Below are positions 1 to 64,000 of a stretch of 64,000 nucleotides of DNA, piece by piece. The notes below the pieces were generated by a model. It saw only the letters and a program-made list of their open reading frames with translations, ran no database searches and was not told the origin of the DNA. A program made the position numbers and the translations under genes. Source of the DNA: Betaproteobacteria bacterium Ga0077540. GTDB taxonomy: Bacteria; Pseudomonadota; Gammaproteobacteria; Burkholderiales; Methylophilaceae. How positions within the stretch are numbered: position 1 is the stretch's first letter; the number at the start of each line of letters is the position of its first letter. The stretch spans positions 8,164 through 72,163 of the forward strand of contig LNEP01000007.1 in assembly GCA_001464125.1 (NCBI GenBank). The letters are read 5' to 3'.

Positions 1-1482
1 GACAGAAAGCAAACCGTCTGCATCAATCTGGAAGGTGACACGGATACGTGCACCGCCAGCTGCCATAGGTGGAATACCACGTAACTCAAAGCGAGCGAGT
101 GAGCGACAGTCTGAGACTAGCTCGCGTTCACCTTGTACCACGTGAATACTCATGGCGGTTTGGCCATCTTTAAATGTGGTAAATTCTTGCGCGCGGGCAA
201 TCGGTAACGTCGCATTGCGTGGAATGATTTTCTCTACCAATCCACCCATGGTTTCAAGGCCGAGAGAAAGCGGTGTTACGTCCAGTAACAATAAGTCATC
301 ATCACTGCGATTGCCTGCCAACACATTGGCTTGAATCGCTGCACCTAAGGCAACCACTTTGTCTGGATCCAGATTAGTCAGGGGCTCTTGTTTAAAATAA
401 TCTTCTACCGCATGGCGAATATGAGGCATACGGGTCGCACCACCCACCAACACCACACCGTTAATCTCATCTATGTTTAGATTGGCATCGCGCATGGCTT
501 TGCGTGTTGGGCTGAGCGTTTTGGTGACTAGATTTTGAGTGAGCTCAACAAACTTATCCACGGTGAGGGTGACATCGACAAAGCTGCCATCACTTAATTT
601 ACAAACAATTTGCGCTTCATGGTTGTCTGTCAGCCACTCCTTGGCTTGACGCGCTTTGGTTAGCAACAAGCGGGTGTCTTCTTCATTTAAAGGGTTAAAG
701 TGCTGTTGGTTGCTGCGCACTTGGTCAAGCACCCAACAGTAAATTCGATGATCAAAATCATCGCCACCTAAAGCGGAATCACCATTGGTAGCTAATACTT
801 CGAATACGCCTTTGGATAAACGCAAGATGCTGATATCGAAGGTGCCGCCGCCCAAGTCGTAAATTACATAGACGCCTTCAGCAGCATTGTCCAGACCATA
901 AGCTACAGCTGCTGCAGTAGGTTCATTTAACAGGCGCAATACATGCAGCCCAGCTAAACGCGCAGCATCTTTGGTGGCTTGGCGCTGAGCATCATCAAAA
1001 TAGGCGGGTACAGTAATCACTGCACCTGTCAGCTCACCACCCAGAGCCTTTTCTGCACGTAATTTAAGTGTCTTTAGAATTTCAGCAGAGATTTCTACCG
1101 GGCTTTTCAAGCCAGCACGTGTGTCAATCTGTAGCATGCTTTGCGCACCGTCACCTGCCACAAAGCGGTAAGGAATATGTGCGCGGTCGGCAATGTCTTG
1201 CAGGCTTCTCCCCATAAACCGTTTGACCGATGCGATGGTGTTTATCGGGTCTTTACTTTGCTGCGCCAACGCTACATGGCCAACGATTATTTCTTGCTCG
1301 GATAAATAACGTACCACGGACGGTAACAGCGCGTGACCATGTTCATCTTGCAATACTGTACTCATGCCGCTACGTACGGTAGCTACCAGTGAGTTGGTGG
1401 TGCCTAAATCAATACCCACCGCCAATCGGTGCTGGTGTGGAGCGGCGCTCATGCCGGGTTCGGATATTTGCAGTAATGCCAT
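1..1482 (-). CDS. hscA: Fe-S protein assembly chaperone HscA (Hsp70 family), 3' end outside the window
   Basis: Not in the ORF track because it runs off the left edge. The reverse strand from ATG at 1482 reads [34 protein letters not shown]. It also has the Hsp70 motifs TVPAYF and DLGGGTFD and lies directly downstream of hscB. Confidence 0.96.
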
Positions 1483-1508
1483 GGGGGTTCTTTAATATTA
1501 GGTGTTTC

Positions 1509-2027
1509 TTAATCTTCAAGTCGGCTGATCATGTCGTGTATATCAGCGCTGATTTTATCGATGAAGCTGAGTTTTCTGACCAATTGTGAGGCTGCTTGCG
1601 CATCATTAGCCAGTGCTTGAGCAAATGCAGCTTGTAACGATTTTCCAGCGTTCTGTATGGTACTTAACAAGGCCTCTAATGCACCAACATCTTTTGCATA
1701 TTGCGCCTCTTCCATCGCTTCACGCCATTCCATTTGCGACATTAGAAAATCAGCAGGCATGGCAGTGTTGCTGTCTTGCAATGTTTCAACCCCTTGCAAC
1801 TGCAATAAATAGCGTGCACGGGCAGTTGGGTGCTTAAGTGTTTGATATGCCTCATTGGTCAGGGTGGCGGTTTGCATAGACTGCAGGCGCTCGCTGGACG
1901 ATGCCGTCACAAACTTGTCCGGATGCACCTCGGCCTGAATTTTGCGGTAGTTGCCTTGCAAAGCTTGCAAATCAATATCGTATTGAACGGGCAAGTCAAA
2001 CAAGCGGAAATAATTCTGAGTATCCAT
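1509..2027 (-). CDS. hscB: Fe-S co-chaperone HscB
   Basis: J-domain with the HPDKF motif, NYFRLFDLP N-terminus, C-terminal FLMSQMEWRE. Position within the isc operon. Confidence 0.95.
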   Translation of the reverse strand: MDTQNYFRLFDLPVQYDIDLQALQGNYRKIQAEVHPDKFVTASSSERLQSMQTATLTNEAYQTLKHPTARARYLLQLQGVETLQDSNTAMPADFLMSQMEWREAMEEAQYAKDVGALEALLSTIQNAGKSLQAAFAQALANDAQAASQLVRKLSFIDKISADIHDMISRLED

Positions 2028-2066
2028 GCGAAGTGGGTGATTTGTGCTAACGCTACTTAAGCTTAC

Positions 2067-2390
2067 TTATACGGTGAACGACTCACCACAGCCACACTCA
2101 TCTTTCACATTCGGATTGTTGAACTTAAAGCCTTCGTTTAAGCCCTCTTTTGTGAAATCCAGCTCTGTGCCATCGATGTAAACCAAACTTTTTGGGTCAA
2201 CAATCACTTTCACGCCATGGCTTTCAAAAGACGTGTCTTCTGCTTGCATTTCATCTACAAACTCAAGCGTATAAGCCATTCCGGAACAGCCGGTAGTTTT
2301 AACGCCCAAGCGTAGTCCAATGCCTTTGCCGCGATTTTCCAAAAACTTTTCAACACGCTTTGCTGCAGTTTCTGTCAGTGTAATGGCCAT
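2067..2390 (-). CDS. iscA: Iron-sulfur cluster assembly protein IscA
   Basis: GCSG and CGCGESF motifs. Confidence 0.97.
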
Positions 2391-2392
2391 AC

Positions 2393-2791
2393 TTAAGCTG
2401 CTTCTTTCGAGCCGTGTTGTTTAGATTTCAAATCCGCTACCGCTGCCTTAATCGCATCCTCTGCTAGCACTGAGCAATGGATTTTTACTGGTGGCAAAGC
2501 CAACTCTTCCGCAATTGCAGAATTCTTGATTTCAGCCGCTTGATCCAATGTCTTGCCTTTCAGCCACTCCGTTACCAAAGAGCTAGAGGCTATAGCAGAG
2601 CCACATCCATAGGTCTTGAATTTAGCATCTTCGATAATGCCTGCTTCATTCACCTGAATCTGCAATTTCATCACGTCACCACACGCAGGCGCGCCGACCA
2701 TACCGGTGCCCACGTTGGATGCATTTTTGTCTAGAGAGCCCACGTTACGCGGATTCTCGTAGTGGTCTAAAACTTTGTCTGAATATGCCAT
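2393..2791 (-). CDS. iscU: Fe-S scaffold IscU
   Basis: [30 protein letters not shown] and LPPVKIHC. Start placed at the ATG at 2791. Confidence 0.97.
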
Positions 2792-2805
2792 ACCGTTCTC
2801 CTTAA

Positions 2806-2901
2806 AATTAAAATGCTTCACAACTTCTGTGTTAGCTCGGCTTGCCGTACTAATCGTACTGTCTTCGCCTCGCTGCCTTGAACTTGTTTTGCCTTTTAAT
2901 T
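2806..2901 (-). repeat. RPE-1-like palindromic element, copy 1
   Basis: Imperfect terminal inverted repeats (aattaaaatgc ... gccttttaatt). The minus-strand core CAAGGC-stem-AGTACgattAGTAC-stem-AACACAG has the same layout as the elements at 24754 and 30922. Confidence 0.65.
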
Positions 2902-3001
2902 CTTACTTATAAAATTTTTATACTTTTACTACTAAATGCGAACTATTTTTCTGTCTGGCAAGCTTTTCGACAACGCCGCTAGGCGGAAAAAGAGAAGCAT
3001 T

Positions 3002-4219
3002 TTAGTGCGCTGCCCATTGCACTTTGGATAAATCAATGCCGTCTTTGAACATTTCCCACAATGGCGATAACTCACGTAATTTGCCAATCTTACTTTTCAG
3101 CAAATCAATCGTGTAATCCACATCGGCTTGCGTAGTAAAACGGCCAATCGAGAAGCGAATTGAGCTATGCGCCAACTCATCTGAACGGCCTAAGGCACGT
3201 AGTACATAGCTAGGCTCTAAGCTGGCAGAGGTACAAGCAGAACCCGAAGACACCGCAATGTCTTTCACTGCCATAATCAATGATTCACCCTCTACAAAGT
3301 TAAAGCTAATGTTCAAGTTGTGCGGCACACGGTGATCCAAATCACCATTCACATAAGTCTCTTCAATTTCCTGCAAGCCGTGTAATAAACGGTCGCGCAA
3401 CATGCGGATACGTTCGTTCTCAGCCGCCATTTCTTCACGGGCGATTCTAAATGCTTCACCCATTGCAACGATTTGATGTGTTGCCAAAGTGCCGGAACGC
3501 ATCCCACGCTCGTGACCACCGCCATGCATTTGCGCCTCAATACGGATACGTGGTTTGCGGCGTACGTAAAGTGCACCAATGCCTTTAGGGCCATATGTCT
3601 TATGCGCAGAAAAGCTCATTAAATCAACAGGTAATGTTTCCAAATCAATCACCACTTTACCTGTGGCTTGCGCTGCATCCACATGAAAAATGATGTTGTT
3701 AGCACGGCAGATGTTGCCGATCGCAGTAATGTCCTGAATCACGCCAATCTCATTGTTAACAAACATTACAGATGCCAATACTGTGTCTGGACGAATTGCA
3801 GCTTTAAATTTTTCTAAATCAATCAAACCATTAGGTTCTGGATCTAGGTATGTCGCTTCAAAGCCTTGGCGCTCCAGTTCACGCACGGTGTCAATCACGG
3901 CTTTGTGCTCGGTCGATACCGTGATGATATGTTTGCCTTTAGTTGCCGCATAAAAATTAGCTGCGCCTTTAATGGCCAGATTATTAGACTCGGTTGCACC
4001 GGAAGTCCATACAATTTCACGTGGGTCAGCATTCACCAGTCTGGCTACTTCTTCGCGCGCATTTTCAACCGCTTTTTCTGCAGTCCAACCATATGGGTGG
4101 CTACGTGACGCAGGGTTGCCATAATGCTCCGTAATGTACGGAATCATTTTTTCCGCCACGCGCGGGTCTACCGGTGTGGTTGCAGAATAATCTAAATAAA
4201 TCGGTTCTCTGTCTGACAT
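3002..4219 (-). CDS. iscS: Cysteine desulfurase IscS
   Basis: [12 protein letters not shown] lysine in [10 protein letters not shown], catalytic SSGSACTS, and the IscS C-terminus ELSPLWEM...W. Confidence 0.97.
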
Positions 4220-4263
4220 TGTCTACTTTCCAATCACTTCAATTTAAATAATCAGTCAACTAG

Positions 4264-5412
4264 CTAAGCCGCAATTGCGGTCATCGCTTTTAATCGTTTC
4301 ACTTCTTGCGCCAGCGTGGTTAAGAAGGCCTCTATTTGTTGCGCAGTATTTTGCATATTCAAACTAACGCGCACTGCGCCTCTCGCCAGATCTTCTTCTA
4401 TCCCCATCGCCAATAGCACATGGCTAGGTTCGGTGCTATCGCTGGAGCAGGCCGAGCCACTGGCTACAGCAAATCTAGCTTTATCTAATGCGGTCACCAA
4501 AGTTTCTCCCTCAATATGGGTAAAAGCGAAAAAGCTAGTATTAGGCAGACGATGATGACTGTTTGCGCCAAATAAAGTAGCTTTAAGCTGGTGTAAGCCG
4601 ACCTCTAGCTGGTTGCGTAATTGCGACGTGTGCCCTTGGTAAGCCACTAACTGTTGTTGTGCAATAACGCATGCAGCACCAAACCCTACAATAGCCGCCA
4701 CATTCTCTGTGCCGCTGCGCAACCCTTTTTCTTGCCCGCCACCCAGCAACAATGGCTGAATATCAACACGCTTATCTAATACCAATGCCCCTGCACCCAG
4801 CGGGCCGCCAATTTTGTGGCTAGATAAAGTCATGGCGTGTACACCTAGTGCATTAAAATCCACATCTACTTTGCCCAAAGCTTGCACAGCATCCGTATGG
4901 ACGTAGGCTTTATGCTGTTTAGCCATGGCTGTAATTGTTTCCAGCGGTTGCACGCTACCTGTTTCATTGTTAGCCAGCATCACAGAAATCAAACCAGTCG
5001 GCTGTTGCAGTAATTGGCTCAGATGCTCCAAATCCACTTGACCATGCTGATCCACCTTGATTGTTTTGACTTGCCATCCGCTGGTCTGTAATGCCAAAGC
5101 AGGGCGCGTCACACATGGGTGCTCAATACTACTCACCAATAACTGGCTGGGCGTTAAATTGCCTGTAATGCCGCGAATTGCAAAGTTATTCGCTTCTGTA
5201 CCGCTGGCTGTAAATACCACTTGCGATGCCTGCACGCCTACACAGTTTGCCACTTGCGTTCTTGCAAGCTCAATTGCCTCACGTGCGTTACGGCCAAATA
5301 CATGGCGACTAGTAGGATTGCCATGCTGTGCGGTCATGAACGGCAACATTGCTTCCAGCACTTGCGGATGCAGTGCGGTCGTACTGTTGTGATCAAAATA
5401 CACAGTGTTCAT
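4264..5412 (-). CDS. Second group I cysteine desulfurase (NifS/IscS-like)
   Basis: YFDHNSTT, SSHKIGGP and ASGSACSS motifs. Lacks the IscS SPLW tail. Its start ATG overlaps the iscR stop (TAATG). Confidence 0.9.
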   Translation of the reverse strand: MNTVYFDHNSTTALHPQVLEAMLPFMTAQHGNPTSRHVFGRNAREAIELARTQVANCVGVQASQVVFTASGTEANNFAIRGITGNLTPSQLLVSSIEHPCVTRPALALQTSGWQVKTIKVDQHGQVDLEHLSQLLQQPTGLISVMLANNETGSVQPLETITAMAKQHKAYVHTDAVQALGKVDVDFNALGVHAMTLSSHKIGGPLGAGALVLDKRVDIQPLLLGGGQEKGLRSGTENVAAIVGFGAACVIAQQQLVAYQGHTSQLRNQLEVGLHQLKATLFGANSHHRLPNTSFFAFTHIEGETLVTALDKARFAVASGSACSSDSTEPSHVLLAMGIEEDLARGAVRVSLNMQNTAQQIEAFLTTLAQEVKRLKAMTAIAA

Positions 5413-5888
5413 TAAGCGTTTAGTGCCTCTGCTGTTGTACATTTGCGTGGTGCAAATACCACCGCATTTTCACATTTTCCATTTTTGCGTTGGATTTCTA
5501 CCATATCTGCCAGTGTGACACCGGATAGGTATTCTAAAATCTTGCCATTCAATGCAGTCCATAAATCATGGGTCATACAACGGCCTTCGTCATGGCAGTT
5601 TTCATTACCACCGCATTGTGTTGCATCAATCAGTTCATCTACTGCGGTAATGATGTTAGATACTGAAATCTCGTGATGCGGTTTGGCTAAGCGATAGCCT
5701 CCACCAGGGCCTCGTACGCTGGTCACCAATCCTTGGCGACGTAAGCGGCTAAAAAGCTGCTCCAAATATGAAAGAGAAATGCTTTGACGCTCACTAATGC
5801 CGGCCAATGTGACAGGTTTGTCTGCCTCGTATAACGCAATGTCCAGCATAGCCGTCACTGCAAATCGTCCTTTGGTTGTTAATCGCAT
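5412..5888 (-). CDS. iscR: Fe-S cluster regulator IscR (Rrf2 family)
   Basis: [25 protein letters not shown] and RGPGGGY, with three Cys plus His ligands in [16 protein letters not shown]. Confidence 0.96.
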
Positions 5889-5927
5889 AATGTTATTTCT
5901 ACCGTTCTGATTAACCCGAATTTTATA

Positions 5928-5952
5928 ATAACCTACTGTTTTAGTCAATTAT
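5928..5952 (-). promoter_or_regulatory. IscR type-1 operator upstream of iscR
   Basis: The minus strand reads ATAATTGACTAAAACAGTAGGTTAT, matching the type-1 consensus ATASYYGACT-N5-AGTCRRSTAT and overlapping a TTGACT -35-like hexamer. Confidence 0.8.
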
Positions 5953-5961
5953 TATGGTAAT

Positions 5962-5991
5962 TAGTTGCACTGTTTCCAATAAGTGCAACTA
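5962..5991 (-). terminator. Hairpin after cysE (probable terminator)
   Basis: 10-bp perfect stem tagttgcact/agtgcaacta just past the cysE stop. The U-tract is weak. Confidence 0.45.
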
Positions 5992-5998
5992 TTATTTA

Positions 5999-6739
5999 TT
6001 AGGACGCTTTGGGTTTTTTTGCGAAAGCCTGACCTACTTCGGTTTCAGACTGTGTGTCGCTGAGCTTGGCTAGCTCAGCCTTCAGCGCGGTAAGTTCTGC
6101 ATCTTGCTTATTGGCATGGTCAAGCAAGCTATGTATGGCTTTGGTAATTGGATCGTTCTCATCGTTGCCCACTGCATAAGCACTAAAGCCGATTTTTTGA
6201 GCCGTGTCATCACGTTTTTTCTGCTTTTCCTCTTCCAAAATCCTTGCTGGAATGCCAACTGCGGTAGCATTATCAGGCACATCTTTGACAACTACCGCGT
6301 TAGAGCCGATTTTTGCGTTTTTACCAATAGTAATCGGCCCTAGCACTTTGGCGCCTGCACCAATCACCACACCGTTTTCTAATGTTGGATGGCGTTTGCC
6401 CTTGTTCCAAGAAGTGCCGCCTAATGTGACACCGTGATACAAAGTGCAGTCGTCGCCGACCACCGCTGTTTCACCAATCACCACACCCATGCCGTGGTCG
6501 ATGAAAACGCGGCGACCAATCGTGGCACCCGGATGAATCTCAATGCCGGTCAACCATCTGCCAATATGTGAAAGCATGCGGCCTAACCAGAAAAAACGCT
6601 TGTTCCAAAACCAGTGACTAAAGCGATGCATAATTAACGCATGTACACCGGGGTAGGTGGTCAAAATCTCAAAGTGAGTTCGTGCCGCCGGGTCGCGGTC
6701 GAATACAATGGAGACATCTTCTTTTATATGGTTAAACAT
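5999..6739 (-). CDS. cysE: Serine O-acetyltransferase
   Basis: [40 protein letters not shown] and hexapeptide repeats. Confidence 0.95.
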
Positions 6740-6781
6740 ACGAGGGCTTGAAAAAGCAAACATGCATTATGCCATGAATGG

Positions 6782-6806
6782 ATACCTGAGTAAATTACTC
6801 AGTTAA
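6782..6806. promoter_or_regulatory. Putative IscR-type palindromic operator upstream of cysE
   Basis: ATACCTGAGTAAATTACTCAGTTAA contains the perfect inverted repeat CTGAGTAA-A-TTACTCAG, with IscR type-1 length and spacing. Confidence 0.6.
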
Positions 6807-6827
6807 TTATTGAGGCTGTTCTAGCTA

Positions 6828-7568
6828 CTAATATTTGGTGTGTTTTTTGGGCTGCTGCGTTAGGGTGAGAATACCACGCAGTAGGTTTACTTCTTCTTTT
6901 TCCAAGCGAGTGCGCCCATACAAGCGGCGCAAACGCTCAAACAGTTTTTTGGGTGCACGTGGGTTGATATAACCAATCTGTTCCAGCACCTCACGCATAT
7001 GCTCGTAAAAGCGCTCTAAATCATCTTGCGAAGCGAGTTCTGCTGACTTTTCTTGATAATGCAGCTCGCCAGTAGTAATGGCCATGCGCAGCTCGTAACA
7101 CATAATCTGCACGGCTTGGGCCAAATTTAGCGAAGTGTATTCAGGGTTGGCTGGAATCGTTGCCAACATATGGCAGCGGTCAGCTTCTTCATTAGATAAT
7201 CCACTCATTTCAGTGCCGAATACCAATGCAACTTCTTGATGAGTAGCAATGTTTTTCACTTCGCCGGCGGCTTCACGTACGGTGATGACTTGTTGCGATA
7301 ATGAGCGTTGCTTACCGCTTACACCAATCACAAATTGGCAGTCAGCAAGCGCCTCTTCCAATGTTTGCGTAACGACTGCGCTATCGAGTAAATCTGCCGC
7401 ATTGACTGCCAAAGCCTTGGCCTCACCATCTGGGAAGTGCTTGGGACGTACCAAGTAAAGGCGGCTTAAGCCCATGGTTTTCATGGCGCGTGCAGTAGAG
7501 CCGATATTGCCGGGATGGCTGGTTTGGCAAAGCACAATACGGATGTGATTAAAAATCTGGTCAGTCAT
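6828..7568 (-). CDS. trmJ: tRNA C32/U32 2'-O-methyltransferase TrmJ (SPOUT)
   Basis: TSHPGNIGSTARAMKTMG, VFGTEMSGLSNEE and YTSLNLAQAVQ. Canonical position between suhB and the isc operon. Confidence 0.9.
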   Translation of the reverse strand: MTDQIFNHIRIVLCQTSHPGNIGSTARAMKTMGLSRLYLVRPKHFPDGEAKALAVNAADLLDSAVVTQTLEEALADCQFVIGVSGKQRSLSQQVITVREAAGEVKNIATHQEVALVFGTEMSGLSNEEADRCHMLATIPANPEYTSLNLAQAVQIMCYELRMAITTGELHYQEKSAELASQDDLERFYEHMREVLEQIGYINPRAPKKLFERLRRLYGRTRLEKEEVNLLRGILTLTQQPKKHTKY

Positions 7569-7670
7569 AGGTTTTTGCTTAAGTTGGCTTTGAGGCAACT
7601 TGATATTTGGATAAGTGGGCTTAAATGCTAAAATGCTATTTTACAGTACATCACGCAAAGACCACCCATA

Positions 7671-8483
7671 ATGCATCCGATATTAAACGTTGCGACCAAA
7701 GCAGCACGCGAAGCCGGCAAAATCATCAACAGAGCCTCACAAGACGTTGGCGCACTTAAAGTTCAAACCAAAGATTACAATGATTTTGTGAGTGAAGTGG
7801 ATCGTTCCGCTGAAGAAGCCATCATTAATATCTTAAAAGAGGCTTACCCAACGCATGGTTTTTACGGTGAAGAAAGCGGTAAAACCAATGTGGAAGCTGA
7901 AAGCATTTGGATTATTGACCCGTTGGATGGCACTACTAACTTTTTGCATAACTTTCCTTGCTACTGCGTTTCTATTGCATTGCAAGAAAGAGGTGTGCTC
8001 ACACAAGCAGTGATTTATGACCCGGTACACAATGATTTGTTTACCGCGACTAAAGGCCGTGGCGCTTTCTTAAATGATAAGCGTATCCGCGTCACCAACC
8101 GTAGCAAGTTGCAAGATAGCCTGATTTCAACAGGTTTCCCATTCAAAGATTTTAGTTATTTAGAGACGTACCTTGAAATTTTCAAAGACATGGCAAAGAA
8201 AACATCAGGTTTACGTCGCCCCGGATCTGCCGCCCTAGATTTGGGCTATGTGGCTGCAGGCTACACGGATGGTTTTTTTGAAATTAACTTATCCCCTTGG
8301 GACATCGCTGCGGGTGCCTTATTGGTACAAGAAGCGGGCGGTATTGTGGGTGATTTTGAAGGTAACGAGAGCTGGTTAAGAACTGGTAACATTGTAGCAG
8401 GCAACCCCAAAGTGTTTGGGCAAATGCTGCAAGTCATCAACCCACATCTCACTGAACGTATTAAAACACCAACGCTTGAGTAG
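7671..8483 (+). CDS. suhB: Inositol-1-monophosphatase / SuhB
   Basis: [19 protein letters not shown] and WDIAAG motifs. Confidence 0.95.
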
Positions 8484-8494
8484 CTCATACCCTA

Positions 8495-11080
8495 GTGACT
8501 ATCGTTACTGAACCATTAGAGCCATCAGCCCAGGCCCAGCACACCCCCATGATGCGCCAGTATTTGGCGCTGAAGGCACAGCATCCGGATATGCTGCTGT
8601 TTTATCGCATGGGGGATTTTTACGAGCTTTTCTTTGATGATGCAGAAAAAGCCTCACGTCTGTTAGGCATTACCTTGACGCGCCGTGGTACTAGCAACGG
8701 CGAGCCTATCAAAATGGCAGGTGTGCCTTACCATGCTGCAGAACAATACCTTGCCAAATTAGCCAAGTTGGGCGAGGCCGTAGCGATTTGTGAACAAGTG
8801 GGCGATCCAGCCACCAGCAAAGGCCCGGTCGCGCGCGAAGTCGCACGTATTCTCACCCCGGGTACGCTCACGGATGCCGCGTTATTAGACGAAACGCGCG
8901 ATCAACCATTGCTCAGTCTGTATGCCAGTGAAGGTCTTGTAGGTCTGGCTAGACTGAACTTAGCCTCTGGCGAATTTGTGTTGAGTGAAATTGCCATTGG
9001 TCAATTGTCGCAAGAACTAGAGCGCATCCACCCAGCCGAAATTGTATGTGAAGAAACCTTTCAACATGCTGCGTTGACCAGTTATAAAGCGATGAAAAAA
9101 CGCTTGGCGCCTTGGCAGTTTGATTTAGACGCCGCACAACGTGCCCTCACACAACAATTCAACACCTTAGATTTAGCTGGATTTGGCTGCCACGATATGC
9201 CAGCCGCTATTGCTGCTGCTGGTGCATTACTCGATTACGTCAAGCACACACAGCGCACAGCTTTACCGCATATTGTGGGCTTGTCAGTGGAGCAGACCAG
9301 CCAATACATTCAACTAGATGCGGCCACTCGCCGTAATCTCGAAATCGATACCACGATTCGTGGCGAAGCCTCACCTACATTATATTCTTTGCTCAACACC
9401 ACGCAGACCGCTATGGGCGCCAGATTGCTGCGCCACTGGTTGCACCATCCTCTGCGCGATAAACAGCATGTTTATCAACGCCATCAGGCCGTGGCGGAAT
9501 TATTGCAGAGTAATATTTGGCAGCCATTGCAAACTAACCTAAAGCTGGTTGGTGATATTGAGCGCATCACTGCACGTATTGCATTAAAAACAGCAAGGCC
9601 ACGTGATTTATCTGGTCTACGCGATAGCTTATTGCAATTACCTTTGTTGCAAGCTGTGTTGACCAATACAAAATGTGCAATGTTACAAACACTAATGGCT
9701 AGTGTGCAGGCGCCGCAAGCGGCTATTGCAATACTAAAGGGCGCGATTCGTGAAGCGCCATCTGTGGTGTTGCGTGAAGGTGGTGTGATTGCGGATGGCT
9801 ATGACGCAGAGCTTGATGAATTGCGGCATATTCAAACCAATCACGGTGATTTTTTATTGCAATATGAGGCCGCAGAAAAAGCGCGGACTGGTCTGCAAAA
9901 TCTCAAAGTTGAATTTAATAGCGTGCATGGTTTTTACATTGAAATCGGCCGTGCTCAAGCTGAAAATGCGCCGCCGGAATATCGTAGACGTCAAACGCTT
10001 AAAAATGTAGAACGTTTTATCACCCCGGAGCTTAAAGCCTTTGAAGACAAGGTGTTGAGTGCCAATGACAGGGCGCTTGCGCGTGAAAAAATGCTGTATG
10101 AGCAAGTGTTGGACTCGCTATTGCCACATATACGGGACTTGCACATGAACGCAGGGGCTGTGGCCAGCTTAGATGTGTTGAGTTGCTTTGCCGAGCGTGC
10201 GGAAGCCTTGCATTACATACAGCCAGCGTTTATAACTGAACCAGGGTTGAGTATTGCGTCTGGCCGTCATCCAGTCGTCGAGAGCATCACGCAGCCATAT
10301 GTATCTAATGATGTATCGCTTAATCCTTATCGACAATTGCTGTTGATTACAGGCCCCAATATGGGCGGTAAATCCACATTTATGCGACAGACTGCGCTCA
10401 TTGTGTTGATGGCTTATTGTGGTTGTTTTGTTCCAGCCAGTGTTGCCAATATTGGCGAGATAGACCGTATTTTTACCCGCATTGGCGCTTCGGATGACTT
10501 GGCGGGGGGGCGTTCAACCTTTATGGTGGAAATGACTGAGACCGCCAATATTCTGCACAACGCAACCGATAAAAGCTTGGTGCTGCTTGATGAAATTGGC
10601 CGTGGTACCAGCACATTTGATGGCTTGAGTTTGGCATGGGCAGTAGCGAAACAATTACTAGATAAAAATAAATCACTCACTTTATTCGCCACCCATTATT
10701 TTGAGCTGACGCGCATTGTGGATGACGCTAAACATGCTGCCAATGTACATCTGGATGCGGTGGAGCATGGGCAGGGGATTGTGTTCTTACATAAAGTGGA
10801 AGAAGGCGCAGCCAACCAAAGCTATGGTATTCAAGTGGCACAGCTGGCTGGCATGCCTAAAACAGTGGTGCAATTGGCAAAACGAAAATTATTGCAATTG
10901 GAGCATAGCCAAGTTGCGCTAAACACACAGCAATCAGATATGTTTGCTGTGGTTGAGGAACCAGTTGCAGTAGCTGTACATCCAATAGTTGCCGAGTTAG
11001 AAGCGATTCAGCCTGACGATTTAACCCCTAAGCAAGCATTAGAACTGCTTTACCAACTAAAAAAAACACTCAACGAGTAA
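8495..11080 (+). CDS. mutS: DNA mismatch repair protein MutS
   Basis: [34 protein letters not shown] and FATHY. Confidence 0.98.
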
Positions 11081-11101
11081 TACAGAGAATAGGATATTTT
11101 C

Positions 11102-11701
11102 ATGAAAAACCCAGCCATCACACAAACCACTATTCACGATATTATTGCGCAGCGCTGGAGTCCGCGTGCCTATGATGCCACCAAACCGGTAAGTCAAACG
11201 CAGGTGATTAGCCTGCTGGAAGCAGCGCGTTGGGCACCTTCTTGTTTTGGTGACCAGCCTTGGCGATTGGTGGTGTGTGATAAAACCACTAACCCGCAAG
11301 CTTGGCAAACGGCTTTTGAGTGCTTGGTACCGGGTAATCAGGTGTGGGCGCAGCATGCGCCAGTGTTGATCTTAATCTGCGCCAGTAATTTATTTACGCA
11401 CAATCAAAAGCCAAACCGTTGGGCGCCTTACGATACAGGCGCTGCTGCAGAAAACATATGTTTACAAGCCACTGCGCTTGGGTTATCCGCACACCAAATG
11501 GGTGGCTTTGATGCCGCCAAAGCACAAGCTGCATTTGCGGTACCTGAGCAGTTTACGTTGATGGCAATGATGACGGTGGGCTATGCCGCGCCTGCAGATA
11601 CTTTGCCAGACGACTTGCGTGAGCGTGAAGAAGCGCCTAGAACACGTCGCCCATTGGGTGAGCTGTTTTTTGATGGTGTGTGGGATAAAGCTATCATCTG
11701 A
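11102..11701 (+). CDS. Nitroreductase family protein
   Basis: RWSPRAY, AARWAPSC..QPW, DTGAA and HQMGGFD. Confidence 0.9.
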   Translation: MKNPAITQTTIHDIIAQRWSPRAYDATKPVSQTQVISLLEAARWAPSCFGDQPWRLVVCDKTTNPQAWQTAFECLVPGNQVWAQHAPVLILICASNLFTHNQKPNRWAPYDTGAAAENICLQATALGLSAHQMGGFDAAKAQAAFAVPEQFTLMAMMTVGYAAPADTLPDDLREREEAPRTRRPLGELFFDGVWDKAII

Positions 11702-11749
11702 TAGAATGTGAGCTAAATTTTTAATCAAAAGAGATGTTAGGGGTTTGGT

Positions 11750-12112
11750 ATGGCCGTGGTTGCACTAAATAAAGCAAATTTTAAAGAGACAATTGAAAAA
11801 AATCCTTTTGTTATCGTAGATTTTTGGGCGCCTTGGTGTGATCCATGTGTGGCATTTACGCCAACATTTGAAGCAGCTGCAGAAAAGAATCCAGATATTG
11901 TGTTTGGTATGGTAAATACGGAAACTGACCCTGAGATTTCAGAGTATTTTGAAGTAAATCAAATCCCAGGTATTTTGGTGATTCGTGAGCAGGCCGGTAT
12001 TCATGCGCAAGTGGGAGAAATCGGCGCGCCAGCCTTTGATGAAATCATCAAATGGGCGCGCGAGTTTGATATGACACCAGTGCGTGAGTATTACGCAGCC
12101 AGCCCAAAGTAA
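11750..12112 (+). CDS. Thioredoxin family protein (WCDPC)
   Basis: VIVDFWAPWCDPC and the cis-Pro loop QIP. Confidence 0.88.
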   Translation: MAVVALNKANFKETIEKNPFVIVDFWAPWCDPCVAFTPTFEAAAEKNPDIVFGMVNTETDPEISEYFEVNQIPGILVIREQAGIHAQVGEIGAPAFDEIIKWAREFDMTPVREYYAASPK

Positions 12113-12128
12113 TTAAGAAACAAACACT

Positions 12129-12158
12129 TAAAAGCCACGCAATTGCGTGGCTTTTTTA
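12129..12158. terminator. Bidirectional intrinsic terminator
   Basis: aaaagccacgc-aatt-gcgtggctttttt between convergent genes. Confidence 0.85.
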
Positions 12159-12170
12159 ATGGATAGCTAT

Positions 12171-12518
12171 TTAGAATTCACCAGTGGTGATGAGGCGTAT
12201 CAGATAAAACGCGCCAATCGCCATCATGATGTACATCGGAATATCGCCTGCTTTCGATTTTTCGGTCTTGGAAGGCGAGGATGTCCATCGGTTAAACATC
12301 CAGGCGGCAAAAATGATGACCGGAATCATCAGCATGCCAGTGGTGGATTCAAATAATCGCCCAAACATAGATTTAAGCCAACCACCATCTTTAAAAAACT
12401 CAATTCCAAGACCAATCAAACCAATCAGTATTAATAAGAAAGATACAATGGAAATAAGGGTGCTTAGTTTACTGTTGGGATCTATCTTGGCATTCTTGGC
12501 ATACTTATTTGGATCCAT
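12171..12518 (-). CDS. Hypothetical membrane protein (about 3 TM)
   Basis: ORF with three hydrophobic segments and a GGAGGA RBS, immediately downstream of nlpD. Confidence 0.75.
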   Translation of the reverse strand: MDPNKYAKNAKIDPNSKLSTLISIVSFLLILIGLIGLGIEFFKDGGWLKSMFGRLFESTTGMLMIPVIIFAAWMFNRWTSSPSKTEKSKAGDIPMYIMMAIGAFYLIRLITTGEF

Positions 12519-12544
12519 CAATGCTCCTCCTCGTCAGTGCAAAT

Positions 12545-13486
12545 TTATGAGTTGGGCGTTAGGTATTTTGCTGGGTCAACTGATTTACCTTGCTGCCTAA
12601 TCTCAAAATGTAGCTTAACAGAGTTAGTGTCTGTGTTGCCCATTTCTGCAATCTTTTGTCCAGCAGCCACAATTTGGCCTTCTTTAACTAGCAATTTACT
12701 ATTGTGTGCATATACTGACAAAAAAGTTTTGTTGTGCTTGATAATCACTAAGTTGCCGTAGCCTCGCAAGTCCGAACCGCTGTATATCACTTTGCCGCTA
12801 CTTGCTGCATTCACTGCCTGCCCAGAGGCGCCCGCAATATCAATACCTTTGTTTGACGCTTCGTTAAAACTAGCGATGACTTTACCATTGGTGGGCCAAA
12901 TCCAATTGATGCTGTCATCACTAGCAACTTTGGCTTCTGCAGGTTTCGCAGTTGTTTCCGGGCTGGTGGTAGGTTTAGTGGCCGCAACCTCGGTGGGTTT
13001 GGCTGTGCCGCGATTCAGTGCTTCTAAGCTATAAGGTTCACGTACTGCTTTAGGTTGTGAAAGTATGGGTGTTACTGCAGGTGTGATGGTTTTGGTTTCG
13101 CTAGCTATTGGCTCAGATTTTATAGGTGTAACAACAACACCGTCCTCGGTCGTTGATGCTGGTGCTGACTTCTCCGTATTACCATTTGCCGGCAAGTTAA
13201 GCTTTTGGCCAATCTTGATTGCGTAAGGTGGGCTTAAATTGTTGACGCTGGCAATTTCTTTATAGTCATAGCCAAACTCTAAGCCAATGGCATATAGCGT
13301 ATCGCCTTTTTTAACGGTGTAACTATTAGGGCGCCAGTCTGTACCTGATTTATCAGCTGCGCTAGTTTCAGGCGCGTTTGGTTTGTTGACGGACGCATTT
13401 CGATCAATCACTGGCGCAGGCGGACTACTTGCACATGCGGCTAAACCAATATAAATTACGACGAGAAATAGTTTTTGTAAAATCAT
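12545..13486 (-). CDS. nlpD: Lipoprotein NlpD (LysM + M23 peptidase-like)
   Basis: Lipobox LAAC, LysM YTVKKGDTLYAI, and M23 motifs KGIDI, YAHN and LHFEIR. Confidence 0.92.
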   Translation of the reverse strand: MILQKLFLVVIYIGLAACASSPPAPVIDRNASVNKPNAPETSAADKSGTDWRPNSYTVKKGDTLYAIGLEFGYDYKEIASVNNLSPPYAIKIGQKLNLPANGNTEKSAPASTTEDGVVVTPIKSEPIASETKTITPAVTPILSQPKAVREPYSLEALNRGTAKPTEVAATKPTTSPETTAKPAEAKVASDDSINWIWPTNGKVIASFNEASNKGIDIAGASGQAVNAASSGKVIYSGSDLRGYGNLVIIKHNKTFLSVYAHNSKLLVKEGQIVAAGQKIAEMGNTDTNSVKLHFEIRQQGKSVDPAKYLTPNS

Positions 13487-13490
13487 ACAG

Positions 13491-14162
13491 CTATGCGGTT
13501 GTGCCACCCAATAGAGGCACAAATTTAACGGTTTCCAATTTAGTTTGTTTGAACTCTGAAGTGGTACGTTCTATTAGATATAACGTTTGTGAAGTAGTCC
13601 CCACCGGAATCACCAACCTACCACCAACTGCTAATTGCGCAAGTAGCTCTTCCGGAATGTGGCTGGCAGCAGCAGTCACGATAATGCCATGAAATGGGGC
13701 ATACGCGGATAAACCAATACTGCCGTCGGCATGATCAAGCTTGATGTTGCTGCATTTGAGTGTGCGCAAATGGCTACGTGCTTTCATTACTAAGGGACGT
13801 ATGCGCTCAAGTGAAAATACTTCATCGGCTATTTTAGATAACACTGCCGTTTGATAACCACAGCCGGTGCCAATTTCCAGCACTTTACCTAATGCGCCGC
13901 CGTTACGTAACACTTCTGTCATACGGGCAACAATGTATGGTTGCGAAATAGTTTGACCAAAGCCAATTGGCAGAGAGACATCTTCGTAAGCACGAATAGA
14001 CAGCGCTTCATCCACAAAAATATGGCGCGGAATCTCACCCATGGCAGACAGCACCAACTCATCTTTAATGCCTTGTTCGCGCAAGCGTGTGAGCATGCGG
14101 TCACGCGTGCGTGATGAGGTCATGCCAATGCCGGATTTAGAAGAGGGTCTGAGTAGTGCCAT
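13491..14162 (-). CDS. pcm: Protein-L-isoaspartate O-methyltransferase
   Basis: [22 protein letters not shown] and FVPL. Confidence 0.96.
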
Positions 14163-14167
14163 GGTGT

Positions 14168-14911
14168 TTACTTACTAATCCAATCTTTCAGTTCCGACAG
14201 TTGACTGTGTTTGGTTAGATCTACCTGAATGGGTGAAATCGAGACATGGTTGTGTGCGATTGCATAAAAGTCGGTACCAATACCACCATCATTAGGTTGT
14301 CCTGCTGCGCCCACCCAATACACGGTCTCGCCACGAGGCGTTTGCAGCTGAATCACAGGTTCGGCCTTGTGTCTTTTGCCTAAGCGAGTGATAGAACGCC
14401 CTTGAATGGCTTCATACGGTACATCGGGCACATTGATATTAAGTAGTGTGGGCGACTTTAACGCGCTTTGAGCATAGTGCTGCACAAGTTCAACCGCAAT
14501 TCGCGCAGCCGTTTCAAAATGCGTGGCATTGTGTTGCGACATAGAAACGGCAAAAGAAGGAATGTCGAGCAGATAACCTTCCATCGCTGCGGCCACGGTG
14601 CCAGAATAAATGGTGTCATCCCCCATGTTGGCGCCGTCATTAATGCCGCTGACGACCATGTCTGGCATTTCGTCCATTAAGCCAGTGAGTGCAATGTGTA
14701 CACAATCGGTTGGCGTGCCATTCACGTAGTAAAAGCCATTACTCGCCTTTCGCACGCTCAATGGGCGGTCTAAGGTAAGTGAGTTGCTGGCGCCGCTCCG
14801 GTTTCGTTCAGGAGCCACTACGGTGATGTCGGCAATTTTGGCTAAATGTGTCGCAAGGATGTTGAGGCCAGGAGCAAAATAGCCATCGTCGTTAGAAATT
14901 AAAATTCGCAT
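14168..14911 (-). CDS. surE: 5'/3'-nucleotidase SurE
   Basis: [20 protein letters not shown] and YSGTV. Confidence 0.97.
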
Positions 14912-14957
14912 GCTTTAATTATAATGGTTTTAGTAGTCTTGTCAGCGCGCATATAGC

Positions 14958-15311
14958 CTAAGTTTTCTGGTTAGGACGAGATTTTATCCATTTTGCATAA
15001 AAAATCGCACAGCCAAAAAAAATAAGACTCAGCAAGACTTCTAAAAGCGCCAATCCTGATGACATCCCATGTTCGGACCATGCGCGCACCACCCCTTCGG
15101 TGAAGTAGAACAAAATGAGCATCGATGCCCATTGATAGGTGTAGCGTTTGCCGCGCAGAATACCAAACAGTGGTAGCAGTAATGGCAACACTTTGAGTAC
15201 TAGCATACTCCCGCCCGATTTTAACGGCGCTAACCAGAGTTCCCATGCCACGCACAGCATAATAAGCGCAATCAGGCTAACGCTTGCTCCTATGTGTAAG
15301 GTGCGTATCAT
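14958..15311 (-). CDS. DUF2069-like membrane protein
   Basis: WELWLAPL, LKVLPLL and YTYQWASML..YFTEG. This family commonly lies next to wrbA. Confidence 0.75.
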   Translation of the reverse strand: MIRTLHIGASVSLIALIMLCVAWELWLAPLKSGGSMLVLKVLPLLLPLFGILRGKRYTYQWASMLILFYFTEGVVRAWSEHGMSSGLALLEVLLSLIFFGCAIFYAKWIKSRPNQKT

Positions 15312-16015
15312 GCTCGACACGCTTTTGCCATGTTTACCAATGCTGCACGTGCTTCCTCAGCGTTGGTAATGGGCGTTTCGAAATCAAAACGCAGACGCTG
15401 TGCGGATTTGGTATGGGCGCGTACATCAAAGCCAAAGGTATCAATGCCTATCATTTCTGCCGCGTTGGCATCTACCCCATGATAATGTTGGCAATACGCT
15501 AGCAAGTTGTGCGCGTGGTCGTGATTCATATGTTCAATAATGCTGGGTTCTTCGATAAAAAGTGGGTGGGTCGGCAATTGCATATCTGTACCTGGTACCC
15601 AGCCCATTTTGCCGAACCCAGCAATATAGCGAGCTTGCGTGATGTACAGAGTGTAGAAGGTAAAGTCGTGCATATCAAAATACTGCTCGGCTTGTGGCAA
15701 ATAGCGCAAATAACGTTCACGCATCAGTATGTTTTGCTTATCGGTTTGTTCCGCTTTGGCAAGCAGGGTCAATCTGGCATTGGCTTGCAAATCCTCTTCA
15801 CCGGCAAATACCACCAACGAGACATGCGCATTATGCGCGATGTTTTTGGTATGCTCAGCAATGGTGCTAATCAGTATGGTAGGCATGCCCTGATGGTTCA
15901 ACACAAAAGGTGCTACCGAGCCAAACGGATAGCCGGTAAATTTGGCCGAGTGGGTAGACAGAATGCCGGAATGCGTGCTGAATAAAAACCGTTGTGCTTC
16001 TTGCGTGAGTGACAT
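15308..16015 (-). CDS. HugZ-like / pyridoxamine-5'-phosphate oxidase-like split-barrel protein with DUF2470 domain
   Basis: GYPFGS, S.IAEHTKN, RYIAGFG and IIEHMNHDH. Confidence 0.82.
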   Translation of the reverse strand: MSLTQEAQRFLFSTHSGILSTHSAKFTGYPFGSVAPFVLNHQGMPTILISTIAEHTKNIAHNAHVSLVVFAGEEDLQANARLTLLAKAEQTDKQNILMRERYLRYLPQAEQYFDMHDFTFYTLYITQARYIAGFGKMGWVPGTDMQLPTHPLFIEEPSIIEHMNHDHAHNLLAYCQHYHGVDANAAEMIGIDTFGFDVRAHTKSAQRLRFDFETPITNAEEARAALVNMAKACRA

Positions 16016-16019
16016 GATG

Positions 16020-16622
<603 letters not shown>

Positions 16623-16635
16623 TTAAAAGATTGAA

Positions 16636-19600
16636 TTAATCAAAACTGAAACTATACACAACATCGAGCGCATTCTCTGAACCTGCCTTGGTTTCAATGG
16701 CAATTCTTCTGGTAAATTGATAGGTCAGCTTAGCCACATTCAATAAGCCAAAAATACTTTTTTCGTAGCCTATCGTCAATTGACGGTTGATGCGCTTGCC
16801 CACATTCACACTGTAGTTAGTAGCGTTGGTCCCCTTGATATCCAGACTATCCAGCCCTGCGATATTGGCAATGCGTGATTGTAATGGCACAGAATCACCT
16901 TGCGACAGCAATGCTCCAGCAGCAACAGAAAGTAAGGCTAATTCACTGTTGCCAGCCTCGGACATCGGGCGCCCCAGCACCAATAGAGACAATTTGTCGT
17001 CGTTGGTGGTTTCCGGCTCGGAGACTAATTTAAGTTGAGGTGTTTTGATATCACCGCTGAGTTTTACCCCTACCTTAGTCGGCTCTAGGTTACGCATGGC
17101 CACCACATTAAGCCCTGCGTTAGAGACTGGGCCACTCAGGTTGATTTGACCAGTTTCAATGTTCAATAATTGTCCATAAGCTAGGTAGGTGCCATTGACA
17201 TCTAATGCCCCAAACGCCTCTAACTGCGAGATGGGACCTGTCAACCTTACTTGCCCACTTAGTGCGGCATTCAGGCCTTGTCCGCGCAGCATAAATTGAC
17301 GGCTTTCATCAAAAGGCATGGTCGGTTTTTTGCCAAAATCAATATTCAGTGTGCCCAATGCCAGCCCCAGCTTGCTGGCGGTTTGCTGGTCTTCTTTGCC
17401 TAAAATAATAACATCGTCGTCCAAGGTAGGGCGGCCAGCTTTGGGTAGCTCGAACAAACCGCGGTGCACTTTAAACTGACCATTAATCAGTGCGCGTTGG
17501 CCATTGACTTGCATGTCACCATCTCCACTGAGCACTACAAAACGATCGGTGCGTGAGAGTGCCGTTAATCGATTGGCCTGCACTTTCAAGGCGAGTTGGA
17601 CTGGGCGTTGAATAAGATTTGCCTTGCCTTGTGCGCTCAGCGTGCCGGTTTTGCCAGCAAAATCCAGTTGTTTGACGGTAAATGTCTCCTCAGCAAAAGT
17701 CGCATCCAGTCCGCCTTGATTCAGGACAACGCCTTGGCTGGGAATGAGTATAGACAGGTTAGAACCACGCATATAACCATTGAGTTTTGGTGCGGCTAGG
17801 GTGCCGTTACCATCCACCATCAAGGATAATGCACCTTCAAGATGAGTATCCGCATCGTGTAGTGTTAACCAGTTTAAATGTTGCAGATTGGCCTCAGCGT
17901 GCAAGGATAAAGGCGCTTGCTGGCTCAGGATAAAGCCGCTGTTGGTGCTGGTGATGGACGTGCTTAAATTAGCTTGTGCGGTGCCAGCATAGCTAGATTG
18001 CAGTTGGGTCTCTGCCATGATTTGGTTATTCATGGCCTTTACGCGCAATGCCAAGGTGCTTAGCCCCATGGGTTGTTTGGTTTGTTGCACGGCATCAAGC
18101 AGCACAATATCGCCATCCGCGCGCGTCAGTGCAATCTCCGCATTGATTTGCTCTGCTATTGCAACTTGCCAATCGCCATTTAAAGTTAAGTTATGTTCAA
18201 GATGTGGTGTGTTAAAGCCCAAGTATGTTTGCAGTGCCTGTAGCGGTAATTGTTGTATACGACCTTGGGTTTTGATGATGGGTTTACTCGTTGTTTGATT
18301 GTTGGAAGCCTGATACGAGAACGTATCCATTTGCACTTGTCCCTGCGCGACCTGCAATTGTAGGTCTTTTAATAAAAAGCCGTGGTGGGTGCTAAACGAC
18401 ATGGGAGCCGGTTGTGATAAGCGTATTGTTTCTTTATCTGCACTGGTCAGGCTTTGAATCGTCCCTTGCCAACCTTGTGCATCAAGCCCCCCAGTAATCA
18501 CACCGCTCAAACCAAAACTTGCGTCTTGCTTATCGGCATTCTCGATATTGAGCGTCAGCTGATGTTGAGCGAGACTACCTGTTAAATCAAGCTTGGCATT
18601 GATCGGTTTGGCATCCGCATCATTGGTATCACCTTTGCGTAGACCTTGAATGACGATTGAATTTTCTAAACTTGCAGTATCTATGGATGAAAACTGGCCT
18701 TTGGCTTGCACTTGTTTCATGCTGAGTTGGTTGGGTAAACGCAGTGCTGCTCCATCCAGTTGATATTGATATCGGTAGCTATTGTCAGCATGTGTAATCT
18801 CACCATTGCCTGTTATCGTGCCCGCAAAACCTGCCATGAGTTGATCTAAAGCTGGAAAATCAGCCACCCAGCGCAACGTGTTGCGTTGGCTATCGTTAGG
18901 GTTGAGGCCGCCATTTAATTTAAATTGATTGCCCGCCAGTTGCGCAGTTAAATCCAAATCAGATAACACAAAGTCTATCAATGTTGCTTTTGCATTGAGC
19001 GTGAGTGGGTGTTGGTTGATTTCACTTTGACTAGATTGCACAAGCACTTGCATGGGCTGTTGGCCACTGAGTGCGCCTTGCGCATCAAGCGATATATTGA
19101 GCGCACCTTTGAGTTGAGGGTGTATGTAGGCACTATTCAACGCTTTTAGTTGTACTTGCAAGGTCGCAGGCATTTGGTCTTGCAAGCTCACCGTGGCATC
19201 CAGTGCAATCAAGTTGGTTTGCTCTGCTTCAGTCGCTGGGGCAATGAAAAAGTCGCTGGCCGCTGGCTGATAGTGGTGTAAAGCATGCAGTTTCATTTCG
19301 GCCAAGTCGCCGCTGATATCGGCTTTCAATTGGTACGGGGTAGTACCCGTGGTTTGTTCTGCCTGCAACATGCCATTGAGGGCAAACGGCTTTTTATTGG
19401 TCATGTCTACGCTGGTCTGTAATTGTCCCCAAGGGCTTTCTGCTACTTGCAATGCAAGCTGTAAGGTTTGCGGGTTAGCGCTAAGATTAAAGGTGATAGC
19501 CTTTAGGGTTTGTGTTTCATTGGCTTGCTCAATCACCAGTTCATCAATGAGCCCTTGTTTTAATAAGATGGGCAAAGGTAAATCAAGGCGTTCTGGCAGT

Positions 19601-19923
19601 GTATTAGATGTTGTGTCTGCAGGTGGGTTGGCTTGAGGCTTAAACGTAAGTTTGGCCTGCTTGGCGTGAAAGCGGGAAACTGTCAGTTCGCCAGAGGCAT
19701 TAAGACTCAACGCGAGGTTTGAGTCGATGCGGTCAACGCGCAAAACAGCGTTACCCAAATCCATCTCAAATTGCTTGATATTGGAATACACCAGCAAGTT
19801 GGCCGCGAGCACGATTTGCGGTGTCACAATCATGCTGATGCATAAACTCACAACCAAGCAGATACGCGCCATCAGCCAACAGGCGCTTATCAACCACTTG
19901 CGAAATAGGATTGAAGTTATCAA
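16636..19923 (-). CDS. tamB: Translocation and assembly module TamB
   Basis: Long beta-rich periplasmic protein with a C-terminal DUF490-like region (YLAYGQ, LSLLVLG, GKRIN...FSFD). Follows tamA. Confidence 0.85.
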   Translation of the reverse strand: MITSILFRKWLISACWLMARICLVVSLCISMIVTPQIVLAANLLVYSNIKQFEMDLGNAVLRVDRIDSNLALSLNASGELTVSRFHAKQAKLTFKPQANPPADTTSNTLPERLDLPLPILLKQGLIDELVIEQANETQTLKAITFNLSANPQTLQLALQVAESPWGQLQTSVDMTNKKPFALNGMLQAEQTTGTTPYQLKADISGDLAEMKLHALHHYQPAASDFFIAPATEAEQTNLIALDATVSLQDQMPATLQVQLKALNSAYIHPQLKGALNISLDAQGALSGQQPMQVLVQSSQSEINQHPLTLNAKATLIDFVLSDLDLTAQLAGNQFKLNGGLNPNDSQRNTLRWVADFPALDQLMAGFAGTITGNGEITHADNSYRYQYQLDGAALRLPNQLSMKQVQAKGQFSSIDTASLENSIVIQGLRKGDTNDADAKPINAKLDLTGSLAQHQLTLNIENADKQDASFGLSGVITGGLDAQGWQGTIQSLTSADKETIRLSQPAPMSFSTHHGFLLKDLQLQVAQGQVQMDTFSYQASNNQTTSKPIIKTQGRIQQLPLQALQTYLGFNTPHLEHNLTLNGDWQVAIAEQINAEIALTRADGDIVLLDAVQQTKQPMGLSTLALRVKAMNNQIMAETQLQSSYAGTAQANLSTSITSTNSGFILSQQAPLSLHAEANLQHLNWLTLHDADTHLEGALSLMVDGNGTLAAPKLNGYMRGSNLSILIPSQGVVLNQGGLDATFAEETFTVKQLDFAGKTGTLSAQGKANLIQRPVQLALKVQANRLTALSRTDRFVVLSGDGDMQVNGQRALINGQFKVHRGLFELPKAGRPTLDDDVIILGKEDQQTASKLGLALGTLNIDFGKKPTMPFDESRQFMLRGQGLNAALSGQVRLTGPISQLEAFGALDVNGTYLAYGQLLNIETGQINLSGPVSNAGLNVVAMRNLEPTKVGVKLSGDIKTPQLKLVSEPETTNDDKLSLLVLGRPMSEAGNSELALLSVAAGALLSQGDSVPLQSRIANIAGLDSLDIKGTNATNYSVNVGKRINRQLTIGYEKSIFGLLNVAKLTYQFTRRIAIETKAGSENALDVVYSFSFD

Positions 19924-21777
19924 TTAAAAACTCACTCCCAAATTAAAATGTAAGCGATATTCTTTGGTTTCTTCACCATAGGCAATGTCCGCACCCACCG
20001 GTCCGACCGGGCTCTTCCAGCGAACGCCTAAGCCGTAACCATAGGCTGGCTCATAATCACGCCAACTGTTGGCTGCATTCCCAAAATCCACAAATGCCGC
20101 CGCCCCCCATGATGAGGTGAACCATTGCACAATCTCTGTGCTGCCTGTCAGCAACACGCGTCCACCAAGAATGGCATCACCTTCTTGTACCCCCAACGAT
20201 TGAAAACTATAGCCACGCACAGATTGATCACCACCCGCACGGAACAAGTATGTAGCAGGCACGCTCATGGAGCCAGAGACCAGGCCGACTTCCAAGCGAC
20301 CAAGAAATTGGGTTTTTTCACCTAAAGGGTAAAACCCTTGTACTTTTGCTTGAGATTGTAAAAATCGACCATCGGACAAACGCTCGAGAGGGGCTGCCTG
20401 AAACTGAGATGAAAAGATGATGCCTTTGGTAGGAATTAAATCGTTATCTAATTTACGTAGGTTTAAACCATAAGCCAGCGTTGCCGCTTTATTAAATTCA
20501 GTAGATTCACCATCAATAGTCAAAAACTCATATAGCAAGTTTGCGCCCACAAATTGCTCAAAGTTGCGGGTGCCCCAAGTGCGCTTTACGCCGTTGTTGA
20601 TGGCGGTAGTAATTTGCCCTTCCACATTGGTGCGCACCACACTGTTATTAATGCTATCGCGGTAGCCTTTGGCATCGGTCATAAAAGCAATATTAGAGGT
20701 AGCCGCTTGCAAACGCTGTTCTAAACGTAATGAGGTATCCCATAATAAGCCGCGTTGAAACAAATTACGGTCGGTATAGTTTAAGACCACGCGTGCACCG
20801 GTATTGGTGCTTGCACCCACCCCAATGCTTACGCTTTTTTGCTCACGTTCTTGTATGTCTACAATCACGTCAGCTAGACCGTCTTCCGATAACTGTTGTG
20901 TTGCAGCGCTCACAGACACACGATTGAATTTTCCGGTTTCCTGCAAGGTGTTTTGAAACTGCAATAAGGTACTTTGTTGATAGACATCTCCCGGTTTGAT
21001 GGGGTTAATATTGTCAACCAATGCTGGTGGGTAGTGGTTTAAGCCTTTAAGTTGTAGTTTGCCAAAGCGCACACTGTTGCCGCTATTAAAAATAAGCGAG
21101 AGTGCCGCCTGATGCGTTTTAGGGTCAATGATTGCCTGACTTTGCTCGAGTTTGGCATTGGGGTAGCGCTCTGACAATAGTGTAGTGAGCATATTGCCCT
21201 TGGCCTCAGACCAAGCTTGTTGCGTAAAAGGTTTGCCGGCAGGTAACTGCCAACTGCGTTGCAATGACTCCATTGTGGGTGGTTGATCTTCACTGGCGCT
21301 GGCGCTGTTTACATCCCCCTTAAATGTCAGATTGGCAATGCTTACAGTGGTTTGAGGATTGAGCGTGATGATAAACACCGCTTCATTCTGCGAGGAAGAC
21401 ATAACGTCAACATCGGCAGAGAAATAGCCTTCTGTCGCCAATAAATCCTGTGCATCTTGTGGGGTTTTCTGGATAAGACGTAACCACTCGGCTTGGTCTA
21501 ATCTCGGATTATCCAATGCTTCGTGAATGGTTAAGTGGGATTTCAGCAGTGCTTCAATGCGCTCTGTGTCTGTGTCTTGTGGCGTTTCAGCGAGTTTGAA
21601 AACCGTTTGGTAAGGAGACGATTTTTTTACTTTTAAAAGTGTGCTGGGCTCAGCCAAGCACCAAGCTGGTAAGCACATGCAACACAAGCACAGCATCCAT
21701 CGGATACAAATTCGCAGAGATACTTGTAAGCGCAGGATGCTAAAAGCCGCAATATGTGCATGTAAAACGATAGGCAA
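19924..21777 (-). CDS. tamA: Translocation and assembly module TamA (Omp85 family)
   Basis: POTRA region, AGGDQSVRGY, W.SPVGP and a terminal Phe. The exact start is uncertain. Confidence 0.88.
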   Translation of the reverse strand: MPIVLHAHIAAFSILRLQVSLRICIRWMLCLCCMCLPAWCLAEPSTLLKVKKSSPYQTVFKLAETPQDTDTERIEALLKSHLTIHEALDNPRLDQAEWLRLIQKTPQDAQDLLATEGYFSADVDVMSSSQNEAVFIITLNPQTTVSIANLTFKGDVNSASASEDQPPTMESLQRSWQLPAGKPFTQQAWSEAKGNMLTTLLSERYPNAKLEQSQAIIDPKTHQAALSLIFNSGNSVRFGKLQLKGLNHYPPALVDNINPIKPGDVYQQSTLLQFQNTLQETGKFNRVSVSAATQQLSEDGLADVIVDIQEREQKSVSIGVGASTNTGARVVLNYTDRNLFQRGLLWDTSLRLEQRLQAATSNIAFMTDAKGYRDSINNSVVRTNVEGQITTAINNGVKRTWGTRNFEQFVGANLLYEFLTIDGESTEFNKAATLAYGLNLRKLDNDLIPTKGIIFSSQFQAAPLERLSDGRFLQSQAKVQGFYPLGEKTQFLGRLEVGLVSGSMSVPATYLFRAGGDQSVRGYSFQSLGVQEGDAILGGRVLLTGSTEIVQWFTSSWGAAAFVDFGNAANSWRDYEPAYGYGLGVRWKSPVGPVGADIAYGEETKEYRLHFNLGVSF

Positions 21778-21783
21778 ACTACC

Positions 21784-23220
<1,437 letters not shown>

Positions 23221-23236
23221 CTACGAAAACTGCTGT

Positions 23237-24700
23237 TTACGCAAAGCTCATCATGTCAACAAATTGATTCACAGGCGTTGCTTCTAGCTTGGCTTGGTCT
23301 AGGCAGAGATTCAAAATTTCTGCCTGTTTGTTGGCATCAAAACGGCGTGCCAAATTCACTTTAAATTTTTTCACCAATTCTGGAATGCCTTCACCTCGAC
23401 GGCGGCGATGACCAATCGGGTACTCTACTGCAATATTGCTAGAGCTTGTGCCATCTTTAAAGAACACTTGGATGGCGTTGGCAATCGAGCGTTTTTCTGG
23501 ATCATGGTAATCCTTGGTATATTCAGCTTTTTCAACACACACCATTTTCTCGCGGATGGCATCAATCCGTGGTTCAGCGGCGGCGGTATCTTCGTAATCT
23601 TGCGCGGTTAAACTGCCTTTGAGTAAACCAACGGCGGCCATGTATTGAATACAGTGATCGCGGTCTGCAGGGTTGTCGAGCGGCCCCGTTTTATCAATAA
23701 TGCGAATGGCTGACTCGTGCGTGGTAATCACGATTTTTTCAATTTGTGCGATTTTTTCTAGCGTTTGCAATTTGCTACCCACTTCTGCATTCAATTGAAA
23801 TGCACATTCCACTGCAGTTTGCGCATGGAACTCGGCCGGGAAGCTAATTTTGAACAACACTTGTTCCATCACATAACTGCCATATGGGCGTTGGAATTGA
23901 AAGGTATTGCCTTTAAACAATACATCATAAAAGCCCCAAGTTTTGGCGGTGAGTGCAGAAGGGTAGCCCATTTCACCTTGCAAGGTCATCCAAGCTAAAC
24001 GCACAGCGCGACTAGTCGCATCGCCCGCTGCCCATGATTTACGTGAGCCAGTGTTGGGCGAGTGGCGATAAGTGCGCAAGCTTTGCCCATCCACAAAGGC
24101 ATTAGACACGGCATTGATGATGTCTTCTTTATTGCCACCCAACAGTTTGGTGACTACGGCGGTGGAAGCGATTTTGACTAGAATCACATGGTCCAAGCCC
24201 ACACGGTTAAAGCTGTTCTCTAATGCCAGTACGCCTTGAATTTCGTGTGCTTTAATCATGGCAGTGAGTACGTCTTTGATGGTCAATGGTGCTTTGCCCT
24301 CAGTGATATTTTTGCGAGACATATAGTCTGCCACCGCTAAAATACCCCCTAAGTTATCCGATGGGTGACCCCATTCAGCGGCTAACCAAGTATCGTTAAA
24401 GTCTAACCAGCGTATCATCGCGCCAATATTGAATGCGGCCAAAATGGGATCAAGTTGATAATTTGTTCCTGGTACTTTGGCACCATTGGGCACCACTGTG
24501 CCAGCAACGACTGGGCCTAATAATTTGGTGCAAGCTGGGTAGTCCAAGGCCTCAAAACCGCAACCTAAGGTATCCATTAAGCAATTACGGGCAGTATCAA
24601 ATGCTTCGTCCGATTTGATTTCGTAATCGGCAACGTAGTTGGCAATGTCCACAATCACTTGATCGGGCGCGGGGCGAACGTTAGAAATGTGTGCACTCAT
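23237..24700 (-). CDS. prpD: 2-methylcitrate dehydratase
   Basis: [38 protein letters not shown] and [11 protein letters not shown]. Confidence 0.96.
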
Positions 24701-24753
24701 GTTTTAAGCCTTTTAATTTAAAATTTTGCGAATTAACTTTAATTTTCTGAAAG

Positions 24754-24873
24754 AAATGATTGGTAAGCGATGCAGTTCATGGCGCGCGGAGCGCGGAAAT
24801 CGGAGTGTACAAATAAGTTCATCAGGATTTCGAGCACCGCGTAACGCAGTAATGCGCGCTTAACAAATCATTT
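24754..24873 (+). repeat. RPE-1-like palindromic element, copy 2
   Basis: TIR aaatgattggtaagcg ... cgcttaacaaatcattt. The core GGAAATCGGAGTGTACaaataAGTTCATCAGGATTTCGAGCACCGCGTAACGCAG resembles the Rickettsia palindromic element 1 core. Abuts the prpC stop. Confidence 0.72.
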
Positions 24874-26044
24874 ACCGGTCTTTCAATGCTACAAAAGGAC
24901 GGTTATCTGGCCCCGTATACTCAGCATTCGGCCGAATAATCTTGTTATCAATGCGCTGTTCAATCGCGTGGGCAATCCAACCTGTGGTGCGGGAAATCAC
25001 AAATATCGGGGTGAACATGCCAGTGGGGATGCCCATCATGTGGTAGCTGGATGCGCTGTACCAATCGAGATTGGGGAACATTTTTTTCTCACGCCACATG
25101 GTTTCCTCAATACGAGCAGAGATGTCATATAGCTTCATATTGCCAGCCTCCTCACACAATGCTCGACTAACCGCTTTAATGGATTCATTTCGTGGGTCGG
25201 CAATGGTATACACAGGATGACCAAAGCCAATAATAATCTCCTTGCGCGCCATGCGTGCCATGATGTCGGCTTCCGCTTCATCTGCGTTCTCATAGCGTTC
25301 AATAATTTCCATGGCTGCCTCGTTGGCGCCACCATGTTTGGGACCACGCAAAGCGCCAATCGCACCAGTGATGCAAGAATACATATCAGACAAAGTGCCC
25401 GAAATAACGCGTGCCGTGAAGGTTGAGGCATTAAATTCATGCTCGGCATACAATACCAGTGAGGTGTTCATTGCCTTGACGTGAAGCGCAGATGGCTTTT
25501 TGCTATGCAAGATATGCAGGAAATGCGCAGCAATCGAGTCATCATCGGTTTCAACTTCAATGCGCACGCCTTTGTGGCTATAGTGATACCAGTAAATCAA
25601 GATTGAACCAAAGCAGGCAATCAGGCGATCGCCCAAGGTTTTAGCCGCTTCGGTATTTCGGTCAAGCGCCTCTGGCTCGAGTGTCCCCAGCATAGAGCAA
25701 CCGGTGCGCATCACATCCATCGGATGCGCATTGGCTGGAATCTGTTCCAATACGGTTTTAAGGGCATTGGGCAGGCCGCGTAGCTTTTTGAGCTTTTGAT
25801 GATACGCAGTGAGTTGTGCTTGATTGGGCAACTCGCCGTGTATCAACAAATGAGCGACTTCTTCAAACGTAGCCTGTTTGGCCAGTTCGATGATATCGTA
25901 ACCACGGTAATGCAAATCATTACCGGTGTGACCTACCGTGCAAATAGCGGTGCTTCCTGCGGAAACGCCCGCTAAGGCTACCCCTTTTTTCTTTTTCGGG
26001 GCTTCGGTCACAATGTCTGTCGTCGTGTTCATCACATTCTCCAT
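24872..26044 (-). CDS. prpC: 2-methylcitrate synthase
   Basis: KKGVALAGV...[36 protein letters not shown] and FPNLDW. Lies between prpB and prpD. Confidence 0.94.
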
Positions 26045-26050
26045 GAAACG

Positions 26051-26929
26051 CTATTTTTTAAATAATGAATCGAGTTTTTGTTCGTAGGCGTGATACCCCA
26101 AATGATCGTAGAGCGCCATCCGTGTTTGCATGGTGTCCAGTACGTTTTTCTGCGTACCGTCTTTTTTCACCACTTGATACACATTTAAGGCAGCCTGATT
26201 CATGGCGCGGAACGCAGACAGAGGGTACAGCACCATGCTGACATCAGCTGTGGCTAACTCTTCCACCGTAAATAAGGGCGTAGAGCCAAATTCGGTGATG
26301 TTGGCCAGCACGGGCACGTTGACTGCATCTACAAATTGTTTGTACATACTGAGTTCAGTCATGGCTTCTGGGAAAATCATGTCAGCGCCTGCTTCCACAC
26401 AGGCACAGGCACGATCAATGGCTGATTGCAAACCTTCAACCGCCAACGCATCAGTGCGTGCCATCACCACAAAGTCATCATACGGTTTGGCATCTACCGC
26501 TGCTTTTACGCGGTCCACCATTTCTTCCAAACTCACAATCGCTTTATTGGGGCGGTGACCACAACGTTTTGCACTGACTTGGTCTTCAATATGGACAGCG
26601 GCCGCACCGGCTTTAGAGACACTTTTGATGGTGCGGGCGATGTTGAAAGCACCACCAAACCCAGTATCAATATCAACTAGCAGAGGCGTATCCACGGCAT
26701 CGGTAATGCGGCGTACATCCACCAGCACATCTTCTAAAGTAGAAATGCCTAAATCTGGCAAACCGAGCGAGCCAGCCGCCACACCACCACCTGATAAATA
26801 AATAGCTTTAAAACCAGATTGTGTGGCCAGCATGGCGTGATAGGCATTAATCGCGCCAATAATTTGTAACGGTTTTTCTGCCGCTATTGCGGCTCTGAAG
26901 CGGGCGCCTGCTGATAGTGAAGTTGTCAT
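26051..26929 (-). CDS. prpB: 2-methylisocitrate lyase
   Basis: KRCGHRP (MICL-type catalytic loop), YLSGGG and LANITEFG. Confidence 0.96.
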
Positions 26930-26949
26930 GATATTTACTTAATCCGTAC

Positions 26950-27948
26950 TTAATTAAAAAAGGCGAGGTTAGCCTCTTCAGAAATCGCCACGTTGGTGAG
27001 TTTGGCTTTTTGCAAAATCTCCCAGAAATAGCGATAGGTCGCTCGGTCATGCAGTTCGCCAGCGTATTGAATCGGTCCCCAATCGGCGGCTTGGGCAGCC
27101 AGTAAAATATTGGCGGCATCGGCTACTTCGTCGTAATTGGGTTTCATCGCGTCCACAATGGCTTGAATTTGCGTGGGGTAAATACTCCACATACGCATAA
27201 ACCCAAACTCATTTCGTGCTCGACTGGCATCGCTAAACGTGGTTTCTACATTTTTTAAATCCAGCGTCACGTTATGGGCAGGCACCACGCCATTTGCTAA
27301 TGCAGCTGAGACAACCTCGGTTTTGGCGCGCGCTAATAGGCGGTGGTCAAATTGTCCAGGGCTGCGCATCGCGCTGGCTGGGATTGCGCCATGATGCGCG
27401 CTGACAAAATCCATCAAGCCAAAATCCAACACTTGTAACCAAGGCAATTTAGCAATGTTGTGCACTTGGTTTAATGCGCCATGGGTTTCAATCAAAATAT
27501 GCACAGGAATCACGCGGCTGATGCCATTGGCTGCTGCTACTTTTTGGATGTAAGCAATCATTTCCTCGGCTTGGCTAATATCAGTACATTTAGGAATAGT
27601 GATATAGCTCAGCACGTTACCGGCACCGCCCACCAAAATATCAATGTCTTGTTTCCAAGCAGGGTGGGTGTAATCATGGATGCGAGCGCCTGCCATGTGG
27701 TATTTGTTGGCTTCAGAATTCAACACGCGCACGATCATTTCGGCATGGTCGCGCTCTTGCCCGCTGGCTGCGCCGTCCTCACAATCGCAAGTAATATCAA
27801 ATACTTGACCAATGGTGTCTTGTAACCCTAGAGCCTTGAGTATCAGCTTTTCGCTCCCTGCAAAGTGCTCACAGGCAGGGATGAGCGGAAACGGTTTTTC
27901 TCCGCCAAACAAGGCCTCGCTTGGATGTGGTTTTGTTGAATTGCTCAT
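26950..27948 (-). CDS. CitE/HpcH-superfamily acyl-CoA lyase (betaproteobacterial type)
   Basis: DCEDGA, ARIHD, LIET, FGLMDF, WSIYP.Q and C-terminal LHDRA with Asp. Substrate not determinable from sequence alone. Confidence 0.8.
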   Translation of the reverse strand: MSNSTKPHPSEALFGGEKPFPLIPACEHFAGSEKLILKALGLQDTIGQVFDITCDCEDGAASGQERDHAEMIVRVLNSEANKYHMAGARIHDYTHPAWKQDIDILVGGAGNVLSYITIPKCTDISQAEEMIAYIQKVAAANGISRVIPVHILIETHGALNQVHNIAKLPWLQVLDFGLMDFVSAHHGAIPASAMRSPGQFDHRLLARAKTEVVSAALANGVVPAHNVTLDLKNVETTFSDASRARNEFGFMRMWSIYPTQIQAIVDAMKPNYDEVADAANILLAAQAADWGPIQYAGELHDRATYRYFWEILQKAKLTNVAISEEANLAFFN

Positions 27949-27949
27949 G

Positions 27950-29014
27950 TTATGGCTTTCTCCGTGGCATCAAGACGGTGTAATCAAGGTCAAGCACTAC
28001 ATTGGGGTGGTAGCCACCCTCAGTTTTTGCCTGTGAAATTTCTGCTGGGGTGATATTTTTTAGACCCACCATGCGCAAGCGCAAAGCACCAAATTGTGGG
28101 TGATGGGCTAATTGCAAACGCTCTAGCACTTCGGTGTAGGTGTAAATCGTATCGCCGGCATAGCTAGGATTAGCGTGCGTGCCGCCATTAATCGCTAAAA
28201 TTTGCAGTGCGTTTTCCAAGCCTTCGTAACTCAAAGCACGGCAAGCGGAAATGACCACGCCGCCATAGACCAAGCGTTGTTTCATGGGGTTGGTTGCCAT
28301 CATATGGGCATCAAAATGCAGACGTGCATTGTTTTGATACAAACGCGTGGCAAGTGAGTGGTCGCTATCGTTAATGGTCATGCCAGCAGGGTGGTCAATG
28401 CGTTCACCCACTTGGTAGTCTTCCCAAAAGTAGTGGCCACCGGTGGCGCTCGCTATTTCATGGTGAAAGCTAAGCGCATCAGGCGCTTGCAAGTGTGCTT
28501 CACTAACGGATACTGACAACTCGGGCACGACAGTTTCGGGTGCCGGTGCATTCAAATCACCTTTGTGCACCATGACCCAACGCACCCAACTTAATACCGG
28601 CGTTTGATGTTGATTAATGGTGGTTGAGCGTACCCATACCACCCCATTTTTGCCACTCGAGTTTTGTTTTAAGCCAATCACTTGGCTGGAGGTGCTGAGT
28701 GTATCGCCAGCAAATACAGGCTGTAAAAAACGCACATCGGCATAACCTAAATTGGCGACTGCGTTCACCGAAATATCCGGAACGGTTTTGCCAAACGCAA
28801 TATGAAACGCCAACAAATCATCGACCGGAGTGCTGGGATACCCTAATGAATGCGCAAATGGCGCACTGCAATGCAGTGGGTTGCGTTCGCCAGTCAGCGC
28901 AATGTACAAAGCGCTATCGCCCGTTGTGATGGTGCGTGGCGTGGCGTGTTGAATGACTTCGTTGAGTTTGAAGTCTTCAAAGTACCTGCCGCTATTAATT
29001 TTGGTATTGCTCAT
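27950..29014 (-). CDS. mch: Mesaconyl-C1-CoA hydratase (2-methylfumaryl-CoA hydratase), double MaoC hot-dog
   Basis: N.GRYFED, PRT, FHIAFGKTVPDISVNAVANLGYA, LYQNNARLHFD and YGGVVIS. These closely match Mch of the ethylmalonyl-CoA and 3-hydroxypropionate pathways as I recall it. Confidence 0.82.
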   Translation of the reverse strand: MSNTKINSGRYFEDFKLNEVIQHATPRTITTGDSALYIALTGERNPLHCSAPFAHSLGYPSTPVDDLLAFHIAFGKTVPDISVNAVANLGYADVRFLQPVFAGDTLSTSSQVIGLKQNSSGKNGVVWVRSTTINQHQTPVLSWVRWVMVHKGDLNAPAPETVVPELSVSVSEAHLQAPDALSFHHEIASATGGHYFWEDYQVGERIDHPAGMTINDSDHSLATRLYQNNARLHFDAHMMATNPMKQRLVYGGVVISACRALSYEGLENALQILAINGGTHANPSYAGDTIYTYTEVLERLQLAHHPQFGALRLRMVGLKNITPAEISQAKTEGGYHPNVVLDLDYTVLMPRRKP

Positions 29015-29050
29015 CTCACGTCACTTTCGCGATGATTTGTAGGCATCAAT

Positions 29051-29932
29051 TTAAATAAACTCTTCTTCTAGTTCAGCAATCGCTTCATGCAGCTGAATCA
29101 AGCGTTGTGCGGCTTTAATGTGATGGTGTTCTACCAATTTGTCGTTCACCACCACGGTGCCTTGCCCAGAAGCGTTGGCCTCTTTTAATGCTTTAATAAT
29201 TTCTCTTGCGTGCGCAACTTCGGTTGCTTTTGGCGTGTAGGCATCGTTGCAATAGGCAATTTGTGCAGGGTGCACCAGCGATTTACCATCCATGCCCATG
29301 TCGCGACCCAAGCGGCAAGCATATTCAAATGAGTGCATGTTTTTAAAATCACTGGTGATCCCATCAATCACACAGCGGCCATAGGCGCGTGCTGCCAAGA
29401 TTACCAAAGATAACGAAGTGAGGATGGCGGAGCGCTCATGCGTGACATGCGCATGCAATTGAGAAATCAAATCGGATGTCGCCATCACGATACATATAAT
29501 ACGGTCAGATGCCGATGCAATTTCTTTTGCGTTAAGCACAGCAATCGGGCTTTCAATCATCACCATAATTGGTACATCTTTCCCGCCGGCGTCATCCAAT
29601 GCTTGTTGTGCCCTTAGGACATCTTCACGTGACTCTATATTCGGAAACAAAATTGCATCAGCACCAATATTGGCCACAGCTTTAATATCATCTGCGCCCC
29701 AAATGGAGTCTAAGTCGTTGACGCGCACTACTACTTCACGTTTACCGTACCCACCTTGTTTAACTGCAGCCACAACGTTTTCACGGGATTGGATTTTGGC
29801 ATCAATCAAGATGGGGTCGCCCAAATCAAGTATCACTGAGTCTGCAGCCAATGTGCGAGCGCGTTCCAAGTAGTGTGTGTTGCAGCCTGGTACATACAGC
29901 ATTGAACGTCTGGGGCGTAAGCAGTATTCCAT
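29051..29932 (-). CDS. CitE-family enzyme, Mcl2-like (3S)-malyl-CoA thioesterase
   Basis: RPRRSMLYVPG, VVRVN, LAARAYG..IDG, GRDMGMDGK..HPAQ and a C-terminal KLVE with Glu as in Mcl2. The usual DLED motif is changed to DLGD. Confidence 0.72.
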   Translation of the reverse strand: MEYCLRPRRSMLYVPGCNTHYLERARTLAADSVILDLGDPILIDAKIQSRENVVAAVKQGGYGKREVVVRVNDLDSIWGADDIKAVANIGADAILFPNIESREDVLRAQQALDDAGGKDVPIMVMIESPIAVLNAKEIASASDRIICIVMATSDLISQLHAHVTHERSAILTSLSLVILAARAYGRCVIDGITSDFKNMHSFEYACRLGRDMGMDGKSLVHPAQIAYCNDAYTPKATEVAHAREIIKALKEANASGQGTVVVNDKLVEHHHIKAAQRLIQLHEAIAELEEEFI

Positions 29933-30010
29933 AGTATTTATCCAGTAATAGGTTGCAAATAAATGTTGATTGAAATCGATTATATAGACATCATTTCAAG
30001 TGTGTCAATA

Positions 30011-30037
30011 TATATCTTATGTCTTATATAAGATATA
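30011..30037. promoter_or_regulatory. GntR/SdhR-type operator in the divergent promoter region
   Basis: tatatcttat-gtcttat-ataagatata inverted repeat containing TCTTATGTCTTATATAAGA, the motif typical of betaproteobacterial mdh/gntR-sdh promoters. Confidence 0.8.
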
Positions 30038-30189
30038 AAACAGTAGACATGTGAATTTGCTCGTGATATAAATGCGTCTAACTAGCAAAGCATTCATCTT
30101 GCTGTGTCGATGCTAATTATATGAATCGCAAATAAGGGTGTTAATTAAAGCGTATGGGTCATGAAAATTTAATGCACAGGACAATCAAT

Positions 30190-30924
30190 ATGGATAAGCA
30201 ATTTAATTCTCCAAGCTACAGGCCGCTCTATGATCAAATCAAGGTGCTCATCACGCAAAGCCTGATTGGGGGTGAGTGGCGCCCAGGTGAGATGATTCCA
30301 AGTGAGGTGGATTTGGCTATGCGTTATAAGGTGAGTCAAGGCACGGTGCGAAAGGCCATTGATAGTTTGGCGACTGAGAATATTTTGATTCGTCGTCAAG
30401 GCAAAGGCACATTCGTAGCAACGCATAAAGAGGATGACATTAAGTTACGTTTTTTGCGCTTGACCGCGGAAAATGGCCAAAAAGAGTTGCTGCAAAACGA
30501 GTTTTTATCTTGCGAGAAAACTAAAGCTAATGCCCATATTTCCAAAGTATTGGATATCAAGGCAGGTGCAGCCACCATTGAAGTGAAGCGTATGCTTACC
30601 TTTTCCGGCAGGCCGCTTATTTATGACCACATTATTGTGCCCGCAGCACCTTTTAAAGGTTTGAATAGCGTAAAGGTGGAAGAAAGCAATGGTTCCATGT
30701 ACAGCATGTACGAGTCGCAGTTTGGCATTCGCATGATTCGTGCGGAAGAGCGCCTTAAAGCGGTGGGTGCAGAGAAAGAAGTGGCTAAATCCTTAGGTTT
30801 GCAAGATGGCTATCCATTATTAAGTATTGAGCGGGTGTCATTTACTTATGGCGATAAGCCGATGGAGTGGAGGTTGGGCTTATGCCTCACAGACGATCAT
30901 CACTATATGAGCGAGCTCGAATAA
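30190..30924 (+). CDS. GntR/HutC-family regulator (SdhR-type)
   Basis: PLYDQIK, IPSE..LA, VSQGTVRKAI and RRQGKGTFV, plus a C-terminal UTRA domain. Lies upstream of sdhCDAB. Confidence 0.9.
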   Translation: MDKQFNSPSYRPLYDQIKVLITQSLIGGEWRPGEMIPSEVDLAMRYKVSQGTVRKAIDSLATENILIRRQGKGTFVATHKEDDIKLRFLRLTAENGQKELLQNEFLSCEKTKANAHISKVLDIKAGAATIEVKRMLTFSGRPLIYDHIIVPAAPFKGLNSVKVEESNGSMYSMYESQFGIRMIRAEERLKAVGAEKEVAKSLGLQDGYPLLSIERVSFTYGDKPMEWRLGLCLTDDHHYMSELE

Positions 30925-31046
30925 AAAGTGCATATTTCATCTCAATCGCTGTGTTGCTCTCTGATTTGCTTGCTTATGTACTTTGATGTACACCGCGCAT
31001 CGCAAATAAGCTCGCGCCTTGCGCTTGAGCGAACTAAGCATTTTTA
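30922..31046 (-). repeat. RPE-1-like palindromic element, copy 3
   Basis: TIR taaaaagtgc ... gcattttta. Minus-strand core CAAGGC...ATTTGC..GGTGTACatcaaAGTAC..GCAAAT...AACACAG. Begins at the gntR stop codon. Confidence 0.65.
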
Positions 31047-31064
31047 AAGAATTGTGGAGTAAAG

Positions 31065-32258
31065 ATGGACGATTTAAAGAAACGCGCGTTGGATTACCAC
31101 CAATTTCCTATTCCTGGGAAGTTGAGCGTGGAGTCATCCAAGCCTTGTACGACGCAAGATGATTTGTCATTGGCTTATACGCCGGGTGTTGCAGAGCCTG
31201 TGCGCGAGATTCATGCGGACCCAGCCAATGCTTACAAATACACCAACAAAGGCAATTTAATTGCGGTAATTACCGATGGTACGGCAGTGCTGGGCTTGGG
31301 TGATATGGGTGCGCTGGCGAGTAAGCCTGTGATGGAGGGCAAAGCGGTATTGTTTAAGCGCTTTGCAGGTATTGATGTGTTTGATATTGAAGTGAATGCG
31401 AAAACACCGGATGAGTTTATCCAAACCGTGGTCAATATTGCGCCTACATTTGGCGGTATTAACTTAGAAGACATTGCTGCGCCCCACTGTTTCTACATTG
31501 AAGATGAATTAAAAAAACGCCTAGATATTCCAGTATTTCATGACGATCAGCACGGTACCGCTGTGATTGTTGCAGCTGCGTTACTGAACGCGTTAGAGCT
31601 CCAAGGCAAAACGCTCGCCCGCGCCAAGATAGTGTTTTTAGGCGCGGGTGCGGCGGGTTGTTCTTGTGCAAAGCTGCTCAAATTGATGGGTGCCACCAAC
31701 ATTACCATGGTGGATAGAACAGGTGTACTCGATACCAACCGTGCAGATCTGCATGACAATAATCGTGAGTTAGCAGTAGCACCTTCATCCAATAAAACCT
31801 TGGCAGACGTGATGCCCGATGCAGATGTGTTTATTGGCGTGTCCGCCAAAAATGCGCTAGATGCAAGCTTGATTAAAGCGATGGCCAAAAATCCTGTTGT
31901 GTTTGCTTTGGCCAACCCAGACCCAGAAGTCTTGCCCAGCGCTGCCTTTGCCGTGCGCGATGACTTGATTATGGCCACTGGTCGCAGCGATTTTCCTAAC
32001 CAAGTGAATAACGCGCTGTGCTTTCCATACCTGTTTAGAGGTGCATTGGATGCCAAAGCCAAAAAAATCACCGATAAGATGAAAGTGGCCGCTGCCAAAG
32101 CGCTCAGTGCGCTGGCGCGTGAGCCAGTGCCTGCAGAAGTATTGGCAGCATATCAATTGCAGTCTTTAAGCTTTGGCAAAGATTACATTATTCCAAAGCC
32201 TTTTGATCCAAGGTTGATGAACTATGTATCCACCGCAGTGGCAGAGGCGGCCGAATGA
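31065..32258 (+). CDS. Malic enzyme, short form without the PTA domain
   Basis: LSLAYTPGVA, DGTAVLGLG, PVMEGK, NLEDI, FHDDQHGTA, GAGAAG and ATGRSDFPNQVNN. Confidence 0.93.
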   Translation: MDDLKKRALDYHQFPIPGKLSVESSKPCTTQDDLSLAYTPGVAEPVREIHADPANAYKYTNKGNLIAVITDGTAVLGLGDMGALASKPVMEGKAVLFKRFAGIDVFDIEVNAKTPDEFIQTVVNIAPTFGGINLEDIAAPHCFYIEDELKKRLDIPVFHDDQHGTAVIVAAALLNALELQGKTLARAKIVFLGAGAAGCSCAKLLKLMGATNITMVDRTGVLDTNRADLHDNNRELAVAPSSNKTLADVMPDADVFIGVSAKNALDASLIKAMAKNPVVFALANPDPEVLPSAAFAVRDDLIMATGRSDFPNQVNNALCFPYLFRGALDAKAKKITDKMKVAAAKALSALAREPVPAEVLAAYQLQSLSFGKDYIIPKPFDPRLMNYVSTAVAEAAE

Positions 32259-32644
32259 TTGCAAAAAAACCCATCAAGCAACGACCAAAGAATCTAAACC
32301 TGTTCACGATTCGTTTGCCGATTAATGCGGTGGTTTCGATTATGCATCGGGCCAGCGGTGTAGTGCTTTTCTTAATGCTGCCGGCCGTGTTGTGGGTGTT
32401 GCAGCAATCATTAGCCAGTGAGGCGGATTACTTGAGGATTTCAAGCGGCTTTCAGCATTGGGTGTTTAAGTTGATTTTGATTGGCATGGCTTGGGCATTC
32501 TTTCACCACTTTTTTGCAGGTATACGCCATTTAGCCATGGACGTGCACTGGATGACCAGCTTACAAAAAGCGCGATTTTCCAGCCGAGTGGTGCTGTGGT
32601 TGGTGGGGTTGTCTGTAGCGATGTTTGCTTGGTGTATTTGGTAA
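32255..32644 (+). CDS. sdhC: Succinate dehydrogenase cytochrome b556 subunit
   Basis: RPKNL, SIMHRASG and HFFAGIRHL. Confidence 0.94.
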   Translation: MIAKKPIKQRPKNLNLFTIRLPINAVVSIMHRASGVVLFLMLPAVLWVLQQSLASEADYLRISSGFQHWVFKLILIGMAWAFFHHFFAGIRHLAMDVHWMTSLQKARFSSRVVLWLVGLSVAMFAWCIW

Positions 32645-32650
32645 GCGATT

Positions 32651-33001
32651 ATGTTGATTGAATTGTTAACAGACCGCTACCCCGGCATGCGCCAATGGCT
32701 CACACAACGGTTATCCGCTGTGGTGATGGCGTTGTACACAGTGTTGTTTGTATTGCTGATAGCACTATATCAGCCTACTAATTACGCAGAATGGCATGAC
32801 TTTTTTAGTCCTTGGTGGTGGCGTTTAGCCACACTTTTAAGTTGGGTTTGCTTAATGATGCACGCATGGCTAGGCGTGCGCGATGTGCTCAAAGATTACA
32901 TTTTTAACGTCACAGTCAGGTCTTATTTGCAGTTGTTAGTAGAACTTGTGCTCATTATCGATTTGACATGGATGGCATTCATTTTAGTAGAGATGAAATA
33001 A
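32651..33001 (+). CDS. sdhD: Succinate dehydrogenase membrane anchor
   Basis: WLTQRLSA and [13 protein letters not shown]. Confidence 0.93.
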
Positions 33002-33006
33002 CGCAT

Positions 33007-34767
33007 ATGACAGTACAACAACATACCTTTGATGCAGTAATTATTGGCGGTGGCGGCGCAGGTCTGCGTGCTTCGCTGCAATTGGCAGAGGCGGGTGCCA
33101 AAGTGGCCGTGCTGTCCAAAGTATTCCCAACACGCTCACACACTGTAGCAGCACAAGGCGGCATTGCCGCAGCCTTGGGCAACGTGGCTGAGGATAAATG
33201 GCTATGGCACATGTATGACACCATTAAAGGCTCAGACTATTTAGGTGACCAAGATGCCATTGAATTTATGTGCAAAAACGCTGCAAAAGCCATTATTGAG
33301 CTTGAGCATTTTGGTATGCCGTTTGACCGTTTGGAAAACGGCCGTATTTTTCAACGCCCCTTTGGCGGGATGACGCAGAATTTTGGTGAAAAACCCATCT
33401 CACGCACTTGTGCAGTGGCAGATAGAACCGGACATGCCATGCTACATACCCTATATCAACGCAATGTCCGCGCTAACACCCAATTTTTAATTGAGTGGTT
33501 TGCGCTGGATTTGATTCGCGATGCTGATGGCGATGTACTTGGGGTCATGGCACTGGAAATTGAAACTGGTGAATTGCACCTGATTCATGCTAAATCCACG
33601 TTATTGGCAACGGGTGGCGCAGGCAGAATTTTCCAAGCCAGTACAAATGCTTTTATTAATACTGGCGATGGTTTGGGTATGGCAGCACGAGCTGGGTTGC
33701 CTTTACAGGATATGGAGTTCTGGCAATTTCACCCCACCGGTGTGCTCAATGCAGGTGTGCTGATTACCGAAGGAGTGCGCGGTGAAGGTGGCTATTTAGT
33801 AAACAGCGAAGGCGAGCGCTTTATGGAGCGTTATGCGCCTAATGCAAAAGACTTGGCCAGCCGCGATGTGATTTCACGTGCAACCGCAACAGAAATCAAA
33901 GAAGGTCGTGGTGTTGGTAAACATAAAGATGCGGTGTATCTCAAACTCGACCATTTGGGCGAAGAGGTCATCAATAAGCGCCTGCCTGGTATCCGCGAAA
34001 TTGCAAAAACCTTTGCTAGTGTGGATCCAATTAAAGACCCCATTCCTGTAGTGCCGACTGCGCATTACATGATGGGCGGCATTCCTACTAATTTGGATGG
34101 GCAAGTGGTGCTGCATGATGGCAAGACCGAACAATTGGTGAACGGCCTATACGCAGTGGGCGAGTGCGCCTGTGTGTCTGTGCATGGTGCAAACCGTTTA
34201 GGTTCCAACTCGCTCTTGGACTTGGTGGTGTTTGGCAAAGCCGCTGGCGACAAAATGTTGAGCGAGATACAAGCCAACAAAGCACACAAACCATTACCTG
34301 CTGATGCCTCAGATAAAACATTGGCACGTATGGCACGTTTAGAAAATCAACAGAATGGTGAAAGTGTTGCAGAAGTGGGCACCGATATGCGCAAAACCAT
34401 GCAAAAGCATTGTGGCGTGTTCCGTTTCCCAGAATTACTCTCTAGCGGTGTTTCCGCAATTGATGCAGTAGCCCAGCGCGTGAAACATCTGCAAATTAAA
34501 GATAAAAGCAAAGTATTCAATACTGCGCGAATTGAAGCATTAGAACTGGATAACTTAATGGAAGCAGCGGTGGCTACGATGCATGCTGCGGAACATCGTA
34601 AAGAAAGTCGCGGTGCGCATGCGCGCGAGGACTTTGCAGAACGTGACGATGTGAACTGGTTAAGCCATTCACTTCATTACAAAGAGGGAAATCGATTGGT
34701 CTATAAACCAGTTCGCTTAAATCCATTGACTGTGGAATCGTTTACGCCAAAAACAAGGGTTTATTAA
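33007..34767 (+). CDS. sdhA: Succinate dehydrogenase flavoprotein
   Basis: [10 protein letters not shown] (FAD His), QFHPTG, HYMMGG and VHGANRLG. Confidence 0.98.
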
Positions 34768-34769
34768 TT

Positions 34770-35522
34770 ATGAAATTTTCGATTTATCGCTATAACCCCG
34801 ATACAGACAAAAAACCTTACATGCAAGATTATGACATTGCATTGGAGGACAGCGACCAAATGTTGTTGGATGCATTGGTGCGCATTAAGCAAGTAGACGA
34901 GACCTTGAGTTTGCGTAAATCCTGCCGTGAAGGCGTATGTGGCTCAGACGCCATGAACATCAATGGCAAGAATGGACTTGCCTGTATCACCAAGTTATCC
35001 GATTTAGATGAGCCTGTGGTGCTACGTCCTATGCCAGGTTTGCCGGTGATTCGTGATTTGGTGGTGGACATGACGCAGTTTTTTGACCACTACAACTCAA
35101 TTAAGCCTTATTTAGAAAACAACGATCCGCCACCGGAAACCGAGCGTCTACAAAGCCCAGAAGATAGGGCAAAATTAGATGGTCTGTACGAGTGCATTTT
35201 GTGTGGTGCATGCACCACCTCTTGCCCAAGTTTCTGGTGGAACCCAGATAAATTTGTAGGGCCAGCTGGCTTGATGCAAGCCTACCGTTTTATTGCAGAT
35301 TCACGCGATCAAGCGGAGGAGGAGCGCTTGGAAAACTTGGAAGATCCCTATCGTTTGTACCGTTGCCACAACATTATGAACTGTACAGATGTGTGTCCGA
35401 AAAAGCTCAACCCGAATGCTGCGATTGCCGCCATTAAAGATTTAAAAATAGAACGCGCTAAAGAACATAAGGATGCGCAACCAAAAACCGGTAAAAAGAT
35501 ATTCGGCATCAAAGTGTTATAA
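34770..35522 (+). CDS. sdhB: Succinate dehydrogenase iron-sulfur subunit
   Basis: SCREGVCGSD, CILCGACTTSCP and CHNIMNCTDVCP. Confidence 0.98.
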   Translation: MKFSIYRYNPDTDKKPYMQDYDIALEDSDQMLLDALVRIKQVDETLSLRKSCREGVCGSDAMNINGKNGLACITKLSDLDEPVVLRPMPGLPVIRDLVVDMTQFFDHYNSIKPYLENNDPPPETERLQSPEDRAKLDGLYECILCGACTTSCPSFWWNPDKFVGPAGLMQAYRFIADSRDQAEEERLENLEDPYRLYRCHNIMNCTDVCPKKLNPNAAIAAIKDLKIERAKEHKDAQPKTGKKIFGIKVL

Positions 35523-35531
35523 GGGGGAGCC

Positions 35532-35819
35532 ATGTTAAACGCAGAAATCATGCAAGACGCAGAACAAAGACGCTTAGCATGGCGTTGCCGGCGTGGCATG
35601 CTGGAGTTGGATATTGTGTTGCAGCGCTTTGTGAGTGAGCAGTTTGGTGATCTGACACTGGCCGAGATGCAGATATTCGATGAAATGCTTGAACTCGCAG
35701 ATAACGATTTTTGGGAGCTGATACAAAGCGCCGAGCAAGTGAACTATGAGGCGGATGTGCAAAATGTATTACGTAAATTAAGCATTGCCAGTCAGCAAAA
35801 CACACAGGGGGAAGCATGA
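35532..35819 (+). CDS. sdhE: FAD assembly factor SdhE
   Basis: WRCRRGMLELD. Confidence 0.93.
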   Translation: MLNAEIMQDAEQRRLAWRCRRGMLELDIVLQRFVSEQFGDLTLAEMQIFDEMLELADNDFWELIQSAEQVNYEADVQNVLRKLSIASQQNTQGEA

Positions 35820-36952
35820 TACAACACCATCATATTGGCGAAGAGCCGATTGCGCTCGATGCACGCGCCCTAGGCGATTACTGGCCTGGCATTCAGTTGT
35901 ACTATCCACCCGTTAAATATGCCCCAAGTTTGGGTATATACGAGGACATGGACCAAGCGTCAGCACGCATGAAAAAACATGCGCACTTTACCAATGCCCA
36001 TACCCTGATTTTTGACTTGGAAGACGGCTGTCGCCAAAAAGAAATGAGCCGTGAGTTGCTGCGCAAAGAGTTGCCGCAGCTCAGAAAAATCAATGAACGC
36101 GTCACCATTGCCATTCGCGCCAATTCGTTCCGTACCGATGAGTACGAGGAAGATATGAAGCTAGTGCGCGATATGGGCGAATATATTGATGTGGTGATGC
36201 TGGCCAAAGCTGGCGAGGCTTACGGCGCTGCAGAAGTCCGCGATTTGTCTAGCTTTTTAATCAGTGTGAATCCAGAAATCACGATTCAGCCGATTATCGA
36301 ACATCCAAAGTCGCTCAAAATTGCACCGGAACTAATGCAATACAACACAGTGAAGCATGTGGTGTTTGGTATTCACGATTTCTCCAAAGCAATGGGTATT
36401 CATATCACCCCAGAAAACTGGATTGAAGAGCTGTTCTACTTTATTAACCAACTGCTATTTGAAGCACGTATTGCCGGTAAAGGTGTGATTGGTGGGGTAG
36501 AAACGCTGATTGGCAGCAATATCATGCCAGAAAAGTTCCTGGAGCCACATGATGTGCGCCGTTGGTTAGATTTGCATGGCGATAATGAATCGCGCGTGGT
36601 GTACAAGCATGCTTGCAAAGAAGCAGCCATGGGCTTAACTGGCAAACAGGTGATTCATCCTGGACATATTCATTTATGCAAAACCGCTTACACGCCATCT
36701 CCCACCGAAATTACGCAGAAAGTTAGCATTTTGAAGGCGGCGATTGAAGCTGATGCTTTGTTGGGTGGGGCTATTAAATTTGAGGGTGAAATGCTAGACC
36801 CACCCATGTTTGGTAAAGCATTGCAAACCCTGTTACGCGCACATGCCTTGCGTGCGCTAAAAACCAGCGATATGGAATTTGCGCTACATGTATTGCAGTT
36901 GTTGCCGGCGCAAGTGGTGCGTCAGAACTGGCCATATGGAGTACTTTTATAA
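35816..36952 (+). CDS. CitE/HpcH-superfamily acyl-CoA lyase (divergent, 378 aa)
   Basis: FDLEDG, IRAN, IIEHP, FGIHDF, GKQVIHP and GEMLD with Asp. Translationally coupled to sdhE and to the ligase. Confidence 0.8.
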   Translation: MIQHHHIGEEPIALDARALGDYWPGIQLYYPPVKYAPSLGIYEDMDQASARMKKHAHFTNAHTLIFDLEDGCRQKEMSRELLRKELPQLRKINERVTIAIRANSFRTDEYEEDMKLVRDMGEYIDVVMLAKAGEAYGAAEVRDLSSFLISVNPEITIQPIIEHPKSLKIAPELMQYNTVKHVVFGIHDFSKAMGIHITPENWIEELFYFINQLLFEARIAGKGVIGGVETLIGSNIMPEKFLEPHDVRRWLDLHGDNESRVVYKHACKEAAMGLTGKQVIHPGHIHLCKTAYTPSPTEITQKVSILKAAIEADALLGGAIKFEGEMLDPPMFGKALQTLLRAHALRALKTSDMEFALHVLQLLPAQVVRQNWPYGVLL

Positions 36953-38598
36953 TGTTTACACAGTTTCCTCAATGGGTTTGGAACATTCCCGGTTACTTCA
37001 ATATCGGCGTGGCTTGCACTGATACGCACCTCAACACTTCGCGAGCCGATATCGTGGCCATGATTGTGGAGGACGATGCCTTAGGTACGTCCAGCATCAC
37101 CTTTGCGGAGTTAGCACAGCGTACAGATCAGTTTGCGCAAGTGCTGCGTAATTTAGGGGTGAAGGTGGGCGACCGCGTGCTGATTCGCTTGCCCAATAGT
37201 TTGGATTATCCCATTGCATTTTTGGGCGCCATGAAAATGGGTGCGATTTCGGTACCAACCTCCACCTTGCTCACGGCAGAAGAGGTGGCGTATCTGGCAA
37301 AAGACTCTGGTGCAACCGTATTGGTGACCGATGCGGCAGCTTGGAATGTAATGGCGGATGAAATTACCAAAAACACAGCCGATATTGCCAATTTAAAACA
37401 CGTGCTGGTGACTCAGTTGGAAAGTGTTTCAGAGTTCAAATCTCCCGCAGGTTTAAATGTACAAGGCCTTGAAGACAGCATCTTAGACATCCAACAAGTG
37501 GAACCCGCGCATGCCACCAAAGCCGACGATCCAGCCTATCTGGTGTATACCTCTGGTACGACGGGTTATCCTAAAGGCGTATTGCATGCGCACCGTGCGT
37601 TGCTAGGCCGCCAGCCCGCAGCTCAGTATTGGTTTAATTACAGCGAGCAGATTCAAGACCGTATCATGCACTCCGGCAAGTTCAACTGGACCTATGTGCT
37701 AGGGACTGGCCTAATGGATCCCTTGTATTTAGGCAAAACAGTGATTGTGCATGAGGGCAAAAATGATGCACAAAAATGGTTGGACCTGATTAACAAACAT
37801 CAAGCCACTATTTTTATTGGGGTGCCGACCATTTACCGCCAACTCCTTCAAAAAACAACCGCTACGCAGGCCGATATTCCAAGCTTGCGCCATTACATGA
37901 GTGCTGGCGAGCATTTGTCTGACGAGGTGCTGGAACAATGGCGCACTCGCTTTGGTTTGGATATTTATGAAGCGGTGGGCATGAGCGAGTTTTCCTATTA
38001 CTTATCCCAGAGTAAATACCGGCCAATCCGTCCCGGTTCTGCTGGCTTTCCACAACCTGGACATGATGTGCAATTGCTTAACCCAGAAACACTACAGCCA
38101 GTGCCTGTGGGCGAAGAAGGTATGATTTGCGTCAAAGATACTGACCCTGGTTTATTTTTACGGTATTGGAATTTAGACGAAGAAACCGCCAAATATAAGC
38201 ACGATGGCTACTTTTTCTCTGGCGATTACGCAAAATATGATGCCGATGGCTACATTTGGTTCTTAGGGCGTAAGGATGACATTATCAAAAGCTTTGGTTA
38301 TCGCGTCTCGCCCTATGAAATTGAACGTGTTTACAAAGGGCACCCAGCGGTCGCCGATTGTGCAGCGGTGGGGGAAGAGATTGAGAAAGACAAATTGCTG
38401 GTGGTGATTTATGTGATTCCCAAAGCCGATATAACTGTAAACCCAGATGAATTGTTGGCCTATGGCAAACAACATTTGGCGGCTTATAAATCCCCCAAAA
38501 CGGTGTATGTGGCCAAGGATTTCCCGCGCACCAAGAATGGTAAAATATTGCGTAAAGATATCAGCCCAACTATTGCCACTGCAAAAAGCTCAAGATGA
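36952..38598 (+). CDS. Acyl-CoA synthetase (AMP-forming; medium-chain/aromatic-ligase-like)
   Basis: YTSGTTGYPKG, SAGE, GMSE, SGD, GRKDD and PRTKNGK. Confidence 0.9.
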   Translation: MFTQFPQWVWNIPGYFNIGVACTDTHLNTSRADIVAMIVEDDALGTSSITFAELAQRTDQFAQVLRNLGVKVGDRVLIRLPNSLDYPIAFLGAMKMGAISVPTSTLLTAEEVAYLAKDSGATVLVTDAAAWNVMADEITKNTADIANLKHVLVTQLESVSEFKSPAGLNVQGLEDSILDIQQVEPAHATKADDPAYLVYTSGTTGYPKGVLHAHRALLGRQPAAQYWFNYSEQIQDRIMHSGKFNWTYVLGTGLMDPLYLGKTVIVHEGKNDAQKWLDLINKHQATIFIGVPTIYRQLLQKTTATQADIPSLRHYMSAGEHLSDEVLEQWRTRFGLDIYEAVGMSEFSYYLSQSKYRPIRPGSAGFPQPGHDVQLLNPETLQPVPVGEEGMICVKDTDPGLFLRYWNLDEETAKYKHDGYFFSGDYAKYDADGYIWFLGRKDDIIKSFGYRVSPYEIERVYKGHPAVADCAAVGEEIEKDKLLVVIYVIPKADITVNPDELLAYGKQHLAAYKSPKTVYVAKDFPRTKNGKILRKDISPTIATAKSSR

Positions 38599-40100
38599 CC
38601 ATCGTTAAACAAGAAGACTTTATCCAAAGCGTTGCCGACGCCTTGCAATATATATCCTACTACCACCCAGAAGACTATATTCAAGCGCTAGGTGAAGCGT
38701 ATGCCATTGAGGAGTCCCCTGCTGCTAAAGATGCGATTGCACAAATTTTAACCAACTCGCGTATGTGCGCAGAAGGCAAGCGACCCTTATGCCAAGACAC
38801 AGGGATTGTGGTGGCATTTGTCAAAGTCGGTATGGATGTTAGGTTTGAGAGCCAACTCAGTTTAGAGGCGATGGTGAATGAAGGGGTGCGCCGAGCTTAT
38901 TTACATCCAGACAACACCTTACGCGCCAGTATTGTGAACGACCCAGCTGGGCTTCGCAAAAACACCACAGACAATACACCTGCCATTACCCATGTGGAAT
39001 TGGTTCCGGGTAATACTGTTGAGGTGACGGTAGCTGCCAAAGGCGGTGGTAGCGAGAATAAAGCCAAACTGGCCATGCTGAACCCAAACGACAGTATTGT
39101 CGATTGGGTATTAGAAGTCGTGCCGACCATGGGCGCCGGTTGGTGTCCACCTGGTATGCTAGGGATAGGCATTGGCGGTAGCGCAGAAAAAGCCATGCTG
39201 TTAGCCAAAGAATCCCTCATGCAACCAATTGATATGCATGTATTAAAAGTCAAAGGCCCGAGCAACCGCATCGAAGAGTTACGCTTAGAGTTATATGAAA
39301 AAGTGAATGCATTAGGCATTGGGGCGCAAGGTTTAGGTGGCTTAACCACCGTGCTGGATATTAAGATTTTAGATTACCCCACCCATGCCGCCAGTTTGCC
39401 GGTAGCGATTATTCCCAACTGTGCGGCCACGCGCCATGTGCACTTTATCTTGGATGGCACTGGGGTGACAGAATTAACACCGCCTAATATGGATGTGTAT
39501 CCCAATGTGCACTGGGCGCCCAGTGCACAAGCCAAAAGGGTGAATGTTGATAGCGTTACCAAAGCGGATACGCAGAGCTGGCAAGCAGGCGAGACCTTAT
39601 TGCTCACGGGCAAAATACTTACTGGGCGTGATGCCGCGCACAAGCGTATTGCCAATATGTTGGCCAAAGGCGAAGCGCTGCCTGTAGATTTTACCAATCG
39701 TTTTATTTACTACGTAGGCCCTGTTGATGCGGTGCGTGATGAAGCGGTAGGCCCAGCTGGCCCGACCACAGCGACGCGCATGGATGACTACACCGAAATG
39801 ATGCTTAACACTGGTTTGTTAGGCTCTATCGGCAAAGCTGAACGCGGCGATGACGCACTCGCTGTGATGGCGAAATATCAATCCGTGTATTTAATGGCCG
39901 TAGGTGGCGCAGCATATTTGGTGAGTAAAGCCATTAAAAAATCACGTGTGGTGGCGTTTGCTGATTTAGGTATGGAAGCCATTTATGAATTTGATGTGGT
40001 CGATATGCCTGTGACGGTGGCGGTGAGTGCCAATGGGGAATCGGTACATAAAACCGGTCCAGCGCAGTGGCAGCAAAAAATTGCTATCAAACAATTGTAA
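38595..40100 (+). CDS. Class I (Fe-S) fumarate hydratase, possible mesaconase
   Basis: PLCQDTG, KGGGSEN, GWCPPG, NCAATRH, GRDAAH and GPTTATRM. Confidence 0.93.
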   Translation: MTIVKQEDFIQSVADALQYISYYHPEDYIQALGEAYAIEESPAAKDAIAQILTNSRMCAEGKRPLCQDTGIVVAFVKVGMDVRFESQLSLEAMVNEGVRRAYLHPDNTLRASIVNDPAGLRKNTTDNTPAITHVELVPGNTVEVTVAAKGGGSENKAKLAMLNPNDSIVDWVLEVVPTMGAGWCPPGMLGIGIGGSAEKAMLLAKESLMQPIDMHVLKVKGPSNRIEELRLELYEKVNALGIGAQGLGGLTTVLDIKILDYPTHAASLPVAIIPNCAATRHVHFILDGTGVTELTPPNMDVYPNVHWAPSAQAKRVNVDSVTKADTQSWQAGETLLLTGKILTGRDAAHKRIANMLAKGEALPVDFTNRFIYYVGPVDAVRDEAVGPAGPTTATRMDDYTEMMLNTGLLGSIGKAERGDDALAVMAKYQSVYLMAVGGAAYLVSKAIKKSRVVAFADLGMEAIYEFDVVDMPVTVAVSANGESVHKTGPAQWQQKIAIKQL

Positions 40101-40110
40101 ATGTTTGACT

Positions 40111-40132
40111 TTATGTGAATTTGGTCACATAA
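40111..40132. promoter_or_regulatory. CRP/FNR-family (CRP/Clp-type) binding site
   Basis: TTATGTGA-atttgg-TCACATAA is an exact TGTGA-N6-TCACA. It lies at roughly class II spacing from TAATAT at 40152-40157, upstream of the small secreted protein. Confidence 0.65.
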
Positions 40133-40207
40133 GCCTAAGCACTATTTGTTTTAATATGGGTCTATCATACGTATGATTGCATACGTAAATTGACTAATGA
40201 GACCCTT

Positions 40208-40513
40208 ATGTTAAAACGCATATACTGGTTAAGCTTCATGTTCTTTTCGCTGAATCTTCATGCGGAAAGCATGTTGGATTATTTAACGGATAGCCATGGT
40301 AAATACATCGGCCCCACGGTTGAAGATCAAGTGGCGCTGATGGACAAAGACCGCAACGGATTTGCGGATGTATTTGAAGTGCGTGCTTACTTAGAAAAGC
40401 AGCACGGCGTTGGTTACCAAAAAGAATTGTTGGATAGATGGGAGGCTTCTGCCAGCGGTAAAAGCTGCAGTACCCCATTTGCCAAAGAGTTATATTCAGA
40501 TAGTACAAATTAG
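40208..40513 (+). CDS. Small secreted protein with an EF-hand-like loop
   Basis: Signal peptide ending LHA-E and the loop DKDRNGFADVFE. Confidence 0.7.
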   Translation: MLKRIYWLSFMFFSLNLHAESMLDYLTDSHGKYIGPTVEDQVALMDKDRNGFADVFEVRAYLEKQHGVGYQKELLDRWEASASGKSCSTPFAKELYSDSTN

Positions 40514-40605
40514 CCTAAACACAGAGTTTTTACATATGTGAAACTTTTAACTGTTTTAGGCTGGTTTATAATAGATTTAGTTATTTTAATTCGAGCCTAA
40601 ACACC

Positions 40606-43197
40606 ATGTTAAAAGCGTATGAAGCCCACGTGCAAGAACGTGCTGCACAACAATTACCTCCATTACCATTAAATGCCGAGCAAGTTGCCGAACTGGTTGA
40701 CTTGCTAAAATCACCCCCAGCCGGACAAGAGGCATTGCTGCTTGAATTGTTGGCTAACCGCATTCCTGCAGGTGTAGATCAAGCTGCTTATGTCAAAGCC
40801 GCATTTTTGGCCGATATTGCCAAAGGCAATGCCAGCTCACCACTGGTGAATGCTGAAAAAGCCGTTGCGTTATTGGGCACTATGTTAGGTGGTTACAACG
40901 TGCAAGCATTAGTGGAACTGCTGGATACCAATATGGCAGCACATGCGGTGACTGCATTATCAAACACTATCTTGATGTTTGATGCCTTTCATGATGTAGA
41001 TGCAAAAATGAAAGCGGGTAATTTACACGCAAAAAAACTCATGGAATCATGGGCCAATGCAGAGTGGTTTACCAGCAAGCCAGTGTTAGCCGATGCCATT
41101 AAAGTCGTGGTGTTTAAAGTGGATGGCGAAACCAATACCGATGATTTAAGCCCAGCGCAAGAGGCTTGGAGCCGTCCAGACATTCCATTGCATGCCAAAG
41201 CCATGCTAGTGAATAAAATGCCAGATGGTTTAAACATCATTGAAACATTGAAACAAAAAGGCCTGCCGTTGGCGTATGTGGGTGATGTGGTAGGTACAGG
41301 CTCTTCACGTAAATCTGCCATTAACTCGGTGCAATGGTTTATGGGCAATGACATTCCTAATATCCCGAATAAACGCACGGGTGGTGTAGTCATGGGTGGC
41401 AAAATTGCCCCAATTTTCTTCAACACTGCAGAAGATTCAGGCGCATTTCCGATTCAATGCGATGTATCAAAGTTAAATACGGGGGATGTCATCACGATTA
41501 AACCTTACGAAGGCAAAGTATTGTCCGAGTCTGGTGAAGTGATTTCGACATTTGAGCTAAGCCCGATTACCATGCCAGACGAAGTACGTGCAGGCGGACG
41601 TATACCTTTAATTATTGGCCGTGGTTTAACCACCAATGCACGTAAAGCGCTAGGCTTATCAGAGCCAGATATCTTTATCACTGCCACGCCAGCAATTGTT
41701 TCAAACAAAGGCTTTACCTTGGCGCAAAAAATGGTGGGGCGTGCTTGTGGCCTGCCAGAAGGTCAAGGCGTTCGCCCAGGCAGCTATTGCGAACCGAAAG
41801 CCACCACCGTGGGTTCGCAAGATACTACTGGCGGTATGACGCGCGATGAATTAAAAGAATTGGCTTGTTTGGGCTTTAGCAGCGATTTAGTCATGCAAAG
41901 CTTCTGCCATACGGCAGCTTACCCAAAACCAGTGGATATTAAACTTCAACATACTCTGCCTGAGTTTATGTCTAGCCGTGGCGGCGTCAGCTTAAAACCG
42001 GGCGATGGTGTGATTCACTCCTGGCTTAACCGTATGATTCTGCCAGATACCGTAGGCACGGGTGGCGATTCACATACCCGCTTCCCAATCGGTATTTCGT
42101 TCCCTGCGGGTTCTGGTTTGGTTGCGTTTGCTGCGGCTACAGGGGCGATGCCTTTAGATATGCCTGAATCAGTATTAGTGCGTTTTAAAGGCACCATGCA
42201 GCCGGGCATCACTCTGCGTGATTTGGTGAATGCCATTCCTTATGCCGCGATTCAAGAGGGCACATTAACGGTAGGCAAACAAGGTAAGAAAAATGTCTTC
42301 AACGGCCGTATTTTAGAAATTGAAGGCTTGCCAGACTTAAAAGTGGAGCAAGCGTTTGAGTTTGCTGACGCTTCTGCCGAACGTTCCGCCAACGGTTGTA
42401 CTGTGTTGCTTAACAAAGAGCCAGTGATTGAGTTCCTCAATTCTAATATCGTGCTGATGCAAAACATGATTGAAAATGGCTATCAAGATGCACGCACTTT
42501 GCAACGCCGTATCGAGAATATGCAAGCATGGCTAGCTAAGCCGGAACTGCTACAACCGGATGCGGATGCGGAATACGCGCATGTGATTGAAATTGATTTA
42601 AATGAAATCAAAGAGCCATTGGTGGCCTGCCCGAATGACCCCGATGACATCAAACCATTGTCTGCTGTGGTTGGTGATAAAATTGACGAAGTGTTTATTG
42701 GTAGTTGCATGACCAATATCGGGCATTATCGTGCGGCGGCTAAAGTGTTGGATGGCGCTGGCAATATTCCAACGCGTTTATGGATTGCGCCGCCCACACG
42801 TATGGATGAAGCACAGCTGCGTGATGAAGGCGTCTATTCCACTTTTGGTGTTGCAGGTGCGCGCACAGAAGTGCCCGGCTGTTCACTCTGTATGGGTAAC
42901 CAAGCACGAGTAGCGGACAAAGCCACCGTATTTTCTACCAGCACACGTAACTTTGATAACCGCATGGGCAAGGATGCGCGCGTGTATTTAGGGTCAGCTG
43001 AGTTAGCGGCAGTATGTGCTAAGTTAGGCCGTATGCCTACGCATGCTGAGTACCTAGAAACGGTTGGCAATAAATTGGCGAATACTGCTGAAATTTATAA
43101 GTACTTGAATTTTCACCAAATGACTGAATACAAAGCAGCTTTGGATACTTTAAGCTCAGGTAAAAAAGTGATTGCCATCGCAGCGGCTGTTGAATAA
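40606..43197 (+). CDS. acnB: Aconitate hydratase B / 2-methylisocitrate dehydratase
   Basis: N-terminal HEAT-like domain, [34 protein letters not shown] and [10 protein letters not shown]. Confidence 0.97.
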
Positions 43198-43226
43198 GCT
43201 TCGACCTTAATCAGCAGGCTAATCGT

Positions 43227-43628
43227 TTGCAACCACAAGATAATAGCCCATTCGGTAAGTTTAGATGGAAAGACTGGCGTGTAATGTTGCCAGTCTTGCT
43301 ATTCATTATTGCCTTGATTTATTTAGGGGTTCACTACCACATCAATTATGAGGTTATCGCCGGAGGCACTGTGGTAATCGGGTTGATTTCGGGTGTATTT
43401 GCTTGGCTGGTGGGGGTGGTAGGTCTGATCCCGATTATTGGGCCATTAATTGTAAAGGTGCTTAGCCTGTCGGTTATATGGCTATTGAATGCCCTGGGCT
43501 ATATCGTTTCGTATATTGCTATTCGTCGCGGCTATAGTCAGGATGTACTTACCTACCGTGGACTTACCATTGCCTTAATCATCGGGATTGTGATCGGTTT
43601 CGTATTAGGCAGTATGTTTTCCAACTGA
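43227..43628 (+). CDS. Hypothetical membrane protein
   Basis: Multi-TM hydrophobic ORF. Its 3' end overlaps the convergent ketosynthase stop by 24 bp. Confidence 0.7.
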   Translation: MQPQDNSPFGKFRWKDWRVMLPVLLFIIALIYLGVHYHINYEVIAGGTVVIGLISGVFAWLVGVVGLIPIIGPLIVKVLSLSVIWLLNALGYIVSYIAIRRGYSQDVLTYRGLTIALIIGIVIGFVLGSMFSN

Positions 43629-44864
43629 TTTCTTAAAAATCAGCGTTGCACCTGTGCCACCAAACGCAAACGAGTTGGACATTGCGTATTCTAAGTTATC
43701 TATCTTTTGTGATTGATTAGGCACATTATTTAAATCACATTTGGGGTCTGGTTGTTCCAGATTGATGGTGGGGGGGAGTTCGTTACGTTGCATGCCCAAA
43801 AGTGTAATGATGCTTTCCAGCACACCCGCTGCACCCATTAAATGACCATGCATGGATTTGGTAGAGCTAACAGCCAGTTGGTAAGCGTGCTCACCAAAAA
43901 TCTGTTTAATGGCGTTGGTTTCGGTTTCATCGTTAAATTTTGTACCGGTGCCATGTGCATTAATGTATTGAATCAATTGAGGATTTAAGCCAGAGTCATC
44001 TAATGCTTTCTGCATGGCTGCGGCTTGGCCTTCTACTGATGGTACGGCAATGTGTTTAAAATCATTGGCAGCGCCATACCCTATAATTTCCGCATAAATA
44101 TGTGCGCCTCTAGCTTGAGCGTGCGATAACTCTTCAAGAATCATTGTAGCTGCACCTTCACCAATGACTAGCCCTGTGCGGTTGGCAGAAAATGGCTTGC
44201 AAGATTTACTGATATCTTCTTTATCTTCTTCGGCCAGTGTGCGAATGGCTTCCCAAGATTTAATACTGGCGTAGGCCAAAATGGCATCGGTGCCGCCGGC
44301 TAATGCTACATCAATCTCGCCATAGCGAATATCTTTCATGGCTTGGCCTATGGACACGGCGGAAGAAGAGCATGCGGTGGAAAAGGTGAGATTGGGGCCA
44401 GAAATCGAAAAATGGGTGGCAATGGCAGCAGCAGGGCTGTTGTACATACACATGAGAACAGTATAGGGTTTTAGGCGATTTTCACCTTCTACAAACAATG
44501 TTTGGTAGCCGTCTTCTACTGAATGGATGCCCCCCATACCTGTACCTACATACACACCGGTACGGTCTTTTACCACCTTATCCATATCTAAATCCGCGTG
44601 TTTTACCGCCTCTTTGCTGGCATGTAAGGCCATTTGGCCAACACGGTCTAGAATGGAGTAGTCACTCTTTTTTTCAAAATAGTGGCCTGGGTCAAAGTCT
44701 GCTTGTGCTGCTACTTTGCAGTTGAGTTTGTCTAGATATGGACCTACAAACTGTTTGATGCCGGATTTTCCGGCAAAGATGTTTGTCGCCAATTCATCAA
44801 CGGTGTTGCCCAGTGGGGATACCAAGCCAAACCCGGTGACTACGACGCGCCGTTGATGCTTCAT
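43605..44864 (-). CDS. Beta-ketoacyl-ACP synthase II-type, NodE-like
   Basis: Intact Cys-His-His triad (TACSSS, NAHGTGT, KSMHGHL) and SNSFAFGG. The segment AGGTDA...KSWEAIRTLA resembles NodE (KSWEALRVLA) more than housekeeping FabF. Confidence 0.88.
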   Translation of the reverse strand: MKHQRRVVVTGFGLVSPLGNTVDELATNIFAGKSGIKQFVGPYLDKLNCKVAAQADFDPGHYFEKKSDYSILDRVGQMALHASKEAVKHADLDMDKVVKDRTGVYVGTGMGGIHSVEDGYQTLFVEGENRLKPYTVLMCMYNSPAAAIATHFSISGPNLTFSTACSSSAVSIGQAMKDIRYGEIDVALAGGTDAILAYASIKSWEAIRTLAEEDKEDISKSCKPFSANRTGLVIGEGAATMILEELSHAQARGAHIYAEIIGYGAANDFKHIAVPSVEGQAAAMQKALDDSGLNPQLIQYINAHGTGTKFNDETETNAIKQIFGEHAYQLAVSSTKSMHGHLMGAAGVLESIITLLGMQRNELPPTINLEQPDPKCDLNNVPNQSQKIDNLEYAMSNSFAFGGTGATLIFKKSVGKHTA

Positions 44865-44873
44865 CTTTCTAAC

Positions 44874-45134
44874 TTATTGTTTTGAAAGCACTAAGTCATG
44901 TGTCACATCAATCACATCTTGAATGGTAACTAAGTGCTCGTAGTTTTTGGGGAAAGAAATGTTGTATTGATGCTCAATACTGAATATCACTTCAAGAAAG
45001 CCAAACGAATCAATATCGAGTTCTTTGAGTGGGCGATCTGGGGATAATTTATCGATGCTAATGTTTTTTTCTTTGGTGAAAATGTCGGTCAAAAACGATT
45101 TGATTTCGTCTTTTGTGGCAATTTTATTGCTCAT
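44874..45134 (-). CDS. Specialised acyl carrier protein
   Basis: 86 aa with the phosphopantetheine Ser in LKELDIDSFGFLEV. Lies directly upstream of the ketosynthase. Sequence unlike housekeeping AcpP (GADSLD). Confidence 0.85.
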   Translation of the reverse strand: MSNKIATKDEIKSFLTDIFTKEKNISIDKLSPDRPLKELDIDSFGFLEVIFSIEHQYNISFPKNYEHLVTIQDVIDVTHDLVLSKQ

Positions 45135-45232
45135 TCAAGGGGTTCCTTCACGGTATTCGCCTTTTGGGCTGTATTTTTTATAAATTTCTAGAATATAATG
45201 CCATAAAGCTTTGTATAAAGTGTGAGATTTTA

Positions 45233-46162
45233 ATGGATATTTCTGATTTTGGTTTAAGTAATCATTTTAAGCAGTTATCATTAAAATATGATGAAAGCCA
45301 TGAAGTATTATGGACATACTTTAATCAGAAAAACATCATTCCTTGCGCCAATCACGAGATTGTCCATGAGCTTCTTCAGCATCAGCAAGAAGTAGAAAAA
45401 ACTGGCGGTGTATTGTATTCCAATGACCGCATATATCAAATTCGTTACTCCGTAGCAGCCTCATTGACCCCAAATGTGTTTAATTTGGGTGGTCATCTTG
45501 CGCTTATCCGTGAGTTGGCCATGAACAGAAATAAAGAAGCGCTACTTTACTATGCGATTAAAGGCATTGACGCTGTACATAGCAGATTGTCTCGATTCAA
45601 TAACTCCCCGATTGTTAATATCACCCTAGTGCAAGGCTTGGCGTTGGGTGGTGGTTTGGAGGGTGCGTTGGCCAGTGATGTGATTATTGCCGAGCGTAAG
45701 AGCTTTTTTGGCTTTCCAGAAATTCTGTTCAATATGTTCCCAGGCATGGGTGGCTATAGCTTGGTGGCGCGTAAAGCTGGCATGAAGGTGGCCGATGAGA
45801 TGATTCTTAAAGGTAAACAATACACCGCAGAACAAGCTTATGAGCTTGGGATTGTGGATGTGTTAGTAGAAGACGGCCAAGGCGAAAAAGCGGTTTACGA
45901 GTGGATTGAAAAAAACAAGCGCTACTTTAATGGTTATTTGGCTGCACAACGTGCCAAAAATAGAGTGAATCCAATCGCTTACGATGAGCTGCTAGATATT
46001 ACAACAATCTGGGTGGATGCTGCACTTAAGTTGGGTGAGCGTGAATTTAGTATTATGGATCGCTTTATTTACAGCCAAGAAAAACAATATCTCAATGCAC
46101 TATCACCACAAGCGCCTGCTGTGGCTGATAACGTTGTTTCCTTTAAACGCACCGCTACTTAA
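45233..46162 (+). CDS. rpfF: DSF synthase RpfF-like enoyl-ACP dehydratase/thioesterase (crotonase family)
   Basis: VFNLGGHL, LVQG.ALGGGLEGAL and GFPEILFNMFPGMGGYS. Both catalytic Glu are present, and the C-terminal helices ELLDIT.IWVDAAL match RpfF. Convergent with an RpfC-like kinase. Confidence 0.88.
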   Translation: MDISDFGLSNHFKQLSLKYDESHEVLWTYFNQKNIIPCANHEIVHELLQHQQEVEKTGGVLYSNDRIYQIRYSVAASLTPNVFNLGGHLALIRELAMNRNKEALLYYAIKGIDAVHSRLSRFNNSPIVNITLVQGLALGGGLEGALASDVIIAERKSFFGFPEILFNMFPGMGGYSLVARKAGMKVADEMILKGKQYTAEQAYELGIVDVLVEDGQGEKAVYEWIEKNKRYFNGYLAAQRAKNRVNPIAYDELLDITTIWVDAALKLGEREFSIMDRFIYSQEKQYLNALSPQAPAVADNVVSFKRTAT

Positions 46163-46178
46163 TTTTGATTAAACTGCG

Positions 46179-48389
46179 TTAGGTGTGCGCAGACAGTTGT
46201 TTTTCTTCAGCAGCCAAGTAATCAACAAACGCTAACTTAGTTTTTTGGTAGGCATTGCTTGCTTGTGCATACAATGATGGCACTTTGTATATTTCATTTG
46301 GCGTGATGTCGTCCAATTCCACGCAAATTTTGCTTAACTCATCAGCACCAATATTAGTCGCACTGCCCGCAATCGCATGAGCGGTCTCACTAATGTTGGC
46401 AAAGTCTAATGCGAGTACGTAATTTTTGAGCTCGTCCAAATTCCTATCGGTGTCTTCTATAAACCCGTGAATCAGGCCAGCTACAAAGCGAGGGTTTTTG
46501 CTGATAGATGCAAGCTCTTCAAGTCTGGATGCGTTCAATACCAATTGATTGGCACCAACGCTAAATGCAACTACATCGGCATCATCCGGTGTTTGTGCGC
46601 TTGCAGAGGTAAATGCCAACACTGGAGCAGCTTCGCGATATTGTTGCTGTTTAGATTTGGCCACAACCTCTTCAATGGCAAAATTAAGCGCATCAATTTG
46701 AATTGGTTTGGTTAAATAAGCTGCAACACCCAGATCATCAAACTCAGCAATAGTATTTTGCGTTGCATCTGCACTTAAGATAATGGCTGGGACTTGTGAT
46801 TGCCCTACATTGATTGCTTGATAAATGCGTAAAGCTTCTAAGCCACCCATCACTGGCATGTTGCAATCTAAAATCATCAAGTCGTAAGTGGATTCTTCTA
46901 ACTTATCCAGTGCTAGCTGGCCGTTTTTCACAATATCAAATTGATGTTCACCCAGTGCGAGCATTTGAGACAAGATAAGAATATTAGTGTCGTTGTCTTC
47001 TGCCACCAAAATACGGCAAGGTTTTTTCTTGCTGGCTTGCATGGCTTTTTTGAATGAGATGATTTCTGAAGAAATTTGGCCACTCTCGTTTTCTGCTTCG
47101 ACGATACCCAGTGGAATCTCAAACCAGAATGTTGAGCCGTTGCCGAGCTCACTCTCAATCCCAATTTCACCTTGCATCAGCTCAACTAGTTTTTTGGAGA
47201 TGGTGGTGCCTAAACCTGTGCCACCAAATTTATATTTGATCGATTCTTCCGCTTGGGTAAAACTCTCAAAAATGTGGGGGAGGGACTCTTTAGCAATACC
47301 AATACCCGTATCTTTTACTTCAAAACGGACAGTTGCATCGCTATCTGATTGTTTGTTTGCACTCACACAAATTTTTACATAACCCTGCTCGGTAAACTTC
47401 ACCGCATTACCCACTAAGTTAATCAGCACTTGTTTGGTGTGTAGCAAGTTGCCATGAAGTTTTAGTGGGGTATCTTGCGCAATTTCGTAGTCAATCGCTA
47501 TCCCTTTTTGTGCAGCTTGCGTTTCAAATAGATTGACTGTGGTAAGAATTAAATTGTGCAGATAAAAATCTTCCTCGTAATGGGTGGTTTTACCGCTTTC
47601 AATTTTGGATAAATCCAACACATTGTTGACTAAATCAAGCAGCACTGTGGATGAGCTCTTCATCACGTTAAATAACGTTGCGTTATTTTTATCTAGGTTG
47701 GATGCTTCAAGTAAGCTACAAGCACCAACGATACCATTGAGCGGGGTGCGGATTTCATGGCTGATATGAGAAAGGAATTCACTCTTGGCACGGCTGGCTG
47801 CTTCGGCCTTGTAAGTGGCCTCCTTTAATCGGGAGAGCAGTGCAAGGGCGTACATCGGGATTGATACTAAGGTAAATAATAGGCCGTAAAAACCTGTCAT
47901 ATGGTTTTGCCAATACGGACTGTTCAAACTGGCGAAAATAAATCCTGACAAGCTTGCAATATAGGTTGCAATCAATAATTGACGGCCATAACGGAAGCCA
48001 TAACCGATAATGAGCCACAAATAAACGCCAATAAAGACACCGCCAATATCATTGGTAAGGTGTACCGCGAATGATGTAGCCAACACATCAGATAGCATAG
48101 TGATTAATTGGCGATTTCTGCTTGGGGCTGAGTTTAATCTTGTGTGAATTAGAAATGCCAAAGAGGCGATGCTAAACAGGGCCAATGCAACATAAATAAT
48201 CGTTTTTACTTGATCATATGACGCCGATACGAATATCAGCGTTAGGCTAATAATAAATAGCCTTAAAACGGCTTGTTGATACTCGTCACCATGCTTGTTG
48301 AACTCTACTAGTTTGATTGAACGCGTGATGACGCTGAGAACTTTTTTGCAGGGCATCAAAATGCTATTGAGAGCTAAACTCAAATTCAT
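46179..48389 (-). CDS. rpfC: RpfC-like hybrid sensor histidine kinase (TM sensor-HisKA-HATPase-REC-HPt)
   Basis: N-terminal DEYQQAVLR followed by about 5 TMs with W..IGYGFRYG, then SHEIRTPLNG, NLVGNAVKF, DTGIG, GGTGLG, REC LDCNMP and HPt AHAIAGSA. Confidence 0.85.
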   Translation of the reverse strand: MNLSLALNSILMPCKKVLSVITRSIKLVEFNKHGDEYQQAVLRLFIISLTLIFVSASYDQVKTIIYVALALFSIASLAFLIHTRLNSAPSRNRQLITMLSDVLATSFAVHLTNDIGGVFIGVYLWLIIGYGFRYGRQLLIATYIASLSGFIFASLNSPYWQNHMTGFYGLLFTLVSIPMYALALLSRLKEATYKAEAASRAKSEFLSHISHEIRTPLNGIVGACSLLEASNLDKNNATLFNVMKSSSTVLLDLVNNVLDLSKIESGKTTHYEEDFYLHNLILTTVNLFETQAAQKGIAIDYEIAQDTPLKLHGNLLHTKQVLINLVGNAVKFTEQGYVKICVSANKQSDSDATVRFEVKDTGIGIAKESLPHIFESFTQAEESIKYKFGGTGLGTTISKKLVELMQGEIGIESELGNGSTFWFEIPLGIVEAENESGQISSEIISFKKAMQASKKKPCRILVAEDNDTNILILSQMLALGEHQFDIVKNGQLALDKLEESTYDLMILDCNMPVMGGLEALRIYQAINVGQSQVPAIILSADATQNTIAEFDDLGVAAYLTKPIQIDALNFAIEEVVAKSKQQQYREAAPVLAFTSASAQTPDDADVVAFSVGANQLVLNASRLEELASISKNPRFVAGLIHGFIEDTDRNLDELKNYVLALDFANISETAHAIAGSATNIGADELSKICVELDDITPNEIYKVPSLYAQASNAYQKTKLAFVDYLAAEEKQLSAHT

Positions 48390-48430
48390 TTTTTAATACT
48401 CCTCAAAAGTTAATATTTTTTTATGATTTA

Positions 48431-48446
48431 AGCAAATGATATGCCA
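48431..48446 (-). promoter_or_regulatory. Sigma-54 (-24/-12) promoter of the rpfC-like gene
   Basis: The minus strand reads TGGCATATCATTTGCT, which is GG-N10-GC. It lies about 40 bp upstream of the ATG and its GAGGAG RBS, with an AT-rich tract further upstream. Confidence 0.72.
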
Positions 48447-48677
48447 TTGTAAAAAATAAAATAAAATTCATAAAAAACATATAGATATGATGGGTTGAAG
48501 TTGACGAGTGGGTTGGGAGAAGTAGGGAAATCATCACTAGTGACGGAAATCTAACTATTAGTCCAATTTATATTTGTTTTTTTCGATTTGGATAGCTAAT
48601 TGTTTAAGGTTAATATTCAACTTGTTTTGAAGTAAGAGCTTATTTTATTTGGAATGTGACGTGTCTTAGGGGCGGTA

Positions 48678-49550
48678 ATGGCAACTCAGGAAGAAATCGA
48701 ACAACACTACGATATTGATAACGAATTTTATGCATTAATTCTTGATGACAAGTATCTGGGTTATACCTGTGGGGTATGGGATCAGGCAGATACCATTGAG
48801 CAATCTCAAGCTGATAAGTTTGCAAGGCTATGCAGATATGCACATGTTAAGCCCAATAGTAAGGTACTAGATGTAGGTTGTGGTTGGGGTGGATTATCAA
48901 CTTATATTGGAGAAAACTTTAGCAACACAAAGGTGCATGGCCTAACACTGAGTACTAAGCAGCTAGAGTTTATAAAAAATGCAAAAAATCCAATTGCTTC
49001 AGTTGAACTAAGTGCGTGGCAGAGTTTTGCTGTACCAGAACCAAAATTTGATGCTGTTATTTCAATTGGATGCTTAGAGCACTTTGCCACCTATGAAGAT
49101 AGTATTTCTGGTAAACAAAGAGAGATTTACAAAAAATTCTTCGATTGGTGTTTAAGTGTAACAACGCCAGAAGCTTATGTTGGCTTGCAGACTATTATTA
49201 TCACTAGGTTACCTAATAATATTTCTGAATTGAGGGATTCGTGGTTAGTTCACAAGATTTTCCCTGGCTCTGCATTAGCTTCAATCAGCGATATTCAGGA
49301 AGCTGCTACAGATAAGTATGAAATTTCGGAAGTAAGCAGAATTGGTCATGATTATGTGCCAACTTTACAGGCTTGGATTGATAAAATGGTAGTCAATAAG
49401 AATGAGTTGTTTTCAATGTACGGAGAAGAGCTTTACAACCAATATATTGAATATTTCGAAGGTGCGAAAAGATGTTTCCAAACTGGCTATTTTGATTTAT
49501 ATCAGGTTTCGCTAAAACGTGCGCTGCCTACAAGAATTTTCAAAACATAA
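48678..49550 (+). CDS. CFA/mycolic-acid-methyltransferase family SAM-dependent fatty acyl methyltransferase
   Basis: HYD..NEFY, YTC, VLDVGCGWGG, SIGCLEHF, IFPG and DY..TL..W. Short form of 290 aa. Confidence 0.88.
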   Translation: MATQEEIEQHYDIDNEFYALILDDKYLGYTCGVWDQADTIEQSQADKFARLCRYAHVKPNSKVLDVGCGWGGLSTYIGENFSNTKVHGLTLSTKQLEFIKNAKNPIASVELSAWQSFAVPEPKFDAVISIGCLEHFATYEDSISGKQREIYKKFFDWCLSVTTPEAYVGLQTIIITRLPNNISELRDSWLVHKIFPGSALASISDIQEAATDKYEISEVSRIGHDYVPTLQAWIDKMVVNKNELFSMYGEELYNQYIEYFEGAKRCFQTGYFDLYQVSLKRALPTRIFKT

Positions 49551-49588
49551 AAATTGAATTGTCGATTAAGACAAAGTAAAAGACTTAA

Positions 49589-50656
49589 ATGCGTGGTTAT
49601 TTTATTAAGATGGCAGAGTTATTACCTGCCATTTTCTTTTTTGCAGGCTTTGCATGGGATGCGCTCACCATAGGGCGCAACGTTGCCACTTCTGATCTAT
49701 TCATTTTTACCGCGTATTTACTGGCAGCAGGCTCTTTGTTATTCATTATGAGTCGCCCCAGTTTTATCTTGGCGGATGAAGCACAGGTACCTAAACCATT
49801 CCGTTGGTTATTTAGTACGAATTGGCCGTATTTGGGGCTGCAGTTTTTCTTTGGCAGTTTGCTCAGCGCCTTATTTATTCTCTATTTTAAAAGTGCTAAC
49901 CATGCGTTGGCGATCCTGATGACAGTGTTACTCGGCGTGTTGCTGGTGGCCAATGAATTTTTAGAAAATGCCTACAGGCGCTTTACACTCAGTTGGGCCT
50001 TGTTTGGGCTGTGCGCCATGTTGTTGTTTAATTTTTTGCTGCCATTTTTGCTGGGTAGCGTGCATGCCATTTGGTTTTATCTAAGCACGTTATTGGGGGC
50101 AGCCATGGTGATTTTTCTGTACTCCAAAACTCCCCAACATCTGGGCAGTATTTTGCCGGTTTGGTTGATTGCTGGCTTTTTAATGTTTGCTTATGCGATT
50201 GATATGATTCCGCCTGTTCCACTGGTGAAGCGTGAAATTGCAATTGCTTATGATGTTAAAAAAGAGGGCGATCATTACTATTTAACGCAGCAGCGTGTGG
50301 GTTGGTGGGCGATATGGAGCAAAACCAGTAACCGTCTGACTCTAACTCCAAGCCAGCGTGTATATTGCTTTTCATCTATTTTTGCGCCTTCTGGTCTTGA
50401 AACGCGTTTGTATCACAATTGGCAAAAGCGTACGGACAAAGATGGGTGGAAAAGTATCCAGCGAGTAGGGTTTGATGTCAGTGGTGGTCGTCAAAATGGG
50501 TATAGGGGGTATACCTACAAGACAAACTTATCACCTGGGAAATGGCGTGTCAGTGTGGAAACCGAAAACAAAAAAACGATTGCAGTACAACCGTTTACAG
50601 TGAGCACAGTGAGCGAGGCGACAAAGCCGCCTCGCTACGTGGTATTCAAATATTAG
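49589..50656 (+). CDS. DUF2914-domain membrane protein
   Basis: N-terminal TMs (GFAWDALT) and an Ig-like C-terminus with YCFSSIFAP, GGRQNGYRGY and GKWRV.VE. Confidence 0.75.
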   Translation: MRGYFIKMAELLPAIFFFAGFAWDALTIGRNVATSDLFIFTAYLLAAGSLLFIMSRPSFILADEAQVPKPFRWLFSTNWPYLGLQFFFGSLLSALFILYFKSANHALAILMTVLLGVLLVANEFLENAYRRFTLSWALFGLCAMLLFNFLLPFLLGSVHAIWFYLSTLLGAAMVIFLYSKTPQHLGSILPVWLIAGFLMFAYAIDMIPPVPLVKREIAIAYDVKKEGDHYYLTQQRVGWWAIWSKTSNRLTLTPSQRVYCFSSIFAPSGLETRLYHNWQKRTDKDGWKSIQRVGFDVSGGRQNGYRGYTYKTNLSPGKWRVSVETENKKTIAVQPFTVSTVSEATKPPRYVVFKY

Positions 50657-51195
50657 TGTTTGCCGTCAGAGTGGCTCATGAGTTTGTCGATATACGCAAT
50701 AGATACCGCAGATGCCACAAACGTCATATGAATAATGGTTTGCCACATCATTACTTCGGTGCTTAAGTTAGCCGCATTAATAAACGTTTTAAGCAGGTGA
50801 ATGGATGAAATACCGATAATGGCAGTGGCCAATTTTACCTTAAGGAGGTTGGCGTTGACGTGTGATAACCAATCAGGTTCGTCCGGGTGACCTTTCAAAT
50901 TCAAGCGCGATACAAAGGTTTCATACCCGCCCACAATCACCATAATGAGTAGGTTTGAAATCATCACCACATCAATTAAACCCAATACAATCAACATGAT
51001 ATCCGCTTCACTGATGGTGGCGGTTTTACCCACCAAATGCACCAGTTCTACCGCAAAAAAGTAAACATAGACAGCTTGCGCAACTATTAAGCCTAAATAC
51101 AGTGGTAATTGTAACCAACGGCTGCCGAATAAAATGTTGGTCATGATGCTACCTTGCTTGCGTTGGGCGCTCGTAATATTGGTTGTTTCTTGCAT
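50653..51195 (-). CDS. UPF0114/YqhA (TIGR00645) membrane protein
   Basis: SRWLQLPLYLGL, GGYETFVSR and KVKLA.AIIGISSIHLL. Confidence 0.88.
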   Translation of the reverse strand: MQETTNITSAQRKQGSIMTNILFGSRWLQLPLYLGLIVAQAVYVYFFAVELVHLVGKTATISEADIMLIVLGLIDVVMISNLLIMVIVGGYETFVSRLNLKGHPDEPDWLSHVNANLLKVKLATAIIGISSIHLLKTFINAANLSTEVMMWQTIIHMTFVASAVSIAYIDKLMSHSDGKH

Positions 51196-51255
51196 GGCTA
51201 ATCAGTATTGAATGAAAAATGCGATTTTACCCGAACTGTGTGACTAAGTGATGGC

Positions 51256-52101
51256 TTAAGTAATGTTATAGCTGAGATTAAACTTGGCAGAATGGTCTAA
51301 GCTTAACTTTTGCGTAAGGATGGGCATCGCCTCTTTTAGTAAGTCAGGTAATTGCCACGGCGGGTTAATCACAAACATGCCACTGCCATACATGCCCATG
51401 CCATCTTCGTTTGGTGCTTGCACCACCAACTGAACGTCCAGCCAATCTTTAACCCCTAGTGCATGGAGTTGTTTAAGCATGTCATTGGGTTCTGGCCTCT
51501 GTAATAGCGGGTACCAAATCATATAAGTACCTATGGCAAAACGTTTTAAGCTATCTTGAATGCACGTAACCACACGTTGGTAGTCCTCTTTTAATTCATA
51601 AGGTGGGTCAATAAGCACCACGCCGCGTTTGGTTGGTGGTGGCAGACACGCTTTTAAGCCATCAAAGCCATCCGTCATTTCAGCTTTTACTTGACGGCCC
51701 AATGGGGTTAGGTTTTGCTGCAAGATGCCAAAGTCTGTCGGGTGTAATTCAAATAAACGCAGTTTGTCTTGTGCCCTTAAAAAATGCGCAGCAATCTGAG
51801 GTGAGCCAGGGTATAGCTTGAATGTGTCATTAGTATTGATTGCATTTACCGCGTCTAGGTAGGGTTTAAGTGATGCTGGCAAGTCTGGCACGTCAATCAA
51901 ACGTGAAATGCCTGTTAAAAACTCAGCATTTTTCTGCGCATACGCATCCTCAATGGCATAAATACCTGCGCCTGCATGCGTATCCATCACCCAATAAGGC
52001 TTATCTTTTTGGTTGAGGTAATTAAGTACTAAGCTGAAAACATAATGTTTCAGCACATCCGCATGGTTGCCTGCATGAAAGGCATGTCGATAACTCAGCA
52101 T
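51256..52101 (-). CDS. rlmJ: 23S rRNA A2030 N6-methyltransferase
   Basis: MLSYRHAFHAGNHADVLKH, DTHAGAG and IDPPYE. Confidence 0.96.
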   Translation of the reverse strand: MLSYRHAFHAGNHADVLKHYVFSLVLNYLNQKDKPYWVMDTHAGAGIYAIEDAYAQKNAEFLTGISRLIDVPDLPASLKPYLDAVNAINTNDTFKLYPGSPQIAAHFLRAQDKLRLFELHPTDFGILQQNLTPLGRQVKAEMTDGFDGLKACLPPPTKRGVVLIDPPYELKEDYQRVVTCIQDSLKRFAIGTYMIWYPLLQRPEPNDMLKQLHALGVKDWLDVQLVVQAPNEDGMGMYGSGMFVINPPWQLPDLLKEAMPILTQKLSLDHSAKFNLSYNIT

Positions 52102-52238
52102 AAGATCAATCGCAATAACAAGGCATCTATTATAAAAGAGGATGCAAATGTAAAAGTATGTTAATTGTCAGCAAATGAAGTTCTGTTGCGTTTTGTTACT
52201 TGTAGGCTTCTTTTACATAGACGACAAAAAGGATAGAG

Positions 52239-52553
52239 ATGAAAAATACATGGATTACACTTGCAATTGCCACAGGCATTGCTATCAGCACAATGACTGC
52301 ATATGCCAATCACCATGAGGGTGCCAAGCATGACCATGGAAAATGGGAAACCAAGGCAGATACCAACCAAGATGGCAAAATCAGTTTTGACGAATACAAA
52401 GTAGCACGTGACCAACACATGCAAGAACGCTTTAAACGCAAAGACACCAATAATGATGGTTTTATTGACGAAGCAGAGCGTAATGCTGCCAAAGAAAAAT
52501 GGCGTGCACACCACCAAGCCATGAAAGAGAAATGCGCACAACACGCTAAGTAA
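52239..52553 (+). CDS. Secreted EF-hand protein
   Basis: Signal peptide (AYA) and two canonical EF loops, DTNQDGKISFDE and DTNNDGFIDEAE. Confidence 0.85.
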   Translation: MKNTWITLAIATGIAISTMTAYANHHEGAKHDHGKWETKADTNQDGKISFDEYKVARDQHMQERFKRKDTNNDGFIDEAERNAAKEKWRAHHQAMKEKCAQHAK

Positions 52554-52632
52554 GTAGGCTTCTCCAATCAGGCAGTACATTCTAAGGATGTGCTGCATTT
52601 TTATTGGCGGTTTTATGCGCTTGGGGTAGCAT

Positions 52633-53349
52633 ATGGAAATGACTACACATCACCATCATCACCCTTCAGAAGCCACAATACACCAGCATGATGAATCACA
52701 TGCGCGCACACACGGCAACCCATTTCTCGTTCCATTCTTATTAATTTTAGTGTTTGCGGTGGTGGAGTTTTCTGGTGCGGTTTGGACCCAATCGTTGGCG
52801 CTATTGAGCGATGCTTGGCATATGTTTTCTGATGTGTTTGCCTTGGGCTTAGCCATGTATGCAGCACATCGCGCTAGCAAGGCACGACTCAAAAACAAGC
52901 ATAGCCGGGCTGAAATAGTGGTTTCAGCCATTAATGCAGTGTTGATGTTGGTAGTGATTGTCTGGATTGTGTTGGAGGCGATTGAGCGTTTGCAACATCC
53001 GCAGTCAGTCGCTGGTGGATACGTGACATTGATTGCATTTCTGGGTTTGGTGGTCAATCTGGTGGTGGCACAACGCCTGCATCACCAAGCACATCATCAT
53101 GGTGGCAAAGATAATCTAAACCATCGTGCTGCTTTGCTACATGTGATGGGAGATATTCTGGGATCTATCGCAGCCCTCACTGCAGGTGTGGTGATCTATT
53201 TTACCGGCTGGTTAGCCATCGACCCCTTACTGTCATTGGTGATATCGCTATTATTATTGCTGGTGACAGTGAGTCTAATCAAAGATATTTGGCGCAGTGC
53301 CAAAGGTACGCATGCTGGGGCATCGCATCATCACCATCACACGCATTAA
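52633..53349 (+). CDS. Cation diffusion facilitator (ZitB/CzcD-like), His-rich, no C-terminal domain
   Basis: SLALLSDAWHMFSD and HVMGD metal-site motifs, six TMs, His-rich N-terminus, loop and C-terminus. Confidence 0.88.
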   Translation: MEMTTHHHHHPSEATIHQHDESHARTHGNPFLVPFLLILVFAVVEFSGAVWTQSLALLSDAWHMFSDVFALGLAMYAAHRASKARLKNKHSRAEIVVSAINAVLMLVVIVWIVLEAIERLQHPQSVAGGYVTLIAFLGLVVNLVVAQRLHHQAHHHGGKDNLNHRAALLHVMGDILGSIAALTAGVVIYFTGWLAIDPLLSLVISLLLLLVTVSLIKDIWRSAKGTHAGASHHHHHTH

Positions 53350-53379
53350 TGTTATTTACAATATAAAAGGAGATAACCC

Positions 53380-53562
53380 ATGCCATACGTTAATATTAAA
53401 CTTGCAGGTACTGTTACCCGTGAGCAAAAAGCAGAAATTGCAAAAGAGATAACCGAGACGTTGGCGCGTGTGGCGCACAAGCCTGCCAACTACACCTACA
53501 TTACCTTTGAGGAAGTACCTTATGAGGATTGGGCGATTGCGGGAAAATTGTTAGACGAATGA
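53380..53562 (+). CDS. 4-oxalocrotonate tautomerase family protein
   Basis: N-terminal catalytic Pro (MPYVNIK), EQK and W.IAG, with a strong AGGAG RBS. Confidence 0.88.
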   Translation: MPYVNIKLAGTVTREQKAEIAKEITETLARVAHKPANYTYITFEEVPYEDWAIAGKLLDE

Positions 53563-53649
53563 TGTAAGCTTTGTGGCGACACAAAGCTTGTTTCTGTGTT
53601 GGAGCTGCATAAGTGGTTCCGTTTTTTAATTTTGTGATGAAGGATTTGC

Positions 53650-54162
53650 ATGAAAAAAGTATTACTCGCTTGCGCGTTAGCCTTTGTGGCCACTGCCAAT
53701 GCCGCCATTGATGAAACCATCCGTTTGAAAGAAAGCATTGAAATCAACGCCCCAGTAGAAAAAGTGTGGGCCAAAATGGGCAGCTTTGCCGATATGAGCT
53801 GGCACCCAGCCATTGAAAAAACTGAAATCACCAGTGGTAAAGCCGATGAAGTGGGCGCTACACGTGTGTTGACACTCAAAGGTGGTGGTAATGTGAATGA
53901 GGTATTGACCAGCTTCGACGCAGGCAGCACCACCATGAAATACGAAATCACTGAAAGCGTATTGCCGGTGCGTGATTACGGCGCCACACTTAAAGTAGAA
54001 TCTGCTGGTGAGGGCAAATCATTAGTAACTTGGCGCGCCATGTTTAAACGTAAAGACCCAGCAAGCCCAGGTGCGCCAGGTCAGGACGACGCAGCCGCCA
54101 AAGAGGCGATTACCGGTGTATTTAAATCTGGTTTGGAAAATCTAAAAAAAGTCTCTGAGTAA
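53650..54162 (+). CDS. Periplasmic SRPBCC protein, MxaD-like
   Basis: Signal peptide, EINAPVEKVW, WHPA, GATRVLTL, LPV.DY and G.ENLKK. Confidence 0.78.
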   Translation: MKKVLLACALAFVATANAAIDETIRLKESIEINAPVEKVWAKMGSFADMSWHPAIEKTEITSGKADEVGATRVLTLKGGGNVNEVLTSFDAGSTTMKYEITESVLPVRDYGATLKVESAGEGKSLVTWRAMFKRKDPASPGAPGQDDAAAKEAITGVFKSGLENLKKVSE

Positions 54163-54182
54163 TATCCTATTTGTGGCTTTAT

Positions 54183-54211
54183 ACGGTCTTGTGGCAATAC
54201 AAGACCGTTTT
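54183..54211 (+). terminator. Intrinsic terminator
   Basis: acggtcttgt-ggcaat-acaagaccgt-ttt after the SRPBCC gene. Confidence 0.75.
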
Positions 54212-54259
54212 GCATTCTTAAGCGTGCCTCTGCATAGCGACTGCTGTTAAAATGGCACG

Positions 54260-56077
54260 ATGTTTGACCCTAAACCCATTTTAAAAAACCTGCCCAATTT
54301 GCCCGGTGTTTATCGCATGATGAATGCTGAGGAAACCGTAATTTATGTAGGCAAGGCCAAAGACCTTAAAAAACGAGTTTCTAGCTATTTCAACAAAAAT
54401 CTGCCCAGCCCGCGCACCCGCATGATGGTGTCGCAGATTGCCAAAATAGAAACCACGGTGACGCGCTCCGAGGCTGAGGCCTTACTACTAGAAAATAACC
54501 TGATTAAAAGCTTGATGCCGCGCTATAACGTGCTGTTTCGAGACGACAAATCCTATCCTTATATTGCACTGACGGGCGATACCTTTCCAAGATTGGCGTT
54601 TCATCGTGGCACGCAACGCCAATCCACTAAATCCAATGGAAAGCATCAATATTTCGGGCCTTTCCCAAATGCTGTGGCTGTGCGTGAGAGCATCCAGCTT
54701 TTGCAAAAAGTGTTTAAGTTGCGCACCTGTGAGAATACGGTGTTTGCTAATCGCTCACGGCCTTGTTTGCAATACCAAATTGAGCGCTGTACCGCGCCTT
54801 GTGTGGATTACATTACCCCAGAAGCCTATGCGCAAGATGTGCATCATGCCGCCATGTTTTTAGAAGGCAAAACTAATGAGGTGTTAAATGCGCTTGGCGA
54901 TAAAATGAATACCGCAGCGGCTAATCAAGAATACGAGACAGCGGCAGTGTTCCGCGACCGCATGCAAGCCCTGCGGCAGGTGCAAGCCAAACAGTTTGTC
55001 AGTGACTTTAGTGTGTCGGATGCGGATGTGGTGGCGTGCCAGAGCCATGAAAATCAGCATTGTATTAACTTGGTAATGATTAGAGGTGGCAGACACATTG
55101 GCGATAAGAGCTTCTTTCCTAAAAATAGCCAAGATGCGGAGTTGAGCGAGACCCTGGAAGCTTTTTTAACCCAACATTACACGCCACAAAATACCCCACC
55201 CATGATTGTGTGCGGTGTAGACATTGCTGTTAAAAATTACGAAGAGTTGCTGAGTGAGCAAGCCAACCGCAAAATTCGTATCATCACCAACCCCATTGGG
55301 GATAAGCGTGTCTGGCTTAAAATGGCCGATACCAACGCAGAACTTGCATTGACGCAACGTGCAGCAAGCTCTGCTAATCAAGCGGCCAAATTGCTAGCAC
55401 TAAGAGAAGCGCTACATTTATCAGACACAGTTGAACGGATTGAGTGTTTTGATATTAGCCATACCATGGGCGAAGCCACGGTGGGGAGCTGTGTGGTCTT
55501 TGATAAAGGCGATATGCAGAACAGTGAATATCGTCGCTATAACATCAGTGGCATCACCCCTGGCGATGATTATGCAGCGATGCGTGATGTGTTGACCCGG
55601 CGTTATAAAAAGGTAGCAGCAGGCGAGGGTAAACGCCCAGACTTGGTGTTTATTGACGGAGGTAAAGGGCAGTTAGGTGTTGCCATTGAAGTGATGCAAG
55701 AAGTCGGTTTGGACGACATTTTGCTGGTGGGCATTGCTAAAGGTGAAGAGCGCAAACCGGGTTTGGAGACCATGATCTTCTCTGATACCGGCGAAATGCT
55801 TAATTTGGAAAGCGATAACGTAGGTTTGCACTTGTTGCAACGTATCCGTGATGAGGCACATCGATTTGCCATCACTGGGCATCGTGCTAAGCGCGCAAAA
55901 GCTCGCATCACATCTAGCCTAGAAGATATAGAGGGGGTAGGTGCCAAACGCCGCAAAGCCTTACTCACGAGATTCGGTGGTTTAGATGGCGTAAAAAATG
56001 CTAGCATAGACGAACTTGCAAAAGTCGATGGCGTCAGTCAATCGCTCGCAGAAAAAATATATGATCAATTACATTGA
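54260..56077 (+). CDS. uvrC: Excinuclease ABC subunit C
   Basis: GIY-YIG (PGVYRM..YVGKAK), ECFDISH, DGGKGQ, RDEAHRFA and HhH. Confidence 0.98.
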   Translation: MFDPKPILKNLPNLPGVYRMMNAEETVIYVGKAKDLKKRVSSYFNKNLPSPRTRMMVSQIAKIETTVTRSEAEALLLENNLIKSLMPRYNVLFRDDKSYPYIALTGDTFPRLAFHRGTQRQSTKSNGKHQYFGPFPNAVAVRESIQLLQKVFKLRTCENTVFANRSRPCLQYQIERCTAPCVDYITPEAYAQDVHHAAMFLEGKTNEVLNALGDKMNTAAANQEYETAAVFRDRMQALRQVQAKQFVSDFSVSDADVVACQSHENQHCINLVMIRGGRHIGDKSFFPKNSQDAELSETLEAFLTQHYTPQNTPPMIVCGVDIAVKNYEELLSEQANRKIRIITNPIGDKRVWLKMADTNAELALTQRAASSANQAAKLLALREALHLSDTVERIECFDISHTMGEATVGSCVVFDKGDMQNSEYRRYNISGITPGDDYAAMRDVLTRRYKKVAAGEGKRPDLVFIDGGKGQLGVAIEVMQEVGLDDILLVGIAKGEERKPGLETMIFSDTGEMLNLESDNVGLHLLQRIRDEAHRFAITGHRAKRAKARITSSLEDIEGVGAKRRKALLTRFGGLDGVKNASIDELAKVDGVSQSLAEKIYDQLH

Positions 56078-56088
56078 GTGATAAAAAC

Positions 56089-56676
56089 ATGTTGTGGAAT
56101 ATACCCAATATCTTGACTGTATTACGCATTGCCCTCATCCCCGTGTTCGTAGGGATTTTTTATTTGCCTAAAGATGCAATGACCTTGGCGGCATTTCCAG
56201 CGCACTGGGTAAATCTTACCGCAACCATCGTATTTGCATTAGCAGCCATTACCGATTGGTTGGATGGCTATTGGGCGCGCAAATTTAATCAAATGTCTGG
56301 CTTTGGTGCGTTTTTGGACCCAGTGGCCGATAAGTTAATGGTGGCTGCGGCCTTAATTGTATTGGTTGAGTTTGAACGAATTGGTGCTGTGATTGCCTTG
56401 ATTATTATTGGGCGAGAAATAGCGATTAGTGCCTTGCGTGAATGGATGGCCAACATTGGCAAAAGTAGCAATGTAGCTGTGGCCATGATAGGAAAAATTA
56501 AGACGGCTGCCCAGATGATTGCCATTTTACTTTTACTCTATTACGACAGTATCGGACCATTTAATACCAAGCTCATCGGGCAGGTGCTAATCGTGATTGC
56601 CGCAATTTTAACATTGGTATCAATGGCTTATTATCTAAAAGCTGCATGGCCGGTGATGAAAGATTCGATGAAATAA
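56089..56676 (+). CDS. pgsA: CDP-diacylglycerol--glycerol-3-phosphate 3-phosphatidyltransferase
   Basis: NIPNILT, TDWLDGYWAR...GAFLDPVADK. Confidence 0.95.
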   Translation: MLWNIPNILTVLRIALIPVFVGIFYLPKDAMTLAAFPAHWVNLTATIVFALAAITDWLDGYWARKFNQMSGFGAFLDPVADKLMVAAALIVLVEFERIGAVIALIIIGREIAISALREWMANIGKSSNVAVAMIGKIKTAAQMIAILLLLYYDSIGPFNTKLIGQVLIVIAAILTLVSMAYYLKAAWPVMKDSMK

Positions 56677-56729
56677 ATTGTCAAGAAAAATAATTCTTGG
56701 ATTATTGTGACAAAACCTGCAAATGCGCC

Positions 56730-56757
56730 TTGACACTAAATTTAAAATCGCTAAAAT
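56730..56757 (+). promoter_or_regulatory. Sigma-70 promoter of the tRNA operon
   Basis: TTGACA-N16-TAAAAT upstream of tRNA-Gly. Confidence 0.75.
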
Positions 56758-56805
56758 GCTCGCTTCTTTACGGCACTACACAAGTTTTAAAGTGTAAAGA
56801 CTAAT

Positions 56806-56881
56806 GCGGGAATAGCTCAGTTGGTAGAGCGCAACCTTGCCAAGGTTGAGGTCGCGAGTTCGAGACTCGTTTCCCGCTCCA
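56806..56881 (+). tRNA. tRNA-Gly(GCC)
   Basis: GCGGGAATAGCTCAGTTGGTAGAGCGCAACCTTGCCAAGGTTG...TTCGAG...TTCCCGCTCCA, 76 nt with encoded CCA. Confidence 0.98.
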
Positions 56882-56887
56882 AACATT

Positions 56888-56923
56888 AAAAAGGGAAAGC
56901 ACAATCAGTAGCTTTCCCTTTTT
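56888..56923 (+). terminator. Terminator-like hairpin between tRNA-Gly and tRNA-Cys
   Basis: aaaaagggaaagc-N10-gctttcccttttt. It may act as a processing signal or a partial terminator. Confidence 0.55.
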
Positions 56924-56958
56924 AGCTTAAACCTCTCAATGTTAGTTTGAGAGATCAC

Positions 56959-57032
56959 GGCGCGATAGCAAAGCGGTTATGCCGCGGCCTGCAAAGCCGT
57001 TTAGGCCGGTTCGACTCCGGCTCGCGCCTCCA
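56959..57032 (+). tRNA. tRNA-Cys(GCA)
   Basis: GGCGCGATAGCAAAGCGGTTATGCCGCGGCCTGCAAAGCCG...GGTTCGACTCCGGCTCGCGCCTCCA, 74 nt. Confidence 0.97.
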
Positions 57033-57219
57033 AAACTCTTAGTTTCCCAGATATACCGCTTATCCCACTCTGTTTCTCGATTTGATCGCCCATTGGTTTT
57101 AGTATGCTGTGCGTAGCTTTGCCGCAATTAGCTGGCAGTGACCGCGAATTATTGTTACATTAGTATGTGTTTGGCATTTGCAAATAAGAATTTTAATCGT
57201 ACTAAACAGGTTAATCGGA

Positions 57220-59391
57220 ATGAATTTAGAAAACAGTCAAATGCATTTAGAGGATCTGGTGGATCCGCAAGATGCAAGTTTTGATTCACTCTTGGGTTGT
57301 TTGATGTTGGCCTGCCGGGCGCATCATATCTCAACTACGCAGGATGCTGTGATTGCTGGTTTGCCATTGTCGAATGGCAAAATGACACCTGCTATTTTCA
57401 AGCGTGCCGCAGAGCGTATTGGCCTCTCTGTTTCTGTGTTTAAAAAACCACTGCAATCTATCCGCAAAGAATTTTTGCCGGTCACCTTGTTATTACACAA
57501 CGATGAAGCATGCAAACTCTCCCGTATTGATTACGCCACCAATATGGCGCATGTTATTTTTCCAGAGTTGGGGGATGCAGAAACAGCCCTTCCCTTGGCA
57601 GAGCTAGAAGCCAAATATGCGGGTTACTTTATTACCGTCAAGCCCAAATATATCTTTGATAAACGTGCGCCAGAAGTCGGTAAAGTGCGCTTGCGGCATT
57701 GGTTTTGGGGCGCTTTGGCGGAGAATAAGCGCATCTACCGCGATGTGTTGTTAGCCGCCTTCCTGGTCAATATGTTTGCCTTGGCCATGCCCATGTTTAC
57801 CATGAATGTGTATGACCGTATTGTGCCCAACCGTGCGATTGAAACCATGTGGGTCATGGGTTTGGGTGTGCTGATTATTGTGGTGGGTGATTTGATTTTA
57901 CGCACCATGCGCGCCTACTTTTTGGATTGGGCCAGTGCGCGAATTGATGTGAAGTTAAGTGCACGTATTATGGAGCAGGTACTAGGTATTCATTTGGATC
58001 AGCGCCCAAACTCCGTTGGTTCCTTTGCTTCCAATTTGCGTTCGTTTGAGAGTGTGCGTGATTTTATTACCTCAGCCACCGTGACAGCGCTGATTGACTT
58101 ACCGTTTGGCATTATCTTTATTATTGTGATTGCTTGGATTAATTGGGTGATGGTATTGCCGGTGGTGATTGGTGGTATTGTGATGTTGCTGTACGCGCTA
58201 AGTGTACAAACCAAAATGCATGAACTGTCAGAAACCATGTACCGTGCCGGAGCGTTGCGTAATGCCACGCTCATCGAGAGTTTGGTGGGTCTGGAGACAA
58301 TTAAATCACTGGGTATTGAAGGCAATATGCAGCGTAAGTGGGAGCATAGTGCCCGATATCTAACCGAGGTTGGCAGTAAGTTACGCCTTCTTTCATCCTC
58401 CATCAATAACGGCTCAAACGCAATCCAGCAAACCATCACTGTGGTGTTAGTGTTATTGGGCGTCTATATGGTTACCGCAGGCGACCTCACCATGGGGGGC
58501 TTGATTGCAACCACCATGTTGGCATCCAGAGCGTTAGCACCGATTGCGCAAACCGCAGGTTTGTTGAGTCAATATCATACTGCATCCACCTCGTTACAGT
58601 CTTTGGACGAGATTATGCGCAAAACGGTAGAACGTCCTGCCGATTCTAATTTTTTATCTCGCCCCAGTTTTCGTGGCGATATCGAGTTTCGCGAGGTCAG
58701 CTTTAAGTACCCAGAATCCGAGCAAAATGCATTAACTAAAGTGTCATTTAAAATCAAAGCGGGTGAGCATGTGGCTTTGTTGGGACGCATGGGCTCCGGC
58801 AAAACCACCATCAATAAATTGATTTTGGGCTTATACCAACCGACAGAAGGCGCTATTTTGATTGATGGTATTGATTTAAGACAAATCGACCCTGCCGAGT
58901 TACGTCGTAGTATAGGGTATGTGCAACAAGACACCCATTTGTTTTACGGTACTTTGCGCGAGAATATCACCATGCGTGCCCCGCATAGCAACGATGCCGC
59001 TGTGTTAGCAGCAGCGCATATTGGTGGCATAGATGAATTTGCTAACTCGCATCCAAAGGGTTTTGATTTGTTAGTTGGCGAGCGGGGTGAGACTTTATCT
59101 GGTGGTCAAAAGCAAGCCGTGGGAATTGCCAGAGCATTTGTGACCAGCCCAAGTATTGTTTTACTAGATGAGCCCACTAGTGCAATGGACCATTCTGGTG
59201 AGGATGCCGTAAAGAAAAGGCTTGCCGAAGCAAGTGCAGATAAAACGATGGTGTTAATTAGTCACCGCTCTGGCTTGTTTGATTTGGTGTCCAGATTAAT
59301 CGTGATTGATGCTGGCCGTGTGGTGGCCGATGGCAACAAACAGGACGTCATTGAGGCATTACGTGCCGGCAAAGTGGGCAAGGCATATTGA
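57220..59391 (+). CDS. Type I secretion permease/ATPase (LapB/LssB family)
   Basis: N-terminal C39-like domain, RHWFW, NVYDRIVP, Walker A GRMGSGKT, LSGGQ and LLDEPT. Confidence 0.92.
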   Translation: MNLENSQMHLEDLVDPQDASFDSLLGCLMLACRAHHISTTQDAVIAGLPLSNGKMTPAIFKRAAERIGLSVSVFKKPLQSIRKEFLPVTLLLHNDEACKLSRIDYATNMAHVIFPELGDAETALPLAELEAKYAGYFITVKPKYIFDKRAPEVGKVRLRHWFWGALAENKRIYRDVLLAAFLVNMFALAMPMFTMNVYDRIVPNRAIETMWVMGLGVLIIVVGDLILRTMRAYFLDWASARIDVKLSARIMEQVLGIHLDQRPNSVGSFASNLRSFESVRDFITSATVTALIDLPFGIIFIIVIAWINWVMVLPVVIGGIVMLLYALSVQTKMHELSETMYRAGALRNATLIESLVGLETIKSLGIEGNMQRKWEHSARYLTEVGSKLRLLSSSINNGSNAIQQTITVVLVLLGVYMVTAGDLTMGGLIATTMLASRALAPIAQTAGLLSQYHTASTSLQSLDEIMRKTVERPADSNFLSRPSFRGDIEFREVSFKYPESEQNALTKVSFKIKAGEHVALLGRMGSGKTTINKLILGLYQPTEGAILIDGIDLRQIDPAELRRSIGYVQQDTHLFYGTLRENITMRAPHSNDAAVLAAAHIGGIDEFANSHPKGFDLLVGERGETLSGGQKQAVGIARAFVTSPSIVLLDEPTSAMDHSGEDAVKKRLAEASADKTMVLISHRSGLFDLVSRLIVIDAGRVVADGNKQDVIEALRAGKVGKAY

Positions 59392-59400
59392 TTAGGATGC

Positions 59401-60816
59401 ATGATGCGTGAGGGGATATTTAAAAGTATTGGTAAATTCACCGGTGTATTTGGCGGTCGGCATTGGTTGGCTAAACCTATTCATGCCTTGATGGATCGTG
59501 CTGTTCCCGTTGAAACGCGCGAAGTGCTGGCTTGGGACGAAGAGGCGGATGTTGCCATTGTTGAACAAAACCCGCTCAAGGCCAGAAAACTTCTTTATAC
59601 CATTCTAATCATCTTGGTCGCCCTCTTAATATGGGCGGCGTTTGCAAAGGTAGATGAAATTTCACGAGGTGATGGCAGGGTTGTGCCGTCACGCCAAGTG
59701 CAAGTGATTCAATCCCTAGACGGCGGCATTGTTTCTGAAATACTGGTGGAAGCCGGGGATACCGTTAAAGTGGCTACCCCATTAATTAAAATTGATGAAA
59801 CGCGTGCGGTGTCCTCACTGAAAGAAAATCAGGGGCAATACCTAGCGTTGTTAGCAAAGGAAGCGCGTTTAAAAGCGCTGGCCAATGGCACGTCGTATAA
59901 CCCACCATCACAAGTAAAAGAAGAGATGCCGCAGGCCTATGAACAGGAATATGCTCTTTTTAATGCTAGCCGTGAAGAATTAAACTCTACCTTGAACATT
60001 GCACGCGACCAAATGGTGCAACGTGAAAAGGAGTTGATAGAAGTACAATTTAAAAAAGAATTGGCTGAAAAGACCTACGAATCTACAAACAAAGAATTGC
60101 AAGCCAACAAACCATTGCTTGCCAGTGGCGCGGTGTCTGAGATTGATATTTTGAGGTTGGAGCGTGAGGCCACCAGAGCGCGTGGCGACATTGATCAATC
60201 ACGCGCGCAATTAAGCCGTATTCAAGTGGCGATTTCTGAAGCTAAGCGCAAAATTTCAGAGGCTGAGCAAACCTTTAGAAGTAAAGTGCGTACTGAACTT
60301 AACGAGACATCCGCTAAAATCAACAGCTTGACGCAAACAAGTGTGGCGCTCTCTGATAAGGTGAAACAATCTACTTTGAAATCGCCCGTCAATGGTAAGG
60401 TGAGCCGCCTGTTTTTTAATACCGTAGGTGGTGTGATACAGCCAGGGAAAGAAGTCATGGAAGTGGTGCCAACCGATGATAGCCTGATCTTGGAGACCAA
60501 AGTGCAGATTAAAGATATTGCATTTATTCGCCCAGAGCAGGCCGCTATTATTAAATTGACCGCCTATGATTACACTATTTATGGCACGTTAGATGGGGTA
60601 GTGGAGAGCATTGCAGCGGATTCCACTGTGGATGACAAAGGCAATGCTTATTACATTGTCAAAGTACGTACTTTAAAATCTGAGTTGGGTAAGGGCTTGC
60701 CCATTATCCCCGGTATGATGGCACAAGTGGACATTTTAACCGGCAAAAAAACTGTGCTTAACTACCTTCTCAAGCCCGTGCTTAAAGCCAAATCTTATGC
60801 GTTTAGCGAGAGATAA
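59401..60816 (+). CDS. HlyD-family type I secretion adaptor (LapC-like)
   Basis: TM followed by WA...DE, QSLDGG, a coiled coil, SPVNG, AYDYTIYG and PGM...YLLKP. Confidence 0.93.
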   Translation: MMREGIFKSIGKFTGVFGGRHWLAKPIHALMDRAVPVETREVLAWDEEADVAIVEQNPLKARKLLYTILIILVALLIWAAFAKVDEISRGDGRVVPSRQVQVIQSLDGGIVSEILVEAGDTVKVATPLIKIDETRAVSSLKENQGQYLALLAKEARLKALANGTSYNPPSQVKEEMPQAYEQEYALFNASREELNSTLNIARDQMVQREKELIEVQFKKELAEKTYESTNKELQANKPLLASGAVSEIDILRLEREATRARGDIDQSRAQLSRIQVAISEAKRKISEAEQTFRSKVRTELNETSAKINSLTQTSVALSDKVKQSTLKSPVNGKVSRLFFNTVGGVIQPGKEVMEVVPTDDSLILETKVQIKDIAFIRPEQAAIIKLTAYDYTIYGTLDGVVESIAADSTVDDKGNAYYIVKVRTLKSELGKGLPIIPGMMAQVDILTGKKTVLNYLLKPVLKAKSYAFSER

Positions 60817-60831
60817 CAAGAACAACATTTC

Positions 60832-61458
60832 ATGATGCAAGATATTTTTGTCACAACCTTAGCGCAACCTTTGCAAAGTTGGCAGCAAGCATTTGCAGAT
60901 TGCAAATGCGTTAAAGAAGTTCCTTCAAGCCGTCAGCCTCAGGCAGAGCAGGTGATGTTCTGGTTGCATATGAACGAAGACCGCCAACACTGGATGCAGG
61001 GCGCCGTGCAACGTATTGCTGAGCACTATCCCAATGCAAAAATTGTGGTGCTGGCCAATGCACCTGATCAAGCCGAGGCATTATATGCGCTGAGTCTTGG
61101 GGCGGTAGGGTATAGCCATGCCTATGCCAGTGCAGAGGCTTTGAAAGAAATTAAAACGGTGATTGAACACGGCGGCTTGTGGTTAGGCAATAGTTTGCTA
61201 CAAAAGCTGATAGAGGTTTCAACCAAGCTGACCACGACCAAAACACACCATGTAGAATCACTGCTTGATCAATTGACTCAGCGCGAGCGAGAAGTGGCGG
61301 TGGAGGCAGCAAAAGGCTTAAGTAATAAAGAAATTGCGCGTATCTTAGCCATTACAGAACGTACCGTAAAAGCGCATCTGGCCTCTATTTTTGAGCGATT
61401 GAAAGTCAAAGATAGACTGCATCTGGCCTTGATGCTCAATCAAAATTACACGCTTTAA
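60832..61458 (+). CDS. LuxR-family regulator with a degenerate receiver domain
   Basis: C-terminal LTQREREV...GLSNKEIA...TERTVKAHL. The N-terminal REC-like domain lacks the phospho-accepting Asp. Confidence 0.88.
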   Translation: MMQDIFVTTLAQPLQSWQQAFADCKCVKEVPSSRQPQAEQVMFWLHMNEDRQHWMQGAVQRIAEHYPNAKIVVLANAPDQAEALYALSLGAVGYSHAYASAEALKEIKTVIEHGGLWLGNSLLQKLIEVSTKLTTTKTHHVESLLDQLTQREREVAVEAAKGLSNKEIARILAITERTVKAHLASIFERLKVKDRLHLALMLNQNYTL

Positions 61459-61561
61459 TGGCTTGAGCAGTCAATGCTAATACAAGCTGTAAACGCCATT
61501 AGCGTTCTGTTACTAAATCTCATCTAAGTTAGTTAATTACTAAATATACTAAACTTCATGC

Positions 61562-63487
61562 CTATTCTTGGTTAAGCTTTACCCCAGGCCCAGTGAAGCC
61601 ATCAATGCCAATCTCAGTCAGTGCAGTCATTTCCGCTTCTGTATTCACGCCTTCGGCAATCGCGTAAATCCCAATCGAATGCGTGACCAAACATAAGCCA
61701 CGTAACAGGGATTTATTGGCATCATGCATGTCTATGCCACGCACCAGTGAAGCATCAAATTTAATATAGTCTAAGCCTAAGTCATGTAACTCACCCAGCC
61801 TTGAGATTCTCAAATTGACATGCTCCACACCCACGCGGCAACCTAGGGCTTTTAGTTTACGGGCGAAGACTTTAAATTCATTTAGATAGTTGAATGCAGC
61901 AATTTCTGGCACCTCAAAACTTAATAAATCGGTGTTGATGCCAGGTTGTTTTAATAAGGCTTCAGCCGTTTTGAGATAAGCCTTGTCGCGCATTGTTCCT
62001 TCGGAAATATTCAAGCAAATGGGTTCCTGATGTTGTGCTAGCAGACCAACAGCTGTCTCAAGTGCAAGGCTATCGATAGATTGAATGAGGTTCAGTTGGA
62101 TTGCCCAATCAATAAATTCACCGGCAGACAGCCATTTGCCATCTTCTTGTAATTGCAGACGCACTGGGCTCTCGTAATGAATCAACTCACCTTTCACAGT
62201 GAGCACAGGGTAATGTTCCAATTTAACGCGATGATGCGTGATGGCATCGCCCAGCAATGTCTTCCATTCATTGAGGTATTGGTGCTTGGTAGCGACGATG
62301 CTGTTGGCATTTACGATGCGGAAGTTTTGCGTGTTGTTGAGGTGTGAAAGCTCTAAGATGAAATCTAGCGCCTTGAACAAATGTTGGCTCTCGTCGGTAA
62401 ATTTGGTTTTAGTCACTACGCAAGCAAACAACGGCGGTTGGTGTTCTGCGTGTGTCAGTGTCATGGCATCTAAAAGATTCTCTTTAAAGTGTTGTGCCAG
62501 TGCAAACTCATCTTTGGGCTGATCGCAAAACACAGCAATATCGCGTCCGCTGATACGCCCAGCAATCATATGATCATGATGGCTGGTGATGGAAGTGATG
62601 GCGCCACTGATTTTTTTGAGCAGCAGGTTGGTCTTGTGATAGCCAATATCATGATCAATATCAGCCAAGTTGCAAATGCGGATAATAATTAGCGCGCCTT
62701 CGCTAAAGCCTTCTTGGTGTAGTTTTGAGTCCACTGTGTTGGTAAAGTAATCATGGTTCATCAAGCCCGTGGCATCGTCATAGTTGATTCTCATGCGAAG
62801 TTCATCTAGACGTTCAGACTCCTTGCTGAGGTTTTCTTTAATGCGCGCAGAGAGATGATTCATCTCTTTAACCACAGCCTTAAACTCTGTGGTTTTTGGT
62901 TCTTGAATGGTGATAAATCTGCGCTCACCAATGGCTTGTGCCTGCTCTATCACTTCATCTAAGGGTTTGAGTATGCGTCTGAGTAACTGGCCACAGGCAA
63001 TGTAAGTAATCAAGCTGATAGAAAGCACCCAAATCAGCATGTTTTTCAAGGCGCTCCATAGTCGGTCATACGTAAAGTTGACATCACTTTCCACATGCAC
63101 TGTGCCGTATTGCGTCCATCCGGTTTGAATGTTGGATGAACCGGGGATGACTTTGATGGTAAATAGCTTTTTAAACCAATCTGGCGCAGAAGTTTGAGAG
63201 TCTGGATTGACGCGCTCGGTAATGACTTTGCCATTTGGGTCAAATAATCCGATATAGCGATAATGCCCGGCATCAAACTGCGCAGAGATAAATAAATCAA
63301 TGGTGATGGGGTCTTTTTCCATCTGCGACATGGCCAGTGCGAGCACATTCGCGTTATCAAGATTTTTCTTAAGCAATTCTTCTTCTAAATACGCTTTGCT
63401 ATCCAATGTACTGAAAATAAGGCTACCGCCAGCAGTGGCAATAATGACAAGAAATAAAGCGATCCTAATTTGATGTATGAGCGACAT
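61562..63487 (-). CDS. lapD: LapD-like c-di-GMP receptor (periplasmic-HAMP-GGDEF-EAL, degenerate)
   Basis: QFDAGHY..I, PDWF and GWTQYG periplasmic motifs, HAMP, degenerate GGDEF (SGRDI) and degenerate EAL (YESPVRL). Adjacent to lapG. Confidence 0.85.
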   Translation of the reverse strand: MSLIHQIRIALFLVIIATAGGSLIFSTLDSKAYLEEELLKKNLDNANVLALAMSQMEKDPITIDLFISAQFDAGHYRYIGLFDPNGKVITERVNPDSQTSAPDWFKKLFTIKVIPGSSNIQTGWTQYGTVHVESDVNFTYDRLWSALKNMLIWVLSISLITYIACGQLLRRILKPLDEVIEQAQAIGERRFITIQEPKTTEFKAVVKEMNHLSARIKENLSKESERLDELRMRINYDDATGLMNHDYFTNTVDSKLHQEGFSEGALIIIRICNLADIDHDIGYHKTNLLLKKISGAITSITSHHDHMIAGRISGRDIAVFCDQPKDEFALAQHFKENLLDAMTLTHAEHQPPLFACVVTKTKFTDESQHLFKALDFILELSHLNNTQNFRIVNANSIVATKHQYLNEWKTLLGDAITHHRVKLEHYPVLTVKGELIHYESPVRLQLQEDGKWLSAGEFIDWAIQLNLIQSIDSLALETAVGLLAQHQEPICLNISEGTMRDKAYLKTAEALLKQPGINTDLLSFEVPEIAAFNYLNEFKVFARKLKALGCRVGVEHVNLRISRLGELHDLGLDYIKFDASLVRGIDMHDANKSLLRGLCLVTHSIGIYAIAEGVNTEAEMTALTEIGIDGFTGPGVKLNQE

Positions 63488-63506
63488 AATCTGTTCCTTC
63501 TACCTT

Positions 63507-64000
63507 TTATTCTATTCCATCTGCACGAATACGTAATAGCACGTCTCGCCATTTTGATAAATGTTGTTGCGAGCTGGCTTTGGGTTGTGTACTACCACCC
63601 ACCCATAACCCTTTATCGTTAAAGCTAAAAATTGGGCTTAAATCGGTACGTTGTGATGCGGGCAGGATGTCCGGCGTTAAGTTATCTAAGATGAGTGGCT
63701 CGGCAGTGGGTGATTTGTAATAACTAACCACCATATGTGCTCTAACCACTTTTACATCTTGGTCGTATAACTGCGCTCTTACATAGGTTAAGCGTAATTT
63801 TTCATTGGGAATGTTGAGTGCTTTTAAGAACACGTATTTAGCAATACTAAAATCTTCACAGTCTCCAGCATGCATGCCGATAGATTCTAGTGGTGTAGCC
63901 CAGTAATCTGATGTCTTCCATAGATTGATATCATCTACAAATTCAAGTTTTTGGTTAAAAAAGCCGTTAACCGCAATGAGCTTGTCCTCGTCTGAAGCAT
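63507..64000 (-). CDS. lapG: LapG-like transglutaminase-like cysteine protease (BTLCP), 5' end outside the window
   Basis: The frame continues to the edge: ...VNGFFN...DD...W...DYWATPLES.G..AGDCEDFSIAKY...AHMV...LILDNL. Cys-His-Asp triad present. Confidence 0.9.
   Translation of the reverse strand, partial: ASDEDKLIAVNGFFNQKLEFVDDINLWKTSDYWATPLESIGMHAGDCEDFSIAKYVFLKALNIPNEKLRLTYVRAQLYDQDVKVVRAHMVVSYYKSPTAEPLILDNLTPDILPASQRTDLSPIFSFNDKGLWVGGSTQPKASSQQHLSKWRDVLLRIRADGIE

Follow-up and report, generated by a model that had tools for sequence, protein, structure and literature searches.

Methanol-using members of the Methylophilaceae carry a published methylcitric acid cycle (MCC) gene cluster, located at mmol_0748-0766 in Methylotenera mobilis and m301_0686-0703 in M. 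versatilis (PMC3728764, PMC4109929). This cluster is strongly expressed in situ, with the GntR gene among its most over-expressed genes, and its substrate or metabolite was called unknown (PMC3728764). By the description of Miller et al. (2007; PMC2147049), ab1917-ab1921 of Arcobacter butzleri RM4018 likewise code for a class I fumarase, an Mch-like hydratase, two CitE proteins and a ligase, to which a CitE domain is fused; the prp genes, of the acnD/prpF type, are located at another site. The authors drew from these genes a predicted 'citramalate cycle' beside the methylcitrate cycle, favouring the direction from propionyl-CoA and glyoxylate to pyruvate and acetyl-CoA. The citramalate cycle of Rhodospirillum rubrum (Ivanovsky 1997; reviewed in PMC8307300) leads, independently of isocitrate lyase, from acetyl-CoA and pyruvate via citramalate, mesaconate, mesaconyl-CoA and beta-methylmalyl-CoA to glyoxylate and propionyl-CoA; mesaconate is activated by CoA transfer and propionyl-CoA returns via methylmalonyl-CoA mutase. 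The methylcitrate cycle was named as one way of closing the citramalate cycle in a 2021 review (PMC8307300).

[quoted passage not shown] In Rhodobacter sphaeroides, Mcl1 and Mcl2 form an 'apparent malate synthase', in which a CitE lyase is paired with a paralogous CitE thioesterase, and a lyase is combined with Mch in the 3-hydroxypropionate bi-cycle of Chloroflexus (PMC3832036). The CitE family as a whole is divided into over twenty paralogous groups whose substrates overlap. Synthesis of citramalyl-CoA out of acetyl-CoA and pyruvate has been reported for a CitE enzyme in vitro (bioRxiv 10.1101/322404).

The locus described here occupies positions 23237-43197 of the window, i.e., the 64,000-nt stretch of DNA analysed, and consists of two divergent operons around one palindrome (Table 1). 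It is the published Methylophilaceae MCC cluster, here from a relative of Methylophilaceae bacterium 11 and Methylotenera sp. N17; gene set and order are identical to those of Methylotenera and nothing is structurally different. Two literature labels differ from our assignments, since 'prpE' corresponds to the ligase that failed the PrpE test and 'mdh' to the malic enzyme. Every gene named in the first-pass annotation was found in its place, and its inventory proved correct.

Table 1. Features of the cluster, with positions in the window and supporting matches.
Feature	Position	Strand	Match or characteristic
prpD, 2-methylcitrate dehydratase	23237..24700	-	NF006943 889 bits, cut-off 575
prpC, 2-methylcitrate synthase	24872..26044	-	NF009006 680 bits, cut-off 550
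prpB, methylisocitrate lyase	26051..26929	-	NF008455 540 bits, cut-off 353
CitE-332, CoA-ester lyase/synthase, 3QQW/3R4I subgroup	26950..27948	-	PDB 3QQW E 1e-151
Mch-type double hot-dog hydratase	27950..29014	-	full-length PDB 4E3E E 2e-120; MeaC 8HGN E 4e-105
CitE-293, Mcl2-signature paralogue	29051..29932	-	best PDB matches Mcl-type lyases, 122-124 bits
sigma-70 consensus promoter, CitE293-Mch-CitE332-prpBCD operon	29979..30008	-	TTGACA-18-TATAAT, 12/12; consensus match only
operator palindrome TCTTATATAAGA, 12 bp, perfect	30022..30033	.	in conserved block of about 30 bp
GntR/HutC-type regulator, UTRA domain	30154..30924	+	PF00392 + PF07702
malic enzyme (ME), 397 aa, without PTA domain	31065..32258	+	PF00390 + PF03949; NF009501 521 bits
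sdhC, sdhD, sdhA, sdhB, sdhE	32255..35819	+	TIGR02970, TIGR02968, TIGR01816 (959 bits), NF004616, NF008130
CitE-378, divergent CoA-ester lyase/synthase	35816..36952	+	PF03328
AMP-forming acyl-CoA ligase	36952..38598	+	PF00501 + PF13193
fumA, class I (Fe-S) fumarase	38595..40100	+	PF05681 + PF05683
conserved small ORF, 107 aa	40190..40513	+	signal-peptide-like N-terminus, one EF-hand-like loop
acnB, aconitase 2 / 2-methylisocitrate dehydratase	40606..43197	+	TIGR00117 1497 bits, cut-off 1287

The scores of prpD, prpC and prpB exceed the NCBIfam equivalog cut-offs. At ME/sdhC, sdhD/sdhA, sdhE/CitE-378, CitE-378/ligase, ligase/fumA and CitE-332/Mch, the stop codon of one gene overlaps or adjoins the start codon of the next. 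The gene order is invariant across about 60 Methylophilaceae loci, and in two sediment metatranscriptomes RNA contigs span the entire cluster and run across its gene junctions. The 107-aa ORF, for which Pfam and NCBIfam searches gave no match, is kept between fumA and acnB in nearly all of these loci.

The palindrome TCTTATATAAGA lies 14 nt upstream of the minus-operon promoter and was found in all 66 distinct spacers between the CitE-293 and GntR genes. It occurs once in the 2.33-Mb genome, as expected from the single operator proposed earlier; a near copy is located upstream of aceE. All eight loci inspected from other Burkholderiales families have an orthologous regulator (45-58% identity) and the same palindrome before sdhCDAB. 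These data agree with the earlier description of the operator as SdhR-type, the name SdhR itself being that of the first-pass annotation. Sequence comparison thus points to the GntR protein as the sdh-locus regulator of betaproteobacteria, with the whole cluster predicted to be under its control. The betaproteobacterial gntR-sdhCDAB-sdhE-gltA locus shares the orthologous regulator, the identical operator core, the same sdh genes and often a divergent prpBCD operon. In the Methylophilaceae, however, the gltA slot is filled by CitE378-ligase-fumA-orf107-acnB, and CitE293-Mch-CitE332 precede prpB. Since this regulator and its operator are found at sdh loci in general, the co-regulation says little about the metabolic wiring.

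The three CitE paralogues comprise one thioesterase-type and two lyase-type proteins, as the first-pass annotation had proposed. The residue that marks the thioesterase, a Glu substituting for the lid Asp, occurs in the 293-aa paralogue and is missing from the 332-aa one. It is Glu268 in CitE-293 (66 of 69 orthologues), and such a Glu has been reported solely from the Mcl2 group of thioesterases. CitE-293 lacks the MCL insertion and differs from the Mcl2 group by Gly38 at the Glu44-equivalent position. It is probably a beta-hydroxyacyl-CoA thioesterase for malyl- and/or citramalyl-CoA, judging from these residues. The seven catalytic and metal-site residues of CitE-332 are all invariant among 63 distinct orthologues; its match 3QQW is a structure without assigned function. 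CitE-378, whose family is small and separate, has all seven catalytic residues unchanged among 82 orthologues. Its AF2 model (pLDDT 88.9) comes closest to lyases for malyl-CoA and for citramalyl-CoA, with identities of about 20%, and the fold search did not tell these two apart. Neither CitE-332 nor CitE-378 is an orthologue of Mcl1; both belong to other, uncharacterised subgroups. With gene adjacency as the sole guide, CitE-332 is a candidate beta-methylmalyl-CoA/malyl-CoA lyase and CitE-378 a candidate (S)-citramalyl-CoA lyase or citramalate-forming enzyme.

The Mch-type protein, which the cluster has in common with the Chloroflexus bi-cycle, retains the catalytic Asn and His (motif QN...HF) and matches M. 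extorquens MeaC (8HGN); it is predicted to be a mesaconyl-C1-CoA hydratase / beta-methylmalyl-CoA dehydratase. The ligase has benzoate-CoA ligase as its top PDB match (232 bits). Its identification as PrpE was rejected (179 bits on the PrpE model, cut-off 827), in agreement with the earlier remark that a typical PrpE is missing. Nor is it Acs; a true Acs is encoded elsewhere in the genome. It adjoins CitE-378 in every genome seen and is a candidate mesaconate-CoA ligase. In OM43, the CitE-378 and ligase orthologues increase with dissolved organic matter (PMC5120137). The class I fumarase, besides which neither fumC nor another class I copy was found in the genome, is a candidate for both fumarase and mesaconase activity; hydration of mesaconate is known for class I fumarases (PMC4682846).

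Outside the Methylophilaceae, the three CitE genes, the ligase gene and the Mch gene occur together in five further families; in three of these (genomes G238, G391 and G200) they form a stand-alone cluster. CitE-378 is 68-80% identical across families, and the unit is retained in the 1.3-Mb genomes of obligate methylotrophs. Comparison of G467 with four relatives showed the five genes to be either all present or all missing. In G467, CitE378-ligase is still linked to the fumarase gene, 520 kb from sdh and prp, with Acs divergent to CitE-378; in G238, pta-ackA follows Mch, so that acetate-activating genes lie beside the unit in two families. PrpB or methylmalonyl-CoA mutase is present in every genome with the unit and class I fumarase in seven of eight. 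We regard the five accessory genes as a single conserved module, which probably acts on C5-dicarboxylyl-CoA esters around mesaconyl-C1-CoA and beta-methylmalyl-CoA.

A search of the genome (88.6% complete, so that absences are provisional) did not detect isocitrate lyase, malate synthase, sucA, methylmalonyl-CoA mutase, ccr, family III CoA transferase, PrpE, or homologues of Mct and Meh, while Mqo is present. The absence of aceA, ccr and sucA suggested for checking was thus found, but that of isocitrate lyase carries little weight: its occurrence in none of eight module genomes is not significant against a base rate of 28%, and G467 carries both isocitrate lyase and the module.

Our preferred reading, with a probability of about 0.4, is that the cluster produces glyoxylate and propionyl-CoA, starting from acetyl-CoA and pyruvate. 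A CitE lyase, with CitE-378 as the best guess by adjacency, would join acetyl-CoA and pyruvate to (S)-citramalyl-CoA, and thioester hydrolysis by CitE-293 would pull citramalyl-CoA to (S)-citramalate. The class I fumarase would dehydrate citramalate to mesaconate, the ligase would form mesaconyl-C1-CoA, Mch would convert it to beta-methylmalyl-CoA, and CitE-332, the neighbour of Mch and prpB, would cleave the latter to glyoxylate and propionyl-CoA. With oxaloacetate, propionyl-CoA would yield pyruvate and succinate via PrpC, PrpD, AcnB and PrpB, and oxaloacetate would be regenerated by Sdh, fumarase and Mqo (encoded elsewhere). Glyoxylate and a second acetyl-CoA could give malate via lyase and thioesterase, and malic enzyme could return pyruvate. 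This would be a citramalate cycle closed by the methylcitrate cycle in place of methylmalonyl-CoA mutase, with ATP-dependent activation of mesaconate unlike that of R. rubrum and a ligase-thioesterase pair in the place of the CoA transferases of related pathways.

The preferred route gives every gene a role, fits the module's conservation and its linkage to class I fumarase and acetate-activating genes, and no other evident propionyl-CoA route was found in the genome. On the other side, enzyme specificity cannot be read from sequence, flux direction and individual steps are inferred, and which lyase takes which step depends wholly on adjacency. The cost would be two ATP equivalents plus one thioester, and citramalyl-CoA lyases favour cleavage. 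Moreover, G467 carries isocitrate lyase as well as the module, Pta-AckA runs in both directions, and A. butzleri has the module and does not grow on acetate (PMC2147049).

The same enzymes could instead serve catabolism of external branched C5-dicarboxylates, which we consider unlikely. Mesaconate, or citramalate via fumarase, would be taken up and activated by the ligase, Mch and a CitE lyase would release propionyl-CoA and glyoxylate, the methylcitrate cycle would burn the former, and a CitE lyase plus the thioesterase would turn the latter with acetyl-CoA into malate. The thermodynamically uphill condensation would not be needed, induction of the cluster has been seen in situ and with dissolved organic matter, not with C1 substrates, and Burkholderia xenovorans grows on mesaconate via a class I fumarase-mesaconase, as stated by Kronen & Berg 2015 (PMC4682846). 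However, no transporter gene was found in or beside the cluster or the stand-alone modules, one lyase would suffice where two canonical lyases are strictly conserved, the module is retained in 1.3-Mb obligate methylotroph genomes, and acetate-activating genes lie next to it in two families.

Reverse flux, which appears improbable, would lead from glyoxylate and propionyl-CoA via beta-methylmalyl-CoA, mesaconyl-C1-CoA and mesaconate to citramalate, from which the ligase would form citramalyl-CoA for cleavage by CitE-378 to acetyl-CoA and pyruvate, resembling glyoxylate assimilation in the 3-hydroxypropionate bi-cycle. No other pair is linked as tightly as CitE378-ligase, and in the most distant relatives of this pair an alpha/beta hydrolase is found alongside and no Mch nearby, which fits CitE-378 cleaving the ligase product in the favoured direction. 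In stand-alone modules, the lid and metal positions of the CitE-293 relatives are occupied by Gln and Asn, so that these proteins might use an ester without a hydroxyl group, e.g., mesaconyl-CoA. This is also the direction preferred for Arcobacter (PMC2147049). Against it, the route would compete for propionyl-CoA with PrpC of the same operon, no evident source of propionyl-CoA or glyoxylate was found in the genome (neither isocitrate lyase nor methylmalonyl-CoA mutase nor PrpE), and the fusion of the genes into the prpBCD operon is left unexplained. Least probable in our view is ordinary oxidation of external propionate activated by Acs, with the CitE proteins, Mch and ligase on a side task such as clearing toxic or mis-made CoA esters (e.g., itaconyl-, citramalyl- or malyl-CoA) by which enzymes of the cycle are inhibited. 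A true Acs is present, and propionate is often a substrate of such enzymes; prpBCD divergent from GntR-sdh is widespread in Burkholderiales without the module, published papers and current annotations assign the cluster this role, and the CitE relatives CLYBL and RipC function in itaconate detoxification. Yet for a repair task a set of five strictly conserved genes, of which three show 68-80% identity between families, would be large, Mch points specifically to the mesaconyl-C1-CoA/beta-methylmalyl-CoA pair, whose cleavage gives propionyl-CoA, and papers on Methylotenera describe the metabolite of the pathway as unknown.

The first-pass interpretation is therefore partly supported: inventory and CitE split hold, and enzyme specificity is beyond what sequence can tell. 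Its view that the wiring was the new part does not hold, because the citramalate-plus-methylcitrate route was drawn in 2007 for the homologous Arcobacter butzleri cluster (PMC2147049); our literature search found no paper applying it to Methylophilaceae. With the preferred route, the net conversion would be acetyl-CoA and oxaloacetate to glyoxylate and succinate, which equals the reactions of citrate synthase, aconitase and isocitrate lyase combined.

The gene cluster analysed here is one already described from Methylotenera and Methylophilus, the methylcitric acid cycle (MCC) cluster, for which the role and the processed metabolite were stated to 'remain unknown' (PMC3728764). All genes named for this interval by the first-pass annotation were recovered in place by ORF listing and by NCBIfam and Pfam scans, and overlapping or abutting gene boundaries are common within both operons (ORF listing). 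PrpC (680 bits, equivalog cut-off 550), PrpD (889 bits, cut-off 575), PrpB (540 bits, cut-off 353) and AcnB (1497 bits, cut-off 1287) were clearly identified. Further, the cluster contains five accessory genes, namely three CitE-like genes designated by protein length in amino acids (CitE-293, CitE-332 and CitE-378), a gene for an AMP-forming ligase and a gene for a mesaconyl-C1-CoA hydratase (Mch) candidate. As noted before, no typical PrpE is encoded here: the cluster ligase reached 179 bits against the TIGR02316 (PrpE) cut-off of 827 and is neither PrpE nor Acs. The highest TIGR02316 score in the Ga0077540 genome, 508 bits, was that of the Acs gene. No close characterised relative of the ligase was found by sequence search, and its substrate is not assignable from homology.

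Features of the MCC cluster and of associated sites (window positions unless another locus is named)
Feature	Position	Strand	Content
Minus operon	29932 down to 23237	-	CitE-293, Mch-type double hot-dog hydratase, CitE-332, prpB, prpC, prpD
Palindrome TCTTATATAAGA	30022-30033		putative operator
Plus operon	30154-43197	+	GntR/UTRA regulator, 397-aa malic enzyme, sdhC, sdhD, sdhA, sdhB, sdhE, CitE-378, AMP-forming ligase, class I fumarase, 107-aa ORF, acnB
107-aa ORF	40190-40513	+	between fumA and acnB
133-aa ORF	43227-43628	+	weak DUF7472 match
FabF-like ketosynthase	43605-44864	-	convergent on the 133-aa ORF
One-mismatch palindrome copy	G000:C1:29990-30001 (Ga0077540 genome, outside the window)		upstream of aceE
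pta and ackA of G238	L004 8087-11376	same as the module	directly after Mch

Two small ORFs accompany the cluster. The 107-aa ORF keeps its position in almost every Methylophilaceae locus. Its predicted product starts with a stretch resembling a signal peptide and contains one EF-hand-like loop (DKDRNGFADVFE); neither Pfam nor NCBIfam gave a match. It may encode a small secreted metal-binding protein, which would be an odd position for such a gene within a central-metabolism operon. Roughly half of the related loci carry the 133-aa ORF after acnB.

The idea of joining these enzymes is not new. Miller et al. (2007; PMC2147049) had drawn 'TCA, methylcitrate and citramalate cycles' for Arcobacter butzleri, whose genes ab1917-ab1921 are homologous to the window cluster, with malyl-CoA hydrolase and lyase, beta-methylmalyl-CoA lyase, mesaconyl-CoA hydratase, mesaconyl-CoA synthetase, citramalate hydrolase and citramalate lyase as enzymes, and a 2021 review (PMC8307300) lists the methylcitrate cycle as one way of closing the citramalate cycle. 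The wiring, which the first-pass annotation had regarded as the new part, is therefore not new as an idea; our literature search found no paper applying it to Methylophilaceae. What is added here to a known cluster and an old idea are sharper, assay-ready assignments and contextual support. The ligase-CitE fusion reported for Arcobacter (PMC2147049) was not recovered in a search for fused forms.

The three CitE paralogues were compared at the residue level. Seven residues are conserved across the CitE-like superfamily and the malate synthases (Asp42, Glu44, Asp45, Arg76, Glu141, Asp168 and the lid residue Asp299 in the numbering of the Rhodobacter sphaeroides malyl-CoA lyase), the sole exception in the superfamily being the group of the malyl-CoA thioesterase Mcl2, which has Glu at the lid position (Zarzycki and Kerfeld, PMC3832036). 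All seven are present and invariant in CitE-332 (63 distinct orthologues aligned) and in CitE-378 (82 distinct orthologues aligned), while CitE-293 deviates at two of them, with Gly38 in place of Glu44 and Glu268 in place of the lid Asp299; the lid position is Glu in 66 of its 69 orthologues. From these patterns, the set comprises two canonical lyases or synthases and one protein with the Mcl2 signature, CitE-293 being tentatively placed in the Mcl2 group by the one diagnostic residue reported in PMC3832036. The earlier division into one thioesterase-type and two lyase-type proteins thus holds, but the thioesterase candidate is the 293-aa protein and not the 332-aa protein, whose lid residue is Asp301.

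Membership in the malyl-CoA lyase (MCL) group was judged by an insertion, some 30-40 residues long, that follows beta-strand 6, and by close sequence similarity. The insertion is missing in CitE-293, which shows gaps across that stretch when aligned to 4L9Y, and similarity to 4L9Y amounts to only 55 bits for CitE-332 and 39 bits for CitE-378. Standing outside the MCL group would still be compatible with MCL-type activity of the CitE proteins. CitE-332 falls into the subgroup of 3QQW and 3R4I, structural-genomics structures without assigned function. For CitE-378, a first AF2 model with six close sequences as input was poor (pLDDT 61) and a second one was good (pLDDT 88.9). In a Foldseek search with the CitE-378 model, malyl-CoA lyase, Mycobacterium tuberculosis CitE, CLYBL and citramalyl-CoA lyase (Ccl) were ranked alike at about 20% identity, and therefore no substrate is called for this protein; the top 50 matches did not include haloarchaeal malate synthase. 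The CitE-378 family is small and sharply bounded, with about six full-length clusters at 41-51% identity followed by generic CitE proteins at about 30% (1.84 billion cluster representatives). The fourth accessory protein carries PF19315 and PF01575 (double hot-dog fold), matches PDB 4E3E (E 2e-120) and Methylobacterium extorquens MeaC 8HGN (E 4e-105) over its full length and retains the catalytic Asn and His in a QN...HF motif aligned with Asn226 and His231 of MeaC. It can be assigned to Mch by close homology, with C1 as the putative site of the thioester rather than C4. The search for longer CitE-293 forms yielded an in-frame CitE293::Mch fusion lacking the N-terminal part of the CitE domain; as it occurs on a single metagenome contig, it was set aside as too thin to count as support.

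The distribution of the accessory genes shows that the five form one module. Of 120 Methylophilaceae genomes sampled, 70 have a CitE-378 orthologue; they represent 27 of 41 genera and include genomes of 1.3 Mb. In most of these positive genomes, the CitE-293 gene gave a second, weak hit at a distance of 6.5-7.5 kb. The cluster is conserved, as had been proposed for checking, with an invariant gene order in about 60 loci; the best 80 of at least 570 loci from a search of genome contigs for related loci all belong to Methylophilaceae. In a sample of 300 genomes of the class, CitE-378 orthologues with 68-80% identity were found in six genomes of five other families. Three of these genomes (G238, G391 and G200) carry a stand-alone cluster with CitE-332 divergent from CitE-378, ligase, a CitE-293-like gene and Mch in unrelated surroundings, and G346 combines the module with malic enzyme, GntR and prpBCD without sdh. 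In G467, from a further family, CitE-293, Mch, CitE-332 and prpB are located at the sdh locus and CitE-378 and ligase 520 kb away; four relatives of G467 without the three-gene piece also lack CitE-378. CitE-378 and the ligase are adjacent in every locus, including the most distant one, where the pair lies alongside an alpha/beta hydrolase with no Mch within 8 kb.

The neighbourhood of the module gives further context. In G467 the unlinked CitE-378-ligase pair is still followed by a class I fumarase with 68% identity to that of the window, an amidohydrolase gene and a UPF0114 gene lying in between, and the Arcobacter cluster likewise ends in a class I fumarase (PMC2147049); the fumarase thus goes with the module as well as with sdh. 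In G467 a true Acs gene is divergent to CitE-378, and in G238 pta and ackA follow the stand-alone module, so that two independent families connect the module with acetate and acetyl-CoA. On another contig of G238 (C15), a class I fumarase and methylmalonyl-CoA mutase are located 5 kb apart.

The palindrome TCTTATATAAGA between the operons is present in 66 of 66 distinct spacers, has a single perfect copy in the Ga0077540 genome and is located 14 nt upstream of a predicted minus-operon promoter that matches the sigma-70 consensus perfectly. The proposed SdhR-type regulator and operator agree with the loci of eight other Burkholderiales families (L112-L119), since an orthologue of the regulator is located upstream of sdhCDAB in 8 of 8, with TCTTATATAAGA at 0 or 1 mismatch. 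There, regulator and palindrome precede sdhCDAB-sdhE-gltA, often with prpBCD divergent, and this layout, with prpBCD divergent from gntR-sdhCDAB-sdhE-gltA and a common TCTTATATAAGA, is widespread among betaproteobacteria. The cluster of Methylophilaceae is thus a modified form of this sdh/prp locus: CitE-378, ligase, fumA, the 107-aa ORF and acnB occupy the gltA slot, and CitE-293, Mch and CitE-332 are placed ahead of prpB. Some of the eight loci have an adjoining CitE-332-like gene (40-51% identity), the rest of the module being missing.

Only three sites within one mismatch of the palindrome core exist in the Ga0077540 genome, one of them about 205 bp upstream of the pyruvate dehydrogenase E1 gene, aceE. 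This site is conserved at the aligned position in five other cluster-positive genera; none of the 10 cluster-negative Methylophilaceae genomes has it, and neither do 5 cluster-positive genomes that are more distant. The pattern suggests that the GntR regulator of the sdh locus also controls pyruvate dehydrogenase in this branch. As the site may simply be part of a general sdh-regulator regulon, it was not counted in favour of the wiring.

Every part of the cluster was covered by assembled RNA contigs from two sediment metatranscriptomes, and near-identical contigs bridge prpB/CitE-332, CitE-332/Mch/CitE-293, sdhB/sdhE/CitE-378 and CitE-378/ligase. This is weak evidence for expression, as such contigs show presence and bridging and not transcript ends or levels, and the libraries may contain DNA. 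The MCC cluster was reported to be highly expressed in situ, with gntR among the most induced genes (PMC3728764).

The Ga0077540 assembly (2.33 Mb, 88.6% complete) belongs to Methylophilaceae, with Methylotenera sp. N17, Methylophilaceae bacterium 11 and Methylophilus MAGs as nearest named relatives. At this completeness, isocitrate lyase and sucA were not found, in line with the expectation of the first-pass annotation, nor were malate synthase, methylmalonyl-CoA mutase, a family III CoA transferase and fumC; ActP was likewise not found in this genome. The cluster fumarase is the only fumarase found, and genes for Mqo and Acs are present. The expected absence of ccr extends to all module genomes, each of which encodes PrpB or methylmalonyl-CoA mutase; two of them, G200 and G238, also have malate synthase. 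Isocitrate lyase was found in 0 of 8 module genomes as against 84 of 300 (28%) in the class sample, a difference that is not significant, and it is present in module-bearing G467. An anticorrelation with isocitrate lyase was therefore rejected as support, and both the base rate and the co-occurrence in G467 speak against a strict role of the module as an isocitrate lyase substitute.

The best-supported reading, to which we assign a probability of about 0.4, is a citramalate cycle closed by the methylcitrate cycle. One lyase would condense acetyl-CoA and pyruvate to citramalyl-CoA, from which CitE-293 as thioesterase would release citramalate; the fumarase would convert citramalate to mesaconate, the ligase mesaconate to mesaconyl-C1-CoA and Mch mesaconyl-C1-CoA to beta-methylmalyl-CoA, which the second lyase would cleave to propionyl-CoA and glyoxylate. 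The MCC would then regenerate pyruvate and yield succinate. The net conversion would be acetyl-CoA and oxaloacetate to glyoxylate and succinate, equal to citrate synthase, aconitase and isocitrate lyase combined. A candidate gene exists for every step of the citramalate cycle, with close homology for Mch and the methylcitrate steps only; we infer the remaining steps from gene content, adjacency and context. Two caveats attach to this wiring, the isocitrate lyase counter-example G467 and the tight pairing of CitE-378 with the ligase.

The same enzymes could instead serve the catabolism of external C5 acids after uptake, which we consider unlikely. Operation of the citramalate route in the reverse direction is judged quite improbable. 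Least probable is plain propionate oxidation with the accessory genes in a repair role; later papers have labelled the MCC cluster propionate oxidation. A citramalate cycle closed by the methylcitrate cycle can also be extended to a complete ATP-driven 'citramalate-methylcitrate bicycle' in Methylophilaceae and scattered other bacteria, independent of isocitrate lyase and 2-oxoglutarate dehydrogenase, which would convert acetyl-CoA and oxaloacetate to glyoxylate and succinate and be switched on as the central carbon cycle in situ whenever flux through the ribulose monophosphate pathway is lowered. This extension is speculative and rather doubtful. If true, it could oxidise acetyl-CoA fully together with malic enzyme and pyruvate dehydrogenase, and it would add one more natural route of acetyl-CoA assimilation to the glyoxylate, ethylmalonyl-CoA and methylaspartate pathways.

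Dividing the CitE proteins by their residues into two candidate lyases and one candidate thioesterase keeps the list of assays short and concrete, and the proposed module function, if true, would restore the citramalate cycle to the rank of a real pathway. The Methylotenera/Methylophilus group comprises key consumers of methanol and methylamine in lakes, sediments, groundwater and the coastal ocean (OM43), and the role of its highly expressed MCC cluster has been called unknown since about 2008 (PMC3728764). If acetyl-CoA and pyruvate are what the module turns into propionyl-CoA and glyoxylate, a hidden C2/C3 cycle would exist in these 'obligate' methylotrophs, and this would explain the switch of their central metabolism in situ.

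Follow-up and report, generated by a model that had tools for sequence, protein, structure and literature searches.

A five-gene locus in a Methylophilaceae genome probably encodes a DSF-family signal system that is both tailored and polymorphic. The window analysed here is a stretch of 64,000 nucleotides, and within it a crotonase related to RpfF and a hybrid kinase resembling RpfC lie together with a private acyl-handling trio, namely a ketoacyl synthase (KS), an acyl carrier protein (ACP) and a short CMAS-family methyltransferase (MT). Two cassettes are exchanged among close strains at this locus: one consists of the sensor end of the kinase and the MT, and the other of the ACP and the N-terminal half of the crotonase. 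With moderate confidence, this is read as an RpfF/RpfC-type quorum-sensing locus to which a private acyl-handling trio has been added, with a tailored signal and exchanged cassettes.

Organisation of the locus

ORF and domain calls (Pfam and NCBIfam) place KS and ACP leftward, the crotonase rightward, the kinase leftward and the MT rightward, in that order (Table 1), which is exactly the set of five genes and orientations given in the original prediction. The block was also said to be AT-richer and to sit between membrane-protein genes, and both descriptions are accurate. Its GC content is 0.409 compared to 0.46 in the window, with the lowest values in the ACP (0.35), the MT (0.37) and the two divergent spacers (0.33 and 0.29), and the flanking genes, orf133 and DUF2914, encode multi-TM proteins. 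The host is a methanol-utilising freshwater bacterium. To the left, acnB is the next gene beyond the immediate membrane-protein neighbour; an AMP-ligase at 36952-38598 was considered as a FadD/RpfB candidate and rejected, as no FadD/RpfB model accepts it and it is part of the acnB-fumarase cluster.

Table 1. Coordinates of the genes, regulatory elements and variable segments of the locus (positions in the window).
Feature	Position	Strand	Remarks
KS	43605-44864	-	419 aa, FabF-like, Cys165/His/His intact
ACP	44874-45134	-	86 aa, DSF serine motif
Divergent ACP/crotonase spacer, presumed promoters	45135..45232	.	98 bp, GC 0.33; part of hypervariable cassette 1
RpfF-family crotonase	45233..46162	+	309 aa from ATG 45233
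RpfC-like hybrid kinase	46179-48389	-	736 aa; ~5 TM, HisKA-HATPase-REC-Hpt
Kinase sensor (membrane) end, residues 1-~190, hypervariable	47820..48389	-	
Sigma-54 type -24/-12 element, TGGCAT-N5-TTGCT	48431..48446	-	~40 nt upstream of kinase ATG
Short CMAS-family SAM methyltransferase	48678-49550	+	290 aa
Hypervariable cassette 2 (kinase sensor end, spacer and methyltransferase)	47810..49636	.	

The RpfF-like crotonase and the RpfC-like kinase

The crotonase ORF as listed spans 45113-46162(+). Because its homologues are 301-316 aa long, the true start is probably the ATG at 45233. The protein scores 327 bits against NF006452 (cut-off 177) and 183 bits against the NCBIfam RpfF equivalog model NF053515, below the cut-off of 550; as judged by these models, it is a relative of Xanthomonas RpfF and not an equivalog. 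Its best solved relatives are 5fus, 6dgn, 7zq7 and 3m6m (1e-42 to 5e-46), and the next match is at 9e-17. The catalytic glutamates of GGGLE and FPEI, aligned to Bcam0581, are both invariant in 12 relatives; in Xcc RpfF these two residues are Glu141/Glu161. The identification of this gene as rpfF was thus sound, given that DSF synthases match at ~1e-46 and ordinary enoyl-CoA hydratases/crotonases only at ~1e-16, and that both glutamates are present.

The kinase has about five TM segments within residues 38-188, followed by HisKA, HATPase, REC and Hpt domains (Pfam and TM prediction). The top PDB match of its REC domain is the REC domain of RpfC (3m6m_D, 3e-16; runner-up 2e-11), which in Xcc binds RpfF. 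Both the architecture and this best match agree with the RpfC identity proposed for it. Additionally, 70 of 80 related loci show the same convergent arrangement of crotonase and kinase. The same sigma-54 type motif occurs at the equivalent relative position in 7/8 block loci, despite spacer identities of 40-50%; a scan of four plain loci (those with the pair alone) and of L116, L122 and L037 did not find it, several start coordinates being approximate. The chance expectation is ~0.004 per locus, in an estimate that assumes equal base frequencies.

No rpfB acyl-CoA ligase lies beside the crotonase, whose neighbours are the ACP and the kinase, and no rpfG (REC-HD-GYP) gene is found beside the kinase or anywhere else on the window contig. 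A candidate REC-HD-GYP gene is present on another contig (C12) of the same genome, unlinked to the block. Its product is 66% identical to the REC-HD-GYP protein encoded next to the block in a relative, G217; such a gene also adjoins the block in L036.

The private acyl-handling trio

The KS carries the N- and C-terminal Pfam ketoacyl-synt domains, with the ACSSS cysteine and the HGTGT and HGHLMG histidines all present. It scores 460 bits against the fabF model TIGR03150, below the cut-off of 493.75, and so receives no call as a housekeeping FabF orthologue. In the KS tree it falls within a Methylophilaceae-specific clade that is far from canonical FabF/FabB, and the KSs of DSF loci are monophyletic (support 100/99). 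Similarly, the ACP matches PP-binding at 27.9 bits and falls far below the cut-offs of the AcpP models; the serine of its DSF motif is invariant in the alignment. Relatives hold canonical acpP (117 bits) and fabF (650 bits) genes at other positions. Both proteins are therefore additional to the housekeeping acpP-fabF.

By sequence relationship, the KS and ACP descend from a family-specific, non-signalling lipid operon. The ancestral-type operon has the order aminotransferase-hydrolase-ACP-KS-GNAT, lacks a kinase, and sometimes holds the same MT subfamily as the block. Since KS, ACP and this MT subfamily occur together in a different Methylophilaceae operon, the trio is counted as a module. The remaining genes of the ancestral operon are missing from block-bearing genomes, which leaves the trio without other obvious partners there. 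The original prediction that the KS/ACP pair builds a private chain is retained in part: the pair is dedicated, and construction of a whole chain is disfavoured. The block encodes no KR, DH or malonyl transferase, and because KS and ACP are all that it provides, one round of capture or elongation is probable.

The MT matches CMAS PF02353 at 188 bits over residues 4-277 and has the SAM-binding motifs. In alignment with CmaA2 and E. coli CFA synthase, Cys31, Glu134 and Tyr226 are retained, and the bicarbonate-site His is replaced by Gln171, with Gln found at this position in all block MTs and throughout the subfamily. The N-terminal lipid-binding domain of phospholipid-acting CFA synthases is absent, as the MT aligns only to E. 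coli residues 118-375, and identity to the cfa-like paralogue of its own genome is 24%. In M. versatilis 301 and in a Novimethylophilus contig, a gene of this subfamily stands on its own, and thus the MT may act on a substrate unrelated to the signal. In an unrelated genome (L210), a short Gln-variant MT of this subfamily also separates kinase from crotonase. The suggestion of a polyunsaturated signal found no support.

Distribution and conservation

The five-gene block is present in the same order in at least ten other genomes or contigs (G023, G014, G148, G217, N17, L114, L116, L213, L214 and L034), with L214 being a short contig that shows the crotonase-kinase-MT part only and L034 a contig that ends before the MT. 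This arrangement is not due to chance. The KS/ACP/MT additions mark one Methylophilaceae clade of ~12 loci, two cultured isolates among them, and the MT is found in 9/9 core-clade loci whose contig extends to its position. Two further loci (G142 and NORP104) have KS and ACP beside the crotonase/kinase pair, with no MT seen. The block stays intact while its placement relative to DUF2914 shifts between genomes, and the KS-linked crotonases form a single clade in the tree; the additions moved as a block.

The RpfF/RpfC pair itself is widespread. In most Methylotenera genomes, this site carries the rpfF/rpfC pair but none of the KS, ACP and MT genes, and therefore the additions are not needed for a working pair. 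Among 60 other sampled gammaproteobacterial RpfF loci, seven have a KS, ACP or MT no more than 7 kb away, arranged differently, and one of the seven is the locus with the short Gln-variant MT described above. In L113, a KS-ACP-crotonase trio lies beside a PlsC acyltransferase without a kinase. The co-occurrence that had been predicted was thus recovered both within one Methylophilaceae clade, where the added genes stay beside rpfF/rpfC through rearrangements, and in other lineages with different gene orders. All computational checks suggested alongside the original prediction were favourable to it.

Cassette exchange among close strains

In two cultured isolates, Methylotenera sp. N17 and Methylophilaceae bacterium 11, the locus outside cassette 2 is 98-100% identical. 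Their difference comprises kinase residues 1-~140, the intergenic region and the whole MT (54-64% amino acid identity). By gene, N17 and G023 have 100% identical ACP, crotonase and C-terminal kinase parts, whereas the N-terminal kinase part is 64% and the MT 54% identical; the breakpoints fall at kinase residue ~140 and immediately past the MT, and DNA identity is 40-70% in the cassette compared to 98-100% in the flanks. For the window against G023 and G148, DNA identity in cassette 2 is 46-66% relative to a background of ~80%. Overall, N-terminal kinase parts are 59-64% identical between strains whose C-terminal parts are 81-100% identical, and MT identity tracks that of the N-terminal part with the C-terminal part controlled (partial r 0.74; 10 loci, descriptive only). 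In two metagenomes (runs X3 and X4), contigs end at the cassette borders, with kinase-side breaks at 47804-47852, and the contig of cassette 2 has ~40% of the flank depth in both runs.

Cassette 1 is illustrated by L114 and L015, in which KS (95%), the C-terminal kinase part (98%) and MT (97%) are nearly unchanged and the ACP (46%) and N-terminal half of the crotonase (54%) are divergent. The replaced segment consists of the ACP, the divergent spacer and the N-terminal half of the crotonase.

That the MT is swapped together with the signal-binding end of the sensor suggests strain-specific signal "dialects". The joint replacements, MT with sensor end and ACP with crotonase N-terminal half, fit a model in which the MT shapes the signal and the crotonase works on the private ACP. 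Because the swapped segments are physically contiguous, their joint replacement could also reflect hitch-hiking at a recombination hot spot, without co-adaptation.

Proposed mechanism and alternative explanations

The sequences show the gene identities, their conservation and origins and the swapping of cassettes, and from these we infer the following chemical steps, ligand and pherotype function. The KS would take an acyl primer supplied by general fatty-acid synthesis and condense it with malonyl units on the private ACP (ACP*), and housekeeping FabG would reduce the product to 3-hydroxyacyl-ACP*. The MT may then act on an isolated cis double bond in the chain while this is bound to ACP*, adding a methyl, methylene or cyclopropane carbon taken from SAM. 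Since a carboxyl-conjugated cis-2 bond is a poor CMAS substrate, this model requires a second, isolated double bond. The crotonase would dehydrate the chain to the cis-2-enoyl form and cleave the thioester by hydrolysis, so that a tailored cis-2 fatty acid is set free for sensing by the membrane end of the kinase. The REC-Hpt phosphorelay could pass the signal to the c-di-GMP phosphodiesterase of REC-HD-GYP type putatively encoded on C12, and the sigma-54 promoter may drive the kinase gene. Cassette exchange would then generate signal/receptor variants, that is, pherotypes. We tentatively extend this to a possible pherotype system, in which the ACP/KS route and an interchangeable MT would yield strain-specific methyl- or cyclopropyl-tailored cis-2 acids, the matching ligand-binding end of the sensor would travel with the MT in a single recombination cassette, and several types of cassette would coexist in one community.

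If the crotonase instead uses 3-hydroxyacyl-AcpP as in Xanthomonas, then the locus would be an ordinary DSF/BDSF pair next to an unrelated, perhaps quorum-regulated, lipid module, and KS, ACP and MT would serve to make or modify some other (membrane or secondary) lipid as mere neighbours or regulated targets. Such a division would suit the plain Methylotenera genomes with the pair alone, the kinase-free aminotransferase-hydrolase-ACP-KS-GNAT operon from which KS and ACP derive, the solo occurrence of the MT subfamily, and L113, where KS-ACP-crotonase with PlsC and no kinase implies that these enzymes can serve lipid synthesis. However, the five genes remain linked through rearrangements, the same association recurs in other lineages, the ACP swaps together with the crotonase N-terminal half and the MT together with the sensor end of the kinase, and block genomes lack the remaining genes of that operon, with no other obvious partners for the trio. 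An ordinary pair is therefore considered rather unlikely. The trio might also serve insulation only: ACP and KS would direct a single round of elongation to a distinct carrier, which keeps a promiscuous RpfF-like thioesterase from draining the general acyl-ACPs, the signal would be a conventional unbranched cis-2 acid, and the MT would act on another substrate (e.g. phospholipids) or be a regulated target. RpfF enzymes are reported to hydrolyse acyl-ACP thioesters broadly, so that unspecific fatty acids are released (PMC4517397; PMC13660987), which speaks for this explanation. Furthermore, because no rpfB-type ligase is encoded at the locus and the upstream AMP-ligase fails the FadD/RpfB models, an alternative curb on thioesterase loss would be useful, and NORP104 and G142 have ACP, KS and the pair with no MT seen. 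The MT, in contrast, is constant in the core-clade loci that extend to it, is swapped jointly with the sensor end, and has a short relative of the same subfamily between kinase and crotonase in an unrelated genome; insulation alone is accordingly judged unlikely.

Finally, the pair could sense fatty-acid stress or turnover without any cell-cell signalling, with the cassette variation arising from selection on a membrane protein by phages or other surface-related pressures. Rapid evolution is common in the membrane ends of proteins, and a literature search found no paper on a DSF-type signal in any Methylophilaceae. However, the likeness to characterised DSF synthases and RpfC is specific, and surface selection fails to explain the swaps because the replaced parts are partly cytoplasmic: the MT in cassette 2, and the ACP together with half of an enzyme in cassette 1. 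This explanation is very improbable.

Comparison with known systems

Among the closest known systems is the rpf system of Xanthomonas campestris. In both, the gene of a two-Glu crotonase converges on that of a multi-TM kinase with HisKA, HATPase, REC and Hpt domains, the REC domain here being nearest to that of RpfC, and a REC-HD-GYP candidate is present in the genome and adjoins the block in relatives. In Xanthomonas, DSF is bound by the N-terminal sensor of RpfC (PMC5391125). In contrast to Xanthomonas, there is no rpfB at the locus, rpfG is unlinked, the synthase is below the RpfF equivalog cut-off, the kinase has a putative sigma-54 promoter, and a dedicated KS, ACP and CMAS-type MT are added. 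The nearest solved relatives of the synthase are Burkholderia cenocepacia Bcam0581 (RpfF_Bc, a BDSF synthase; 5fus) and Cronobacter RpfF (6dgn), at 5e-46 over residues 10-285. Their systems use a cytoplasmic receptor, RpfR, and have no RpfC-type kinase and no private ACP, KS or MT.

The MT shares with CmaA1, CmaA2, UmaA and MmaA, and with E. coli CFA synthase, the CMAS fold, the SAM motifs and the bicarbonate-site Cys/Glu/Tyr, and its ~290-aa size is that of the mycobacterial enzymes, which are thought to act on ACP-bound chains. It differs from the mycolic acid MTs and CFA synthase in its identity of only ~30% and in the His to Gln change across the subfamily. In the current view, DSF signals come straight out of the general pool of fatty acids, with diversity arising via choice of primer and chain length. 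If the tailored-signal reading is correct, then an own carrier, a condensing enzyme and SAM-dependent tailoring would constitute a new route to fatty-acid signal diversity.

In communities that consume methane, Methylophilaceae are key partners for methanotrophs, and the literature searched describes no DSF signalling there. N17 and bacterium 11 are Lake Washington-type isolates, near-identical except for the cassette, and thus provide a natural experiment in which the idea is directly testable. In Stenotrophomonas maltophilia, the rpf-1 and rpf-2 alleles diverge chiefly at the N-terminal ends of RpfF and RpfC, and the variants of the two proteins always occur together (PMC4517397). This resembles the variation of ACP, crotonase N-terminus and kinase N-terminus described here. 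However, the variable segment of S. maltophilia contains no tailoring enzyme, whereas here one cassette carries a whole MT and the other a whole ACP. Apart from these variants, which were all that a literature search turned up, we know of no fatty-acid pherotype case. In the comQXP pherotypes of Bacillus subtilis, hypervariability affects the gene for a signal-modifying enzyme together with the membrane sensor end of the adjacent histidine kinase, the two varying in step, and the catalytic part of that kinase is conserved. That system is Gram-positive, uses an isoprenylated peptide pheromone and has no sequence relationship to this locus, so that the likeness is one of population genetics only. 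A change of "dialect" by exchange of one enzyme and the binding end of the receptor is established for peptide pheromones and is suggested here; if true, this locus would be the first lipid-signal counterpart of comQXP and the agr specificity groups.

An RpfF/RpfC core with additional acyl-chain genes

Named homologues assign the window to Methylophilaceae. The block consists of ketoacyl-synthase (KS) and ACP genes divergent from an RpfF-like crotonase gene, a convergent RpfC-like hybrid kinase gene and, divergent from the latter, a gene for a short CMAS-family methyltransferase (MT). The orientations given in the original prediction are matched by the open reading frames found in the region, as is the AT-richer character of the block (GC 0.409 vs 0.46 in the window), with GC minima in ACP, MT and the two divergent spacers. 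Its described position between membrane-protein genes also holds, orf133 and DUF2914 being the immediate neighbours and acnB lying just past a membrane-protein neighbour. For the crotonase, the ATG start is the likely one because homologues are 301-316 aa long; the TTG start would overlap the ACP gene start. Contigs from RNA libraries (runs X18 and X19) span the crotonase gene in full and KS, kinase and MT in part; these contigs attest to sequence presence only, not to transcription, strand or ends, and gaps in them carry no meaning.

Coordinates of the block genes, the kinase promoter element and the related stretches in other loci
Feature	Sequence	Position	Strand	Description
KS	window	43605-44864	-	both ketoacyl-synthase domains; intact Cys-His-His triad
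ACP	window	44874-45134	-	86 aa; weak PP-binding protein; DSF serine motif
Crotonase	window	listed ORF from TTG 45113; likely ATG 45233	+	309 aa from the ATG; start chosen from homologue lengths
Kinase	window	46179-48389	-	about 5 hydrophobic segments in residues 38-188, then HisKA, HATPase, REC, Hpt
MT	window	48678-49550	+	CMAS-family, 290 aa
Sigma-54 -24/-12 element	window	48431-48446	-	TGGCAT-N5-TTGCT; ~40 nt upstream of kinase start
acnB-KS stretch	window	43198-43604		small 3-TM orf133
acnB-KS stretch	N17	L147:2461-3609		OmpA-like gene, 382 aa
acnB-KS stretch	G148	L119:5518-8274		~2.7 kb insert
Operon with ACP-KS	G164	L123:6059-13673		order repeated in L127-L138

The best solved relatives of the crotonase are the DSF synthases Bcam0581 (5fus), Cronobacter RpfF (6dgn), 7zq7 and Xcc RpfF (3m6m), at 1e-42 to 5e-46, with ordinary enoyl-CoA hydratases matching only from 1e-16, and both catalytic glutamates are kept. 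The protein scores above the NF006452 cut-off and does not reach the RpfF equivalog of NCBI (183 vs 550); thus, it is a family member and not an orthologue of Xanthomonas RpfF. For the REC domain of the kinase, the closest match is that of RpfC in 3m6m. Among loci from species-representative genomes, a convergent kinase of the same type follows the crotonase in 70 of the closest 80, and an RpfF-type crotonase occurs in 61 of 400 other genomes of a class-wide even sample. An RpfG-type REC-HD-GYP protein, encoded elsewhere in the genome, is 66% identical to the copy adjoining the block in genome G217. There is no rpfB at the locus. The AMP-ligase at 36952-38598, considered for this role, was rejected: it falls under all FadD/RpfB cut-offs and keeps its synteny with fumarase and acnB even where the block is missing. 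A complex predicted from alignments of the crotonase and the private ACP scored 0.01, which is uninformative either way.

Two other crotonase loci were noted. On contig L118 (1-16918; the contig with P0063), an rpfF/rpfC pair, with a crotonase 62% identical to that of the window and a kinase without an Hpt match, is surrounded by replication and recombination genes (RPA, IstB, DnaB, YqaJ, Toprim), and may lie on a phage or plasmid-like element. In L113 (3-4582), from a distant proteobacterial MAG, the genes that come after an RpfF-like crotonase, itself divergent from KS-ACP, encode a PlsC-type acyltransferase and a DUF2279 lipoprotein, and there is no kinase; lipid synthesis, not signalling, seems to be the role for which this RpfF-like enzyme was recruited.

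The region upstream of the kinase carries a sigma-54 type -24/-12 element. The motif recurs at the same relative position in 7 of 8 block loci, with very low spacer identity and several start coordinates approximate, and was not found in the four plain loci (rpfF/rpfC without KS, ACP and MT) that were scanned or in loci L116, L122 and L037. Its chance expectation is estimated at ~0.004 per locus, assuming equal base frequencies. The conservation of this motif upstream of the kinase suggests that the gene is probably sigma-54 dependent in block-type loci.

The KS and ACP had been proposed to be dedicated to this locus, and they are indeed additional to the housekeeping set: the locus copies come on top of acpP-fabF in relatives and are confined to block-bearing genomes. 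Complete relatives encode canonical acpP-fabF (117 and 650 bits) as well as a FabB-like protein, all away from the locus, and the locus KS scores 460 bits against the fabF model, under its cut-off of 493. In the genome of the window, a 2.33-Mb assembly that is 88.6% complete, KS genes were detected at two sites only: the locus itself and C3:219328-220542, where the gene is FabB-like. Canonical acpP-fabF was not found in this incomplete assembly and is present in 4/4 relatives checked. A further cluster of three KS-like and two ACP-like genes is located in Methylophilaceae bacterium 11 (G023:C1:2542766-2558407), ~0.6 Mb from its DSF locus.

Conservation and origin of the block

The co-occurrence of rpfF, rpfC, ACP, KS and MT that the original prediction called for was observed in genomes G023 (Methylophilaceae bacterium 11), G014, G148, G217 and Methylotenera sp. 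N17 (L147), and in metagenome contigs L114, L116, L213 and L214, the last being short, with only the crotonase-kinase-MT part visible. Contig L034 ends before MT, and G142 and NORP104 have ACP and KS beside the pair, with no MT seen. A KS at least 64% identical to that of the window is present in 7 of 201 sampled Methylophilaceae genomes. The order in the majority of genomes in the genus is acnB, crotonase, convergent kinase, DUF2914 and rlmJ, without KS, ACP or MT; the crotonase and kinase of such plain loci are 45% and 35% identical to those of the window, and AcnB is 87% identical. In G014, L114 and L116 the block is on the opposite side of DUF2914 with its inner gene order kept, which suggests that it moves as a unit.

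The block has a single origin in the trees: the locus KSs are monophyletic (support 100/99), and the KS-linked crotonases form one clade, sister first to two KS-less loci and then to the plain Methylotenera clade. Acquisition as a foreign island was rejected, as the nearest relatives of KS and crotonase are within Methylophilaceae; marked AT-richness is limited to the ACP and MT parts.

A resemblance of the ACP-KS pair to NodF/NodE was considered and set aside, as the KS groups in the tree with a clade specific to Methylophilaceae. The locus KS clade is nested in a wider KS clade, found across Methylophilaceae and belonging to another operon, with the order class-III aminotransferase, (arginase-like), EamA half, alpha/beta hydrolase, ACP, KS, FemAB/GNAT-like and EamA half. 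A short-subfamily MT closes this operon in two genomes (G164 and G119), and MTs of the subfamily occur as solo genes in M. versatilis 301 (G228) and on a Novimethylophilus contig. From this nesting and reuse, the trio of ACP, KS and MT resembles an acyl-tailoring module that can be reused and that was apparently coupled to rpfF/rpfC once in the family. The aminotransferase and GNAT genes are absent from block-bearing genomes. No NCBIfam names exist for the specific parts of the operon, the product of which may be an N-acylated amine lipid. A reduced version, minus the arginase-like and FemAB/GNAT-like genes, was seen even in a 1.27-Mb genome.

Throughout the MT subfamily, the cyclopropane-synthase bicarbonate site keeps its Cys, Glu and Tyr, with Gln in place of His. 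Unlike phospholipid CFA synthases, these proteins have no N-terminal domain, and the locus MT is 24% identical to the cfa-like gene product of its own genome. The base of the MT tree is not resolved, so the tree does not point to a source for the MT allele of the window.

In other families of the class, KS, ACP or CMAS is encoded within 7 kb at 7 of 60 RpfF-type loci, and the gene orders differ from that of the window. A KS immediately adjoins the crotonase in L165 and L189, ACP-KS and a long CMAS lie between kinase and rpfG in L193 and L200, L207 has only an ACP, and L194 has a CMAS. In L210, kinase and crotonase flank a short MT of the Gln variant with 46% identity to that of the window.

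Cassette replacement within the block

At the DNA level, N17 and G023 match at 98-100% over the stretch that runs from acnB by way of KS, ACP and crotonase into the kinase catalytic part, and the same level of identity resumes at DUF2914 and continues beyond it. Between these regions, identity is 40-70% (N17 8278-9997) across kinase residues 1 to ~140, the spacer and the entire MT. Accordingly, protein identity is 100% for ACP, crotonase and the kinase catalytic part, vs 64% for the kinase sensor end and 54% for MT. The window has the N17-type cassette (81% for both sensor end and MT), and the same divergent tract separates it from G023 and G148 at 47.9-49.7 kb. A second cassette, also with a border at the level of protein domains, distinguishes L114 from L015. 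Against a background of ~94% identity (KS 95%, catalytic part of the kinase 98%, MT 97%), DNA identity falls to 52-55% over ACP, the spacer and crotonase residues up to ~180; the proteins are 46% (ACP) and 54% (crotonase N-half) identical, and the kinase sensor end is 75% identical. Among ten loci, MT identity tracks that of the sensor end after correction for the catalytic part (partial r 0.74; MT vs catalytic part, r ~0.1), a descriptive result only, as the pairs are non-independent.

In DNA runs X3 and X4, two metagenomes that come from separate studies, contigs are interrupted at 47804-47852 and 49606-49636, and other sequences extend onward from these cassette borders. The contig with the cassette of the window has a depth of 12.9 vs ~33 for the flank in one run and 7.9 vs ~19 in the other. 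This fits the coexistence of several cassette types on one common flank. The genes lying between acnB and KS likewise differ between N17 and G023; this interval, which varies among close strains, is a second variable site next to the block.

Interpretation and comparison with known systems

The main reading is a DSF-family quorum-sensing locus with a private set of acyl-tailoring enzymes. KS and the private ACP would capture one elongation round, and the 3-hydroxyacyl intermediate would sit on a carrier recognised by the crotonase. The ACP-bound chain may receive a one-carbon unit from MT at an isolated double bond, and the released cis-2 acid would then be read by the matching sensor end of the kinase. 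There are two main rivals: KS, ACP and MT could make a lipid unrelated to the signal, or could only insulate the synthesis of an ordinary signal. The main weaknesses of the tailored-signal model are that MT genes are found alone, that plain loci work without KS, ACP and MT, and that the co-replaced parts are physically contiguous.

No relevant literature emerged on DSF or RpfF in Methylophilaceae, Methylotenera or methylotrophs, or on RpfF together with a cyclopropane synthase; the locus is a probable DSF quorum-sensing variant without description in the literature searched. Its unexpected polymorphism is well supported, and cultured strains carry it, making a test of the tailored-signal model possible. 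In Xanthomonas, DSF is bound by the N-terminal sensor of RpfC (PMC5391125), and in S. maltophilia two rpf variants, differing in the N-terminal ends of both RpfF and RpfC, are always paired (PMC4517397). The novelty here is that the exchanged units include a tailoring enzyme and a carrier protein.
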